Shown: positions 1 through 52,782 of the stretch, piece by piece
Numbering within the stretch: position 1 is the stretch's first letter
Layout of the letters: each line of letters opens with the position of its first letter
Source of the DNA: a virus
Lineage: Duplodnaviria; Caudoviricetes
Virus record (IMG/VR): IMGVR_UViG_3300025674_000059
Location: 1 to 52,782 of that record
Strand: one strand, 5' to 3'
Length of the DNA stretch: 52,782 bases
Program-made: the position numbers and the translations under genes
Notes under the pieces: model-generated
The model's database searches: none
What the model was told of the DNA's origin: nothing
Seen by the model: only the letters and a program-made list of their open reading frames with translations

Positions 1-2
1 CA

Positions 3-83
3 CTATCTTCATCTAATTCTGTCACTTTCGACATTTCCGCAGCTTTTGAAATTATCTACATACGAAACGGTGATTCCTTATGA
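3..83 (+). CDS. 3' end of a truncated upstream gene
   Basis: Open frame LSSSNSVTFDISAAFEIIYIRNGDSL ending in TGA that overlaps the next ATG (ATGA coupling). Confidence 0.5.
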   Translation, partial: LSSSNSVTFDISAAFEIIYIRNGDSL

Positions 84-406
84 GTGCAAAACGGCTAGAG
101 GAAGGTAGTGAATACGCCGAATACGATGCGGATGGCGACGGTGTTGTTACCGACGAAGAGTTAAACACCAGTAAAGAACTGCAAGAGCTACAGCTACAAC
201 ATGAACGTGCTGATGCACAAAGGGCTATGTCATGGTTTGCCTTGTGGGGCATGTTGCTCTACCCCAGCTTGGTTGTGGCATCGGAGCTTTTCGGGCTGGT
301 GCAAGCAGCAACGATTCTAGGTGATATGGCAGCGGTCTACTTTGTATCTGTCGCGGGTATACTGGCAGCGTTCTTTGGCGCACAGGCTTGGTCGAATAGG
401 AAGTAG
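80..406 (+). CDS. Membrane protein of the lysis cassette (holin/antiholin-like) with an N-terminal EF-hand-like loop
   Basis: Two hydrophobic helices; DADGDGVVTDEE loop; directly upstream of holin and lysozyme. Confidence 0.55.
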   Translation: MSAKRLEEGSEYAEYDADGDGVVTDEELNTSKELQELQLQHERADAQRAMSWFALWGMLLYPSLVVASELFGLVQAATILGDMAAVYFVSVAGILAAFFGAQAWSNRK

Positions 407-408
407 AT

Positions 409-792
409 ATGAGTATCGTCGCATCATTAGTAGGGCCGGTTACAGGGCTACTTGATAAGTTCATCGAGGACAAGGATCAGAAGAATGCCTTGGCCCATGA
501 GATTGCTACGATGTCGGAGCGCCACGCTCACGAAGCCCTCAAGGGTCAGCTTGAAATCAACAAGATGGAAGCTGCACATAAGTCGTTATTTGTTGCTGGA
601 TGGCGGCCTGCTATCGGCTGGATCTGCGCTCTAGGTCTGCTGTACAACACCATTATCGCTAACATAATCAGCATCTGGGTAGCTGTACCAGAGGTAGATA
701 CAACGCTGCTTGTGCCCGTTATGATGGGTATGCTTGGGTTAGGAGCGATGCGCTCATACGAGAAGGTTAACTCTGTAGCTAGGGAGAAGTAA
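409..792 (+). CDS. Holin (3TM, GTA-holin-like family)
   Basis: FVAGWRPAIGW and GMLGLGAMRSYEK motifs; adjacent to endolysin. Confidence 0.85.
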   Translation: MSIVASLVGPVTGLLDKFIEDKDQKNALAHEIATMSERHAHEALKGQLEINKMEAAHKSLFVAGWRPAIGWICALGLLYNTIIANIISIWVAVPEVDTTLLVPVMMGMLGLGAMRSYEKVNSVAREK

Positions 793-1211
793 TGACTCAG
801 CTAATTGAAATGATTAAACGTCATGAGGGTGTTAAATCTAAAGTTTATTTGTGCTCTGCTGGGTATGAAACGATAGGTGTCGGCAGAAATATCTCAGAGT
901 CTGGCCTTGGCTTGTCTGATGACGAGATTGAATACTTGCTGATGAATGATATAGCGCGAGTAAAGAGCGAGCTTGCAGACACATACTTCTGGTTCAATGG
1001 CATCAACGAAGCGCGACAGGACGCTATGGTTGACATCTGCTTCAACCTTGGTCTGACCAGATTGCGCGGTTTTGTAAAGGCACTTGAGGCTATGTCGCGT
1101 GAGCAGTTTGATATTGCGGCAGACGAGTTTATGGATAGCAAATGGGCGCAGCAGGTAGGTATGCGTGCCCTCCGAGTTACTGAAATGATCCGGTCTGGGG
1201 AGTATCAGTAA
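792..1211 (+). CDS. Endolysin, T4-like lysozyme (GH24)
   Basis: HEG...YLCSAGYETIGVGRN, FNLG and DSKWAQQVG motifs. Confidence 0.9.
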   Translation: MTQLIEMIKRHEGVKSKVYLCSAGYETIGVGRNISESGLGLSDDEIEYLLMNDIARVKSELADTYFWFNGINEARQDAMVDICFNLGLTRLRGFVKALEAMSREQFDIAADEFMDSKWAQQVGMRALRVTEMIRSGEYQ

Positions 1212-3091
1212 TGCCTTTGCAAAAATTTATATTTAACCCTGGAATCAACAAAGAAGGCACCGACTATAGTGCTGAGGGTGGCTGGTTCGACGCTAACTTA
1301 GTTCGGTTTCGTCAAGGGCTTCCAGAAAAGATTGGCGGCTGGGTAAAGTATATTCAGTCTTCTTTTACAGGGACAGGTAGAAAGTTACACGGCTGGGTTA
1401 CGTTAAACGGTACTAAAGCCTTGGGGATTGGTACAACATTTAAATTGTATTGGCAGGAAGGTGCTGATTATAACGATATCACCCCTATTCGAGAAACTAC
1501 TGCTGCAGGAGACGTTACGTTTTCTGCTTCTGACGGTTCTTCTACGATTACGATTACCGATACAAGTAATGGAGTCAATCTAAACGATTTTGTTACGTTT
1601 TCTGGCGCTGTTTCGTTAGGTGGCAATATTACAGCGGATGTTTTGAATCAAGAGTATCAAGTTGCTTCGGTAGTAACTACTGATACTTATACGATAGAAG
1701 CTAAAGATACTTCTGGGGTAACGGTAACTGCGAATGCCTCAGATACGGGTAACGGTGGGTCGTCTACGGTAGGAGCGTATCAAATTAACGTCGGTCTAGA
1801 CGTTTTTGTATCTGGTTCTGGTTACGGTGTTGGAACATGGGGTAGTGGAGGTTGGGGTTCATCTAGCTCGTTAACTGCTAATAATCAGTTACGACTATGG
1901 TCACTAGATAATTTTGGCGAAGATTTAATCGCTAATGTGCGGGCAGGCGGTGTTTACTACTGGGATTTTTCTACCTCTACTCAGCGAGCTAAAGCCCTTA
2001 AAGATATTTCAGGCGCAAATTTTGCTCCTACTGTCGGGTTACAGGTTTTAGTTTCTGATATTGATAGACATGTTATCGTTTTAGGTGCAGACCCAATAGA
2101 AAACGGCAGTAGGTCTGAGGTAATAGATCCGCTACTTATTGCATTTTCAGATCAAGAAAATCCGTTAGATTGGGAACCACGCGCTACAAATACTGCGGGT
2201 TCGTTACGATGTTCAGCAGGCTCAGAGATTATTGGTGGGTTACGAGCTAGACAGGAAACGCTCGTATGGACTGACGTAGCAATGTATAGCTTACAGTTTA
2301 TTGGCCCTCCAAATACGTTTGGTCTTACTCTTATTAACGAAGGCGTAAGTTTGATGAGTCCGAATGCTGCGGTAAACACTCCTAACGGTGTTTTTTGGAT
2401 GGATAAGAAAGGCTTTTATACTTACAACGGAGCTGTACAACCCGTACCGTGTAGTGTCCATTCTTATGTCTTTGACAATTTAAACGTCGGTCAAGCCTTC
2501 CAAGTATTTGGATTCGTAAATAAGCAGTTTGACGAGGTTGGTTGGTTTTATTGTTCTGGAACTAGCACTGAGCCAGATAGCTATGTTAGTTACAACTACA
2601 TCGAACAATCATGGTCTATTGGACAGCTTTCTCGCACCGCATGGTTAGACGAAGGAATCGAGTCTTTTCCTCGGGCTACTGGTAAATATAGCTCTACTTC
2701 TTACGTTTATTCCCACGAATCAGGGAACGATGATGACGGGGTTCCTATGGATAACGTCTTTATTGAAAGCGCTGATTTTGATATTGGGGAAGGAGACCAG
2801 TTCCAATTTATTCGTAGATGTATACCAGACGTTAAATTTACAGGTGATTCCGGTAGTACGCAGGCGATTAACTTCGTGTTAAAGGCCCGTAATTATCCTG
2901 GAGATTCCCTTACGACGGATATAACGTCTTCCTTTACCGGAAGTACGACTAAAATAGATACCCGCGCTAGGGGCCGACAAGCGGCGGTACGCTTCGAATC
3001 TAACGATAACGGAGAAATGGGAGATCGTTTAGGAGTAGGGTTTATAATTGGAGCAACTCGTTTAGAAATACAGCCTAACGGTAGACGGTAA
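1211..3091 (+). CDS. Tail tubular/head-closure (stabilisation) protein
   Basis: 626 aa beta-rich; N-terminal PGINKEGT and C-terminal RARGRQ...QPNGRR typical of marine podovirus tail nozzle proteins; precedes putative ejection proteins. Confidence 0.65.
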   Translation: MPLQKFIFNPGINKEGTDYSAEGGWFDANLVRFRQGLPEKIGGWVKYIQSSFTGTGRKLHGWVTLNGTKALGIGTTFKLYWQEGADYNDITPIRETTAAGDVTFSASDGSSTITITDTSNGVNLNDFVTFSGAVSLGGNITADVLNQEYQVASVVTTDTYTIEAKDTSGVTVTANASDTGNGGSSTVGAYQINVGLDVFVSGSGYGVGTWGSGGWGSSSSLTANNQLRLWSLDNFGEDLIANVRAGGVYYWDFSTSTQRAKALKDISGANFAPTVGLQVLVSDIDRHVIVLGADPIENGSRSEVIDPLLIAFSDQENPLDWEPRATNTAGSLRCSAGSEIIGGLRARQETLVWTDVAMYSLQFIGPPNTFGLTLINEGVSLMSPNAAVNTPNGVFWMDKKGFYTYNGAVQPVPCSVHSYVFDNLNVGQAFQVFGFVNKQFDEVGWFYCSGTSTEPDSYVSYNYIEQSWSIGQLSRTAWLDEGIESFPRATGKYSSTSYVYSHESGNDDDGVPMDNVFIESADFDIGEGDQFQFIRRCIPDVKFTGDSGSTQAINFVLKARNYPGDSLTTDITSSFTGSTTKIDTRARGRQAAVRFESNDNGEMGDRLGVGFIIGATRLEIQPNGRR

Positions 3092-3420
3092 TGGCTAGAA
3101 TTCTTAACGGAAGATTGCCTGTTGTTAACCAAGATCCGGTAGATAGTGGAGCTTTTAACAGGGCTATGCGGGTGTTGGAGCTTGGTTTAGGGTCGTTCGA
3201 TCCTACAGCAACCCCGCAATACACCAGCTCTAATAGAGACGAGCTAAGTTTTGCGGTAGGCGATATTATTTGGAATACTACAGAAGAGGTTCTTCAAGTA
3301 TATTTGGGCAATTCTTGGCAGAATATTTCAACGCCAAGCACCTCTGGACTGAGCGCAACAGGGAGCGTAGGTACGGTTCAGGTGGTTACTAACGGCAACA
3401 TTACGGTAGCGGTGGCTTAA
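3091..3420 (+). CDS. Small tail-associated structural protein
   Basis: Translationally coupled; GDIIWNTTEEVLQVY motif of tail-fibre-like proteins. Confidence 0.5.
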   Translation: MARILNGRLPVVNQDPVDSGAFNRAMRVLELGLGSFDPTATPQYTSSNRDELSFAVGDIIWNTTEEVLQVYLGNSWQNISTPSTSGLSATGSVGTVQVVTNGNITVAVA

Positions 3421-4346
3421 TGGCTAGTATTTACAACGATGACCAACGTCAATCTTTAATAAATTCGATGACTAATCCTGAATCCAATGCTACTAAATTT
3501 GTAGAGCAAGGCGAAGATATTGGCATGCCTCGCGACGTTACGATGGATATCCTCAATCGTTACGCAACTTACGGGGCGAATACGGGAATCGGGAATCTTG
3601 GTGGCGAACGACTAGTTAATGCTCTTAATGACGAATATCGTAAACGTGTTGATGAGCCACTTCAAGAAATGCCTAAAGAAGCGTTTATTGGTGGGTTAGC
3701 TGAGTTTCTAGCGAATCTTGGTTCGTCTGCTATACAGGGGATAGGAAATGTTGGCAGTAGTATCGCGGATGTTTTCGCAGGTGCTCCGACGGAACTTAGT
3801 GGAGAGGCTGCTAAGGAAAGTTTAGCTGCTCTTGACGCAGCCGCAGCTCCAGGAGTGGAAGCGGCTTCTGTAACTGACGCAGGAGCTACAGGTGGAGCAC
3901 TTAACAGTCCTGTTTCGCTAGAAAACTCGCTACTGCCGGAAGCTACTCGTTTAGAAAAGTTTCAAAAGTATTTAGACGAAAATCCTTTAGTTGCTAGACA
4001 GCTTATGTCTTCGGGGCAAGACATTGGTAAAATTCTTGGGCAAGCTCTCGGGGGCGGCGGTAAACGTGAAAGTAAAATCCCTATCCGCGCTCCGCGTCCT
4101 AGGTTTCAGCCAGGAGCTATCCGCAGCCAACGTATCGGTATGGAAGATGGTGGTAGTGTGCTAGGCCGTAAATTGTTTTTAGATGGCGGTGAAATTGACG
4201 GGCCTGGAGGCCCAAAAGAAGATTTAGTTCCAATATGGGCGAGCGATAAAGAATACGTTGTTTCACATCAAGGCGTAAAAAATATGGGTGGCGGTGATTT
4301 CGATAAAGGAATCGCGGCTCTTGATAAAGTTAACTTTGGTAAATAA
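3420..4346 (+). CDS. Putative internal virion protein
   Basis: Gly/Ala-rich; MEDGG and DGGEIDGPGGPKED...EYVV motifs; position after tail genes. Confidence 0.5.
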   Translation: MASIYNDDQRQSLINSMTNPESNATKFVEQGEDIGMPRDVTMDILNRYATYGANTGIGNLGGERLVNALNDEYRKRVDEPLQEMPKEAFIGGLAEFLANLGSSAIQGIGNVGSSIADVFAGAPTELSGEAAKESLAALDAAAAPGVEAASVTDAGATGGALNSPVSLENSLLPEATRLEKFQKYLDENPLVARQLMSSGQDIGKILGQALGGGGKRESKIPIRAPRPRFQPGAIRSQRIGMEDGGSVLGRKLFLDGGEIDGPGGPKEDLVPIWASDKEYVVSHQGVKNMGGGDFDKGIAALDKVNFGK

Positions 4347-4348
4347 TC

Positions 4349-6229
4349 ATGGCTGAAAACGATCAAGCGTATAGTTATCAGGCTCCTGATCGAAATATCT
4401 ATAACCTCCTTATGGGGTCAGGGAATCGTTTTGGTCTTATGCCTCAAGTTGAGGCGTACTACCGTAGCCAATTTGAAAATTTAGGTGGAGCGGATACTAA
4501 CCCGTTTACTTATACAGGTGATCGTATTGCAGAATTTTCTCCTAGAGAAGAATACGCAATGCAACTCGCCGATCAAGGTATCGGTGCATACGCCCCGTAT
4601 CTTTCTCGCGCTAAAGGATTAACCGAAGAAGCCTTAGCTACGATGGCAGGCGGTAGCGCAGAAGCTAAAGCCGCACTACTTCGTGCACAACAACAAGGTG
4701 AAGATTATACTCGTACAGGATTACAAAAAGGAACTGATTTCCTTGGTCGAAGTATAGATAAAACATCTGAAGCAGAACAAGGACTTATGGGCCGTCTTCG
4801 TCAAGCGGAAGGCGCTTTTCGTGGAGCAGAACGAGAAGGGTTAGATTACGCTTCTGAAGCAGAACGTATCGCTCGTGAAGGTCAGGCAATAACCGATCCA
4901 TTTTATCAAGAAGGTATTGCAGGAGTACGACAAGGTCGCGAAGCAGAAATAAGTGGTTTAAGTGCCGCTGACCGAGCTGCCCGTCGAGGAGTATCTGCCC
5001 AGAGTCCGTATTTACAAGAAGCCTTACAACAAACTCGCGCTAGTACGGCGGGGTTCGATCCGTCTTCTGTTTCTTCGTATATGAATCCATATGAAGATGC
5101 AGTTGTACAACAGACCATTAAGGATATTCAAAAGGGACAATCTCAAAGCGATATCGCTAGGCGAGCTAGTGAAATTGGTTCAGGAGCGTTTGGTGGTTCT
5201 CGTAGTCGATTAGGACAAGAAGAATCAGATATAGCCGCGAACCGTGGAATGATGGAAGCTGTTGGGGCATTGCGTAGCCAAGGTTATCAAAGTGCTCGTG
5301 ACGCTGCGATGGGAGAGTTTGGTAGGGCTAGAGCCGCTGAAGCAGGCGCGGCAGGTATGACGGCTGGCTTAGGTGCGCAGGCAGGAGGCGCGGAGTCGGG
5401 ATTAGCCCAGCTACTAGCGGGAACCTCTGGTCAACGAGGTTCAGCTTACCGTGGTTCCGGAGCTGAGATTGCTGGATTAGGTGGTGCAATGGGCGGAAGC
5501 CGAGAGCGTCTCGCAGGCACTGTCGGTGCTTTAGGTTCTCAACGGTCTGGTTATCGCTCGGGGCTAGGTACTAACCTGAGTAATATCGGTCAAACTGGTT
5601 ACGGTGCTAAAATGGGTACAGCAGGCGCGTTGTCGGGAGCTGGCTCAGAACTATACGGTATGGGTACGGGCGCGGGACGACAGTTTTACGATATGGGCGC
5701 AGGAGCTTCATCAGGATTAGCTGGTTTAGCTGGACAATTATCCGGAGCGCAAACAGGGGCTGCTGGCGCTTATCAGGGTCTGGCTGGCGCTGAACAAGGT
5801 TTCCGTCAAGGCGATATCGGTTCGATGATGAATATCGGTGCGATGAATCGCGCTAGAAATCAAGCTGGTTTAGATTTAAATTATCAAAACTTTGTTGGGC
5901 AATATAATATGCCGCAACAGTTAATGTCAGGTTACGCAAACTTCTTAACTGGCGCTGGCCCGTTAGCTGGTGGTACAGGATATTCTGGAACCACGCAAGC
6001 AACGCCGTTTAGCGGATATGGAACAGCTACAGGAAGTAATTTCTCGTATCCTGCTTACGGAATGCAGGACGGCGGTCGCGTTATACCTCAAGGTAATAAA
6101 GGATTGGCGGCGTTATCGCGAAAAGCACCTGAAGTAGTACGCAAGATGGGGTTTACTCCAGCTAAGAAAAACATGGGCGGGGCTATTAATCCTCGATTCC
6201 CAATGGCATCCCGTAAATTAGGGGTATAA
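4349..6229 (+). CDS. Putative DNA ejection/pilot protein
   Basis: Gly/Ala/Gln-rich helical; YMNPY...VV and GAFGGSR motifs typical of podovirus ejection proteins. Confidence 0.65.
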   Translation: MAENDQAYSYQAPDRNIYNLLMGSGNRFGLMPQVEAYYRSQFENLGGADTNPFTYTGDRIAEFSPREEYAMQLADQGIGAYAPYLSRAKGLTEEALATMAGGSAEAKAALLRAQQQGEDYTRTGLQKGTDFLGRSIDKTSEAEQGLMGRLRQAEGAFRGAEREGLDYASEAERIAREGQAITDPFYQEGIAGVRQGREAEISGLSAADRAARRGVSAQSPYLQEALQQTRASTAGFDPSSVSSYMNPYEDAVVQQTIKDIQKGQSQSDIARRASEIGSGAFGGSRSRLGQEESDIAANRGMMEAVGALRSQGYQSARDAAMGEFGRARAAEAGAAGMTAGLGAQAGGAESGLAQLLAGTSGQRGSAYRGSGAEIAGLGGAMGGSRERLAGTVGALGSQRSGYRSGLGTNLSNIGQTGYGAKMGTAGALSGAGSELYGMGTGAGRQFYDMGAGASSGLAGLAGQLSGAQTGAAGAYQGLAGAEQGFRQGDIGSMMNIGAMNRARNQAGLDLNYQNFVGQYNMPQQLMSGYANFLTGAGPLAGGTGYSGTTQATPFSGYGTATGSNFSYPAYGMQDGGRVIPQGNKGLAALSRKAPEVVRKMGFTPAKKNMGGAINPRFPMASRKLGV

Positions 6230-6230
6230 C

Positions 6231-8525
6231 GTGGCGAATAATTTCGGTTTTAATATCGGCGGCGGTGGCGGGGGTATTGCTAATTTAGTTCAGGCACCTA
6301 AAGTTACGCCTGTACGTTCAGTTCAATTTGCACCTACGCCTCAGCGTCGTGTACAACGCGACGAAAAAGATCCTAAAAAACAGATCCTTGGTGCGTTGTT
6401 AGGTACAGCTGCTCCGTTTGCGGCAGACGCTGCATTAAAAGGTTTAGGTTCAATAACGGGGTTAGAAGATAAGTTTTTTAAACCAGACCCCATGGCAGTT
6501 TCAGCGCAAGTTCCTGACATAGACGCGCCTGAAGATATAGCTGCTGGCGAAGGATTTAGCCCAGAAGAACTTAGGCAAAGAATAAGAAACCAACGATTAG
6601 CGGAAATTTCTAATTCTCTCCCGCAAATCGGCACACAAAGAAAAACAGGGTTAGGGAACTTAGCCAGCTCATTACTACAGTTTGCTCCTGCTTTTGCATT
6701 AGCAGGAGACGAGGACGACGGTTCTGCAGGCGCGTTTATTAGCGCAGCGAACGCAGCTAGAAAATTAGACGCAGCTACAGAACGGTCAGAAATAGATGCA
6801 GCGATAAGAAGAAGCCAAAGCAGAGCTTCTGAATTTGCCAAAGTAGATCCTAAACTTACCGCAGTTACCGTTAATGGTTGGAAAGATGTAGACGGCAAGC
6901 TCGAAGGATATCAAACTAGAGCACTTCGTGATGAAAACGGGGTGACTTGGGTTGAAAGTCGTGGAGATGCTCGATTTGATAAACAGCAAGGTACTAACGA
7001 AGTTGTTCCTAAAGGTCAGTATTACCGCAACACTGACCTAACTTTGTTAGACGGAGAAATAGCAGAAGTTAAAACCGAAACTTTCCAAGATTCAGGCGGG
7101 AAAACTGACGGACAACTTTACGAAGTAAGTTTAGTTAACGCTATGGATCCTAAAACTGGACAAAGGGTAATAGAAAGACGAGTATTACAAGACGACGGAA
7201 CATATAAAACTGTCGCCCAAATGAAACAAGAAGGATATAACTTAGTTTCAAGTGTTGATTTAACAACCGAACGAGCCGTTCCTGGAAGGTTAAAAACGAA
7301 TGCGCAGAATAAATTAGATAATTATGTGTTACGCAGAAACGGCACTCGTAATCTCGTTGCTTTAGCTACTCAGATTTTTGACCGTTTAGGTATGGCAGGT
7401 GCGTCTGTAGACGAAAATGGTGATTTAGTAAGAGACGAAAACGGAAACATCGTAGGTTTAGACGAAAGTATTACGACAGGTTCTACTGAGTATGCTGCAA
7501 ATCTTACCGATATTCTTGATAGAAACGTCAGGATGTTTGGTTCAAAAATGGCCCAGCTATACGGTATGGAAGGGGCTGATGAAACGTCTGTTTTTGATGA
7601 ATTTATAAATAGAAATGTAGACCCAGATGCTGGTGCAGGAGCTGTACAACTTTCTGGTACTTTAGGTGCGTATCAGGCCGCTTTAGAAAGCACCGATCCT
7701 GCGGATATAAGAAATACACGATCATTGTTAGTAGATGACCTACTGACCATTAGAAACAGCACTACTTCAAAAGATGCGGATAGCAAGACAAGTTGGCTTA
7801 ACTTAGATAGAAAAGCATTAGATGAATATCTTCAAGACACTGGATTTTACGGTGCCGCACAAATCCGTTTAGCGTTTTTAATGGCTACTGCTAGAGGTGA
7901 ATCGCTATCAAGGATTTCTGATAGAGACGTGGCTTTAAATCTACAAACGATGGGTTTTGAAGACGGTGCCCCTTCTGTAGTTGTAGATAAACTGGGTGGA
8001 GCTATTTTCGACGCGATTAGAAATGTTGATAGAGAATTTGCGGGTTCTTCTACGCTGCGAAAAGTAGAGCTGCTAGAAAAGATGTCTCCTGCAGAACAAA
8101 CTAGTACTTTAGAAAATATTCGAGATGATTTTGCAGCTAGATATAATTTAGATACTGGCCCAGATTCAGACATTGACAGACTTTATAATTCTGAAGATCC
8201 TACAGAAATAGCTAGATTACGCAGGAAAATAAGAGGAGATGCGCAAAGAAATGTAGGTGGCGCTGGAACGAATACTTTTATTTACGATCCAAAACTCCAA
8301 ATGTTTTTACCTGCAACAGTTGCCAGAGAAATACTTAAAGGCGAAGACCCAGAGTTCGGTAAGTTCGGTCGATATTTAGGTATGTTAAAATATAATTTAC
8401 GAACTGGCCAAACTCCTGGAAAACGAAGCACCGCTCCAGCTCGCTCTCGTAATCGCACTACAACAACAACTCCAGGAGGAACTAAAACTACAGGCGCGTT
8501 TAGTCAACGAGTACAGAGCCAATAA
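6231..8525 (+). CDS. Putative internal virion protein
   Basis: 764 aa, GTG start, within the ejection-protein cluster. Confidence 0.5.
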   Translation: MANNFGFNIGGGGGGIANLVQAPKVTPVRSVQFAPTPQRRVQRDEKDPKKQILGALLGTAAPFAADAALKGLGSITGLEDKFFKPDPMAVSAQVPDIDAPEDIAAGEGFSPEELRQRIRNQRLAEISNSLPQIGTQRKTGLGNLASSLLQFAPAFALAGDEDDGSAGAFISAANAARKLDAATERSEIDAAIRRSQSRASEFAKVDPKLTAVTVNGWKDVDGKLEGYQTRALRDENGVTWVESRGDARFDKQQGTNEVVPKGQYYRNTDLTLLDGEIAEVKTETFQDSGGKTDGQLYEVSLVNAMDPKTGQRVIERRVLQDDGTYKTVAQMKQEGYNLVSSVDLTTERAVPGRLKTNAQNKLDNYVLRRNGTRNLVALATQIFDRLGMAGASVDENGDLVRDENGNIVGLDESITTGSTEYAANLTDILDRNVRMFGSKMAQLYGMEGADETSVFDEFINRNVDPDAGAGAVQLSGTLGAYQAALESTDPADIRNTRSLLVDDLLTIRNSTTSKDADSKTSWLNLDRKALDEYLQDTGFYGAAQIRLAFLMATARGESLSRISDRDVALNLQTMGFEDGAPSVVVDKLGGAIFDAIRNVDREFAGSSTLRKVELLEKMSPAEQTSTLENIRDDFAARYNLDTGPDSDIDRLYNSEDPTEIARLRRKIRGDAQRNVGGAGTNTFIYDPKLQMFLPATVAREILKGEDPEFGKFGRYLGMLKYNLRTGQTPGKRSTAPARSRNRTTTTTPGGTKTTGAFSQRVQSQ

Positions 8526-8527
8526 CT

Positions 8528-11500
8528 ATGTCTAGTGAATTTTTACTTACAAAAGACCCGTTTTACGAGTCCGACGTTTTTGGAACGATCGCTACTGAAG
8601 CGGGTATAGATGCGTATTTAGATTCCGAAGGCGAAATAAACTCACGTTATCGCGATAGTGAAGGTAATATCCGAGCTTATACTCCTAAACAGATATTAGA
8701 TTCAGGTGGCCCAAGGGCAAATGTAGTTCAAGAAGTTCAAACAGGGCAGGGAAAACAAAAGGTCGCGTTATCTAATCCTGATTTTTTCCGTTTCGCAGCG
8801 ACATTAGAACAAGTTTTAAACGACCCTGAGAGATTACAACAAGTTCAAGACGAACTAGGCGTGAACGTTGATAAGCTGCGCTCTGACTTTGAAGCAGTCG
8901 AGCCTATCTACAGCGAAATGCATGCGCGTATTGGTAGGAACAGAGATCAAGCCCTAGTCTCTACTGACTATGAAAAACGAGAACAAGATGAGGAGCCGCT
9001 AGTTCCTCCAGCTATGCAAGTTAGCAGTGGCCTTCTTGGTTACGGCCTTATTCGGGGGGCCGAAGCTATTCGAGGGCTATCGTTTGAAACTAATGAGGCT
9101 CAACGAGAAGCGTCAGTTTTACGAGGAGTAAACCCCCGCTACGTTGAAAACTCTTATGAAGAGTTCGCCCCTATTGATTCTGATTATTTTTATCGTTCAG
9201 GCGTTTCCCCTGTTTTTCCGACTCCGACAGAATATAAAAACATTATTCGGAAGTTCGACCCCGAAGCTGAGGTCGAATTAATTAATCCTCGTAACCCTCA
9301 AGATGGGTTAATCGTTAAAAGTAAATTTAACCCCTTTGACGAAGAGCGTGGGGATTACGCATGGCTTCCTGTAGCTAACGTACAGCCTGTTGAAGAAGCA
9401 TTGGAAGGCGACATCTCTCCTGCGTTACGGGAGCTTGCTAAATTTGGAGCGCAAGAGGGCGCGGGAATCGCGGCTGGTGGTTTTCTTACAAACGTAGCTG
9501 GTAAAGTAGCTAAAAACAGAATCCAGCAAAGACTGCAAAGAAAAGCTACCGATATAGATGAAGGCGAAGCTCTTTACAGATTACCTGAATCTAGGTTCGG
9601 TAAGGCAGTGGTTGAAGTTGGAGCTACAGCACTCGGAGTAGCTGGCACTGAAACTCTTATACGATTTGGACAACTTGCTTTAGGTGCAACCGAAGCAGGT
9701 GGTAACGTACAGCCCGACCTAACTTTTGAAAGAGCAGCAGAAGATTCGGGAGCCGTGTTTAAAGCTGCGCTTATGTATGGTGCAGCAGGAGACGCATTCC
9801 TTAGAAGCCTTGGGGCTATGTGGTCTAAATTGACTGGTCGACCAGTATCTAGTGAAATAATTGATACAATGATGGTCGAAGCAAGAGTATTAGGCGATAA
9901 AATTCGTCGAGTCAATAACGGTGATGCAGACGCGCTTCCTGAGGAAACGACTCCCGAAATGCGTCGAAGAATTACCGAAGTTGTTCAAGAAGGAACTGAT
10001 TCCGCTGAACAATTTGACGAACTAACTCCTGCAGAAATTATAAGAATTACCCAAGAAGGTTCTACAGAAGCAGCGAAGAGAATTAGGCAGCAAGCTCAAA
10101 CTCTTGGACAGATGTCTGATAACGAACAAATTATAGCGTTTGAAGAATTAATGTCGGAAATTGCTTTAGAAATGCCGATAGCTGGAAGATTAGAAGATTT
10201 TCATAGGTCAAACTCTTCGTTGTTAGAACAGTTTTATACTGATATTTTAAGAAAATCGGGTCTTAATCCTAGAGAGGCTGAAGATTTAGGAATTACTAAA
10301 GAAACATTAAACGATGTTTTTACTGGTATTCGTAGTCAGAAATTAGTTAGCGAGCTTTCAGAAGAAGAACGAGCATTAGCCGAAAATATGGCTAATCAGC
10401 AATTAGGGCAAGCATTTGCGTTAGATACTTCTCGAGCTGGAAGACAACAAGCTGCAGAAAACATTCAAGAACAAGTAAGTACAGCACAAAGTCAAGCATT
10501 CCCTGATCGAAAATCAAGGCTTATTGTTCAGCGCAGTGAAGAACTAGACGGCACCCGTTCTCAAATAGACGGTATATTATCTAGAGAGCAATATAACGAT
10601 AGCCAAGCGACTGTCAAACTTCCTAAATACATAAAAGTCGCTCTTGAAGATTTTTTAAACGCTAATAAACAAGAAGGTATTGTATTCGGCTCTGAAGACG
10701 CAGCTGAAGCAGCAGAATTTATTAGAGCTATTTTGCCGAATCGAGAAACTGAAGGGATAAGTATCCAACTACTATTGGGGCAGGGTCGAGAGGGGGGCCA
10801 GTTTTTACCTCAACGAGACTTTACTCAACGAGAGTTAATTTTAACTAGGGAAAACTTATCCGCAGCAGTATCTGGACACCCTAATAAAGTTATTCGTGAA
10901 AAAGGCCAAGCACTGCTTGACAGTATTGATAACGCAATCGACGATAACTTTCGTCAAATGTATAGGATACAGACCGGCAGAAAAGCTCCAGAGAATATGG
11001 AAAAAGTTTACGACGAAGTTGGTCGTGAATACCAAATTCTTGCTACGAAACTTGCCGATCAACAAAGAGATTTATCTGCTCGGTTTTTAGTGGACATCGC
11101 TAAAAAAGACGAATCTGAAATAGGTTCATTTATTAGAACTACCAATCCTGGACAAGTTAGAGCATTAGTTGAATTTATTAGTAGACAAGAGGGCGGATTA
11201 GAAAAATTACAGTCGATTAAATCAACTGTTTTAGAGTCTGTTCAACGAGAAATTGATGTAGATAATGTCGATGTCGGCACAGCCCGTAACCGCTTTAACT
11301 CAATCATGTCTAAAAACGAAGAACAGCTTCGTGCATTGTTTCCAGAAGATTTTGTAAAATTTGAAAACTATCGTGACTTTTTAACTAACGCTAGAGAGTC
11401 TATCACTAAGTCACAAGCTAATGTTCGAGCTATTAATAAAGAACTTGAGAAACTAGCTGATGATACAGGTAGATTTCCTACATTAACGCAAACGTTAGAC

Positions 11501-12325
11501 CAGTATTTTACACTGTCCTCTCAGGGCGCAAAAAATATCCGAGAAACTCAACTGGGTCGATTCGTAAATAACCTCGGCAAAATGGCAGAGGATTACCCAG
11601 AGTTAAGAACTGCGCTACAAGAGTATTTTGCTGAAAATGTCGTGCTAGGTTTGCGAGGGACTAAGTTCAGAGGAACGACTCGCGGGGCACGGATGTTAGA
11701 CGCAGCTGGGCCTGAATCTTCTTTTGATATTAAAAGATTAGAAGAGTTAATCCTCACCCCGTTCAACACTGACGCTGAAGCTGCTAGGTTTTTAGAGCCG
11801 ATAGTCGGGGCTGATGAAGCATTTAGGTATGCAAAAGACCTTAGAATCTTAGCTAGAATGGTGAATAAACAGAGAGGATTTGCTGGGAATCCTTTAGAAA
11901 CATATATCGGTAAACAGGCTAGAAAAAACGTAGAAGATCTAAGAGACCGTGGCCCTGCAGGACGAGGATTTATAGATAGAGCGCGTAGAGCGATCTTCGG
12001 CCCCTTAGACCTAACGGCTACTCGTATCGGCATAGCTAGAGACGTCTTTTCTGAAGAATTAGACGAAGCTAAAACACGGTATTTAGGGCAGATTGTTTCC
12101 GACCCTAAAAAACTAAAGGCATATTTAAGGGCAGAACAGTTAAAATTGCCTGCCCTGACAATGTATCAGGTTACTGCGGCTATTGCTCAAGGCCGATCAG
12201 CAAACGTAGGTAGTGAAGAAAACCAAACTGCCCGTGACCGCCTAATAGATGATCTGTCTAGCTTAACAGAAGAGCAAAGAGAAATGCCTGAACGTATATA
12301 TCGTTTACTCGAGGAGATGTTTTGA
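8528..12325 (+). CDS. Large putative internal virion/ejection protein
   Basis: 1265 aa, mostly helical, last large gene of the cluster. Confidence 0.55.
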   Translation: MSSEFLLTKDPFYESDVFGTIATEAGIDAYLDSEGEINSRYRDSEGNIRAYTPKQILDSGGPRANVVQEVQTGQGKQKVALSNPDFFRFAATLEQVLNDPERLQQVQDELGVNVDKLRSDFEAVEPIYSEMHARIGRNRDQALVSTDYEKREQDEEPLVPPAMQVSSGLLGYGLIRGAEAIRGLSFETNEAQREASVLRGVNPRYVENSYEEFAPIDSDYFYRSGVSPVFPTPTEYKNIIRKFDPEAEVELINPRNPQDGLIVKSKFNPFDEERGDYAWLPVANVQPVEEALEGDISPALRELAKFGAQEGAGIAAGGFLTNVAGKVAKNRIQQRLQRKATDIDEGEALYRLPESRFGKAVVEVGATALGVAGTETLIRFGQLALGATEAGGNVQPDLTFERAAEDSGAVFKAALMYGAAGDAFLRSLGAMWSKLTGRPVSSEIIDTMMVEARVLGDKIRRVNNGDADALPEETTPEMRRRITEVVQEGTDSAEQFDELTPAEIIRITQEGSTEAAKRIRQQAQTLGQMSDNEQIIAFEELMSEIALEMPIAGRLEDFHRSNSSLLEQFYTDILRKSGLNPREAEDLGITKETLNDVFTGIRSQKLVSELSEEERALAENMANQQLGQAFALDTSRAGRQQAAENIQEQVSTAQSQAFPDRKSRLIVQRSEELDGTRSQIDGILSREQYNDSQATVKLPKYIKVALEDFLNANKQEGIVFGSEDAAEAAEFIRAILPNRETEGISIQLLLGQGREGGQFLPQRDFTQRELILTRENLSAAVSGHPNKVIREKGQALLDSIDNAIDDNFRQMYRIQTGRKAPENMEKVYDEVGREYQILATKLADQQRDLSARFLVDIAKKDESEIGSFIRTTNPGQVRALVEFISRQEGGLEKLQSIKSTVLESVQREIDVDNVDVGTARNRFNSIMSKNEEQLRALFPEDFVKFENYRDFLTNARESITKSQANVRAINKELEKLADDTGRFPTLTQTLDQYFTLSSQGAKNIRETQLGRFVNNLGKMAEDYPELRTALQEYFAENVVLGLRGTKFRGTTRGARMLDAAGPESSFDIKRLEELILTPFNTDAEAARFLEPIVGADEAFRYAKDLRILARMVNKQRGFAGNPLETYIGKQARKNVEDLRDRGPAGRGFIDRARRAIFGPLDLTATRIGIARDVFSEELDEAKTRYLGQIVSDPKKLKAYLRAEQLKLPALTMYQVTAAIAQGRSANVGSEENQTARDRLIDDLSSLTEEQREMPERIYRLLEEMF

Positions 12326-13872
12326 TGTCCGTTTTCTATAAATCAAAAACACTCTCACAACTTCCAGCGACTGAAGAAGTCGAACCTCCTAAAATGTTCG
12401 GTGGCGGTAATCTTGGTAATTTTAGTATCAATATCGATCCTGAACGTATTGCCGCATATATGGCAAATAACCCCGTAGTTGCCGATACGGTTAGCCAAGC
12501 TCCTCCGCAACGTGTGACTAACACTGCTTCTAATAATGTCTATATTCCTTCTGAAGAAGTTCTTGCATCTGTTGAGGCTGCAGAAAACCCAACATCGTAT
12601 AACTATGAGCTTTATGGCCCTTCGGCTTCTGAAGCAGCGGGTTTTAATCCATATGGCAACAGTGAAGGTATGGGGCCGACCTATAACGAAGCTGATATTG
12701 CCCGTGCAATCGAAGCTAGAAGGGCTGCGGAAGAGCGAGCTGCGGAAGCAGAAGCTGCTAGAGCTGCGGAAGCAGAAGCTGCGGCGGCTAGAGCTGCGGC
12801 AGCAGAAGCGGAATTTGCTAGACGACTAGCTAACGCCGAACTAAGTGCTCAAGAAATTCAAGATCTTATTACAGGCGGAATGTTAAGCGAAGATCAGGTT
12901 CTTGCAATTATTCAAAACTATCAACTTAGCGAAGATCAAATAGCTCAGTTATATACTCAAGGGTTGCTTACTGAAGAACAGATTTTAGCACTAGTCGAAG
13001 GCGAAGTTGCTGCTCAGTTCGATGAAGAGCCTAGCGCCCAAGAAACCGCTGCCGCCGCAGGTTTAACACAAGAACAAGTTCAAGACTTAATTAACGAAGG
13101 CAGACTTACTGAAGATCAAGTCTCTGATTTAATTTCTGGTCAATTAAGTGATTACAACCCGAATGTTGATCTGTCTGGCTATCTTACTGCTGACGATTTA
13201 TCTGGGTATGCAACTACTGAACAAGTTCAAGGGTTAGAAAATTTATTTCAAAATTACTTAACACCTGAACAATTACAAGGGTATCTTCCACAAGAAGGTC
13301 AGTACGTTACTCCTGAGCAATTAGCAGAAGCGACGACTAATGATTATGATTCTGTTATTCAAGGTTTAACAGATCAACTAGGTGAACTTGAAACTAAATA
13401 TCAAGATGTGCAATCTCAATACGAAGCTGACGCAGTTAACCAGCAAATACAGGATACGAAAGAAGAACTCAATAACTATTTTTCAAGTATGGCCCCTAGT
13501 GGCCCACGAACAGGGTCTACATCTCAGTTTAGTTCAGGCACTTCGTTTCTTCCAGGAGGTAGTCCGATGGCCAGTCTTATCGGCAGCCAGCGAGAAGGGC
13601 AAGGTCAAGACGCATTTAGTTCTTACTTAAAAACATTTACTCCCAGTTACAGTGCATACAACGAACCGTTTACTCCTGAAGAATATAACGAACGAAATCA
13701 ACCGTTTACTGGCGGGATGTATAATAATCCGTTTACCGGCGGTATGTCGTACAACCCTGATAAAAAGAACATGGGTGGTCAAGTATCTAACGGTATAATG
13801 GATCTCACTAATTTCGATACGAACGTACAACCGTTTCAAAACGCCTTTCGGCCTAACGTACCAAGGAACTAA
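12325..13872 (+). CDS. Acidic repeat-containing protein, probably virion-associated
   Basis: GAGGAG RBS; AAEAEAAR repeats and L(S/T)EDQV repeats; KNMGG motif. Confidence 0.6.
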   Translation: MSVFYKSKTLSQLPATEEVEPPKMFGGGNLGNFSINIDPERIAAYMANNPVVADTVSQAPPQRVTNTASNNVYIPSEEVLASVEAAENPTSYNYELYGPSASEAAGFNPYGNSEGMGPTYNEADIARAIEARRAAEERAAEAEAARAAEAEAAAARAAAAEAEFARRLANAELSAQEIQDLITGGMLSEDQVLAIIQNYQLSEDQIAQLYTQGLLTEEQILALVEGEVAAQFDEEPSAQETAAAAGLTQEQVQDLINEGRLTEDQVSDLISGQLSDYNPNVDLSGYLTADDLSGYATTEQVQGLENLFQNYLTPEQLQGYLPQEGQYVTPEQLAEATTNDYDSVIQGLTDQLGELETKYQDVQSQYEADAVNQQIQDTKEELNNYFSSMAPSGPRTGSTSQFSSGTSFLPGGSPMASLIGSQREGQGQDAFSSYLKTFTPSYSAYNEPFTPEEYNERNQPFTGGMYNNPFTGGMSYNPDKKNMGGQVSNGIMDLTNFDTNVQPFQNAFRPNVPRN

Positions 13873-13874
13873 TA

Positions 13875-14249
13875 ATGGCTATACCTATGAATGAAATGCC
13901 GAATCGCTTAGATCAAATAAGAGCTGATGCTGAAATGTCAGCTGCGCCCTTGCCCCCTGCCGGTGGTGCCCCAACTCCACCTCCCGCCGGTAGGGGAGCA
14001 CCTATGCCGCCTATGCCTCCGCCTCCTATGGCTGACGCTCCTGCTCCAGAAGAAGATCGCCTAGCTGAACTAATGGGTGGTATGGGCGACGAACCGATGA
14101 TGCCTGAAGAAGATCCGATGGCTGACGTAAAGCCTCAAGACCTTGCAGTAGGTATCGCGCAATCTGCGTTAGATATTTCTGATTCTCCTGAAGAAGCGTT
14201 AGCGGCTGTAGAAGCAGCTGCTGCAGAACTGCGAGCTTTGTTAGCTTAA
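13875..14249 (+). CDS. Pro/Met-rich hypothetical protein
   Basis: AAGGA RBS; low-complexity ORF converging on the helicase gene. Confidence 0.55.
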   Translation: MAIPMNEMPNRLDQIRADAEMSAAPLPPAGGAPTPPPAGRGAPMPPMPPPPMADAPAPEEDRLAELMGGMGDEPMMPEEDPMADVKPQDLAVGIAQSALDISDSPEEALAAVEAAAAELRALLA

Positions 14250-15686
14250 CCAGTTTTCCCACTTTTCGTCGCCTAAGACTTCTTGGGCGAGGTCAAGTTT
14301 GTTACGCAACGCTGTTACGATCTTTTCGTCTACCGTATCTTTGGCTACGAGGTCAACGTAGGTTACGTTGTTCTTTTGGCCAATACGGTGTGCTCTATCT
14401 TCTGATTGCAACCGTTTTTCTAAGTCGAAGTTGTTCGAGTAGTAGATTACGTTTTGCGCTTCGGTAAGCGTGATACCGTACCCACCTGTTTGCGTATTAC
14501 CTACGAAAAACCTGAGCGGTGAATTAGGGTTTTGGAAATCTTTAATAACTCGTTCACGTTCATCGGGGCTTGTATCCCCGAAGTATGCAGCTACCGAATC
14601 AGCTCCGAACAGTCCTTGTAGTGTCTCAACGATCTCTAAGATATTTTGGCGGTAGTTTGCCCAGATAATCACCTTACCCTGCATCTCACCGATAACCTCA
14701 ATAAGTTCGTCGATACGGTTGCTATCTACAGGGGTTTCTACGCCGTCATCGCTTTTTACATGACCGCATATAATCTGGTGTAACCTGAGCAGCTGAGTGA
14801 GTACATTCGTAACACTCACCATTTCTTGATTTTCAAGTTCCGTTATCGCCAGTTCTTTTAATTCAGCGTATAGTTTCTTTTGTTGCGCGGTCAGGGTTAC
14901 TTCTCTCCGGATATACAGTTTTTCCGGTAGGTCGAGGCAGTCGTTTTTAAGTACCCTATAAGAGAACGTATCTAGCTTAGACGTTAGTTCGTCTAGGTTC
15001 CTATACCCTACTACCTGTTTAACGGTACGGCCCCCAAAATAGCGATTTACGACCTCTCCGAAGTGGTTCTGGAAAGAGTAGAACGAGCTGTACCCGAGTA
15101 GGCTTGTTCCAAGCACCTCAGTTTGGCTGTATAAGTCCAGCGGTGATTGGGTTATTGGCGATCCGGTCAAGATCCTACGGAACTTGGTATTCTTTGCCAG
15201 CTTCGTAATAGCCTTGGTTCGCGAGGCTTTTGGGTTTTTAATCGTCGTAGATTCGTCAACCGCGAATAGCACTTGATGACCGAGGATAAAGTTCTCAGTA
15301 AATTTGACACCCTTAGCTGTACTAAACGCTTCGACGTTAATAACGAAGATTTTGAGTTTATCTTCGCCTACGTCGAATAGTTTTATCAGATCAGCTTTTT
15401 CTTGTTTACGAGGGGCAGGAGACCATACCGCGACATGCCGATCGATATATTCCGGCATATGGTCAGGTATCTCTTTCGTAGACCAGTTTTTGTATACGCC
15501 TTTTGGCGCGACGATAACGGCTGCGTTGATCGCACCTTTACCGTACAAAATACCTATGGTGTCGATAAGGACTTTCGATTTACCTGTTCCCATTTCCATA
15601 AAGAAGCCGTAATGAGGCTTGTTCCATGAACGGGTTAACGCCGTCTTTTGATGCGCAAACGGTTGCGTTTTGAATTCGTACTTCAA
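14241..15686 (-). CDS. SNF2/DEAD-like helicase
   Basis: MEMGTGKS (motif I), DEST, LTGSP, GGYGITLT and QSEDRAHRIGQ motifs. Confidence 0.92.
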   Translation of the reverse strand: MKYEFKTQPFAHQKTALTRSWNKPHYGFFMEMGTGKSKVLIDTIGILYGKGAINAAVIVAPKGVYKNWSTKEIPDHMPEYIDRHVAVWSPAPRKQEKADLIKLFDVGEDKLKIFVINVEAFSTAKGVKFTENFILGHQVLFAVDESTTIKNPKASRTKAITKLAKNTKFRRILTGSPITQSPLDLYSQTEVLGTSLLGYSSFYSFQNHFGEVVNRYFGGRTVKQVVGYRNLDELTSKLDTFSYRVLKNDCLDLPEKLYIRREVTLTAQQKKLYAELKELAITELENQEMVSVTNVLTQLLRLHQIICGHVKSDDGVETPVDSNRIDELIEVIGEMQGKVIIWANYRQNILEIVETLQGLFGADSVAAYFGDTSPDERERVIKDFQNPNSPLRFFVGNTQTGGYGITLTEAQNVIYYSNNFDLEKRLQSEDRAHRIGQKNNVTYVDLVAKDTVDEKIVTALRNKLDLAQEVLGDEKWENWLS

Positions 15687-15842
15687 AGCTGTTCCTTTCT
15701 AAGTTCTATAAGTAAGTATATAGAAATAGAATAATAAAGAAATGAATTTCTGAATTCGTAGGAAGCCTGTAATAGATATAATATATTCTATTAGTTTTAC
15801 TCTCTCACAGTTTCCTATGTAGAACAGTAGTTTAGACTCTTA

Positions 15843-15878
15843 TCTATTACTTCTATTACTCTATTAGACGTTTCTGTT
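15843..15878. repeat. AT-rich iteron-like repeat, inverted copy of 34856-34891
   Basis: TCTATTACTTCTATTACTCTATTAGACGTTTCTGTT matches the reverse complement of 34856-34891 at 32/36 positions. Confidence 0.75.
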
Positions 15879-15931
15879 AATTTTTTTATAAAAAATTTTA
15901 TTTTAGATATAGGTAATACAGGAAATAGGGG

Positions 15932-15961
15932 TTTACTTCCGAAAAGGCGCTAAGGTAAGGT
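15932..15961 (+). promoter_or_regulatory. Sigma70-like promoter of the replication operon
   Basis: TTTACT-18 nt-TAAGGT, related to the repeated early promoter. Confidence 0.6.
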
Positions 15962-15987
15962 ATAGCCCTATAAAGGAGAAATTAGAA

Positions 15988-16323
15988 ATGACAGTTTATA
16001 TTGTCCAAGACGTTCCTGGAAGGAACTTCGTCCCTGCAGCTAAGTACGGGGAACTCGTTTCGCTACTCCCAGCGAAAACGAACCTGATGCTTACAACGGG
16101 GCCAGAGGTAGCACGCCTCAAACGAAAGCTCATTGATTTTAATGACGACGATTACTTACTTCTTGTTGGCGACCCTGCCGCTATCGGTCTATGTTGCGCA
16201 GTAGCTGCGGCAATAAATGGCCGGTTTACGGTACTGAAATGGGATCGCCAAGAAATGACGTACTACCCCGTATCGTTCGATATTAGGGGTGGCTCACAAG
16301 AACTAGGAGAATTACATGTCTGA
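15988..16323 (+). CDS. Conserved phage hypothetical protein
   Basis: AAGGAG RBS; DDYLLLVGDP and LKWDRQ...YYP motifs. Confidence 0.75.
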   Translation: MTVYIVQDVPGRNFVPAAKYGELVSLLPAKTNLMLTTGPEVARLKRKLIDFNDDDYLLLVGDPAAIGLCCAVAAAINGRFTVLKWDRQEMTYYPVSFDIRGGSQELGELHV

Positions 16324-16897
16324 TGAAAAAGATACACCGCTATCCTTCGAGGAATTAACAGGTGCAGCTTCGCAAGAAGAATGGAACGAATCGACACTCG
16401 ATAGCGAGTTCGCAAAGATCAGTGCTACTGCAACAAAAATGCAGGAACTGCAAAAAACGATAGCATCTTTAGAAGATGACCTAAAGCAAGCCAAAGAAGT
16501 CCTCCGCGTTGTAGAAGAACAGGAGCTACCCGAGGCGATGCAAGCGGCGAATCTTAAAGAGATTAAACTAACAAACGGTGCCAAAGTCACGATTAACGAG
16601 TTCTATAAAGGGTATATCTCCGAAAAGAACCGCGAAAAAGCGCACGCTTGGCTCCTCGCAAACAACCACGGCGGCATAATTAAGCACGAAGTTAACCTGA
16701 AGTTCGGTAAGGACGAAGGGGATAAAGCTGCAGACGCCGTAGCAAGTCTTCAACAGAAGGGGTTAGACCCAGCTGTTAAAGAGAGTGTTCATCCGCAAAC
16801 GCTAAATGCATTTGTGAAAGAACAGATGACGAGCGGGAAAGACCTTCCTGCAGACCTATTCGGGATATTCGTCGGATCCCGCGCCAAACTAAAATAG
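16316..16897 (+). CDS. Replication-module coiled-coil protein
   Basis: LPEAM, WL...G.IIK and VHPQTLNAFVKEQ motifs, typical of genes upstream of SSB. Confidence 0.7.
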   Translation: MSDEKDTPLSFEELTGAASQEEWNESTLDSEFAKISATATKMQELQKTIASLEDDLKQAKEVLRVVEEQELPEAMQAANLKEIKLTNGAKVTINEFYKGYISEKNREKAHAWLLANNHGGIIKHEVNLKFGKDEGDKAADAVASLQQKGLDPAVKESVHPQTLNAFVKEQMTSGKDLPADLFGIFVGSRAKLK

Positions 16898-16908
16898 AGG
16901 TAACTCAT

Positions 16909-17706
16909 ATGGCTGATAAGAAAGTAGCTGAGGCTTCGTCCTCAGATTTGATACCCTTCGATGACGATTTGTTATCGGCAGGTACTGGACTCGAAGAAGC
17001 GAGTGCAGATGATTACGCGATTCCGTTTTTGCGGATTCTACAATCAATGTCGCCACAGCTTAAAAAGAGCGACGGCAAATATATCCAAGGTGCCGAGGAA
17101 GGAAACTTTTTCAATACCGTTACCGAATCGGTATACGATGGCACTGAAGGCGTGATGATCATCCCTTGTGCCTACAAGAAAAAGTATATCGAATGGGTTA
17201 CACGGGAAAACGGTGGCGGGTTCGTATCTGATGACCATACAGCTTCGATTCTTAAAGAATGTAAGAAAGACGATAACGGTCGGTTTATTTGGACGAATGG
17301 CAACCAGATCGCAGAAACTGCAGAGTATTACTGTATCTTAGCGCAAGACGAAGACGCGCCAGAGCAGGTTTTGTTAAGCCTTACATCCTCGCAGCTTGGC
17401 TTTTCTCGACGTTGGAACACGATGCTGAACAATGCACGTGTTAATAACGCGAAAGGTGAAACGGTAGCTGCGCCGATGTTCTCTTATATGTACAACCTAA
17501 AGACGATTCCTCAATCGAATGACCAGTACAGCTGGATGGGACTATCTGTTGAAAAGAGCAGACCCACCCCGATGCCGCTGGCCATAGCTGCGCTCGACTT
17601 CATGAAAGCCGCACGTTCTGGTGCAGTAGAAGTTAGACAAGAGCAGGAAGGAGCAGCAGCCTCAGCTGAGGCAGAAGTAGTCGACGGAGACGATGTCCCG
17701 TTTTAG
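16909..17706 (+). CDS. Putative single-stranded DNA-binding protein
   Basis: IPFLRILQSMSPQ motif; acidic C-terminal tail DGDDVPF. Confidence 0.7.
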   Translation: MADKKVAEASSSDLIPFDDDLLSAGTGLEEASADDYAIPFLRILQSMSPQLKKSDGKYIQGAEEGNFFNTVTESVYDGTEGVMIIPCAYKKKYIEWVTRENGGGFVSDDHTASILKECKKDDNGRFIWTNGNQIAETAEYYCILAQDEDAPEQVLLSLTSSQLGFSRRWNTMLNNARVNNAKGETVAAPMFSYMYNLKTIPQSNDQYSWMGLSVEKSRPTPMPLAIAALDFMKAARSGAVEVRQEQEGAAASAEAEVVDGDDVPF

Positions 17707-17723
17707 GTTTATAAGGGTGAGCA

Positions 17724-19247
17724 ATGTCAATACACGAGCAGTTTGCCACCCGTTTCGTGGGGTTGAGACACGGTTATAGTGTCTTTACCCCGACGAAAGA
17801 AACACGGGAAGATGGCAAAGCGAAAGGGAAATATGTAACTATTTCACAAACGCTCAACCAGAAAGAGTTATTCGCTATCTGGGCAGAGCATATAAGAGGG
17901 GAAAGAAGCCTCGGTATCGTACCGATTGATGAGAATAATATGTGTTCGTGGGGGGCTATCGACATAGACGATTACCCGCTAGATCTCAAAGCGTTAGCTA
18001 AAAAGATCAAGAAGTTCAAGCTACCTATGGTCGTTACACGATCTAAGAGTGGCGGAGCGCATATCTTTATGTTTGTATTTGACCCAGTTCCTTGTTCTAC
18101 GATGCAACGTAAACTGAGACAAATATCCGCAGCGATAGGCTTTGGTCAGTCTGAGGTATTTCCTAAACAGACTAAGCTCTTGTTAGCAAGAGGAGATAGA
18201 GGAAGTCCGTTACAGATGCCGTATTTTGGCGGCGAAGACTCTACTAGCTATGGGTTCGGTGCCACTGGCAACGTCCTTACGCCAGCCGAGTTTTTAGATT
18301 ACTGTGAAAGTATCGTCCTTACTGAAGAAGAGCTGGATAAGCTCGAAGTCACGCCTATCTTAGAAGATATGGAATGGCTCGACCACTCTCCTCCGTGCCT
18401 AGAACACTTGATCGCTCAAGGATTCCCGAAAGGTATGCGTAACTCTGGGCTGTTTAACGTGGGAGTATTTCTGCGTAAAAAGTTTCCAGACGATTGGGAA
18501 GGTCGGCTAGAGCAGATAAACCACAAACACTTTAGCCCACCGTTGAGTGCGCAAGAAGTGTTGTCGGTAGCAAAGCAAGTTCAGAAAAAGGATTACTTCT
18601 ATAGGTGTAACGACCAGCCGATAGCTGGCCATTGCAACAGCCCACTGTGCCGTACACGCAAGTTCGGTATCGGTGCGTCAGGAGGTACGCCTTTGTTTAG
18701 TAACTTGACTAAACAGAATAGTGATCCACCAATCTGGTTCTTAGATGTCGAAGGCGGCAGGCTAGAACTCGAGACGGAGGAGTTACTTAACCAGACTCGG
18801 TTCCAACGAAAGTGTATGGATAGCCTCAACATTATTCCGCCGAAAGTACGGGATAACGTATGGCGCACTATTATCCAACAGCTTCTCGATACGCTGACCA
18901 TTATTGAAGTACCGAAAGATGCTTCGACAGAAGGTCACTTTAACGAGTTGTTAGAAACATTTTGTACCGAACGACCGGCTAGGGAACGAGACGAGCTACT
19001 ACTTGGTAAACCTTGGACAGATAAAAGCAGGACGTATTTCCGTTTAGCTGACCTAATGGACTTCTTACACCGTAAGAATTTCAGGGATTACCCTCGTAAT
19101 AAGCTAACCGCCAAGCTCAAGAATATGGGCGGCGATTCGCATTTCTTTAACATCAAGGGCAAGGGCGCTAACGTCTGGCATATACCAGAGTTCCAAGCGC
19201 AAAACGAATCCCATTCGTTGCCTGAGTTCAACGACTCACCGTTGTAA
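17724..19247 (+). CDS. AEP-superfamily primase with PriCT-like domain
   Basis: WGAIDIDDY, RSKSGGAH, EVFPKQ, PPCL...G.RN motifs and a Cys cluster. Confidence 0.8.
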   Translation: MSIHEQFATRFVGLRHGYSVFTPTKETREDGKAKGKYVTISQTLNQKELFAIWAEHIRGERSLGIVPIDENNMCSWGAIDIDDYPLDLKALAKKIKKFKLPMVVTRSKSGGAHIFMFVFDPVPCSTMQRKLRQISAAIGFGQSEVFPKQTKLLLARGDRGSPLQMPYFGGEDSTSYGFGATGNVLTPAEFLDYCESIVLTEEELDKLEVTPILEDMEWLDHSPPCLEHLIAQGFPKGMRNSGLFNVGVFLRKKFPDDWEGRLEQINHKHFSPPLSAQEVLSVAKQVQKKDYFYRCNDQPIAGHCNSPLCRTRKFGIGASGGTPLFSNLTKQNSDPPIWFLDVEGGRLELETEELLNQTRFQRKCMDSLNIIPPKVRDNVWRTIIQQLLDTLTIIEVPKDASTEGHFNELLETFCTERPARERDELLLGKPWTDKSRTYFRLADLMDFLHRKNFRDYPRNKLTAKLKNMGGDSHFFNIKGKGANVWHIPEFQAQNESHSLPEFNDSPL

Positions 19248-20740
19248 TGTTAAAATCGAATGCACAAATAATCCTTGGGCCTCCAGGAACAGGGAAAACG
19301 AGCACACTACTAGAGCTATTAGAAGAAGAATTAGATCGGGGGACTTGCCCAGAAGACATTGGGTTCTTCACCTTTACCAAACAAGCGGTACAGGAAGGCA
19401 AGACTAGGGCGATGTCAAGGTTTGCGATAACGAATGGACAGTTACCGTATTTTAGAACCTTACATTCTCTTTGCTTTTTCCAGTTAGGGCTGTCGAAAGA
19501 TAGCGTCATGAGTTCAAGAGATATTGGTGATTTAAACCAGAAGTTGAACTTGCGTCTAACTGGCTCTATTAGTTCCGAAGAAGGACATATCTCGAGCATC
19601 TCTAAAGATGACAGATTATTGTTTATAGAAAACCTTGCTCGAATGAGACAGGTAAATTTAGAAACCCAGTGGCACGATTCTGATGACGTGGTGGGCTGGT
19701 TTGAACTAGAGCGGTTCGCGAACGGATTACGACTGTTTAAGGATGACAGACTGCTTATCGACTATACCGATATGTTGCAACTGTTTTTAGATCGAGGTCG
19801 TGCTCCGAAGTTAGATGTAATGTTCGTAGACGAAGCTCAAGACTTATCGCCGTTACAGTGGGCGGTAGTTCGTAAGTTATGTGAATCAGCGGATCGTATT
19901 TATATCGCAGGCGATGATGATCAAGCGATCTATCGTTGGGCGGGTGCCGACGTTGATTATCTAATTCGTAATTCAAAAGACGCGATGATTTTAAAACAGT
20001 CTTATCGCGTTCCATCTTCGATACATAAGCTCGCGCAAAACTGTATCGGGCAGGTTGTTTCGCGAGTACAGAAAAGCTGGAACCCTCGTAAAGAAGCTGG
20101 ACACGTTTCGTGGGAACCGTCTTACGAAACGATCGACATGGAAAGCGGTGAGTGGTTAGTGCTTGCTAGGACAAACTACTTACTAAATGGGATCGAAGAA
20201 CATTGCCGGTCAGAAGGCTGGTTCTATAAAAGTAAAAACCGCAACTCAGTTTCTGAGAAAAAGGTCAAAGCGGTGCGCGATTGGGAAACTCTACGGCAGG
20301 GCGGCGAAATACCGATCGTAGATCTTACCAAAGTCTTAAACTATATGAAGATCCGCGTACCTATCTCCCTAGAGAGAAACGACTTTGATACTAATATCTC
20401 ATTCGATCAGGCGCAGCAGTTCGTACCTGACCTTAAAAAAGAATATTGGTACGATTTGTTTGACGGAATCTCAGTTTCAGAGCGCAGCTATATCCGTGCG
20501 ATGCTTAGGCGAGGAGAAAAAATAACCAAAGAACCACGGATCAAGCTCTCGACCATCCATGCAGCTAAAGGAGGCGAAGCTGAAAACGTAATCTTGCTAA
20601 CCGATATATCGAACAGGATTTATAAATCGTACCAGTCAAACCCTGACGACGAGTCGCGGGTGTTTTACGTTGGACTAACCCGAGCAAAGGAGAACTTGTT
20701 TTTAATTGAGCCGCAAACTCAAAAATACTTCCCGCTTTAG
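19247..20740 (+). CDS. UvrD/REP-like SF1 helicase
   Basis: GPPGTGKT, DEAQD, GDDDQAIY, STIHAAKGGE and YVGLTRA motifs. Confidence 0.92.
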   Translation: MLKSNAQIILGPPGTGKTSTLLELLEEELDRGTCPEDIGFFTFTKQAVQEGKTRAMSRFAITNGQLPYFRTLHSLCFFQLGLSKDSVMSSRDIGDLNQKLNLRLTGSISSEEGHISSISKDDRLLFIENLARMRQVNLETQWHDSDDVVGWFELERFANGLRLFKDDRLLIDYTDMLQLFLDRGRAPKLDVMFVDEAQDLSPLQWAVVRKLCESADRIYIAGDDDQAIYRWAGADVDYLIRNSKDAMILKQSYRVPSSIHKLAQNCIGQVVSRVQKSWNPRKEAGHVSWEPSYETIDMESGEWLVLARTNYLLNGIEEHCRSEGWFYKSKNRNSVSEKKVKAVRDWETLRQGGEIPIVDLTKVLNYMKIRVPISLERNDFDTNISFDQAQQFVPDLKKEYWYDLFDGISVSERSYIRAMLRRGEKITKEPRIKLSTIHAAKGGEAENVILLTDISNRIYKSYQSNPDDESRVFYVGLTRAKENLFLIEPQTQKYFPL

Positions 20741-20772
20741 TGCTTTACTTTCAGGGGCGTCTAAGGTAAAGT
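20738..20772 (+). promoter_or_regulatory. Repeated early promoter driving the DNA-modification operon
   Basis: TAGTGC-TTTACT-17 nt-TAAAGT. Confidence 0.75.
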
Positions 20773-20797
20773 AGTAAAACCTAGAAAGGAGAAATAA

Positions 20798-21298
20798 ATG
20801 AATATCTTTGTAACTGACTCTTGTCCTGTACAAAGTGCGCGTGAACAATGTGATAAACACTGTGTGAAGATGGTTCTAGAATCTGCTCAGATGTTATCTA
20901 CTGCGTGGCGCGTGTTTGATAACGAATATGCAGAAAAAGAGAACTTGTACAAACAAGCGCATCTAAACCACCCATGTAGTATCTGGGTTCGTGAAGAGCC
21001 AGAAAACTACATCTGGTTATATCGACACTTTTCGGAGTTGTGTAAAGAGTATACACACCGCTACGGTAAAGAACATAAGTCGTCGAGGCTTTTGTGGTCG
21101 CTGTTCTGGCTACCCTTCCCTGATTACCGGATACAACGCGCAAATAAAAATCCAGAGGGCTTTGCGTTAGCAATGCCTGATGAATATAAATCCGAAGATG
21201 TTTACGCTTCGTACCGCAACTACCTGATTGGCGAGAAATCCTATTTCGCTAAATGGGTAAAAGACCCTTCAAGAAAACCAACATGGTGGATTAGTTAA
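20798..21298 (+). CDS. Pyrimidine dimer DNA glycosylase (DenV)-like protein
   Basis: MNIF...DKHCVKMVLESAQML, H.NHPCSIW and EYTHRYGK.H motifs. Confidence 0.75.
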   Translation: MNIFVTDSCPVQSAREQCDKHCVKMVLESAQMLSTAWRVFDNEYAEKENLYKQAHLNHPCSIWVREEPENYIWLYRHFSELCKEYTHRYGKEHKSSRLLWSLFWLPFPDYRIQRANKNPEGFALAMPDEYKSEDVYASYRNYLIGEKSYFAKWVKDPSRKPTWWIS

Positions 21299-22161
21299 TG
21301 GCCTCTATTAGAAAGACCCTTCAAGAAAACGCTAACGACAGCAAAAATACCCGCATGGATATTGCCAGCGGCAATATGTTAGGGAACTGGCGACCTGATG
21401 AAATTACGCATATGACGCGCTTCGATAAGTGTTCGTCGCTATGTATCGGAGAAGCGAAATATCGCGACAGACCTATCGACGTACTCGAGGCAGGGTGCGG
21501 AGAACTTTGGGTACTGCGTAACTTGTATAAAGCCTACACCGTAAAGAAGTCGGACGTGATCCGCTCTTATCGCGGCGTAGATATCGACCCAGCTGTCCTG
21601 AACGAAAAGGTTGGCTATAGCAGCCCTACTGGACTTGTTCAAGACTCGACATGGTTCGCTAACTTTAACGGACAGATTGATATTCAAGACCTTACGGTAA
21701 ATCCCGTATTTGACCTGCCCGACGAATCAATAGACTTTTTCTGGACTACTGAAGTTATTGAACATATGGGCCGCGAGTTTATTGCACCGTGGCTTGATGA
21801 CGCTAACCGAGTATTACGTCCAGGAGGACTGATTTACGTTTCAACGCCTAACCATGACGGCTCTAACGATAAGCTCCCCGAAGACCACGTTTACGAATGG
21901 GGCTTCGAAGAACTAAAAGACGAGCTTACGAAAGAATCACGAGGGTGGGAACTACAGTCGGTTGTCGGTACGTTTTGCCAAATGCCTAAACTAAAGAAGG
22001 CTATGCAGAAAGACGGCGAGGACGGCGAATGGCGTTGGCTACCTGATCAGTTCGAGTTACTCGAAGAACGCTACGGCAAACAGTTTTTACGAGTAGTTGC
22101 CGCTACGTTTTTCCCAGAAGTTTCTAACAACTGTGCGTGGATATTGAGAAAGCCTTCATGA
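21298..22161 (+). CDS. Class I SAM-dependent methyltransferase (not a canonical DNA MTase)
   Basis: VLEAGCG, GVDID, TEVIEHM and RVLRPGGLIYVSTPN motifs; no DPPY/NPPY or PC catalytic motif. Confidence 0.85.
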   Translation: MASIRKTLQENANDSKNTRMDIASGNMLGNWRPDEITHMTRFDKCSSLCIGEAKYRDRPIDVLEAGCGELWVLRNLYKAYTVKKSDVIRSYRGVDIDPAVLNEKVGYSSPTGLVQDSTWFANFNGQIDIQDLTVNPVFDLPDESIDFFWTTEVIEHMGREFIAPWLDDANRVLRPGGLIYVSTPNHDGSNDKLPEDHVYEWGFEELKDELTKESRGWELQSVVGTFCQMPKLKKAMQKDGEDGEWRWLPDQFELLEERYGKQFLRVVAATFFPEVSNNCAWILRKPS

Positions 22162-23084
22162 CAAACTTTATACCTGCAGAGGTAGATAGGTACGTTTACT
22201 GGATCGAAGAACGTGAACGTATTCGTCATCTAAAAGAGGAGGTTCAACAAGAGCCTCCTTGGACGCAAGACCCGATACTGCAAGAGTTTAAGTTTTGCCA
22301 AGTTTTCCGTGAGGACGATAGGACTACGCGGTGGTTTCGCGAGCATATTCGCGAGCCACTACGCAACGACCCCGACGTACTGATGGCGACAGTAATTTTT
22401 AGATTCTTCAATTTGATCGAAACAGGGAGAACGCTGCTCGACCATAACTTACTAACTGAATGGGATCGAGAGAAAGCGATCGAAGAAGTGCGGAAACAGC
22501 CGAAGTGGATTACCGGCGCGTATATCGTCAAAACTCCTAACCGCATGGATAAGGTAACAGGCGTGGCTGAGTGTGTTACTCATCTATGGGTAGAGCGGGA
22601 GCGTATTCTAAAAGATTTTAAACATTTTAAATCTTTATGTGACGCGTGGCATTACTTAATGAGGTTCCCGTATATCGGGCCGTTTGTATCTTACGAACTA
22701 GTTTCTGACCTACGTCACACCCACCTGCTAGAAAACGCTGAGGATATTTGTTCGTGGGCGAATGCTGGGCCTGGAGCAATGAGAGGGCTAAACAGGCTGA
22801 CAGGTAGACCACTAGAGTTCTGCAAACGCAGTTGGGATTGGAATGGTGAAATGCAGGCGCTATACCAGTGGTGTAGAGAACAGCTAGACCTTAGTAAATT
22901 CCACAGACCTTTCGAGATGCGGGAGATCGAAGGAGGACTATGTGAGTTTGATAAATATTCTCGCATATTGCATGGACAAGGACGTACCCGAAGCGTCTAT
23001 AACTACTCAGAAAGAAACCGTCCTCTAATAGAGGATATAGAGAATGGAGAAAGTAAATGGGGAAACTCAAACAGTTGGTCGTAG
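22158..23084 (+). CDS. 5-hmdU DNA kinase-type helical-domain protein (aGPT-Pplase clade 1)
   Basis: WTQDPIL..FKFCQVFREDDRTT, FRFFN, IGPFVSYELVSDL, GPGAMRGL and EGGLCEFDKY motifs; ATGA-coupled to the MTase. Confidence 0.8.
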   Translation: MTNFIPAEVDRYVYWIEERERIRHLKEEVQQEPPWTQDPILQEFKFCQVFREDDRTTRWFREHIREPLRNDPDVLMATVIFRFFNLIETGRTLLDHNLLTEWDREKAIEEVRKQPKWITGAYIVKTPNRMDKVTGVAECVTHLWVERERILKDFKHFKSLCDAWHYLMRFPYIGPFVSYELVSDLRHTHLLENAEDICSWANAGPGAMRGLNRLTGRPLEFCKRSWDWNGEMQALYQWCREQLDLSKFHRPFEMREIEGGLCEFDKYSRILHGQGRTRSVYNYSERNRPLIEDIENGESKWGNSNSWS

Positions 23085-23293
23085 ATCTAGATAAAGATCA
23101 GGTTGCCTTCGCTATGGAGCATTACGGACTGTTCCTACAAAAAGCGATGAAAGATAAAACGATGCCGAATACTTGGCAAGACGCTATCAACGCAATTCAT
23201 TGGGCAGCGTATATTTCAGGTGTCGATCTAGGCCGCATTCAGATCGAATACATCATTAACCAGCAGACGGAGAGCCTTTATGAAAGTGATTAG
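23057..23293 (+). CDS. Hypothetical protein in the modification operon
   Basis: GGAG RBS; overlaps both neighbours. Confidence 0.6.
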   Translation: MGKLKQLVVDLDKDQVAFAMEHYGLFLQKAMKDKTMPNTWQDAINAIHWAAYISGVDLGRIQIEYIINQQTESLYESD

Positions 23294-24332
23294 CGCCGTT
23301 AATGTAAATGACGCGCTGTTACGCGGCGTCGATTTATTCCAGTCTTCGGTGAATTACCGAACTCAATCTAGTCGTAACGGAGATACGATGGAGTGCCATA
23401 CTCCTGTAACTACTGTTTACCGGAAACCTTGGCAGCGAGTATTGTTCAATGAAAAGCGAGACGCTAACCCTTTCTTTCATCTATATGAAGCTATTTGGAT
23501 GCTGGGAGGTTCTCGAGATCTGCAAAAGCTCACTCATTTTAACGCAGGAATGGCTAACTTTTCAGACGATAACGAAACCTTAAACGGTTCTTACGGCTAT
23601 CGGTGGAGGCAACAGTTTGATTACGATCAGATTGAAAGCGTAGTAGATATGCTAACGAGAGATCCTGACTCGCGTCGAGTAGTTTTACAGATGTGGGATC
23701 CAGTAAATGATCTAGATAGCCCAAGCAAAGATATTCCGTGTAATACGAACATCTACTTTAAGATCAGAGACAGCGCCTTACAGATGACTGTCTGTAACAG
23801 ATCGAACGATATGATCTGGGGAGCTTACGGAGCTAACGCAGTTCATATGTCGGTGTTGCAAGAATACGTTGCTGCAGCATTAGGCTGCTACATGGGGCCG
23901 TATTATCAAGTTAGTGATAGCTTCCATGTCTACCTGAATAAAGAATGGGATAAGGTAAAAGACCTTCGAGTTACGCCTTTCCTCCCAGTATCCGAAGAAT
24001 ATCCAGAAGAACACTATCCTCTCTGCTCTCACCCCGAGACGTTTTTAGAGGAATGTGAGGAACTATTAGACAGTGTCCCGCCGAGACGAGTTTCAGGAAA
24101 CCCTGAGCCGGTCGATAGCTGGCCGACGATATTCGGAGCAAGTAAGTATAAAAACACCTTCTTCCCAGAGGTAATGATCCCGATGATCCACGCCTACATC
24201 TGCCATAAGGAGCGGCGATATGAAGATTGCTACAAATATCTCGGAGAAATTAAAGCGTTGGACTGGCAACAAGCCTGCTTCCAGTGGATTAAACGACGAG
24301 AAAGAAATTGGAGAAATAAAAATGGGTCTTGA
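23280..24332 (+). CDS. Thymidylate synthase homologue, probable dUMP hydroxymethylase
   Basis: ANPFFHLYEAIWML, SRRVVL, KDIPCN (catalytic Cys), RSNDMIWGAYGAN (Asn at the dUMP-specificity position), SFHVY; resembles M6/YuA-type enzymes. Confidence 0.85.
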   Translation: MKVISAVNVNDALLRGVDLFQSSVNYRTQSSRNGDTMECHTPVTTVYRKPWQRVLFNEKRDANPFFHLYEAIWMLGGSRDLQKLTHFNAGMANFSDDNETLNGSYGYRWRQQFDYDQIESVVDMLTRDPDSRRVVLQMWDPVNDLDSPSKDIPCNTNIYFKIRDSALQMTVCNRSNDMIWGAYGANAVHMSVLQEYVAAALGCYMGPYYQVSDSFHVYLNKEWDKVKDLRVTPFLPVSEEYPEEHYPLCSHPETFLEECEELLDSVPPRRVSGNPEPVDSWPTIFGASKYKNTFFPEVMIPMIHAYICHKERRYEDCYKYLGEIKALDWQQACFQWIKRRERNWRNKNGS

Positions 24333-24654
24333 TCGCAAGTGGACGGATATGAAAAATATCGCTCAGGAAGATATTGTTAGCCTGATCGAATCGGAAAAAT
24401 CTTACGGTGATTCGTGGAAGCGTCGGGGCGGTACGGGGGCATTTATGATGTTAGCCCGTAAGTTCGACAGGATCGAACAGCAGGCCGAGCATTGTAATTA
24501 CGATGTGTTCGAGGCAGGGATAAAGTTCGACGGCGAAGATGGGTTACTCGACGATATCGGAGACCTTAGACGCTATTTATTTTTAGTTGAGCAACATATT
24601 CGTTCGCTAGAATCAGGAGGACTGATAGATGCAGATACCTCTGATCCAACCTGA
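24322..24654 (+). CDS. Nucleotide-modification-associated (Nmad1/MazG-like) protein
   Basis: GGAG RBS; K.YGDSW, RKFDRI and D.IGDLRRY helical motifs. Confidence 0.6.
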   Translation: MGLDRKWTDMKNIAQEDIVSLIESEKSYGDSWKRRGGTGAFMMLARKFDRIEQQAEHCNYDVFEAGIKFDGEDGLLDDIGDLRRYLFLVEQHIRSLESGGLIDADTSDPT

Positions 24655-26491
24655 AAGCGATTGGATAGCTCCGCAAGTTTTACCTAAGTTCGACCCACAC
24701 GAAACGCTCGCGGTCGATTTAGAAACTTACGACCCCAACTTGATAAACCGTGGCCCAGGATGGGCAACGGGTGACGGCTACGTTGTCGGGATCGCTATCG
24801 CATCAGATTCATGGTCAGGGTATTTACCGATACGGCACGAAAACGGTGGCAACTTAGAGGAAGAAGTTGTCCTACGCTGGCTCAAAAGAACCTTTGAAAA
24901 TCATAAAGGTACGATGGTTTTCCATAATGCACTTTATGATGTTGGCTGGCTAAAACGTGAAGGTGTAGAACTAACGTGTAGGTTGCGCGATACGATGTTT
25001 GCAGCGCCATTGTTAGATGAAAACCGACGGTCATACTCGTTAAACAACTTAGGTAAGGATTTATTAGCTGAGGAAAAAGACGAAACGCTACTCGAGATGG
25101 CAGCAAAAGCGTGGGGCGTAAACGCAAAGAGCGGCATGTGGTCGCTCCCAGCGAAGTATGTGGGGCCGTATGCGGAACAGGATGCAGTCCTAACACTACG
25201 CCTGTGGAAGACGCTAGGGAAGCGTATAGAGGCCGAGGGGCTACAGAAGATATTCGACCTAGAGTGCGACCTTATACCGCTGCTGATCGAGATGCGATGG
25301 CGTGGCGTTCGGATCGACACGGCCCGAGCAGAGCAAGCCTCGGAGCAAATGTCTAAGAAAGAACAGCAACTACTCGTAGAGATTAAGAGACGGTTCGGTA
25401 TCAACGTAGATATTTGGGCGAGCGCGTCAATACAAAAAGCGTTCGACGCCAATGACTTATGGTATCCACATACCGAGAAAGGCGCACCAAGTTTCCAAGG
25501 CCCGTGGTTAGAAGCTCACGACCACGACCTCCCGAAGATGATTGTTGAAGCTCGACGTATCAATAAAGCTCGGACTACGTTTATCGAAGGAGCGATCCTA
25601 GAGTATTCTCACAACGGTCGGATACACGCTGAAGCTCACCCGCTAAAGAATGATGGTGGCGGTACAGTAACAGGACGGTTTAGTTACTCGAACCCAAATC
25701 TTCAGCAAGTTCCTGCGAGAGACCCAGAGATCGGTAAACTGATTCGTTCTTTGTTTATCCCCGAAGAAGGAGCAACGTGGGGGGTATTCGATTACTCTCA
25801 ACAAGAGCCTCGGATTACCGTACATTATTCGTCGCTACTCGGACTCGAGGGAGCCGCTGACGCGGTAAATGCGTATTCTAACGAAGGAGCTGACTTTCAC
25901 CAGATCGTAGCGGATATGGCGGGTATCCCCCGCAAACAAGCTAAGAATATCAATCTTGGCTTAACGTATGGGATGGGCCGCGAAAAGCTCATTAAAGAAC
26001 TAGGACTAGAGTCAGACGAAGCTGGGAAACTACTCGACTTATACCATAGCCGCGTTCCTTTTATCCGAGGGATACAAAACATGTGTACTCGGATGGCAGA
26101 ACAGCGCGGGTATATAACAACACTCGGTGGTCGTAAATGCCATTTCGATTTATGGGAGCCGGTCGGATATTTACATGGGGAAAAACAAACGCCGTTACCC
26201 AGACAAGAAGCGGTAGATAAGTATGGTGATAACCTCAAGCGGTCGTTTACATACAAGGCACTAAACAAGCTGATCCAAGGATCGGCTGCAGATATGACGA
26301 AACTCGCTATGCGTGATTTGTGGAAAGAAGGATTAGTTCCGCATATTGGTATACATGACGAACTCGACTATTCGATTTTTAATAAAGAACAATCAGACAT
26401 GGTGATCGATAAGATGGTCAACTGTGTCGATTTAAAAGTTCCACTAGTAGTGGATTACGAAACCGGAATAAATTGGGGTGAAGCTAAATGA
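24629..26491 (+). CDS. polA: Family A DNA polymerase with 3'-5' exonuclease
   Basis: DLET, HNALYD, YAEQD; TGRFSYSNPNLQQVP, DYSQQE, AKNINLGLTYG and IHDEL motifs. Confidence 0.95.
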   Translation: MQIPLIQPESDWIAPQVLPKFDPHETLAVDLETYDPNLINRGPGWATGDGYVVGIAIASDSWSGYLPIRHENGGNLEEEVVLRWLKRTFENHKGTMVFHNALYDVGWLKREGVELTCRLRDTMFAAPLLDENRRSYSLNNLGKDLLAEEKDETLLEMAAKAWGVNAKSGMWSLPAKYVGPYAEQDAVLTLRLWKTLGKRIEAEGLQKIFDLECDLIPLLIEMRWRGVRIDTARAEQASEQMSKKEQQLLVEIKRRFGINVDIWASASIQKAFDANDLWYPHTEKGAPSFQGPWLEAHDHDLPKMIVEARRINKARTTFIEGAILEYSHNGRIHAEAHPLKNDGGGTVTGRFSYSNPNLQQVPARDPEIGKLIRSLFIPEEGATWGVFDYSQQEPRITVHYSSLLGLEGAADAVNAYSNEGADFHQIVADMAGIPRKQAKNINLGLTYGMGREKLIKELGLESDEAGKLLDLYHSRVPFIRGIQNMCTRMAEQRGYITTLGGRKCHFDLWEPVGYLHGEKQTPLPRQEAVDKYGDNLKRSFTYKALNKLIQGSAADMTKLAMRDLWKEGLVPHIGIHDELDYSIFNKEQSDMVIDKMVNCVDLKVPLVVDYETGINWGEAK

Positions 26492-26700
26492 TGCGAATAC
26501 AAAGTCTTTCGCAAGAAGATATCGCGAAAAACGAAGAAACGTATAAACAAATTTTTCAGTTATATGATAGTGGTACGATGACTCTTAAAGAGATCGGGCA
26601 GATCTATAACGTAAGTAAGCAGCGAATCTGGCAGATCGTAAAGAAAGTTCAAAAAGGCAATGGAGACTACTACCATGAGCACCGGAATAAAGGAAGTTAA
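26488..26700 (+). CDS. Sigma70 region 4-like HTH protein
   Basis: TLKEIGQIYNVSKQRIWQI. Confidence 0.8.
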   Translation: MMRIQSLSQEDIAKNEETYKQIFQLYDSGTMTLKEIGQIYNVSKQRIWQIVKKVQKGNGDYYHEHRNKGS

Positions 26701-27004
26701 AATGTTTGGGAGCGGTGAGTTTGAGATCCAGTGCGATGAAGAACAAGTAAAAGTGATTTTCGACACGATTAACGAATGGTTAGAAGAGATGCGTGGAGAC
26801 GGCGATGTCGATATGATGGACGTATACAAAGCTATGGTGTTCGTCGGATCAGTAAACCTGATCCACCTTTTAAATTATACGATCGAAGAAGCGGATGAGA
26901 TGATGGACGAAGTTAGAGCTAACGCTTTTGAACTGTTAGAAATATTCGGGGATCGAGAGAGTATTCTTGAAAAGATTTCTGAAGACGGAATGATTAAACA
27001 CTAA
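26660..27004 (+). CDS. Acidic hypothetical protein
   Basis: ORF packed in the operon; start uncertain. Confidence 0.6.
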   Translation: METTTMSTGIKEVKMFGSGEFEIQCDEEQVKVIFDTINEWLEEMRGDGDVDMMDVYKAMVFVGSVNLIHLLNYTIEEADEMMDEVRANAFELLEIFGDRESILEKISEDGMIKH

Positions 27005-27114
27005 TGAAACCCAAACGCGATGATGTAATCACGGGGATACTCGTAGGTATTTCGATCATCATCGGGATATATCTTCTTAGTTTCGTATTACAGATGCTGA
27101 TAACGTATGGCTAA
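27004..27114 (+). CDS. 36-aa single-TM membrane peptide (not in ORF track)
   Basis: MKPKRDDVITGILVGISIIIGIYLLSFVLQMLITYG; fills the gap and overlaps both neighbours. Confidence 0.55.
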   Translation: MKPKRDDVITGILVGISIIIGIYLLSFVLQMLITYG

Positions 27115-27496
27115 AGAATCACAGTTCTGGTCTCTAATGAAACCGCATATCCCTAACGAAGCTCATGTTCAGCGGATCGAGACTGGCGGAACAGGGAAGG
27201 GAGTGCCGGACGTAAACTATTGTCAGAACGGCAAAGAGATCTGGATCGAACTTAAATCGATCAAAGGCAATAAGTCTGAGCTAAGTCCATTCCAGATCGC
27301 TTGGCTTTATAACCGAGCCAAAGCAGGCGGCAACTGTTTCGTACTGATTAGAAAGAATAGAGAGATAAAATTATTCCAGCCGACTGAGCTAAAAGAGATA
27401 CAAGAGCTTAATTGGAAAAGCGAGTCTGCCGTTACTCTGGAGGCTCCGTACGATTGGAAAACCCTGTTTACTTTTATCTTTAAGGCGTCGCGTTAG
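27107..27496 (+). CDS. VRR-NUC/Holliday junction resolvase-like PD-(D/E)xK nuclease
   Basis: RIE...GVPD...WIELK...LSPFQIAW...GG motifs. Confidence 0.8.
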   Translation: MAKESQFWSLMKPHIPNEAHVQRIETGGTGKGVPDVNYCQNGKEIWIELKSIKGNKSELSPFQIAWLYNRAKAGGNCFVLIRKNREIKLFQPTELKEIQELNWKSESAVTLEAPYDWKTLFTFIFKASR

Positions 27497-27570
27497 TGCT
27501 TTACTTTCGTAACCCTCGCGGCTAAAGTATTAAAAGTAGCGCCGTGACAGCGTTACGAACATTTAGAAAG
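27494..27570 (+). promoter_or_regulatory. Early promoter-hairpin cassette
   Basis: TTTACT(27500)-17 nt-TAAAGT, stem GTAGCGC/GCGTTAC, then TAGAAAG. Confidence 0.75.
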
Positions 27571-27594
27571 TAGAACTTACAAAGGAGACTACCC

Positions 27595-28611
27595 ATGGTA
27601 GCAGCAGTAGAAAGTATGGCGTGGACAGGCCAAGTGCCTTGGCACGGCGAAGGCGTGGAAGTTGACGGTACGTTAACACCCCATGAGATGATGGTCGCCG
27701 CCGGTCTAGACTGGTCGGTAGACAAGCGTCCTTTATATACGCTGGCGCGGCCCGTTAGCGAATACGAAAAAGACGCTGACGGTAATATCATTCTTGACGA
27801 GGTTATGGAACACCCTGACCGCTTTAGTATTATGCGCGATAGCGACAATACGATCCTCGGTACTTGTTCACAAGATTACCAACCTATCCAAAACGAACGT
27901 ATCTTCGACTTCTTCCAGAAGTTTGCTAAACACGCCAACATCTCTATGGAGACGGCGGGTAGCTTACGAGGCGGTAAGGATATCTTCGGACTTGCTAAGT
28001 TAAACGATAGCTTCGAACTTCCTGGAGGCGACGAGATCAACGGCTTCGTACTATTTCGTCAGCCACACCAGCCAGGATATGCAATGTCTATACGCGACAC
28101 CGAAGTGCGAGTCGTATGTAGCAATACGTTGCAACTAGCGTTAAAGCAAACAGCAACCGCTGAGTTTCGTATGTCGCACCGTACCGCGTTTGACGATATC
28201 CGAGAGGAGGAAGCCCTTAAAACTATGGGCGCTGTATACGAGCGGCGTGCAGAGTTTAAGGAAGCGGCTGAGTTCTTATCTAAAACGAAAGCTAAAGACG
28301 GTCAGGTTTTAGAGTTTATCTCTAACTTGTACCAACCGAAGCTGTTGGAAGACCACAAGCTCGAAGACGGCCCGTTACGCGATGCGTTCAACAATACCGC
28401 TAAAACGGTGTTTGAAGCGTTAGTCACCTCTCCAGGAGCCGAAGCTAAATCAGCTAAGGGTACATGGTGGGGCGCGGTAAACGCTGTGACGTTTGTTGAA
28501 GACCATCAGCGTACCGGCGAAAACCGTGTATACAACTCGATGTTCGGTAACGCATCAGCGGCTAAGACCAAAGCGTTTAACCTTGCACTTGAATATGCGA
28601 AGGCGGCGTAA
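27595..28611 (+). CDS. DUF932/DUF945-family phage/plasmid protein
   Basis: VPWHG, AAGLDW.V, YQPIQN, ETAGSL.GG, RVVCSNTL and GTWWGAVNAVT motifs. Confidence 0.85.
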   Translation: MVAAVESMAWTGQVPWHGEGVEVDGTLTPHEMMVAAGLDWSVDKRPLYTLARPVSEYEKDADGNIILDEVMEHPDRFSIMRDSDNTILGTCSQDYQPIQNERIFDFFQKFAKHANISMETAGSLRGGKDIFGLAKLNDSFELPGGDEINGFVLFRQPHQPGYAMSIRDTEVRVVCSNTLQLALKQTATAEFRMSHRTAFDDIREEEALKTMGAVYERRAEFKEAAEFLSKTKAKDGQVLEFISNLYQPKLLEDHKLEDGPLRDAFNNTAKTVFEALVTSPGAEAKSAKGTWWGAVNAVTFVEDHQRTGENRVYNSMFGNASAAKTKAFNLALEYAKAA

Positions 28612-28917
28612 ATGGGCGAAGTAGTTAGATTGCACAATGCGGTAGTTATTGACCAAGAGTTTATTAGTCAGTTGTGGTACTACCTAAACACGCTATCTGA
28701 TCCAGAAGTTATCAATGGAAATCTTTCAGATTTTACTTTGATACAGCAAGGCGCAGCAGAACACTGTTGCGCACTTGCCATAAAGATGGCCGAACAAGAT
28801 TGTGGGCTTGGTGACTCAGTTATTGATCAAGATCGTGAAGCTCTTGAAGAATGGCTGATCCCCGTTAAAGCGTACTTGGAACAAAACGAAACCAGACAGG
28901 AAGGAATTGATTCGTGA
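28612..28917 (+). CDS. Hypothetical protein
   Basis: Abuts the previous stop codon. Confidence 0.6.
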   Translation: MGEVVRLHNAVVIDQEFISQLWYYLNTLSDPEVINGNLSDFTLIQQGAAEHCCALAIKMAEQDCGLGDSVIDQDREALEEWLIPVKAYLEQNETRQEGIDS

Positions 28918-29105
28918 AAACTAAAACTCTTACGTTGCCCGAAGATTTACTACAGCTACAAGCTGAACTAACGATTATGCGCAGCGAATGCTTGCGTATG
29001 GCAGATCGTTGTCAAAGACTAGCTAAGTATTTCTCCCCAGTTGAAGAACCTGAGATGTTCGATACTGGTGAGCCAACATCAGCGTATGTCAACCAAGATC
29101 GGTAA
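28914..29105 (+). CDS. Hypothetical protein
   Basis: AGGA RBS, GTGA overlap. Confidence 0.55.
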   Translation: MKTKTLTLPEDLLQLQAELTIMRSECLRMADRCQRLAKYFSPVEEPEMFDTGEPTSAYVNQDR

Positions 29106-29115
29106 ATCTAAATAC

Positions 29116-29202
29116 TGCTTTACTTTCGGTAGTGTCCGTAGTAAAGTAGTAAACATGCTGGTAAAAACCAGTTAGAAAGTATAACGTCATCATAGAAAGG
29201 AG
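29116..29202 (+). promoter_or_regulatory. Early promoter-hairpin cassette
   Basis: TTTACT(29119)-17 nt-TAAAGT, stem GCTGGT/ACCAGT, TAGAAAG twice, RBS. Confidence 0.75.
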
Positions 29203-29208
29203 AATGAC

Positions 29209-29595
29209 ATGACGATAGTCAAAAAAGAAGCAGCCCCAGCTGCGCCAAAGAAGCCTGCCGCTAAGAAAGTAGCTAAGGTATCTGCGATTAAAGTAACGAA
29301 AGCACCAGCCGCGAGTCGTGGTCGTGCTGCACAGCACTTTAAGTACACGGGCAAACAACTCGGGGAGACTACTGTCAAAACCCCGCAGTTCCAAGCCTTG
29401 ATTATTTCAATGCAAGACATTGAAGCTGCAGAGTTTAATCGTGACGATTTTACGATGCAGCAAGTTGCTGATCTAGGTGTTCAGGAAGGACATATCAGTA
29501 TGCCGAATACTAAAAACCCAGAAAAGCAGAAAAAGCGAATTATCGCTTGCTACAAAAAAGCCCTGATCGATGAAGGGTTTATCGTACAGCTTTAA
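29209..29595 (+). CDS. Basic DNA-binding protein with histone H1-like N-terminus and probable wHTH domain
   Basis: KKEAAPAAPKKPAAKKVAK N-terminus; strong RBS. Confidence 0.65.
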   Translation: MTIVKKEAAPAAPKKPAAKKVAKVSAIKVTKAPAASRGRAAQHFKYTGKQLGETTVKTPQFQALIISMQDIEAAEFNRDDFTMQQVADLGVQEGHISMPNTKNPEKQKKRIIACYKKALIDEGFIVQL

Positions 29596-29640
29596 TTTGA
29601 TCGGGGGCTACGGCCCCCATAACTCTCAGGAGAAAGTAGA

Positions 29641-30333
29641 ATGAAGATTGCACCGATACCAAAAAGGCTGCATTCCCGCTCCATGGTTATATACACCGCG
29701 ATGGAGAATTTGAATGGTTCAGCGACTCGCTTAGAGTTGTATAAAGAATGTCGGAGGATTTGGGCTGAGATAGCTCAAGAGAAACCACCGTCAACGGTAG
29801 ATCAGTTTCAAAAAATACTGACCGCCTCAGCGATATCCCAAGGATACCTTGTTCGACAGAGCAGTCGAGGAACTAAGAACCCTGTTTACACTTTTGCAGC
29901 GTATGAAGTTTTTAGAAGTAAAGCCGAACCCGCGCTGTTATCACGGACGATGTACACTCTTTCGAAGGTCGAAAATGGAGAGCAAGTTATAAGCCCACAG
30001 CGTGTCGAAAAACTTGAGCGTATCCTCGAAGATCCGAGTTCAGAACTTCCGCCACCACGCGAGTGGTCGATAAAACGAGATACGCCTAAGCATTCGCAAC
30101 AGGCTGTAAAAGAAGCCGCTGAAAAAGCTGCAGAAAAACTAGAGCCGCCGAGCGATATACAAGAGATGTTGCAAAATATCGACAAAATTATCGACCGGCA
30201 AAAACCATCGCAGATTACAGTAACCCCGTCAAAGTTAGAAGTACCGATTTGGCCAGCCGTTATTGGAGTTTCGATAGCAGGGATCGCTATACTCGTAGCG
30301 GTATCGTTAAGCGTCCTAGCTTTCGTAGGTTAG
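29641..30333 (+). CDS. Hypothetical protein with C-terminal TM anchor
   Basis: AGGAG RBS; hydrophobic C-terminus. Confidence 0.65.
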   Translation: MKIAPIPKRLHSRSMVIYTAMENLNGSATRLELYKECRRIWAEIAQEKPPSTVDQFQKILTASAISQGYLVRQSSRGTKNPVYTFAAYEVFRSKAEPALLSRTMYTLSKVENGEQVISPQRVEKLERILEDPSSELPPPREWSIKRDTPKHSQQAVKEAAEKAAEKLEPPSDIQEMLQNIDKIIDRQKPSQITVTPSKLEVPIWPAVIGVSIAGIAILVAVSLSVLAFVG

Positions 30334-30404
30334 TGCTTTACTTTCGGGGTAGTCGCCGCTACGTTATTAATAACGGCGCTACCCGCGCCCCGATTAGAAA
30401 GGAG
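30331..30404 (+). promoter_or_regulatory. Early promoter-hairpin cassette
   Basis: TTTACT(30337)-17 nt-TACGTT, stem GGCGC/GCGCC, TAGAAAGGAG. Confidence 0.7.
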
Positions 30405-30409
30405 AACAT

Positions 30410-30652
30410 ATGACACTTATCACACCAGTTAAAAAGCTAGAACAGCTTTCACCAACGCCCGAACAAGACAAAGCACTTGTAAAGGTATTCGAACAACACG
30501 TGCTGGACAGCCAGCACCCAGACTTTGCGTATATGACGTTTACCGACTGGATCGTTAAAGACGTACATAAAGCAATGTACGACGATTGCATTATGGCTGC
30601 TGTACCAGATATGTGGCTAGGTATTGAAACAGACGGATATACCCACTCATGA
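30410..30652 (+). CDS. Conserved small phage protein
   Basis: C-terminal MWLGIETDGYTHS motif; strong RBS. Confidence 0.7.
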   Translation: MTLITPVKKLEQLSPTPEQDKALVKVFEQHVLDSQHPDFAYMTFTDWIVKDVHKAMYDDCIMAAVPDMWLGIETDGYTHS

Positions 30653-31020
30653 GTGCGGTAATCGTAGACGACGGTACGTTAGATACCGTCGTAGAATATG
30701 ACGGTAGGCGCATTCGATATGATACCGCTTACCGTTATTCGTTCGATTCTGATAGGGAGTTTTTAGATGCAGCATTTAAAGATTTTTATGACGACCAAAC
30801 GGATCAGCTTGACGCGATTTATGAATCGTTACCGCCCGATATCACGCTCTGCTACAACGACGATTGTCGTTGCTGGAAAACCCCCGACGAACATCTTGAG
30901 GGTTATGCAGTCGTTAAATGTTTGATGGGCTGTAGCGATTACAGAGTGCTCTATAAAGAGTTACCGAAAATTACGGACGCGATGTGGAGCAGATTACAAC
31001 TCGAAGCATCCGATACATGA
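30649..31020 (+). CDS. Hypothetical protein
   Basis: ATGA overlap; VIVDDGTLDTVV N-terminus. Confidence 0.6.
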   Translation: MSAVIVDDGTLDTVVEYDGRRIRYDTAYRYSFDSDREFLDAAFKDFYDDQTDQLDAIYESLPPDITLCYNDDCRCWKTPDEHLEGYAVVKCLMGCSDYRVLYKELPKITDAMWSRLQLEASDT

Positions 31021-31044
31021 TTTGTACGGGGGACATACGGCTCA

Positions 31045-31180
31045 GGCGACTGGTAGCGTCAGGGGGTTTTCCTCTCTCCTACTGGAGAGTTTTACGAGAA
31101 ATAGGTTCGATGAAGTGCAAGCCCCCAGCGGCAAACGTAGCTCTGTCGTTTTGAACTTGCCAATCGAACCAACTACCAGA
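31045..31180 (+). ncRNA. Candidate structured RNA
   Basis: Nested complementary pairs CTGGTAG/CTACCAG, CTCTCC/GGAGAG, GGTTCGAT/ATCGAACC and GCAAG/CTTGC. Confidence 0.45.
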
Positions 31181-31206
31181 TTTACTTATTTACAAAGGAG
31201 AAATGT

Positions 31207-31380
31207 ATGAACGATTGTGTTCTATGTGGCGACGAGATCGACGTTCAAGCGAACGGTTGGGCCGGTGGCCATAACGCGCAGCCTTTGGCTGACGGACAAT
31301 GTTGCAGTAGTTGTAACAGCCTAGTCATTATCGCTCGAATGCAGCAAGCACGAGAGTATGCAGAGGAGGCCGTATCATGA
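31207..31380 (+). CDS. 57-aa Zn-finger-like protein (not in ORF track)
   Basis: AAGGAG RBS; MNDCVLC...GHNAQP...CCSSCN. Confidence 0.75.
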   Translation: MNDCVLCGDEIDVQANGWAGGHNAQPLADGQCCSSCNSLVIIARMQQAREYAEEAVS

Positions 31381-31613
31381 TCGATATAGACCGCGCACGC
31401 GAATTAAGTGACGCTCGAGAAATCGAACGTATCTACGGTGGTGAAGAACCAGAGCGTAAGGAGTACATAGTTCAAGTTGAGTTTTTTGTCCAAGCGTATA
31501 GCGAAGACGATGCGAAAGAACGTGTTACAGATATTATGCCGGACTACCACAAATCTACGATAGATGCGGAAGATATCATTGATTGGGATATTTTGAAGGT
31601 AGAGGAATCATGA
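31377..31613 (+). CDS. Acidic hypothetical protein
   Basis: GGAGG RBS, ATGA overlap. Confidence 0.65.
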   Translation: MIDIDRARELSDAREIERIYGGEEPERKEYIVQVEFFVQAYSEDDAKERVTDIMPDYHKSTIDAEDIIDWDILKVEES

Positions 31614-32095
31614 GCAGATACCAAGTCAATGTTATCGACCAAACCGTGCATAGGATGTGGATCGAGGATGGGCGAGGCGACTATGTCTGCGCCAAGGGCG
31701 GGTTCGAGATCGGTACATACCCGACACTGGACGAGGCCAAGAAAGCCATCGACGAATACTTTGGCTACGAGCTGCAACCAGATGACTATCAAGACGCCTA
31801 CATCAACGCGAATCGGATCGAAGACGAGAACGGATACGAAGACCCCGATGGCGACTACATCGTCGACTACTTCCTGTGCATCGACAAGATCGACCGCGTG
31901 TCGTTCAAGGAAATGGGAGAAACAAACGACAGGCTTTTGAATATAGTCCTCGAAGTACGCCGTAGACTTGCCGATGAGGAAGACTACGACGAATATCTCG
32001 CACCCGAGCTGAGAGCACTGCTAGGGTTTCTGGTAGATACTTACCAAACTCACCCAGAGCTTAAAACGTATAAGGTGGTCGAGGAATCGCGTTAG
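31610..32095 (+). CDS. Acidic hypothetical protein
   Basis: GAGGA RBS and ATGA overlap at 31610; stop codon lies in the promoter repeat. Confidence 0.65.
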   Translation: MSRYQVNVIDQTVHRMWIEDGRGDYVCAKGGFEIGTYPTLDEAKKAIDEYFGYELQPDDYQDAYINANRIEDENGYEDPDGDYIVDYFLCIDKIDRVSFKEMGETNDRLLNIVLEVRRRLADEEDYDEYLAPELRALLGFLVDTYQTHPELKTYKVVEESR

Positions 32096-32176
32096 TGCTT
32101 TACTTTCGCGTTAGTCGTAAGTACCTTATATATACCGCGCCCTAACCGGCGCGGATAACTTAGAAAGAAGAAGGAG
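32093..32176 (+). promoter_or_regulatory. Early promoter-hairpin cassette
   Basis: TTTACT(32099)-17 nt-TACCTT, stem CCGCGCC/GGCGCGG, TAGAAAG, AAGGAG. Confidence 0.75.
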
Positions 32177-32182
32177 ACAGAT

Positions 32183-32656
32183 ATGTCATTATCACAGAGA
32201 GATGTGCAAGATGTGCTACAAGAGTATATCGAGCACCACCACGGCCTTAGCCACGAGATTGCTTACCATTTAGTAAAAGCAGCCGAGGCTTGCGCCACTG
32301 AAGTCGCGATACGCGCCGACTTATTCCCCAAAGACGCTTCACTTGATTTCCCAGAGGTTATTAGCCTCGCCCGATTTTATAGTCAGATCGACCCGCTTAG
32401 GAAAACGATCTTCGACGAAGAAAGCAGGGCAGGTCGAGCTTACGACGAGATAAAGTTTCGACACTTTTACCAATGGGTAGACGACAAAGCGGAAACTGAC
32501 GAGTACGGTAACGGTCGTAAGATTGCATTACGCGACGCGCTAGTCGGCACCGACGCTTACGACAGAGCGTTCCCGAGTGTCGCACCGGCACTAACTACCG
32601 TAGATGACGATTACGTCGACGAAGACCGTCATATCGCGGATTACGCAGATGCCTAA
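32183..32656 (+). CDS. Hypothetical protein
   Basis: Strong RBS downstream of promoter cassette. Confidence 0.7.
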   Translation: MSLSQRDVQDVLQEYIEHHHGLSHEIAYHLVKAAEACATEVAIRADLFPKDASLDFPEVISLARFYSQIDPLRKTIFDEESRAGRAYDEIKFRHFYQWVDDKAETDEYGNGRKIALRDALVGTDAYDRAFPSVAPALTTVDDDYVDEDRHIADYADA

Positions 32657-32894
32657 GCGATACAAAATGCTTCGTAACACTAAACCCAAACAGCGGCTAT
32701 TTACGCCGCTGAAACCACGGGAGCCTCGACCCGAGGCTTACCGTGAAATTAATTACCCATCTCGACCCGCGACTATGGATTGTACTAGCCGCCGTGACGA
32801 TCGCCCAGTAACAAAAGCGACGATCGCCCCAGCGTATAACAAAGGTGCGTACCAAGTGATACCCGAGTCGGATATCGAACATATAGGGAGATGA
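32649..32894 (+). CDS. Conserved small phage protein
   Basis: IAPAYNKGAYQVI C-terminal motif seen in many phages. Confidence 0.65.
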   Translation: MPKRYKMLRNTKPKQRLFTPLKPREPRPEAYREINYPSRPATMDCTSRRDDRPVTKATIAPAYNKGAYQVIPESDIEHIGR

Positions 32895-32895
32895 T

Positions 32896-33087
32896 ATGAC
32901 GTACCGACAACTTAAATGGCGGCTGTCGACTCTGACTGAAGAGCAACTCGATACTGAAATAACTATTCGTCAAGATAACAACGAGCTAGTACCTGCACGA
33001 TTTTGTAGTAACGCTTGGAGTGCACCGAGTATCGGTGATAGACTTAACGATGACCACCCTGTATTTTTAGTTAATTTGGAGGACTAA
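32896..33087 (+). CDS. Hypothetical protein
   Basis: GGAG RBS; MTYRQLK..L..LTEEQLD motif. Confidence 0.65.
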   Translation: MTYRQLKWRLSTLTEEQLDTEITIRQDNNELVPARFCSNAWSAPSIGDRLNDDHPVFLVNLED

Positions 33088-33416
33088 TGAGAAACGTATG
33101 GAATACGACCTCTGGGTTAGGAGTGAGCGATGAACAAATTCACAGATGAACCTAGCTCAGCAACAACACATTTCACCAAAGATAACCCTAAGCCTGTGTT
33201 TGGATTTATACACGACAACGTTGTTGCAGATCCTCCCGAGTACAGCGATTGGTACCTTACTTTACGGGGAATACCGTACAAGATCGCTGTTTCGAAAGGA
33301 TATGAGCCGAACTGGTTCCATCGGAAAATGCAGAAGCTGTGCTTCGGTTTCACGTGGAAACAATTTGACAAACGCGGACGTCATTTTTAGTTAATTTGGA
33401 GGACTAATGAGAAACG
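33063..33416 (+). repeat. 34-bp perfect direct repeat flanking one ORF
   Basis: ATTTTTAGTTAATTTGGAGGACTAATGAGAAACG at 33063-33096 and 33383-33416. Confidence 0.9.
33130..33390 (+). CDS. Hypothetical protein between the direct repeats
   Basis: AGGAG RBS; PNWFHRKMQKLCFGFTW motif. Confidence 0.65.
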   Translation: MNKFTDEPSSATTHFTKDNPKPVFGFIHDNVVADPPEYSDWYLTLRGIPYKIAVSKGYEPNWFHRKMQKLCFGFTWKQFDKRGRHF

Positions 33417-33622
33417 AAACTAACGAAACGCCGCTCGACGTAGCGCGAAGCAAAGCCCTTGCAAACATGGCTTGGGATATCAAAGCGGATTACGCGGATC
33501 TTGATGAAAACACTAGCGCGTTTGACAAACAAGTGCTACGCCATCAGATTAAAGAATACGCCCGACTCGTTGACCGCTACCACCACGATAGCGACGGTAC
33601 GATTGAAAGCCTCGTCGTTTAG
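33407..33622 (+). CDS. Hypothetical protein
   Basis: GGAGG RBS within the repeat; stop codon in the promoter repeat. Confidence 0.65.
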   Translation: MRNETNETPLDVARSKALANMAWDIKADYADLDENTSAFDKQVLRHQIKEYARLVDRYHHDSDGTIESLVV

Positions 33623-33685
33623 TGCTTTACTATCGGGGTACTCCTAAGTACCTTATATATAGGCGCGGTATACGCCGCGCCGGAT
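33620..33685 (+). promoter_or_regulatory. Early promoter-hairpin cassette
   Basis: TTTACT(33626)-17 nt-TACCTT, stem GGCGCGG/CCGCGCC. Confidence 0.75.
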
Positions 33686-33710
33686 TACTAAACGATAGAG
33701 AGAAGAAAGT

Positions 33711-34073
33711 ATGCAAGACTTACGATTAGAAGAATTTACCGTTAACCATATTATGACCGAAGGTTATCTGACGGAGTTACGGTTAAGCCCCGAGTTAGTA
33801 GGATTACTAGCTAAAGCTACGCGAAACGAAGAAATGGATATCGACTCGGAGCTGAGCAACATAGGTTTAGACTTAGACGACGATATACAACATTGGGAAA
33901 TGCCGGAGGACAGCGAGTATATACCCGTGACCCAATGGTGCCCCGACGAGGAAGCGAGCGAGCCTAGCATATGGTCGATATTTATGTACAAAGACCCCGC
34001 TACGAATAGTATGCGAATGACGGGTTGGATGTGCGACAGCCATTGTAACAATTATATACGAAAGATTGTTTAA
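33711..34073 (+). CDS. Acidic hypothetical protein
   Basis: Follows promoter cassette. Confidence 0.65.
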   Translation: MQDLRLEEFTVNHIMTEGYLTELRLSPELVGLLAKATRNEEMDIDSELSNIGLDLDDDIQHWEMPEDSEYIPVTQWCPDEEASEPSIWSIFMYKDPATNSMRMTGWMCDSHCNNYIRKIV

Positions 34074-34126
34074 TTAACCCGCGCCCCGAAAGGGGCGCAT
34101 TACTTTACGATAGAAAGGAGAAAGGT

Positions 34127-34453
34127 ATGACGCCATTAACGAAAGAAATTGTTGAGACCGATTGGTCAAACATGTACCGACAGTTACACGAACATTTCTA
34201 TACCGACAGGATAGATAAGTCGCAAACATTTCCACAGTGGTTAGAGGACAACGTAAAGATCGAATACTTCACCCCAGCAATGTTGGTTAGGACGGGCGAG
34301 CCTGATGAATCAGAGCCACAAAAAGCGATATATTACGCCGTACTTAAAGACGGTGATAATTGTTCGATTGACGAGTGCGACTGGTTAGACCCACTAAATC
34401 ACTTGAACCATGATGATTGGGAACGCCGCGAAACAGACTTAGACCACTTTTAA
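34127..34453 (+). CDS. Acidic hypothetical protein
   Basis: TAGAAAGGAG RBS. Confidence 0.65.
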   Translation: MTPLTKEIVETDWSNMYRQLHEHFYTDRIDKSQTFPQWLEDNVKIEYFTPAMLVRTGEPDESEPQKAIYYAVLKDGDNCSIDECDWLDPLNHLNHDDWERRETDLDHF

Positions 34454-34462
34454 GGAACAGAT

Positions 34463-34741
34463 ATGGAACCAAGAAATACAATCGCCGAGATGGACTTGAG
34501 CAACCTGACCGACGAGCAAATTGAAGTGATGACCAAACTGGCACGGTTTGCTGAAGATGGATTTGATCTTTCAGCAGAAAGAACGCCTAACCACAAAATG
34601 CGGGTTTTCCGAGAAAAGCAAGCAGGACAGTGCATGGTTCTTCGCCATCGACTACGTCAAGAAAAAGAAAACCGCAGTGAATTGTGGAACCCAGTGCGCG
34701 ATGCAGACCGAATAAACATCGACGGGCTGATTCGTTTTTAA
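34463..34741 (+). CDS. Hypothetical protein
   Basis: AAGGA RBS; last ORF before terminator. Confidence 0.6.
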   Translation: MEPRNTIAEMDLSNLTDEQIEVMTKLARFAEDGFDLSAERTPNHKMRVFREKQAGQCMVLRHRLRQEKENRSELWNPVRDADRINIDGLIRF

Positions 34742-34759
34742 CAAAACCGCGATTTGATT

Positions 34760-34784
34760 AAGCCCGCCTCGAGCGGGCTTTTTT
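34760..34784 (+). terminator. Rho-independent terminator ending the early region
   Basis: AGCCCGC-CTCGA-GCGGGCT followed by a T run. Confidence 0.85.
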
Positions 34785-34855
34785 GTGCCTATTAGAATGA
34801 CCCGAGATATTGCGTATATTGTCTATTTAGAAAAAAAACTTTTTTTATTTTTTTC

Positions 34856-34891
34856 AACTAAAACGACTAATAAAGTAATAGAAGTAATAGA
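34856..34891. repeat. AT-rich iteron-like repeat (AGTAATAGA units), inverted copy of 15843-15878
   Basis: AACTAAAACGACTAATAAAGTAATAGAAGTAATAGA; further AGTAATAGA at 34949. Confidence 0.75.
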
Positions 34892-35087
34892 AAAGTGAAA
34901 GAAGCCTCTAGATACAAGGGATGGGGGCCGTGATGAGTGTGACGAGAAAGTAATAGAAATCGTATAGGTTATTGAAACGAGAACAGTGAATAGTAGTGAG
35001 AGGCCATGAGGGAAATTTTTACTTTTTATAAATTATTTTATTTTCTAAGATATAGTTCTACACGCTTACGACCCTCGGAAACACTGC

Positions 35088-35672
35088 ATGAAAGAACTAC
35101 AGTACACTCCCCTGACACCTGCCGATGACGGAAACGGGTACATCGACGCCGATGGTAAGAGATGGCAACCGCTAAATCCGAAACAAAAGAAGTTCGCTCG
35201 AGAGTATCTGAAAGGCCAAAACGCTACCGAAGCAGCGGTAAAAGCAGGCTACACGAAGAATCGGGCCGCAGCCAAACGACAAGGCAGCGTCTTACTCAAC
35301 CACAACCCACTTTTGCGAAATTACCTTATAGACCAAGAAATCAAGGAGGCAGAGAGGGATAGAGTTTCTATGGAGGGCCACCTCTCCGCGCTTCACGACT
35401 TGCGTGAGGAGGCACGGGAGTCGGGGCAGATTAACGCAGCGATCACGGCAGAGATACACCGAGGGAAGGTCGGGGGGCTTTACATCGATCGACGCGAGGT
35501 ACTGACCGCGAAGATCGATTCACTATCCAAGGATCAGCTGATCGATCGACTTGGAGAGCTTATCACGAAGCGCGTACCGCAAACGATCGAGGGAGAGATT
35601 ACGAATCGGATCGGATCGACAGACGGATCGACAGATCGATCGACTGTATTAATTGAGCGAGGGAGCGATTGA
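35088..35672 (+). CDS. terS: Terminase small subunit
   Basis: LNPKQKKFAREYL..NATEAAVKAGY motif; AAITAE..RGK.GGLY.DR. Confidence 0.85.
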   Translation: MKELQYTPLTPADDGNGYIDADGKRWQPLNPKQKKFAREYLKGQNATEAAVKAGYTKNRAAAKRQGSVLLNHNPLLRNYLIDQEIKEAERDRVSMEGHLSALHDLREEARESGQINAAITAEIHRGKVGGLYIDRREVLTAKIDSLSKDQLIDRLGELITKRVPQTIEGEITNRIGSTDGSTDRSTVLIERGSD

Positions 35673-35720
35673 CCCACCCACCCACCACGTTTGATCGATC
35701 GACGGATCGATCGATCGACT
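35485..35720. repeat. GATC/GATCGA cluster (candidate pac site)
   Basis: 16 GATC counted by eye in about 230 bp. Confidence 0.7.
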
Positions 35721-35821
35721 ATAAAAAGATTGACGGAGCGCGAGCGCACCCACCCACCCACCACGATTCATTGACGGCGAGCGAAAGACGGATTGAGCGA
35801 TTGACCGAAAGCGTTGGTCAT

Positions 35822-35847
35822 AAAAAAGGGAGCCGAGTGGCTCCCTT
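35822..35847 (-). terminator. Terminator for the reverse-strand gene
   Basis: On the minus strand: GGGAGCCACTCGGCTCCC followed by TTTTTT. Confidence 0.75.
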
Positions 35848-35864
35848 CGTGGGTAGCGATCCTT

Positions 35865-36197
35865 CTATTCGAAGGATCCTAGTTTGACGACACCGGTCTG
35901 ACCTTTCCACTCTTTGCGACCTTCGATCTGCATTTTGTAGTGGGTCATGACGACCGCCGCGTCTTGCTGGTATCCCCAGTCGGATAGCGCGTCGACGATA
36001 TCTTGAATCGCGACCATTCGGTGCGCGTCTCCGGCCAGCGCGTAATACGCGGTGATGATCTTGATCATCTGCTTGGGAAGTCGCACGCCAGACGGAACGC
36101 TGTCGAACATTACTGATCCGCTGGTAGACTTACCAGTGCCGACCATAGTGGGAAGCTCCATTGGAGCTGCTGCTTGCTTTGTAGCTGAGTTAGCCAT
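35865..36197 (-). CDS. Lone reverse-strand early protein, possible wHTH
   Basis: Own TTTACT promoter, hairpin, TAGAAAGTAGAAAGG RBS and terminator. Confidence 0.75.
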   Translation of the reverse strand: MANSATKQAAAPMELPTMVGTGKSTSGSVMFDSVPSGVRLPKQMIKIITAYYALAGDAHRMVAIQDIVDALSDWGYQQDAAVVMTHYKMQIEGRKEWKGQTGVVKLGSFE

Positions 36198-36256
36198 AGT
36201 GTTTTCCTTTCTACTTTCTAGTGTATGTGGCCACGCTACCGCCCGACCACAGACGT

Positions 36257-36287
36257 ATCCTCGCCTATACGCCTGCTAAAGTAAAGC
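36257..36287 (-). promoter_or_regulatory. Early-type promoter on the minus strand
   Basis: GCTTTACTTT, 17-nt spacer, GAGGAT. Confidence 0.55.
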
Positions 36288-36606
36288 GAAAACGACCTAC
36301 CAATTTGCTATATAGCCACGCCTGCTTATAACCTTTCCGCGCTAACGGTTCGGCTTAGGGGCGCGACTTAGCGGATCCGTCTGAGAGACCCCCCATACCC
36401 CCAAAAGTGCCGCAAGGCACCCGCCCACCCACCACTACCTAGTTCCCGACTCTTTTTCCGAGATACTTTTGCTTTAGGTTCCCTATTCAAAAATTTTGCA
36501 CATTTGTATTTTTCGATGGGTCAAAATTTTTCGCGAAAATTTTTTAGGGGTAGCGAGAGTAGTGATTAGGGGGTTACGATTCGGCTATCTTTGATGAGGT
36601 TACGTT

Positions 36607-37122
36607 ATGTACGGTCAGTCTCCATATGGTTCTCCGATGAATCGCGGCATGTTTATGGATCCGCAGATGAGGATGATGTTACAAATGCGCGATCAGATGA
36701 GGGCGCAATACGCTCCGCAGCCTACGGAGATGCCACAACAAGTAACAAATCATCGTGCGCATCTTGAAAATATGCAGAGGCCGTTACCGGCGTTATTAGA
36801 TAATGCGGAACTTGTAGACAGACGAGCGTCATTAGGTAATCAGGTGCCAATGCCGCAGGAGCAGACTACGGAACAAACGCTTGAGGAATTGCAGAGTAAT
36901 ATTCTGCAGATGCAGCAACAGCAGCAGCGGTTATCTGAGCATTTAGGTGCTGGTTCTGGTATGTTGAGGCAGTTGCAGCAGCCCCAACAAGGGTTAGGTG
37001 GATTACTACGGCAGTACGGCAGAACAGGTTCTGATGGGTCTGCTAGAATGTCTAATCAAGGGCCGGATTCTATGAGATTACAAGCATTTCCTGTTGCACA
37101 GGGGAACCCGTTCGGTGGCTGA
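36607..37122 (+). CDS. Gln/Met-rich hypothetical protein
   Basis: GAGG RBS; low-complexity. Confidence 0.6.
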   Translation: MYGQSPYGSPMNRGMFMDPQMRMMLQMRDQMRAQYAPQPTEMPQQVTNHRAHLENMQRPLPALLDNAELVDRRASLGNQVPMPQEQTTEQTLEELQSNILQMQQQQQRLSEHLGAGSGMLRQLQQPQQGLGGLLRQYGRTGSDGSARMSNQGPDSMRLQAFPVAQGNPFGG

Positions 37123-37411
37123 GAAAAAGAAAAAAGATTCTCGTTTAGAGCGAGCAGGGGTTAGTGGGTATAATAAACCTAAGCGTACCCCGTCTCATCC
37201 TAAAAAATCGCATATCGTTGTTGCTAAGGAAGGCGATAAGGTCAAGACGATTCGTTTTGGGCAGCAGGGCGTAAAAACTGCGGGTAAACCTAAAGCGGGT
37301 GAGTCGGCGAAGCAAAAGGCGCGGCGTAAGAGTTTTAAAGCACGTCACGGAAAGAATATCAAAAAGGGCAAGATGAGCGCAGCTTATTGGGCCGATAAGG
37401 TGAAATGGTAA
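37115..37411 (+). CDS. Conserved basic phage protein
   Basis: GYNKPKRTP.HP.KSH.V...IRFGQQG...SFKARH...SAAYWA motifs; probable GTG start. Confidence 0.75.
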   Translation: MAEKKKKDSRLERAGVSGYNKPKRTPSHPKKSHIVVAKEGDKVKTIRFGQQGVKTAGKPKAGESAKQKARRKSFKARHGKNIKKGKMSAAYWADKVKW

Positions 37412-38235
37412 TGGACGATATGCAAGCGGTTTACGACGAGGAAGTTAACGGCAGAAGCGGCGGCTTGATGTCACTATTGCGTGGTGCGGGAGATATTACT
37501 CTCGGCGAAGAGGTAATGGATAGCTTGCCCGAAATTATGGCGATGTTACAAAACACTAACAAAGATACGTTGACGATGCGGCAAACGCAGGAGATGGGTC
37601 AGCCGAGCGAACTAGCTGTCTCGTTAAGTGATCAACCTGCATTAAGTTCGATGGTTGGCCCAGAGATGGCATTATTAGCTGGAATGCTGGGGGGGCCTGG
37701 AGGAAAGGCTAAGGGTTTAGCATCGTTAAAAGACGAACTAGCGCAGTTTATTACAAAAGATAAAGCTGATACTGCGGAGCGGATGCGTCGGTTAGACGAG
37801 GACGATATGTTAACGCGGTTAGCGGATCAAGATCGTATTGACCGTAGCCGAGCGGAACAGTTAGAAGGGTTGCGTGAGCGTAGCGATTTTAATACTCGTT
37901 TAGAAGAAGGCGAAATGTCGGAAGAATACGAAACGGCGTTACGCGAATACCAAGATTTTATGAACCGTCAAGGTGAATCTGGGATCCAAAAATTGCGTAA
38001 AGATATTTTTAGCGATCCTGACCAGATGGCTAGTGGTGGACGTCCAGGTTTGTACGCAAATATAAACGCTAAACGTAAGCGTATAGCTGCGGGTTCCGGT
38101 GAGAGGATGCGAAGGAAGGGTGAGGCTGGGGCACCGACTGCTGAGAATTTTAAGCAGGCCGCAAAAACCGCTAAGAAAGCTAACGGTGGTGGTTTAAGTT
38201 ATTTAAACGGTTATTACGGTAAATCATATAAATGA
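37405..38235 (+). CDS. Hypothetical protein, probably virion-associated
   Basis: C-terminal PGLYANINAKRKRI...GAPT...F...AKTAKK module flanked by xxGG motifs. Confidence 0.6.
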   Translation: MVMDDMQAVYDEEVNGRSGGLMSLLRGAGDITLGEEVMDSLPEIMAMLQNTNKDTLTMRQTQEMGQPSELAVSLSDQPALSSMVGPEMALLAGMLGGPGGKAKGLASLKDELAQFITKDKADTAERMRRLDEDDMLTRLADQDRIDRSRAEQLEGLRERSDFNTRLEEGEMSEEYETALREYQDFMNRQGESGIQKLRKDIFSDPDQMASGGRPGLYANINAKRKRIAAGSGERMRRKGEAGAPTAENFKQAAKTAKKANGGGLSYLNGYYGKSYK

Positions 38236-38675
38236 GTACGGCGATATTGGATATCCAAAAATCTAAACTTGCAGCGATACAAGACGTAGTTTCTGCTATT
38301 TCAAGAACCCGTCCTAACGCGCCGTCTCCGTATATTAATACGCATCACTTTGCTCCTGGAATTTATATGCGAGCGTATTACGGAGTCAAAGGTTCGGTAG
38401 TCGTAAGCCAAGTTCATTTACACGAGCATATGACGATATTAGCAGCGGGACATTGTCGCGTTATTTCTACGATGCAAGATGAAGAACGGATAGACGTTTA
38501 TAAAGATTTCGCGATTATGAATACGCCAGCGCATACGAAACGGGCGTTATACTTTTTAGAAAATACGACGATCATTACGGTTCACCCTAATCCTGACGAT
38601 ATCCGAGATATTCCAGAATTAGAGCGGATGTTTGTTGTTGATAATTTTAAGGATATTGAACAATGGCATTCGTAG
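38232..38675 (+). CDS. Cupin-fold phage protein
   Basis: HHFAPGIYMR, VHLHEH, TKRA and ITVHPN motifs. Confidence 0.6.
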   Translation: MSTAILDIQKSKLAAIQDVVSAISRTRPNAPSPYINTHHFAPGIYMRAYYGVKGSVVVSQVHLHEHMTILAAGHCRVISTMQDEERIDVYKDFAIMNTPAHTKRALYFLENTTIITVHPNPDDIRDIPELERMFVVDNFKDIEQWHS

Positions 38676-39604
38676 TTACTGCAGTAGTTATCGCAACAGG
38701 CACAGCCGCATACGGCGCAAGTCAATCTCGTAAAGCCCAAAAACGTGCTGAAGAAAACGCTCAAACTCGTGCGTTAATTGAAGGGTCTGCCCCGAATATC
38801 GCGATGGTTAAAGAAGTTATTCCTGAAGAAGTACAGGGTAGCGAAGTTACTGGATTAGAGGCAGCGTTAAAAGCGATGGATTACGGAGGCGGTCAGCCCC
38901 CGATTCCTGGAGCGGCGGAACAAGGTGTTATGCCTACTGATATGCCTGAAGAAGAATTAATGGGGATATTAGAACAGCAGGGCGGGTTAGAAGGTTTGTT
39001 GCCGCAAGGGATGGCTGACGGTGGGCCGGTAGGTACGCCTAGCGATGTATATTATTTTGGCGTTCCGCAAATTATGGGAATGATGCAAGACCCCGACCCA
39101 CAGATCCAGCAGGTAGGTATGCAACTTGCGGATCAAATGGAAATGAACCCTGATGCGGGGATGGTGCCAGCTACGCAACAACAAATACAAACGATGGCTA
39201 ATGGGGGCGCTGTTACCGCAAAAAAGTTTTCTAACGGAGGGATCACTGACGATGAGCTACAAAGGAGAGCTGGGTTAGATCCTCTACAAGAACTTGAAAG
39301 ATTAAAGGGATCCACAAAAAGAGACTTGTTATCAAGTCTTGGGTTGCCTGAAGATTTTGGAGAAAGGAATAGAGAAGACGTTCTGTTTAGTGAATTAATG
39401 GATCGTTTAGATTTGCCTGTAGATATTCAAAAAGAAGGCGACGAGTATTCGATGTCTAAGATATTCGGAGACGAAGATTCCTCATTACGTTTAGGTGCTT
39501 CGACGAACCGTGGTGATCCGCAAATAAGGTTAGATTTCCAAAAACGATTTGCTGAAGGTGGCCCGATAACTGAGGAACGGCTAAACCAGCTTAGACGCAG
39601 TTGA
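38663..39604 (+). CDS. Putative ejection/internal virion protein
   Basis: Hydrophobic N-terminus then basic helix; four xxGG motifs. Confidence 0.5.
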   Translation: MAFVVTAVVIATGTAAYGASQSRKAQKRAEENAQTRALIEGSAPNIAMVKEVIPEEVQGSEVTGLEAALKAMDYGGGQPPIPGAAEQGVMPTDMPEEELMGILEQQGGLEGLLPQGMADGGPVGTPSDVYYFGVPQIMGMMQDPDPQIQQVGMQLADQMEMNPDAGMVPATQQQIQTMANGGAVTAKKFSNGGITDDELQRRAGLDPLQELERLKGSTKRDLLSSLGLPEDFGERNREDVLFSELMDRLDLPVDIQKEGDEYSMSKIFGDEDSSLRLGASTNRGDPQIRLDFQKRFAEGGPITEERLNQLRRS

Positions 39605-41118
39605 CCACCCCACTTGAACAGCTAAAGGAAGTAGACCTATCGCATTTGTCGAAAGATGAAGCGAAAGAGTTTACCCTTCTCCTAGAGGAATTAGAAAAGC
39701 GTGAAAAACGCGAAAGTTCTATGGCGTCGTTTTACGATTTTGTTAAAACGATTTGGCCAGAGTTTATTGCGGGTGCGCACCACAAAAAGATGTCCGAGGC
39801 ATTCGATAAAATCGCCAGCGGAGAATCAAAGCGCCTCATAATCAATATGCCGCCGCGACATACGAAGTCTGAATTTGCTTCGTATTTGTTTCCAGCTTAC
39901 TTATTAGGTAAACGTCCTAAATTAAAAATTATTGAAGCTACGCACACAGCTGACCTTGCGGTTAATTTTGGACGCAGGGTTCGTGACTTAATTGAAAGTG
40001 AAGAGTATGCGGAGATATTTCCGGCTACCGAACTAAAAGCTGACTCGCGAAGCGCGGGTAAATGGAATACATCGCAGGGCGGTCAGTATTATGCGGCGGG
40101 TATTGGCGGTGCACTCGCGGGTCGTGGTGCTGATTTGTTTATTATCGACGATCCCCACTCCGAACAAGACGCTTTTTCGGATAAAGCGTTAGAAGAAGCC
40201 TACGAATGGTATCAAACTGGCCCCCGTCAGCGCCTTCAGCCAGGAGGTGCGATCGTTATCGTAATGACTCGTTGGTCTAAAAAGGACATAACGGGTAAAT
40301 TAATCAAGCGGATGACGCAAGAAAAGGGTGGCGACGAATGGGAGGTTATTGAGTTTCCCGCGATATTGCCATCAGGTAAACCGCTATGGCCTGAATTTTG
40401 GTCATTAGACGAATTAGAAGCGACTAAAGCGTCGATACCTCCGTCTAAATGGGCAGCGCAGTATATGCAGCGGCCTACGGGCGAGGGTATTTCGATTATT
40501 CCTAAAGAATGGATAATGGAATGGCCTAGAGATAAGCCTCCGACGTGCGATTATTTGATCCAAAGTTACGATACGGCGTTTTTAAAGTCCGAAAGATCCG
40601 ACTATACGGCGATAACGACGTGGGGAGTGTTCTATCCCGAGGGTAAAATCGGCGATGAACTGTATAGTGGGCAGGATGCGCATATAATTTTGTTAGATTG
40701 CGTAAAAGAGCGGTTAGATTTCCCCGAACTCAAGCGCGAAGCGATGCGATTATACGAGCATTGGGAGCCTGATTCGGTAATTATCGAAACAAAAGCCTCT
40801 GGTATCCCGCTAACGCAGGAATTACGGCGGCAGGGTATCCCAATAAATACCTTTTCACCGAGCAAAGGTCAGGATAAGATCGCAAGATTAAACGCGGTTA
40901 GTGGAATTTTCCAAGAAGGCCGTGTTTGGGTGCCTGATACGAACTGGGCGCAAGAATTAGTAGACGAAGTTGCTGATTTTCCGAACGGGGACAATGATGA
41001 TTGTGTAGATGCAACTACATTAGCCCTAAGTCGCTTTAGACAGGGCGGATTTTTGCGATTAGACGGCGATTATGACGACGAAGAAGAGTATTATCCGAAA
41101 ATACGGGCATATTACTAA
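39601..41118 (+). CDS. terL: Terminase large subunit
   Basis: MPPRHTKSE, GRGADLFIIDDP, MTRW, SYDTA and NDDCVDA motifs. Confidence 0.95.
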   Translation: MTTPLEQLKEVDLSHLSKDEAKEFTLLLEELEKREKRESSMASFYDFVKTIWPEFIAGAHHKKMSEAFDKIASGESKRLIINMPPRHTKSEFASYLFPAYLLGKRPKLKIIEATHTADLAVNFGRRVRDLIESEEYAEIFPATELKADSRSAGKWNTSQGGQYYAAGIGGALAGRGADLFIIDDPHSEQDAFSDKALEEAYEWYQTGPRQRLQPGGAIVIVMTRWSKKDITGKLIKRMTQEKGGDEWEVIEFPAILPSGKPLWPEFWSLDELEATKASIPPSKWAAQYMQRPTGEGISIIPKEWIMEWPRDKPPTCDYLIQSYDTAFLKSERSDYTAITTWGVFYPEGKIGDELYSGQDAHIILLDCVKERLDFPELKREAMRLYEHWEPDSVIIETKASGIPLTQELRRQGIPINTFSPSKGQDKIARLNAVSGIFQEGRVWVPDTNWAQELVDEVADFPNGDNDDCVDATTLALSRFRQGGFLRLDGDYDDEEEYYPKIRAYY

Positions 41119-41147
41119 TTTACCGTCTCAAAAAATAAGAGTAGGGT
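41119..41147 (+). promoter_or_regulatory. Possible sigma70-like promoter upstream of portal
   Basis: TTTACC-17 nt-TAGGGT. Confidence 0.4.
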
Positions 41148-41155
41148 AGCGTTCC

Positions 41156-43528
41156 ATGGCTGAAGTGCAATTCCCAGAAGAGTTTGAAGGCGAAGAACAG
41201 GTAGAAATTCTGTTTGACGAGGAAGATAACCTCGTTGACCCTTCTATGTTAGAAATGGAAGTAGATATTCCGTTTGAGGAAAACCTCGCGGAGTATTTAG
41301 ACCCTGCTACGTTGTCTGAAATTTCTAGTGAACTTCTTAGTGCCTACGAAAACGATGTTGACTCCCGTCAAGATTGGTACGAAACATTTAAAAACGGTTT
41401 AGAACTGCTAGGTATTGAAAACGATCCTCGTAGTGAACCGTTTGAAGGCGCGAGCGGCGTATACCATCCCGTATTGGCTGAAGCGGCTACGCATTTTCAA
41501 GCGCAAGCATATAAAGAACTTTTACCAGCTAACGGCCCTGTAGATACGAAAATTATGGGCGCTTCTAATGATCCTAAAGCGATGCAGGCTAATCGCGTTA
41601 AGGATTTTATGAATTATCAGCTGATGTACAAAATGGACGAATACGATCCTGAAATGGATCAGATGTTGTTCTTTTTGCCGTTAGCAGGTTCTGCGTTTAA
41701 GAAATGCTATTACGACCCTACGATGGGCCGAGTCGTTTCTAGGTTTATTAAAGCTGAAGATTTAATTGTTCCGTATACAGCTACGGATCTACACACGTCA
41801 CCTCGTATTACACACCGCTTGAGTATGACGGAGAATGATCTTCGTAAGTTACAGCTAAGTGGTTTTTATGTAGACGAGGATATGAACCCTCCGTCGTATG
41901 CTGACAACAGTGATTCAGTACAGCAAAAGATTGATGAGTTAGACGGGGTCACTCGTACAGGGAACCAGCACGACTATACGCTGCTTGAGTTTCACGTTGA
42001 GTTAGATATCGAAGGTTTTGAGCATACGGATAACGACGGAGAGCCTACTGGGTTAGCTATCCCGTATATCGTAACTATTTGTAAAGATAACAACACCGTG
42101 TTATCCGTCCGTAGGAATTACGAAGAAACGGATCCGATGCGTAAGAAAGTTGAATACTTCACGCATTACAAGTTTCTTCCAGGATTGGGTTTTTACGGTT
42201 TCGGGTTGATCCACATGATTGGTGGCGTAACTAAATCAGCTACGGCTATTTTACGTCAGCTAATTGACGCAGGTACGTTAGCTAACTTACCAGCTGGTTT
42301 TAAAGCTCGTGGGTTAAATATCCAACGTTCTGATGATCCAGTGCAACCAGGAGAGTGGCGTGACGTAGATACTCCTGGAGGAACTATCCGCGACTCCTTT
42401 ATGCCTCTCCCCTATAAAGAACCTAGCGCAACTTTAGCGCAGCTATTAGGGTTACTCGTAGAGTCTGGGCAGCGGTTTGCATCTGTAATGGATAACCAAA
42501 CTGGGGACGCTAACTCTAATGCTCCAGTAGGCACTACCGTTGCGTTGTTAGAAAAAGGTCAAAAAGTTATTTCTGCAATCCACAAGCGGTTGCATTACGC
42601 GCAGCGTAACGAATTCAAAATACTAAAGCGATTATTCGGTGAGTATCTACCTCCTGAGTATCCGTACCAAGTACAGGGCGCACAGCAAACTGTTTTCGCT
42701 GAGGACTTTAACAACAGCGTAGACGTTATTCCTGTTTGCGACCCTAATATCTTTAGTACGACCCAGCGTATTATTTTAGCGCAGACTCAACTTCAGATGG
42801 CTCAAAGTGCTCCTCAGATTCATAATCTGAAAGAAGCATACCGCAAGATGTATATTGCTTTGAACATTAAAGATATCGACGATATCTTAATGCCTGATAT
42901 GGCCCCTGCGCCTAAAGACCCCGTCCAAGAAAATATGGACGCATTGATGAGTGCTCCTTTACAAGCGTTCATTCAACAAAACCATGACGCCCACGTTCAA
43001 GCACATATGGCGTTTATGCAAAATCCTCAAACACAGCAGAATCCACAAGCGATGGGTGCGCTTCAAGCGCACATTCAACAGCACCAAGCTCTGAAGTATC
43101 GTATCCAAGTGGAAGAAATGTTGGCTCAACAAGGTATCCAGCTACCGCAGCCTGGGCCGGACGGCCAGTTGCCTCAGTTGCCTCCCGAAGCAGAAAACCA
43201 GATAGCTATGGCGGCTGCTCAAGCAACTCAGCAGATCACTGGTCAAGAACAAGCTCTTGCTCAAGCGATGGCCGCACAGCAGCAAGATCCTCAGCGCCAG
43301 ATGTTCGAACAACAGATGGAATTAGAGTTCGAAAAACTTAAACAACGTGATAGGGAATCCGAGCGTAAAGCGCAGTTGGAAAGAGAGCGTATTGAATCTC
43401 AAGAACAACAAACGGATATCCGTGTAGCTTCTGATCTACAGCAAGCAGAGATGCGCGATGATAGAGAAGTAGATTCTAATTTGACTGAGATTGCAAAGAT
43501 TGTTCGGGAGTCACAGGAAAAGGATTAA
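41156..43528 (+). CDS. Portal protein
   Basis: Follows terL; PFEGASGV.HP.LAEA, FLPGLGFYGFG and RQLIDAGTL.NLP motifs; Gln-rich tail. Confidence 0.9.
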   Translation: MAEVQFPEEFEGEEQVEILFDEEDNLVDPSMLEMEVDIPFEENLAEYLDPATLSEISSELLSAYENDVDSRQDWYETFKNGLELLGIENDPRSEPFEGASGVYHPVLAEAATHFQAQAYKELLPANGPVDTKIMGASNDPKAMQANRVKDFMNYQLMYKMDEYDPEMDQMLFFLPLAGSAFKKCYYDPTMGRVVSRFIKAEDLIVPYTATDLHTSPRITHRLSMTENDLRKLQLSGFYVDEDMNPPSYADNSDSVQQKIDELDGVTRTGNQHDYTLLEFHVELDIEGFEHTDNDGEPTGLAIPYIVTICKDNNTVLSVRRNYEETDPMRKKVEYFTHYKFLPGLGFYGFGLIHMIGGVTKSATAILRQLIDAGTLANLPAGFKARGLNIQRSDDPVQPGEWRDVDTPGGTIRDSFMPLPYKEPSATLAQLLGLLVESGQRFASVMDNQTGDANSNAPVGTTVALLEKGQKVISAIHKRLHYAQRNEFKILKRLFGEYLPPEYPYQVQGAQQTVFAEDFNNSVDVIPVCDPNIFSTTQRIILAQTQLQMAQSAPQIHNLKEAYRKMYIALNIKDIDDILMPDMAPAPKDPVQENMDALMSAPLQAFIQQNHDAHVQAHMAFMQNPQTQQNPQAMGALQAHIQQHQALKYRIQVEEMLAQQGIQLPQPGPDGQLPQLPPEAENQIAMAAAQATQQITGQEQALAQAMAAQQQDPQRQMFEQQMELEFEKLKQRDRESERKAQLERERIESQEQQTDIRVASDLQQAEMRDDREVDSNLTEIAKIVRESQEKD

Positions 43529-44206
43529 TTGTCTCACCTAATAAGTAATATCCCGCATTTTAATTGCTGGGTTAGAAAAGAGTATACGCATAATCATTTA
43601 CAGTATCACGGAGAGTATTTACATGCGATTGCGATTGCGGTAAATACCATACCTGATAGATGTTTATCTTTCCAAGTTGTATTTACAGGGTACGAACTTG
43701 ATGAGGACGAAGATTCTGAAAATCTTCATGGTGGAGCGATGTGGGCTAGGATGCCTATTACCGCGTTAGTTGGAGACGCACTTATTGATGAGATGCCTGA
43801 AGGGATGGCAACTCATCTAGCGCAGCCTTGGGATTGTAGTTCCCGAAACCATGAGGTTATTGTTATGGATCGTGTATCTTCTAGCCCTTGGTTATGTAAG
43901 ATAGATAACGAGTTCCATACGGGAAAGTATTTGTTCACTGTTGACTATACGGGGAACGATATAGCTGATGATCCTGCTCAACATAAGCAGAGTCACGTTA
44001 TTCAGCTTACTGATGCGGGGAAATGGACAGGCAATATTGTAGCGTTGCCTAATAATCGTGTAAGAGCGACTAATCCTGCATTATGGGAGACAGGTTCAGG
44101 AGCACCGGACTTTTATCCTAGTCAGCACGTACATAGTGCGGAGATTGACGACAGTTACATGGATCCGAACATTACGTTTAATAACTTGTACGCCGAAGGA
44201 GATTAA
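43529..44206 (+). CDS. Conserved phage protein of unknown function
   Basis: TTG start with AAGGA RBS; GGAMWARMPI, QPWDC, GKYLFTVD and PNNR motifs. Confidence 0.75.
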   Translation: MSHLISNIPHFNCWVRKEYTHNHLQYHGEYLHAIAIAVNTIPDRCLSFQVVFTGYELDEDEDSENLHGGAMWARMPITALVGDALIDEMPEGMATHLAQPWDCSSRNHEVIVMDRVSSSPWLCKIDNEFHTGKYLFTVDYTGNDIADDPAQHKQSHVIQLTDAGKWTGNIVALPNNRVRATNPALWETGSGAPDFYPSQHVHSAEIDDSYMDPNITFNNLYAEGD

Positions 44207-44207
44207 A

Positions 44208-44327
44208 ATGCCAGGACGCAAAACGAACAAAAAGATGCCTAAGAAAATGGGCATGGGCGGCAAGACCGCTAAGAAAATGCCGATGAAAATGAAGCGCGGC
44301 GGTAAAACTGGAGGCAAAAAGAAGTGA
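44208..44327 (+). CDS. 39-aa Lys/Met/Gly-rich basic peptide
   Basis: AAGGAG RBS; MPGRKTNKKMPKKMGMGGKTAKKMPMKMKRGGKTGGKKK. Confidence 0.7.
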   Translation: MPGRKTNKKMPKKMGMGGKTAKKMPMKMKRGGKTGGKKK

Positions 44328-44536
44328 GAAATTTTAGATCTACGGAACTTCCGTATCCGTCTCCTAAAACTCAGAAGGCAGGAGTTATGCCGTCTATTCC
44401 AGAACCTTCTAACGAAGGTTTTGCGAAGCCTACCGAGTTAAAGCAAAAGACTGTTGACCTTCCTGGAAAGAAAGTAAGGACAAAAGGTACTGGTGCAGCA
44501 ACTAAAGGATTGGATTTTACTAGCTACATCAACTAA
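44324..44536 (+). CDS. Small basic protein
   Basis: GTGAATKG motif common in head modules of such phages. Confidence 0.7.
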   Translation: MRNFRSTELPYPSPKTQKAGVMPSIPEPSNEGFAKPTELKQKTVDLPGKKVRTKGTGAATKGLDFTSYIN

Positions 44537-44736
44537 TGGATTTTATAAAATATTCGGAGTTTTTACTCCGCAAACTGCGGGAGAGACAAGCGGATCTCAC
44601 GCAAACACTCGCCACTGGTGGCGCACAAGACTTTGTTCAGTACCAACGTATTGTTGGTGAAATTTCAGGGCTTAATTTCGCTGAACAAGAAATAATCGCC
44701 CTGCATGGAAGGATGGAAGATGTCGAAGACGACTGA
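44536..44736 (+). CDS. Conserved small protein preceding GroES
   Basis: Y..IVGEI.GL motif; TAATG coupling. Confidence 0.75.
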   Translation: MDFIKYSEFLLRKLRERQADLTQTLATGGAQDFVQYQRIVGEISGLNFAEQEIIALHGRMEDVEDD

Positions 44737-45181
44737 AGAAATTGACCTAAGTAGCATAAGTGCTACCCCTGAACGAGTTCTTAATTTTGGTTCTGATACG
44801 CCTTCAGAACCTGCTAAAGAGGGCATAACCTCTGAAAATTATGAAGCTCATGCGGATAAGCTACCTAACCCAACGGGCTATCGGTTACTTATTCTTCCGT
44901 TTACTCCTCCGGAGAAAACAAAAGGCGGCATTATGTTAGCTAAACAAACTCTTGATAAAGAGCGGATAGCTACCGTAGTTGGGCTGGTTGTAAGAAAAGG
45001 CCCAGATGCTTATTCCGACAAAGATAAATTTCCCGAAGGCGCTTGGTGCGATGAAGGCGATTGGGTAATTTTTGGTCGCTATGCAGGAGCTAGATTTAAT
45101 ATCGACGGAGGCGATATGCGCCTTTTAAACGATGATGAAATTTTAGCTGTTGTAAATAATCCAGAAGATATTCTGCAATAA
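44720..45181 (+). CDS. groES: Co-chaperonin GroES homologue
   Basis: PTGYRLLI...KTKGGI, GDWVIFGRYAG and LLNDDEILAVV motifs. Confidence 0.9.
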   Translation: MSKTTEEIDLSSISATPERVLNFGSDTPSEPAKEGITSENYEAHADKLPNPTGYRLLILPFTPPEKTKGGIMLAKQTLDKERIATVVGLVVRKGPDAYSDKDKFPEGAWCDEGDWVIFGRYAGARFNIDGGDMRLLNDDEILAVVNNPEDILQ

Positions 45182-45192
45182 GGTGATATGTA

Positions 45193-46056
45193 ATGGCTGA
45201 ATCCCAAGATATTGAACTGATACTTCCTGATGAGGAAGTCGATTCTAGAGAGGCGGATGTTCTGCAGGAACCTGCACAAGACTTTGATATGTCTGCTCCA
45301 GAAGAAACTGTTTCTAACTCTGATGAGTTAGAAGAATACAGTGATGGTGTTAAAAAACGCATTGATAAATTAACTTATCGTATGCGGGAAGCTGAACGTC
45401 AGAGAGAAGAAGCGATTGAATTTGCTAAGAGAATGTCTGAGCAAAATAACCAACTTCAAACTAAGTTACACTCCTCCGATTCAACTCTAGTTAATGAGTA
45501 TACTCAGCGTATTGAACTGGATAAGGAGCGAGCGCGTAGGGCACTTAAAGAAGCTCAAGAGCTTGGCGACGCTGAAGCTATTGCATTAGCTACAGAAGCG
45601 GTTGCTAAAATTTCTTACGAAGCGCAAAATGCCCAAAGATTAGTAGCACGACAGAAAAACGCACCTAAACAAGTGCAGATTCCTGAAGTGTCGCAACGGA
45701 ATATACAGCCAGCTGCTCCAGATGCAAGTGCGGAAGCATGGGCAGAAAAGAATAGCTGGTTTGGTGAAGACGAAGGCATGACATATGCTGCTATGGGCAT
45801 TCATCAAAAATTAATTAAGGAAGGAGTACCTCCTAGTTCCAAGCATTATTACCAACGGGTAGATGCGGAAATGAGAGATCTCTTTCCACAAAAGTTCGCC
45901 GATGAGACGAAAAACGTGCAATCTTCTGTAGCAGGTGCCAGCCGTGGTGCTGGTTCTGTAAAGAAAGGAGCACGCAGTGTGAAACTCACACCTTCACAGA
46001 TAGCAATTGCTAAAAGAATAGGTGTGCCTCTAGAAGAGTACGCAAAGTTTGTATAG
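45193..46056 (+). CDS. Capsid scaffolding protein
   Basis: Acidic coiled coil; YS..VKKRI.KLT and AKRIGVPLEEYAK motifs; position before capsid genes. Confidence 0.75.
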   Translation: MAESQDIELILPDEEVDSREADVLQEPAQDFDMSAPEETVSNSDELEEYSDGVKKRIDKLTYRMREAERQREEAIEFAKRMSEQNNQLQTKLHSSDSTLVNEYTQRIELDKERARRALKEAQELGDAEAIALATEAVAKISYEAQNAQRLVARQKNAPKQVQIPEVSQRNIQPAAPDASAEAWAEKNSWFGEDEGMTYAAMGIHQKLIKEGVPPSSKHYYQRVDAEMRDLFPQKFADETKNVQSSVAGASRGAGSVKKGARSVKLTPSQIAIAKRIGVPLEEYAKFV

Positions 46057-46059
46057 GAG

Positions 46060-46533
46060 ATGAAAATGACAGATCGTACCTCCAGATCTGCTGAAACTCG
46101 AGCAAAAACAGCTCGCCGTAAACCTTGGCAACCCCCTTCAATGTTGGACGCCCCTCAAGCCCCAGCTGGCTATAAGCATAGATGGGTTCGTGCAGAAGTT
46201 CGTGGGCACGATGACCGAGCGAATATGTCTAAACGTATTCGTGAAGGATTCGAGCCAGTAAGAGCAGAAGACTATCCTGACTTCGACGCTCCTACGATTG
46301 ACGAAGGAAAGCACGCTGGCGTAATTGGTGTTGGTGGGTTAATTCTTGCGAAGATTCCTGACGAAACTGTGAATGAAAGAAACGCATATTTCCGAGGAAA
46401 GACTGCGGATCAGCTTCAGGGTGTTGACAATGATCTTCTGCGAGATAGTGACCCTCGTATGCCGCTTAGACAAAGCGATATCCGAAGGGACTCAAAAGTT
46501 GAGTTTGGTAGTCGAGAACCGGCTACTGATTAA
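46060..46533 (+). CDS. Conserved head-module protein
   Basis: WQPPSMLDAP, HRWVR, REGFEPV and GVGGLILA motifs. Confidence 0.7.
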   Translation: MKMTDRTSRSAETRAKTARRKPWQPPSMLDAPQAPAGYKHRWVRAEVRGHDDRANMSKRIREGFEPVRAEDYPDFDAPTIDEGKHAGVIGVGGLILAKIPDETVNERNAYFRGKTADQLQGVDNDLLRDSDPRMPLRQSDIRRDSKVEFGSREPATD

Positions 46534-46562
46534 TTTCATCATTTTCCTTAGAGGATTAAATC

Positions 46563-47102
46563 ATGGCTAATATTGACGCCCCTAACGGGTTCACCCCAGC
46601 CTACCACCTATATGGTGGTGTGATTCGTCCTCAGAAGTTGCGTATTGCAAGTGGTACTAACGCCTCCATTTTTAATGGCGACGTAGTTAACCTTTCTTCT
46701 GGGTATGTAATCCAAGGCACCGCCACAGGAACTCCTTGCGGAGTATTTGCTGGCGTTTATTACACGGCAACCGACGGTACACCAACATTCGCAAACAGCT
46801 GGACAGCAAACGTAACTACGTTAGGCGGTGCAGATGTTGAAGCGTATGTCTATACCGATCCAGCGATCGTGTATGAGGCACAATTTACTGCAGGTACTCC
46901 TGCTGTAAGTTTCATCGGTAATAAATACACTATTACTACTACTGCTGGCAGCACCAACAATGGACGATCCAAAGAAGGTGTAACAGCGACAACCAGCAGC
47001 GGCATCGCGTTGTTAAACAGGTTCGTAGATTCTCCGAGCAACACCATTGGTGCTAACGCTCGTGGATACTTTACGTTCCCAACTAACGTATTTGCGGTAT
47101 AG
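46563..47102 (+). CDS. Capsid decoration/cement protein
   Basis: MANIDAP.GF.P, IFNGDVV and DP..VYE motifs; directly before MCP. Confidence 0.7.
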   Translation: MANIDAPNGFTPAYHLYGGVIRPQKLRIASGTNASIFNGDVVNLSSGYVIQGTATGTPCGVFAGVYYTATDGTPTFANSWTANVTTLGGADVEAYVYTDPAIVYEAQFTAGTPAVSFIGNKYTITTTAGSTNNGRSKEGVTATTSSGIALLNRFVDSPSNTIGANARGYFTFPTNVFAV

Positions 47103-47113
47103 GAGAGTAACTA

Positions 47114-48025
47114 ATGGCTATTTCAAGAGCGCAACTCGTAAAAGAGCTTGTTCCTGGCCTTCACGCTCTCTTCGGTTTAGAGTATGAACGCTATGCACCT
47201 GAGCATGAAGAAATCTTCGATACGGAGACTTCTGAACGAGCTTTCGAAGAGGAAGTAATGCTTAGTGGTTTTGGTGAGGCACCTGTGAAATTTGAAGGTT
47301 CTGCAGTATCTTACGATACCGCACAAGAATCTTTCACTGCTCGCTACACTCACGAAACTGTCGCTTTGGCGTTTTCTTTGACTGAAGAAGCAATTGAAGA
47401 TAATCTGTACGACACCCTGTCTTCTCGTTATACACGAGCACTAGCTCGTTCTATGATGCAGACGAAGCAAATTAAAGCTGCGAACGTATTGAACAATGCG
47501 TTTAACAGTTCATTTGTTGGTGGAGACGGTAAAGAGCTTTGTGCAACTGATCACCCCACCGTGGGCAATCAAGACCAACGCAACGAACTGTCAACTGCTG
47601 CAGACTTAAACGAAACTTCGTTAGAGCAATCGTTGATTGATATCGCAGCTTTCGAAGATGAGCGTGGTCTAAAGATCAATGCTCAGGCTCGTAAGTTGAT
47701 TATCCCATCTGCTCTGCAATTCGTTGCAGATCGTCTACTGGAAACTCCAGGACGAGTAGGTACTGCGGATAACGATATTAACGCGATCCGTAATATGGGT
47801 ATGGTTCCTGAAGGATATACGGTTAATCATTATCTAACAGATACTGATGCCTTCTTCCTGAAGACCGACGTACCTAATGGTCTGAAGCACTTTGTGCGAT
47901 CTCCTGTCTCTACGAATATGGAAGGTGACTTTGAAACCGGAAATGTTCGTTATAAGGCCAGAGAACGCTACAGCTTTGGCTTTAGTGACTGGCGTGGTAT
48001 TTTCGGCTCTCCTGGAGCTGCGTAA
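47114..48025 (+). CDS. Major capsid protein (Mu gpT-like)
   Basis: MAISRAQL.KEL.PGL.ALFG and YKARERYSFG.SDWRG.FGSPG motifs. Confidence 0.92.
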   Translation: MAISRAQLVKELVPGLHALFGLEYERYAPEHEEIFDTETSERAFEEEVMLSGFGEAPVKFEGSAVSYDTAQESFTARYTHETVALAFSLTEEAIEDNLYDTLSSRYTRALARSMMQTKQIKAANVLNNAFNSSFVGGDGKELCATDHPTVGNQDQRNELSTAADLNETSLEQSLIDIAAFEDERGLKINAQARKLIIPSALQFVADRLLETPGRVGTADNDINAIRNMGMVPEGYTVNHYLTDTDAFFLKTDVPNGLKHFVRSPVSTNMEGDFETGNVRYKARERYSFGFSDWRGIFGSPGAA

Positions 48026-48031
48026 TATCGC

Positions 48032-48066
48032 AAAAGAAAGGGGCACTAGTTGCCCCTTTTCTTTTT
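48032..48066 (+). terminator. Terminator after MCP
   Basis: AAAGGGGCA-CTAGT-TGCCCCTTT followed by T runs. Confidence 0.85.
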
Positions 48067-48085
48067 CTCGTGTATAAACCCACTA

Positions 48086-48160
48086 TCTGAGAAAAACAGC
48101 CTTAGCGACCGACTCAGACGGACGTTACGAAGACTCTAAGGCGAATCCTTTCGTAAGAGG
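48086..48160 (+). ncRNA. Candidate pseudoknotted RNA downstream of MCP (possibly Mu-gpT-DE-like)
   Basis: Three crossing helices TCTGAG/CTCAGA, GCCTTAG/CTAAGGC and TTACGAA/TTCGTAA. Confidence 0.55.
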
Positions 48161-48168
48161 TAATTACA

Positions 48169-48678
48169 ATGGCACAGACCACTTTTGCTGGCCCGATCAA
48201 ATCTTTGGCGGGTTTTATAAATGCAGGTGTTAACACTACTGTTAGCCTAACTGCAGACACTTCGCTAACTGTTGCAGCTCACGCAGGTAAAATCCTGCTA
48301 TGTAACGATGCGGATGGAAAGTTTACGCTTCCTTCGATTGTTACTACTGCCCCAACTGATCCTACTTCCCCTGATCAAGCTAATAATGTAGGCGCGTCTT
48401 TCTTTTTCTATATTGAAACTGCAGCCACAGATTTGGACATTTTGACGGACGGCACTGATAAGTTTAAAGGCGCTGCCGTGGTCGCTGTTGATGACAGCAC
48501 TAAAAAGGCATTTATTCCAGGAGCATCAAACGATGTGATGACTCTGAATGGTTCAACTAAAGGTGGTTTGGTCGGCAGTGTTGTTCAAGTAACGGCGATT
48601 GATGCTGCGACCTATCTTGTACACAATACTTTATTGCTTGGCTCCGGAACGATTGTTACGCCTTTTGCTGACGCATAA
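48169..48678 (+). CDS. Structural protein (head/neck)
   Basis: MAQTTFAGPIKS...TPFADA; GAGG RBS. Confidence 0.65.
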   Translation: MAQTTFAGPIKSLAGFINAGVNTTVSLTADTSLTVAAHAGKILLCNDADGKFTLPSIVTTAPTDPTSPDQANNVGASFFFYIETAATDLDILTDGTDKFKGAAVVAVDDSTKKAFIPGASNDVMTLNGSTKGGLVGSVVQVTAIDAATYLVHNTLLLGSGTIVTPFADA

Positions 48679-48732
48679 GAGTTATAACGATTAAATTAGG
48701 GGAAGGGTTCTTCCCCTTATGGGAGATAAGAT

Positions 48733-49140
48733 ATGGCTGATGCAGTTAGTACAACTGTTTTAAGTGACGGTACTCACAGAGCTGTTATACAGATAACCAA
48801 CCTTAGTGACGGCACTGGTGAAGCAGCAGTTACAAAAGTAGACGTTAGTAGTTTGGCTCCGAGAGCAGACGGCACTGCATGTTCAAGCGTTCGAATTGAA
48901 AAAGTAGCTCATTCCATAACGGGTTTTACTCAGGTACAACTTTTGTGGAATGCTACTGCCGACACAATCGCACTGGCTTTAGCAGAAGCAAGTAATGGTC
49001 ATATGGACTTTAGTGAGTTCGGGGGACTATACAATACAGCAGGTTCTGGTAAAAACGGTGATATTAACCTAACCACGTTAGGTGCCGCGTCAAACGATAC
49101 TTATGTCATTATTCTCGATCTGATAAAGAACTACGGCTAA
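48733..49140 (+). CDS. Conserved structural protein
   Basis: MADAV...SDGTGE.AV.KVDVS.L motif. Confidence 0.65.
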   Translation: MADAVSTTVLSDGTHRAVIQITNLSDGTGEAAVTKVDVSSLAPRADGTACSSVRIEKVAHSITGFTQVQLLWNATADTIALALAEASNGHMDFSEFGGLYNTAGSGKNGDINLTTLGAASNDTYVIILDLIKNYG

Positions 49141-49808
49141 TGGCGACCTCTGGAACTAGGACGTTTACTTTAACTGCTGCTGATGCTATTGAAGAAGCAT
49201 ATGAACTAGCAGGTCTTGAATACCGTACCGGATATGATGGAGTAACGGCTAGACGGTCTATGAACATTATGTTTGCAGACTGGTCTAACCGAGGCATTCA
49301 GATTTGGGAAGTAGAGCAGGTGTCTCTTGATTTAGTTCAAGGGACAACCACCTACGACCTAAATCAGTACGATATTGATGTACTAGACGCAGTAATCCGA
49401 AGAACTACTAATGGTATACAAACAGATTTTCAAATAGACCGTATAAATCGCGGAGATTATCTAGATATACCAAATAAAGAGACTCAAGCGAGAGTTACTC
49501 AATATTATGTTGAGAGAACGATAACTCCCAAACTATATGTTTGGCCTGCTCCTGAAAACTCTACGGATAAGTTTGTTTCTTATCGTTGGAAACGTATTCA
49601 AGATATTTCTGCTTCTGTAGACGATGTTGATTTACCTAGTCGTTTTCTTCCGTGTTTAACTACAGGATTAGCTTTCAACCTAGCATTGAAAAAGAACCCT
49701 GAAAAAGCAGGGTTGTTGCAGCCCTTGTACGAACAAAATTTAGTTAACGCAATTAAGTACGATGACGATAGTTCATTACGATTGGTTCCTAGACGGACAT
49801 ATCTCTAA
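49140..49808 (+). CDS. Head-tail connector/tail tubular protein
   Basis: MATSGT...IEEAYE..G, ARRS.N...WSNRG and PSRF.PCL..GLA motifs. Confidence 0.7.
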   Translation: MATSGTRTFTLTAADAIEEAYELAGLEYRTGYDGVTARRSMNIMFADWSNRGIQIWEVEQVSLDLVQGTTTYDLNQYDIDVLDAVIRRTTNGIQTDFQIDRINRGDYLDIPNKETQARVTQYYVERTITPKLYVWPAPENSTDKFVSYRWKRIQDISASVDDVDLPSRFLPCLTTGLAFNLALKKNPEKAGLLQPLYEQNLVNAIKYDDDSSLRLVPRRTYL

Positions 49809-50176
49809 TGGCTTTTGCGGTAGGTAAGTATTCACACGCTGTCTGTGATCGCTGTGGTTTTAGGTATAAGTATCTTGAGCTGCGTATGGAATGGACAGGG
49901 TTTAAGGTTTGTTCAGAGTGTTATGAACCTAAACACCCTCAGTTAGATCCGCCCCACCATTTAACTGACCCTCAAGCCTTGAGACAAGCAAGACCTGAAG
50001 TACCGTTACCGCAATCTGAATTAGGACGAGTTTTTACAACGGGGCCGAGTAATACTACAGTCAGCGGAGTAAATGTTGGAGGGCAGCCTTTAGCGATAGT
50101 TGACCCAATAGGTACTAAGTTTGAAGGTGTTTTTGCAACCGGCAGTATTGGGCAAGTTGAGGTAGAAACTACATGA
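49808..50176 (+). CDS. Zn-binding conserved phage protein
   Basis: CDRCGF...VCSEC.EPKHPQ. Confidence 0.7.
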   Translation: MAFAVGKYSHAVCDRCGFRYKYLELRMEWTGFKVCSECYEPKHPQLDPPHHLTDPQALRQARPEVPLPQSELGRVFTTGPSNTTVSGVNVGGQPLAIVDPIGTKFEGVFATGSIGQVEVETT

Positions 50177-50808
50177 GTTTTACGTTAGCGACTTTAAAAT
50201 CTACCGTACAGGATTACTGTGAAACTGCAGAAACAACTTTCGTTTCTGATTTAGATACGTTTATTAAAGAAGCTGAGGAGCGGATCTTAAAAGCCGTAGA
50301 ACTCCCAGTCTTTAGAAAAAACGTAACAGGTTCTGCTTCCGCCAGTAATACATATTTAAGTACGCCGACGGACTTTTTAGCACCCTACAGTTTGGCTGTA
50401 ATTTCCAGCAGCGTGTATAGCTATTTATTATATAAGCACGTTTCTTTTATTAGAGATTACACTCCTAATCCCGCGACAACAGGGGTTCCTAAGTATTACG
50501 CTTTATTTGACGATAATACTTTTATGTTAGCGCCTACTCCAGATCAAGGGTATTCGTTTGAACTACACTATAAATATCGGCCTGCGTCGTTAACTACGAC
50601 TTCAGGCTCAGAAACGACATGGCTTTCTGACAATGCTCCCGATGCGATGTTATACGGTACTTTAGTTGAAGCAGCTACGTTCTTAAAAGTTCCTGAAGAA
50701 GTTGCGCAATATGAACAACGCTTTGTTCAAGCAGTAAATGGTCTTAAAAACTTAGGCCAAGGCTATGGCTCCCGAGACGAATATCGGTACGATATTTCTA
50801 AAGGATAA
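50173..50808 (+). CDS. Head-tail adaptor protein
   Basis: FI..AE.RI, G.PKYYA, APTPD and LYG.L.EA motifs. Confidence 0.7.
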   Translation: MSFTLATLKSTVQDYCETAETTFVSDLDTFIKEAEERILKAVELPVFRKNVTGSASASNTYLSTPTDFLAPYSLAVISSSVYSYLLYKHVSFIRDYTPNPATTGVPKYYALFDDNTFMLAPTPDQGYSFELHYKYRPASLTTTSGSETTWLSDNAPDAMLYGTLVEAATFLKVPEEVAQYEQRFVQAVNGLKNLGQGYGSRDEYRYDISKG

Positions 50809-50813
50809 ATAAA

Positions 50814-51104
50814 ATGTTGATTGAAGCTCCGCAGATGGAGATAGGCGAAGTATTTGTAACAACGACTATAAATAAAGGACATGATCCTGAGTTTTGGGCA
50901 GAGGCTGCATCAAATAGAATTGTAAGTGTTGGAGGCAATTGCCATCCTTTGATAGCGCAACAGGCAGAAGCATTCAAAGAAGCGGTTAGGGCTACGGCTC
51001 TACATTACATAAAAGAAGCGATTAAGAGCGACAGAACGACGCTGATTGCCGAACTGGAACGTCAAGGCCATAAAGACATGGCAGACATAATTAGGAGTCT
51101 ATAA
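50814..51104 (+). CDS. Conserved hypothetical protein
   Basis: AAGGA RBS; QAEAFK...AI.SDR.T motif. Confidence 0.65.
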   Translation: MLIEAPQMEIGEVFVTTTINKGHDPEFWAEAASNRIVSVGGNCHPLIAQQAEAFKEAVRATALHYIKEAIKSDRTTLIAELERQGHKDMADIIRSL

Positions 51105-51535
51105 TGGCTATTACGACTGCAATGTGTACGTCTTTCAAAAAAGAGCTTATGGAGGCTGTACACAACTTTAAAAACTCGGGCGGTAGTACGTTCAATTTAG
51201 CGTTGTACACAAGCTCTGCGACATTAGACGCAAGCACCACAGCTTATACCGCAACCAACGAAGTGTCCGGTACTGGCTATACGGCTAAAGGCGCTGCGCT
51301 AACTCGTGTAGACCCAACGACATCGGGAACTACTGCGTTTACAGACTTTGATGATTTGACGTTTAGCTCTAGCAGTATTACCGCAAGAGGCGCACTGATA
51401 TTTAATGATAGTGCTTCTGGCGATCCGTCTGTTTGTGCATTAGATTTTGGCGGAGATAAAACATCTAGCTCAGGGGATTTTACTATTCAGTTCCCGACAG
51501 CGGATGCGTCTAACGCGATCATACGAATCGCATAG
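51104..51535 (+). CDS. Tail-associated structural protein
   Basis: MAIT.A.C.SFK.EL, ARGALI.N and LDFG.DK...G.FTIQFP...AI.RIA motifs. Confidence 0.7.
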   Translation: MAITTAMCTSFKKELMEAVHNFKNSGGSTFNLALYTSSATLDASTTAYTATNEVSGTGYTAKGAALTRVDPTTSGTTAFTDFDDLTFSSSSITARGALIFNDSASGDPSVCALDFGGDKTSSSGDFTIQFPTADASNAIIRIA

Positions 51536-51545
51536 CGAGTAATAT

Positions 51546-52379
51546 GTGGCAGATCTTAATGGGTGGGGCAGAGGCACTTGGGGCGAAGGCCCGTGGGGTC
51601 AAGCAACTCCTGTTGAGGTTACAGGTGTTGCAGCTGCTGGGGCGGTCGGTTCCGTTACAGTTTCTGCGGATGCGAATGTTTCTGTTACAGGTGTTGCAGC
51701 AACGGGGTCGATTGGCTCCGTTACGATTGTTGAAGGAACGGGCGTTACCGTTTCTGTTACGGGAGTGGCAGGAACGGGAGCTATCGGAACGGTTACTGTA
51801 TCGTCAGATGCGAATGTTAGTGTTACTGGCATTTCTGGCACTGGAGCGGTTGGTACAGTTACGGTCAGCGCAGATGCGAATGTTTCAGTCACTGGAGTCG
51901 CAGGTACTTCAGCTGTTGGAACGGCTACAGTCAGCGCAGATGCGAATGTTTCAGTCACTGGGATTGCAGGTACAGGGTCAGTTGGAACCGTTACTGCGAC
52001 AGGAGATGCGGTATTTGCTGTTACAGGTGTGGCAGGTACTTCAGCAGTCGGCACAGTCACTATTGGGTTGGGCCAAACGATTGTTCCAACGGGTGTCGAA
52101 GGCACTGGAGCGGTTGGTAATGTAGTTGTTGTTGGTGGCGCTGTTGTTAGTGTTACGGGAGTATCTGCGACAGCGGAGATAGGGTATTTTAATGTTTGGG
52201 GGTTAGTAAATGACGCTCAAACGCCAAATTGGAATAATATAACGGATAGTCAGACTCCTGGGTGGACTGATGTTTCAGACAGTCAAACCCCTAATTGGAA
52301 TAATATAACGGATAGTCAGACTCCTGGGTGGGCTGATGTTTCAGACAGTCAAACCCCTAATTGGGATGAGGTAGCTTAA
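51546..52379 (+). CDS. Repetitive tail-fibre-associated protein
   Basis: GWGRGTWGEGPWG start; VTGV..TG.VG.VT repeats; QTP(N/G)W C-terminal repeats. Confidence 0.7.
   Translation: MADLNGWGRGTWGEGPWGQATPVEVTGVAAAGAVGSVTVSADANVSVTGVAATGSIGSVTIVEGTGVTVSVTGVAGTGAIGTVTVSSDANVSVTGISGTGAVGTVTVSADANVSVTGVAGTSAVGTATVSADANVSVTGIAGTGSVGTVTATGDAVFAVTGVAGTSAVGTVTIGLGQTIVPTGVEGTGAVGNVVVVGGAVVSVTGVSATAEIGYFNVWGLVNDAQTPNWNNITDSQTPGWTDVSDSQTPNWNNITDSQTPGWADVSDSQTPNWDEVA
52218..52364 (+). repeat. 66-bp in-frame tandem repeat (about 2.2 copies)
   Basis: Units start at 52218, 52284 and 52350. Confidence 0.9.
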
Positions 52380-52381
52380 AA

Positions 52382-52782
52382 ATGGCAACTTACGTTAATG
52401 ATCTACGCCTAAAAGAAATATCTACCGGCGATGAGTCAGGTACTTGGGGAACCAGTACGAACACTAATCTTGAGTTGATTGGTGAAGCTCTTGGATACGC
52501 GACTGAACAGTCTTTTAGCTCAGACGCCGATGCTACGACTACAGTAGCTGACGGTGTTTCTGATCCCGCTCGAGCAATGTATTTCAAGGTCACATCCGCA
52601 GTCAGTCTGACGGCTACTAGAACTCTTACCATTGCGCCAAACACCGTTTCTCGTGTCATGTTCATCGAGAATGCGACCAGCGGCTCTCAGTCTATCGCTA
52701 TCAGCCAAGGCTCTGGCGCGAATGTGACGATTGCGACGGGCAAAACTGCGATTGTTTATTTAGACGGCGCAGGATCTGGTGC
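52382..52782 (+). CDS. Tail fibre protein, N-terminal part (truncated by window)
   Basis: MATYVNDLRLKEISTGDESGTWGTSTNTNLELI anchor motif; frame open to the window end. Confidence 0.75.
   Translation, partial: MATYVNDLRLKEISTGDESGTWGTSTNTNLELIGEALGYATEQSFSSDADATTTVADGVSDPARAMYFKVTSAVSLTATRTLTIAPNTVSRVMFIENATSGSQSIAISQGSGANVTIATGKTAIVYLDGAGSG

Follow-up and report, generated by a model that had tools for sequence, protein, structure and literature searches.

Why should a phage genome keep a restriction-type pentanucleotide only where a dipeptide makes it unavoidable, and there almost exclusively in one sequence context? This question is raised by the window analysed here, the whole 52.8-kb genome (52,782 nucleotides) of a siphovirus-like phage. 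An exact count yielded 35 CCNGG sites, 16 CCAGG and 19 CCTGG and thus all CCWGG, with coordinates identical to those of the initial annotation, which had also reported correctly that CCCGG and CCGGG are absent from the window. All 35 are Pro-Gly codon pairs in frame 0 of plus-strand open reading frames (ORFs), as had been claimed; 34 lie in large ORFs and one, at 44211, in a small one. For comparison, 500 synonymous-codon shuffles, which preserved each protein and the codon usage of each gene, were run as the initial annotation had proposed. For frames 0, 1 and 2, 35, 0 and 0 CCWGG sites were observed versus shuffle means of 25.7, 6.6 and 24.7, with shuffle minima of 1 in frame 1 and 13 in frame 2. 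Out-of-frame CCWGG is therefore absent versus 31 sites expected, CCSGG is absent versus 37.4 expected, and GGWCC, whose absence the initial annotation had missed, is absent versus 49.3 expected.

The remaining sites (coordinates given without strand) fall into four flank classes. Twenty are TCCWGGA, with a flanking T on both strands. These read TCCTGGA at 2897-2901, 7281-7285, 8415-8419, 11147-11151, 16015-16019, 28021-28025, 38355-38359, 38906-38910, 42374-42378, 44462-44466 and 48011-48015, and TCCAGGA at 3849-3853, 8472-8476, 13552-13556, 19283-19287, 21820-21824, 28432-28436, 42179-42183, 47747-47751 and 48517-48521. Ten exhibit only the A at +1, that is a T on the bottom strand: CCCTGGA at 1238-1242, CCCAGGA at 24755-24759, ACCAGGA at 42347-42351, GCCTGGA at 4203-4207, 22770-22774 and 37696-37700, and GCCAGGA at 4110-4114, 28072-28076, 40240-40244 and 44211-44215. 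The last of these occupies codons 2-3 of the small ORF, which is lysine-rich and starts M-P-G if the ATG at 44208 is taken as its start codon (end at 44327). Four have only the T at -1, namely TCCAGGT at 38044-38048, TCCTGGC at 47153-47157 in the major capsid gene, and TCCTGGG at 52257-52261 and 52323-52327, in two copies of a repeat within the ORF at 51546-52379. The sole site without any flanking T is GCCTGGG at 43151-43155, which encodes part of a Gln-Pro-Gly-Pro stretch in the portal gene (phrog_1216). This recount matches the earlier statement of 30 CCWGGA sites, four further TCCWGG sites and a single exception.

Like the purge, this flank rule lies far outside the range of the codon-preserving shuffles. 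An A at +1 is present in 30 of 35 sites (shuffle mean 6.1, maximum 14), a T at -1 in 24 (mean 9.0, maximum 16), both in 20 (mean 2.2, maximum 8) and at least one in 34 (mean 12.9, maximum 22). As T at -1 is also enriched, which had escaped the initial annotation, the favoured context is symmetric, TCCWGGA. GGA is, as noted before, not generally dominant: it makes up 24% of the 1238 Gly codons of the window and, where ACW, GCW or TCW precedes, 47 of 205, versus 30 of 35 after CCW (Fisher p = 1.4e-12). Likewise, a T precedes CCW Pro codons in 146 of 449 cases when the next codon is not Gly, versus 24 of 35 at Pro-Gly pairs (p = 3.3e-5). The strand symmetry of the effect (T at -1, A at +1) supports selection on the DNA. 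A translational preference for CCW followed by GGA, or positive selection of TCCWGGA as a protein-binding motif, is barely credible as an explanation. Although all 35 sites being in frame means that the window alone does not separate out a codon-pair effect, such an effect does not account for the bias of the base before the Pro codon, nor for the out-of-frame CCWGG sites of relatives, which obey the flank rule too. A selected motif would moreover be expected out of frame and between genes, and neither was found in the window.

The rule extends to a marine clade, sampled as 41 non-redundant relatives with the same 5-hmdU DNA kinase, and a scan of bacterial genomes for this kinase gave no match. 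Across 41 non-redundant loci a flanking T was present at 436 of 450 CCWGG sites; in L026, a locus outside all four groups, it was present at 17 of 20. Sites with zero, one and two flanking T residues were observed 16, 217 and 243 times in the clade, versus 311, 305 and 88 expected, which is a dose-response. One flank suffices, the opposite side then tolerating any base, and the signal is confined to position -1 (T in 73%), positions -2 to -5 being not comparably prominent. As VCCWGGB is purged throughout the clade, the central T by itself clearly confers no protection, and it is the neighbouring T that decides. Four relatives that are syntenic but lack the thymidine-modification module served as controls and showed neither CCNGG avoidance nor a CCWGGA/TCCWGG bias, so that the suspected link to the modification operon withstood the very comparison that had been named as its refutation. 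Their CCWGG sites without flanking T amounted to 38 of 81, 121 of 190, 32 of 67 and 20 of 65, and the zero-, one- and two-flank classes of the controls gave 195, 147 and 33 observed versus 142, 135 and 31 expected. The ratio of Pro-Gly to expectation is 0.60 for the window and 0.61 for the clade, versus 0.99-1.13 for the controls, in which Gly codons after Pro match overall Gly usage and Pro-Gly pairs exhibit no flank effect.

In the module itself, the 5-hmdU DNA kinase (5-HMUDK; 22137-23084, plus strand; Pfam PF18723 HMUDK_hel, E = 1.8e-44), a marker of post-replicative thymidine hypermodification, shares 35-46% identity with the genes of PhiJL001, PaMx11 and the M6 group. A thymidylate-synthase homologue (23280-24332, plus strand; phrog_5131, E = 5.7e-107), the predicted dUMP hydroxymethylase forming 5-hmdUMP, is 42-44% identical to annotated deoxyuridylate hydroxymethyltransferase genes of Bordetella CN1-type, M6-type and PhiJL001 phages. 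Pfam recognised no aGPT-Pplase, the usual partner of 5-HMUDK, in the window. A T4 endonuclease V-like (Pyr_excise) protein is encoded adjoining the module (20798-21298, plus strand; Pfam PF03013, E = 1.1e-9); as its gene occurs in only 24 of 42 non-redundant loci, it is probably not a core part.

Taken together, these observations are probably best explained by CCNGG-type restriction by the hosts and a hypermodified T that shields the site beside it. The whole module-bearing clade would be strongly pressed by endonucleases with CCWGG and CCSGG specificities, candidate kinds being EcoRII, PspGI, SsoII, ScrFI, BstNI and NciI; the pattern fits a single CCNGG enzyme as well as separate CCWGG and CCSGG enzymes. 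All sites removable by synonymous codons would have been lost under this pressure. As Pro-Gly cannot be written without CCNGG, the dipeptide would have been thinned to 0.6, CCSGG abandoned and the remaining CCWGG set in TCCWGGA, which would put a T directly 5′ of the site, at least on one strand and preferably on each of the two. The predicted route leads from the dUMP hydroxymethylase via 5-hmdU in the DNA and 5-HMUDK to further steps, and would leave virion T hypermodified where it precedes a C. A bulky side chain beside the first C, near the scissile bond of enzymes cutting before CCWGG, may then block the half-site. With a single strand shielded, the enzyme could do no more than nick the site, which would account for the rescue by one flanking T and the preference for two. 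The initial annotation had already proposed CCNGG-type restriction and, as a possibility, a context protected by the thymidine modification. The relatives as well as SP10 and SPO1 (see below) agree with this; the central T, which it had included in the tolerated context, does not protect by itself.

Directly upstream of the kinase gene, in every locus extending that far, lies a gene for a class I SAM-methyltransferase-fold protein with no assigned substrate (21298-22161, plus strand; Pfam Methyltransf_23/11/25, E = 5.5e-10). It makes a phage-borne candidate for a different, though unlikely, explanation, already raised by the initial annotation as an overlapping protective methylation, in which a host or phage methyltransferase recognises TCCWGG(A) or an overlapping word, methylates C or A and protects only that context. 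Its distribution follows the flank rule just as closely as that of the kinase gene, with a presence in 41 of 42 non-redundant loci (60-99% identity) versus 0 of 5 controls. None of the 5 controls has the kinase gene or the thymidylate-synthase-like gene, both of which are found across the clade. T at -1 is also A at +1 on the opposite strand, and sequence alone leaves the protecting base of that pair ambiguous; an adenine mark fits equally well. However, the protein matches small-molecule-type class I families and no DNA methyltransferase family. DNA methyltransferases carry (D/N/S)PP(Y/F) or PCQ motifs, and inspection of its translation by eye revealed no such motif (DPPY, NPPY or PCQ). That one flank is enough is also more readily explained by a single neighbouring base than by a recognition word of 6-7 bp.

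GGWCC and about 20 hexamer palindromes would have been under pressure alongside CCNGG. Among hexamer palindromes with an expectation of at least 4, 20 of 61 have a ratio of 0.2 or below in the window, versus 24 of 2007 non-palindromic classes, most of which contain CCNGG or GGWCC. This depletion looks like a restriction-type signature and resembles classical Type II avoidance. Palindromes beginning with T are spared more often (ratio by first base: T 0.85, A 0.41, C 0.68, G 0.53). TGGCCA occurs 8 times (9.3 expected) versus AGGCCT 0 (6.7), CGGCCG 0 (7.3) and GGGCCC 0 (3.7), and TGCGCA (12 observed, 10.7 expected), TCGCGA (15, 13.2) and TGTACA (14, 13.9) are likewise spared. Rescue by a flanking T is not universal, with GGWCC and CCSGG at zero in the window whatever the flank; CCGG there exhibits no flank effect, with 34 TCCGG/CCGGA observed versus 76 expected. 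It is very improbable that the phage merely avoids being methylated, i.e., that a host Dcm-like CCWGG methyltransferase, stopped by the modified T, would otherwise mark the DNA for Type IV attack in the next host. The predicted sequence pattern is identical to that of shielding from restriction, and a passage of PMC6449724 mentions host Dcm methylation of phage DNA, but the purge of CCSGG, GGWCC and the hexamer palindromes is left unexplained.

The pressure need not come from hosts at all. The rule holds across 35-46% GC and 58-99% kinase identity, and a CCWGG pressure this constant over a diverse clade, with presumably many hosts, is surprising under host restriction, which leaves room for a phage-intrinsic agent. 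A nuclease or DNA-processing step of the phage lineage itself (e.g., in host DNA destruction) could act at CCWGG or CCNGG, in which case the phage would have to keep its own genome free of such sites or shelter them next to modified T. A constant internal agent would explain the spread more easily than many hosts, and many ORFs of the window have no assigned function. Nevertheless, this is distinctly unlikely. When 83 translated ORFs from the window were searched with Pfam, no restriction-endonuclease, Vsr or MutH family was matched, the only nuclease-like match being a weak Hjc/VRR-NUC hit below the curated cut-off (27107-27496, E = 1e-3). Furthermore, the purged sets differ among sub-lineages, as changing hosts would give: L021, L023, L028 and L045 have purged CCWGG fully and kept CCSGG, and other sub-lineages purge CCGG, GGCC, GCGC and GATC.

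The flank rule, read here as probable shielding by a neighbouring hypermodified T, has parallels in phages experimentally known to be hypermodified. A published in-vitro study (PMC6449724) proposes a TG/TC preference of hypermodification and suggests that resistance may arise from a T next to a site made up of G and C only; sites resistant in M6, ViI and PhiW-14 are described there as TG/TC-rich, and a flanking T, e.g., tGCCGGC, may contribute. A further paper places alpha-dapT mainly at TG and less at TC (PMC13458397). M6 and PhiJL001 possess the kinase and lack rescue by flanking T, M6 having purged even TCCGGA (0 of 16 expected) and TCGCGA (0 of 20). Among phages without hypermodification, SPP1 has no CCWGG in the zero-, one- and two-flank classes (19, 17 and 4 expected), and Felix O1, which we take to be unmodified, has 1, 1 and 0 (10, 12 and 3 expected). 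The no-flank class of Felix O1 is mildly depleted for CCGG (5 of 15 expected), GGCC (5 of 10) and GCGC (6 of 15), so that avoidance of hexamer palindromes can imitate part of the flanking-T effect. SP10, which is experimentally known to be hypermodified, retains GGCC beside T in 39 of 40 sites (0, 24 and 15 observed versus 50, 50 and 12 expected for zero, one and two flanks), and its GGWCC behaves alike (0, 7 and 19 versus 44, 32 and 7). In its relative SPO1, which contains 5-hmdU only, GGCC is purged at any flank and just 4 sites are left (1, 1 and 2 versus 59, 54 and 11). In ViI, which is also experimentally known to be hypermodified, GGSCC (1, 14 and 21 versus 43, 54 and 14) and GGWCC (15, 52 and 11 versus 58, 63 and 13) show the rescue as well; its CCGG pattern (8, 164 and 38 versus 170, 142 and 34) could just as well reflect two ordinary specificities, CCSGG and RCCGGY, and hence lends no independent support. 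A parallel between the rule of the window and the flank rescue in SP10 and ViI, which is not seen in SPO1, SPP1 or Felix O1, is thus supported. That SP10 and ViI obey the rule at GGCC, GGWCC and GGSCC also argues against a methyltransferase specific for TCCWGG, as the only feature common to these cases is hypermodified T.

All 35 CCNGG sites of the window are CCWGG, with CCCGG and CCGGG being completely absent, and as 35 of 35 lie in frame 0 of an ORF on the + strand, each of them is a Pro-Gly pair. These counts and frames agree exactly with the initial annotation, which had listed 35 CCWGG sites, all in-frame Pro-Gly, and no CCSGG. For comparison, 500 shuffles were produced in which synonymous codons were permuted within each gene, so that proteins and codon usage were kept. 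Out-of-frame CCWGG sites, of which 6.6 + 24.7 (31.3) are expected, were not observed at all, and the same holds for CCSGG (37.4 expected) and the AvaII-type word GGWCC (49.3 expected). None of the 500 shuffles came near zero for any of these three, which bears out the avoidance of CCNGG that had been claimed.

The surviving sites are distinguished by their neighbours. Twenty of them read TCCWGGA, ten VCCWGGA and four TCCWGGB, with one GCCTGGG at position 43151. An A at +1 was found at 30 Pro-Gly sites (shuffle mean 6.1, maximum 14), a T at -1 at 24 (mean 9.0, maximum 16), both flanks at 20 (mean 2.2, maximum 8) and at least one flank at 34 (mean 12.9, maximum 22). GGA accounts for 24% of the Gly codons overall and for 47 of 205 after ACW, GCW or TCW, but for 30 of 35 after CCW (Fisher p = 1.4e-12). 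The earlier claim of 30 CCWGGA sites without a general dominance of GGA is thereby reproduced, as is the description of four other sites as TCCWGG with 43151 as the one exception. What had been missed is the bias of the base at -1, a T preceding 24 of 35 sites compared to 146 of 449 in the comparison set (p = 3.3e-5). As the base before the site is also biased, the preferred context is the strand-symmetric TCCWGGA. One site occupies codons 2-3 of a small ORF (44208-44327), placed after the gene that follows the portal gene and before the next small genes, which, read from the ATG at 44208, yields a 39-residue, very lysine-rich peptide beginning with MPGRK; this peptide may bind DNA or belong to the interior of the virion. 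Two of the four sites with TCCWGG only belong to two identical ACT CCTGG GTG units, 66 bp apart, in the ORF 51546-52379, whose C-terminal part matches the nonapeptide-repeat family PF12815 (E = 1.3e-7).

The window is a single contig of 52,782 bp with a G+C-content of 45.3% and nearly all genes on the + strand. It contains a siphovirus-like gene set (holin, endolysin, tail genes, small and large terminase, portal, major capsid) and a replication block with Pam3 gp32/33/34-like proteins, a primase, a UvrD-type helicase and a family A polymerase. Between the helicase and polymerase genes sits a thymidine-modification module, consisting of a gene for a class I SAM-methyltransferase-fold protein (21298-22161), an adjoining gene for a 5-hmdU DNA kinase (5-HMUDK; 22137-23084; PF18723, E = 1.8e-44, 152.6 bits compared to a cut-off of 25) and a gene for a thymidylate-synthase (TS) homologue (23280-24332; phrog_5131, E = 5.7e-107), which is predicted to be a dUMP hydroxymethylase. 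The TS homologue exhibits 42-44% identity to annotated deoxyuridylate hydroxymethyltransferase genes of PhiJL001, Bordetella CN1-type and Pseudomonas M6-type phages. The aGPT-Pplase family, responsible for the phosphate-replacing transferase step, was not found by Pfam in the 83 scanned ORF translations of the window. The combination of a kinase with a SAM-methyltransferase-fold protein but without an aGPT-Pplase may point to a new, so far undescribed thymidine modification or pathway.

The protected base might be the T at -1 or its partner A, as the sequence fits either. That methylation of a C or A at TCCWGG(A), and not a modified T, protects the sites is conceivable but improbable. Speaking against this, the methyltransferase-like protein matched only Methyltransf_23/11/25/12 and none of the DNA methyltransferase families in the Pfam scan, and by eye its translation exhibits neither a DPPY/NPPY nor a PCQ motif, the catalytic motifs of DNA methyltransferases. 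Look-ups in NCBIfam, PDB sequences and a protein atlas yielded nothing beyond "class I SAM methyltransferase, viral", and the protein falls into virus-only clusters of class I methyltransferases. The preferred TCCWGGA is also a subset of the 7-bp palindrome TCCNGGA, the PfoI-type specificity, which would be relevant only if methylation were protective. Unlike an avoided PfoI target, TCCWGGA is enriched here (20 observed, 2.2 expected) and one flank suffices, so the restricting enzyme does not recognise the PfoI-type word.

A search of IMG/VR with the kinase yielded 80 loci (58-99% identity, 35-48% G+C), of which 42 were non-redundant by shared 21-mers; the trio of methyltransferase-fold protein, 5-HMUDK and TS homologue is conserved between the window (21298-24332) and these loci (L001-L080). 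Forty-one of the 42 fall into four groups, in which 86 of 89, 93 of 96, 234 of 240 and 23 of 25 CCWGG sites have a flanking T, that is a T at -1 or an A at +1. In total these are 436 of 450 sites, where base composition predicts a flanking T at about half. The remaining locus, L026, has it at 17 of 20 sites. Also in this clade CCWGG is mostly in-frame Pro-Gly, exclusively so in many loci, and the out-of-frame sites of some lineages follow the same flank rule. In the pool of clade and window, CCWGG sites with zero, one and two flanking T were observed 16, 217 and 243 times, whereas synonymous shuffles, which for the loci use greedy ORF calls made in this analysis and not curated annotation, predict 311, 305 and 88 (ratios of 0.05, 0.71 and 2.76). 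The same pool exhibits a weaker gradient for GGWCC (0.31, 0.78 and 1.12). The signal is confined to position -1 (T in 73%), positions -2 to -5 not standing out similarly. As both CCCWGGA and TCCWGGG occur, a combination of several longer specific words would not account for the pattern. In the tolerated context proposed in the initial annotation, with a T at the centre and a T next to the site, it is the neighbouring T that matters: VCCWGGB, which also has a central T, is purged (16 observed, 311 expected), and a T at the centre is evidently insufficient in this clade.

Additional purged sites vary by sub-lineage, with CCGG, GGCC, GCGC or GATC wholly missing from many, which is what would be expected from changing hosts. 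In one sub-lineage (L050, L054, L056, L057, L059-L062, L064, L072, L074-L076) GATC occurs 0-1 times where 34-70 are expected; the window contains 238 GATC sites. Loci L021, L023, L028 and L045 have 0-1 CCWGG sites, write Pro-Gly with CCS and contain 6-25 CCSGG each, and so this sub-lineage has met the constraint imposed by Pro-Gly in the opposite manner to the window.

The structural genes of the window are similar to those of marine and freshwater phages, and its large terminase shares 52-60% identity with its counterparts in 023Pt_psg01, DSL-LC04 and the Pelagibacter phages HTVC027P and HTVC023P. These four share the synteny of the replication block with the window but have none of the three module genes, that is neither methyltransferase-like gene nor kinase nor TS homologue. 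The three genes are likewise missing from MinM2, whose terminase is the only link to the window, as none of the seven window query proteins, polymerase and helicase among them, matched its locus. No isolated close relative was recovered by megablast of 10 kb of the window against the phage collection, and a kinase search of bacterial genome contigs yielded no relative. Phage Carin-5 was rejected as a relative, its genome of 154.7 kb and 37% GC carrying a sugar-type modification according to the available part of its description. The four syntenic controls do not exhibit any CCNGG avoidance, with 65-190 CCWGG per 50 kb, above mononucleotide expectation, nor any flank rule, as 38 of 81, 121 of 190, 32 of 67 and 20 of 65 of their CCWGG sites lack a flanking T. 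Their flank classes are flat (1.38, 1.09 and 1.08 for zero, one and two flanking T), and their Gly codons after Pro track overall usage. The initial annotation had named a comparison with such relatives as a possible refutation of its link to the operon, and the outcome favours the link, as relatives without the operon show neither avoidance nor flank rule.

The selection reaches the protein level. Pro-Gly stands at 0.60 of expectation in the window and at 0.61 in the pooled clade (391 observed, 641 expected), compared to 0.99-1.13 in the four controls, and among the 400 dipeptides of the window none is more depleted than Pro-Gly and Gly-Pro. At orthologous positions Pro-Gly was found 37 times in a control only and 22 times in the window only, a sum over four non-independent comparisons which weakly agrees in direction with this depletion. 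In this marine clade, anti-restriction pressure would be great enough to alter the proteome by the loss of Pro-Gly.

The genome-wide setting is multi-site restriction avoidance, with the depletion centred on palindromic, enzyme-like words. Compared to the synonymous-shuffle null, 20 of the 61 hexamer palindromes that are expected four times or more do not exceed a ratio of 0.2, as opposed to 24 of 2007 non-palindromic classes, most of which contain CCNGG or GGWCC. Examples (observed/expected) are AAGCTT (0/19.0), TACGTA (0/10.9), GAGCTC (0/9.3), ACCGGT (0/9.1) and AGTACT (1/12.3), and CTTAAG, GCTAGC, AGGCCT and several GC-only hexamer palindromes are also at zero. A general avoidance of any G+C-only word was rejected, as GGCC, GCGC and CGCG reach 0.90-0.96 of their expected counts. 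Around the GGCC core TGGCCA is spared (8/9.3), while AGGCCT (0/6.7), CGGCCG (0/7.3) and GGGCCC (0/3.7) are not, and around GCGC the same applies to TGCGCA (12/10.7) as opposed to AGCGCT (1/10.9), CGCGCG (0/8.0) and GGCGCC (0/7.2). TCGCGA (15/13.2) and TGTACA (14/13.9) are spared as well; the exception among T-first palindromes is TACGTA, which contains neither TG nor TC. Sorted by first base, palindromes in the window reach ratios of 0.85 (T), 0.41 (A), 0.68 (C) and 0.53 (G), those in the pooled loci L008-L080 0.87 for T and 0.60-0.68 for the other bases, and those in the controls are flat at 0.88-1.04. With T-first palindromes being spared, the CCWGG flank rule appears as one instance of a wider effect of a T at the 5' edge. 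Within the window, a flanking T gives no rescue of CCGG, CCSGG or GGWCC; for CCGG a flanking-T effect was rejected, as only five of 53 sites are TCCGGA and TCCGG/CCGGA are as depleted as CCGG overall.

M6, ViI, PhiW-14 and SP10 are thymidine-hypermodified according to the accessible portions of the literature. Over the whole SP10 genome, GGCC sites with zero, one and two flanking T number 0, 24 and 15 (50, 50 and 12 expected), 39 of 40 sites being T-flanked, and GGWCC sites number 0, 7 and 19 (44, 32 and 7 expected), 26 of 26 being T-flanked. SPO1, which belongs to the same subfamily and which we take to carry 5-hmdU without hypermodification, has only four GGCC sites (1/59, 1/54 and 2/11 observed/expected) and is thus purged regardless of flank. 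The SPO1 record names Bacillus subtilis as host and the SP10 record gives none; presumably, both infect the same species. In ViI, of which 150 of 157 kb were scanned, GGSCC gives 1/43, 14/54 and 21/14 (37 of 38 sites T-flanked), GGWCC gives 15/58, 52/63 and 11/13, and GGCC gives 63/144, 180/159 and 60/46. Its CCGG sites (8/170, 164/142 and 38/34; 217 of 225 T-flanked) were set aside as independent support, because CCSGG is separately purged (4 sites, about 123 expected) and the remainder is RCCGGY, a known kind of specificity, so that avoidance of CCSGG and RCCGGY would produce an identical flank matrix. A weak GGWCC gradient is present in the first 50 kb of PhiW-14, and no flanking-T gradient was found in M6 and PhiJL001. 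In 50 kb of M6 the opposite is seen, T-first TCCGGA (0/16) and TCGCGA (0/20) being purged but not their cores CCGG and CGCG in general. SPP1 and Felix O1 are assumed by us to have ordinary, not hypermodified DNA. SPP1 is a clean example of ordinary, flank-blind avoidance: CCWGG (0/19, 0/17 and 0/4; 0 of 40 expected) and GCWGC (0 of 73) are purged regardless of flank, with CCSGG and GCSGC at about twice expectation. Felix O1 likewise purged CCWGG regardless of flank (1/10, 1/12 and 0/3).

The phenomenon is restriction avoidance combined with DNA hypermodification, giving a testable rule with cross-lineage parallels. In the explanation that the data favour most, host Type II-like enzymes against CCWGG and CCSGG, or against CCNGG as one specificity, would select against all removable sites. 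As Pro-Gly cannot avoid CCNGG, the dipeptide would be thinned and its survivors written with CCW. The T abutting a surviving site, always in TC context, would, if hypermodified, shield the adjoining half-site. One shielded strand is apparently enough (0.71), which fits with double-strand cleavage needing both half-sites, while two would be favoured (2.76). EcoRII, PspGI, Ecl18kI and similar enzymes cleave directly before the first C, with the central base pair being flipped out, and with such a geometry the base at -1 would be the one that counts. The strikingly uniform flank rule across a diverse clade leaves some room for an agent that is intrinsic to the phage rather than to its hosts. No EcoRII-, SsoII-, MvaI- or Vsr-like nuclease domain was found in Pfam scans of the window ORFs, the sole nuclease-like match being a sub-threshold Hjc/VRR-NUC (27107-27496). 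Taken together, the initial observation is confirmed, and its interpretation by host restriction and modified thymidine is supported and widened. Whether flanking-T rescue is a general, so far undescribed signature of thymidine-hypermodifying phages, in which a site that cannot be reached internally is tolerated only beside a modifiable T (TC/TG), is a proposal that we put forward tentatively and hold to be possible rather than probable.

If true, the genome sequence alone would tell hypermodified T apart from mere 5-hmdU, reveal the modified dinucleotide context and indicate the restriction specificities of a phage's hosts. This bears on the questions of which thymines become hypermodified and over what distance a single modified base gives protection. 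The available text of PMC5889632 (2018) states that sequence motifs for hypermodified thymines "are not yet known", and later work infers a TG/TC context from digests. The hundreds of clade sites represent evolution's own experiment, in which one T directly 5' of CCWGG suffices and positions farther away are irrelevant. They offer a sequence-only marker for hypermodified as opposed to 5-hmdU-only genomes (SP10 and SPO1) and a clear case of anti-restriction selection acting on protein sequence.

The avoidance of restriction sites, or palindromes, in phage genomes is a classical phenomenon. As in this phenomenon, the window has lost short palindromic words far beyond codon-preserving nulls, several sites (CCNGG, GGWCC, AAGCTT and others) were lost together, and related phages have different sets of lost sites. 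SPP1 and Felix O1 represent its ordinary form, in which CCWGG is purged outright. Unlike ordinary avoidance, the purge here also affects the proteins, Pro-Gly being reduced to 0.6 of its expected frequency, and the surviving sites follow a rule on the adjacent base, which is a T directly 5' of the site on one strand or both. No description of this rule or of a sequence footprint was found in the literature searched, supplementary tables aside, and the available sections of PMC5889632, PMC8989533 and PMC5977210 do not contain the footprint. In its available portion, PMC6449724 describes that the in vitro resistance of M6, ViI and PhiW-14 DNA to Type II enzymes goes with TG/TC dinucleotides, and its authors raise the speculation that resistance is increased by a T beside a GC-only site (tGCCGGC) and that TS contexts are favoured by 5-HMUDK, while noting that this flank effect "cannot explain all resistant sites". 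That portion concerns enzymology in three phages, whereas the present data are an evolutionary genome footprint, in another phage group, at CCWGG. The alpha-dapT phage SH-Ab 15599 is, according to the part of PMC13458397 at hand, modified sequence-specifically (TG > TC >> TT/TA), which shields it against host enzymes, and its DNA is fully BstNI-resistant at CCWGG, the central TG of CCTGG being taken as protective. The window differs from this phage in having no recognisable aGPT-Pplase. Moreover, unlike in SH-Ab 15599, the central T is insufficient in the present clade, as the 16 VCCWGGB sites compared to 311 expected illustrate, and it is the T outside the site, in TC context, that counts.
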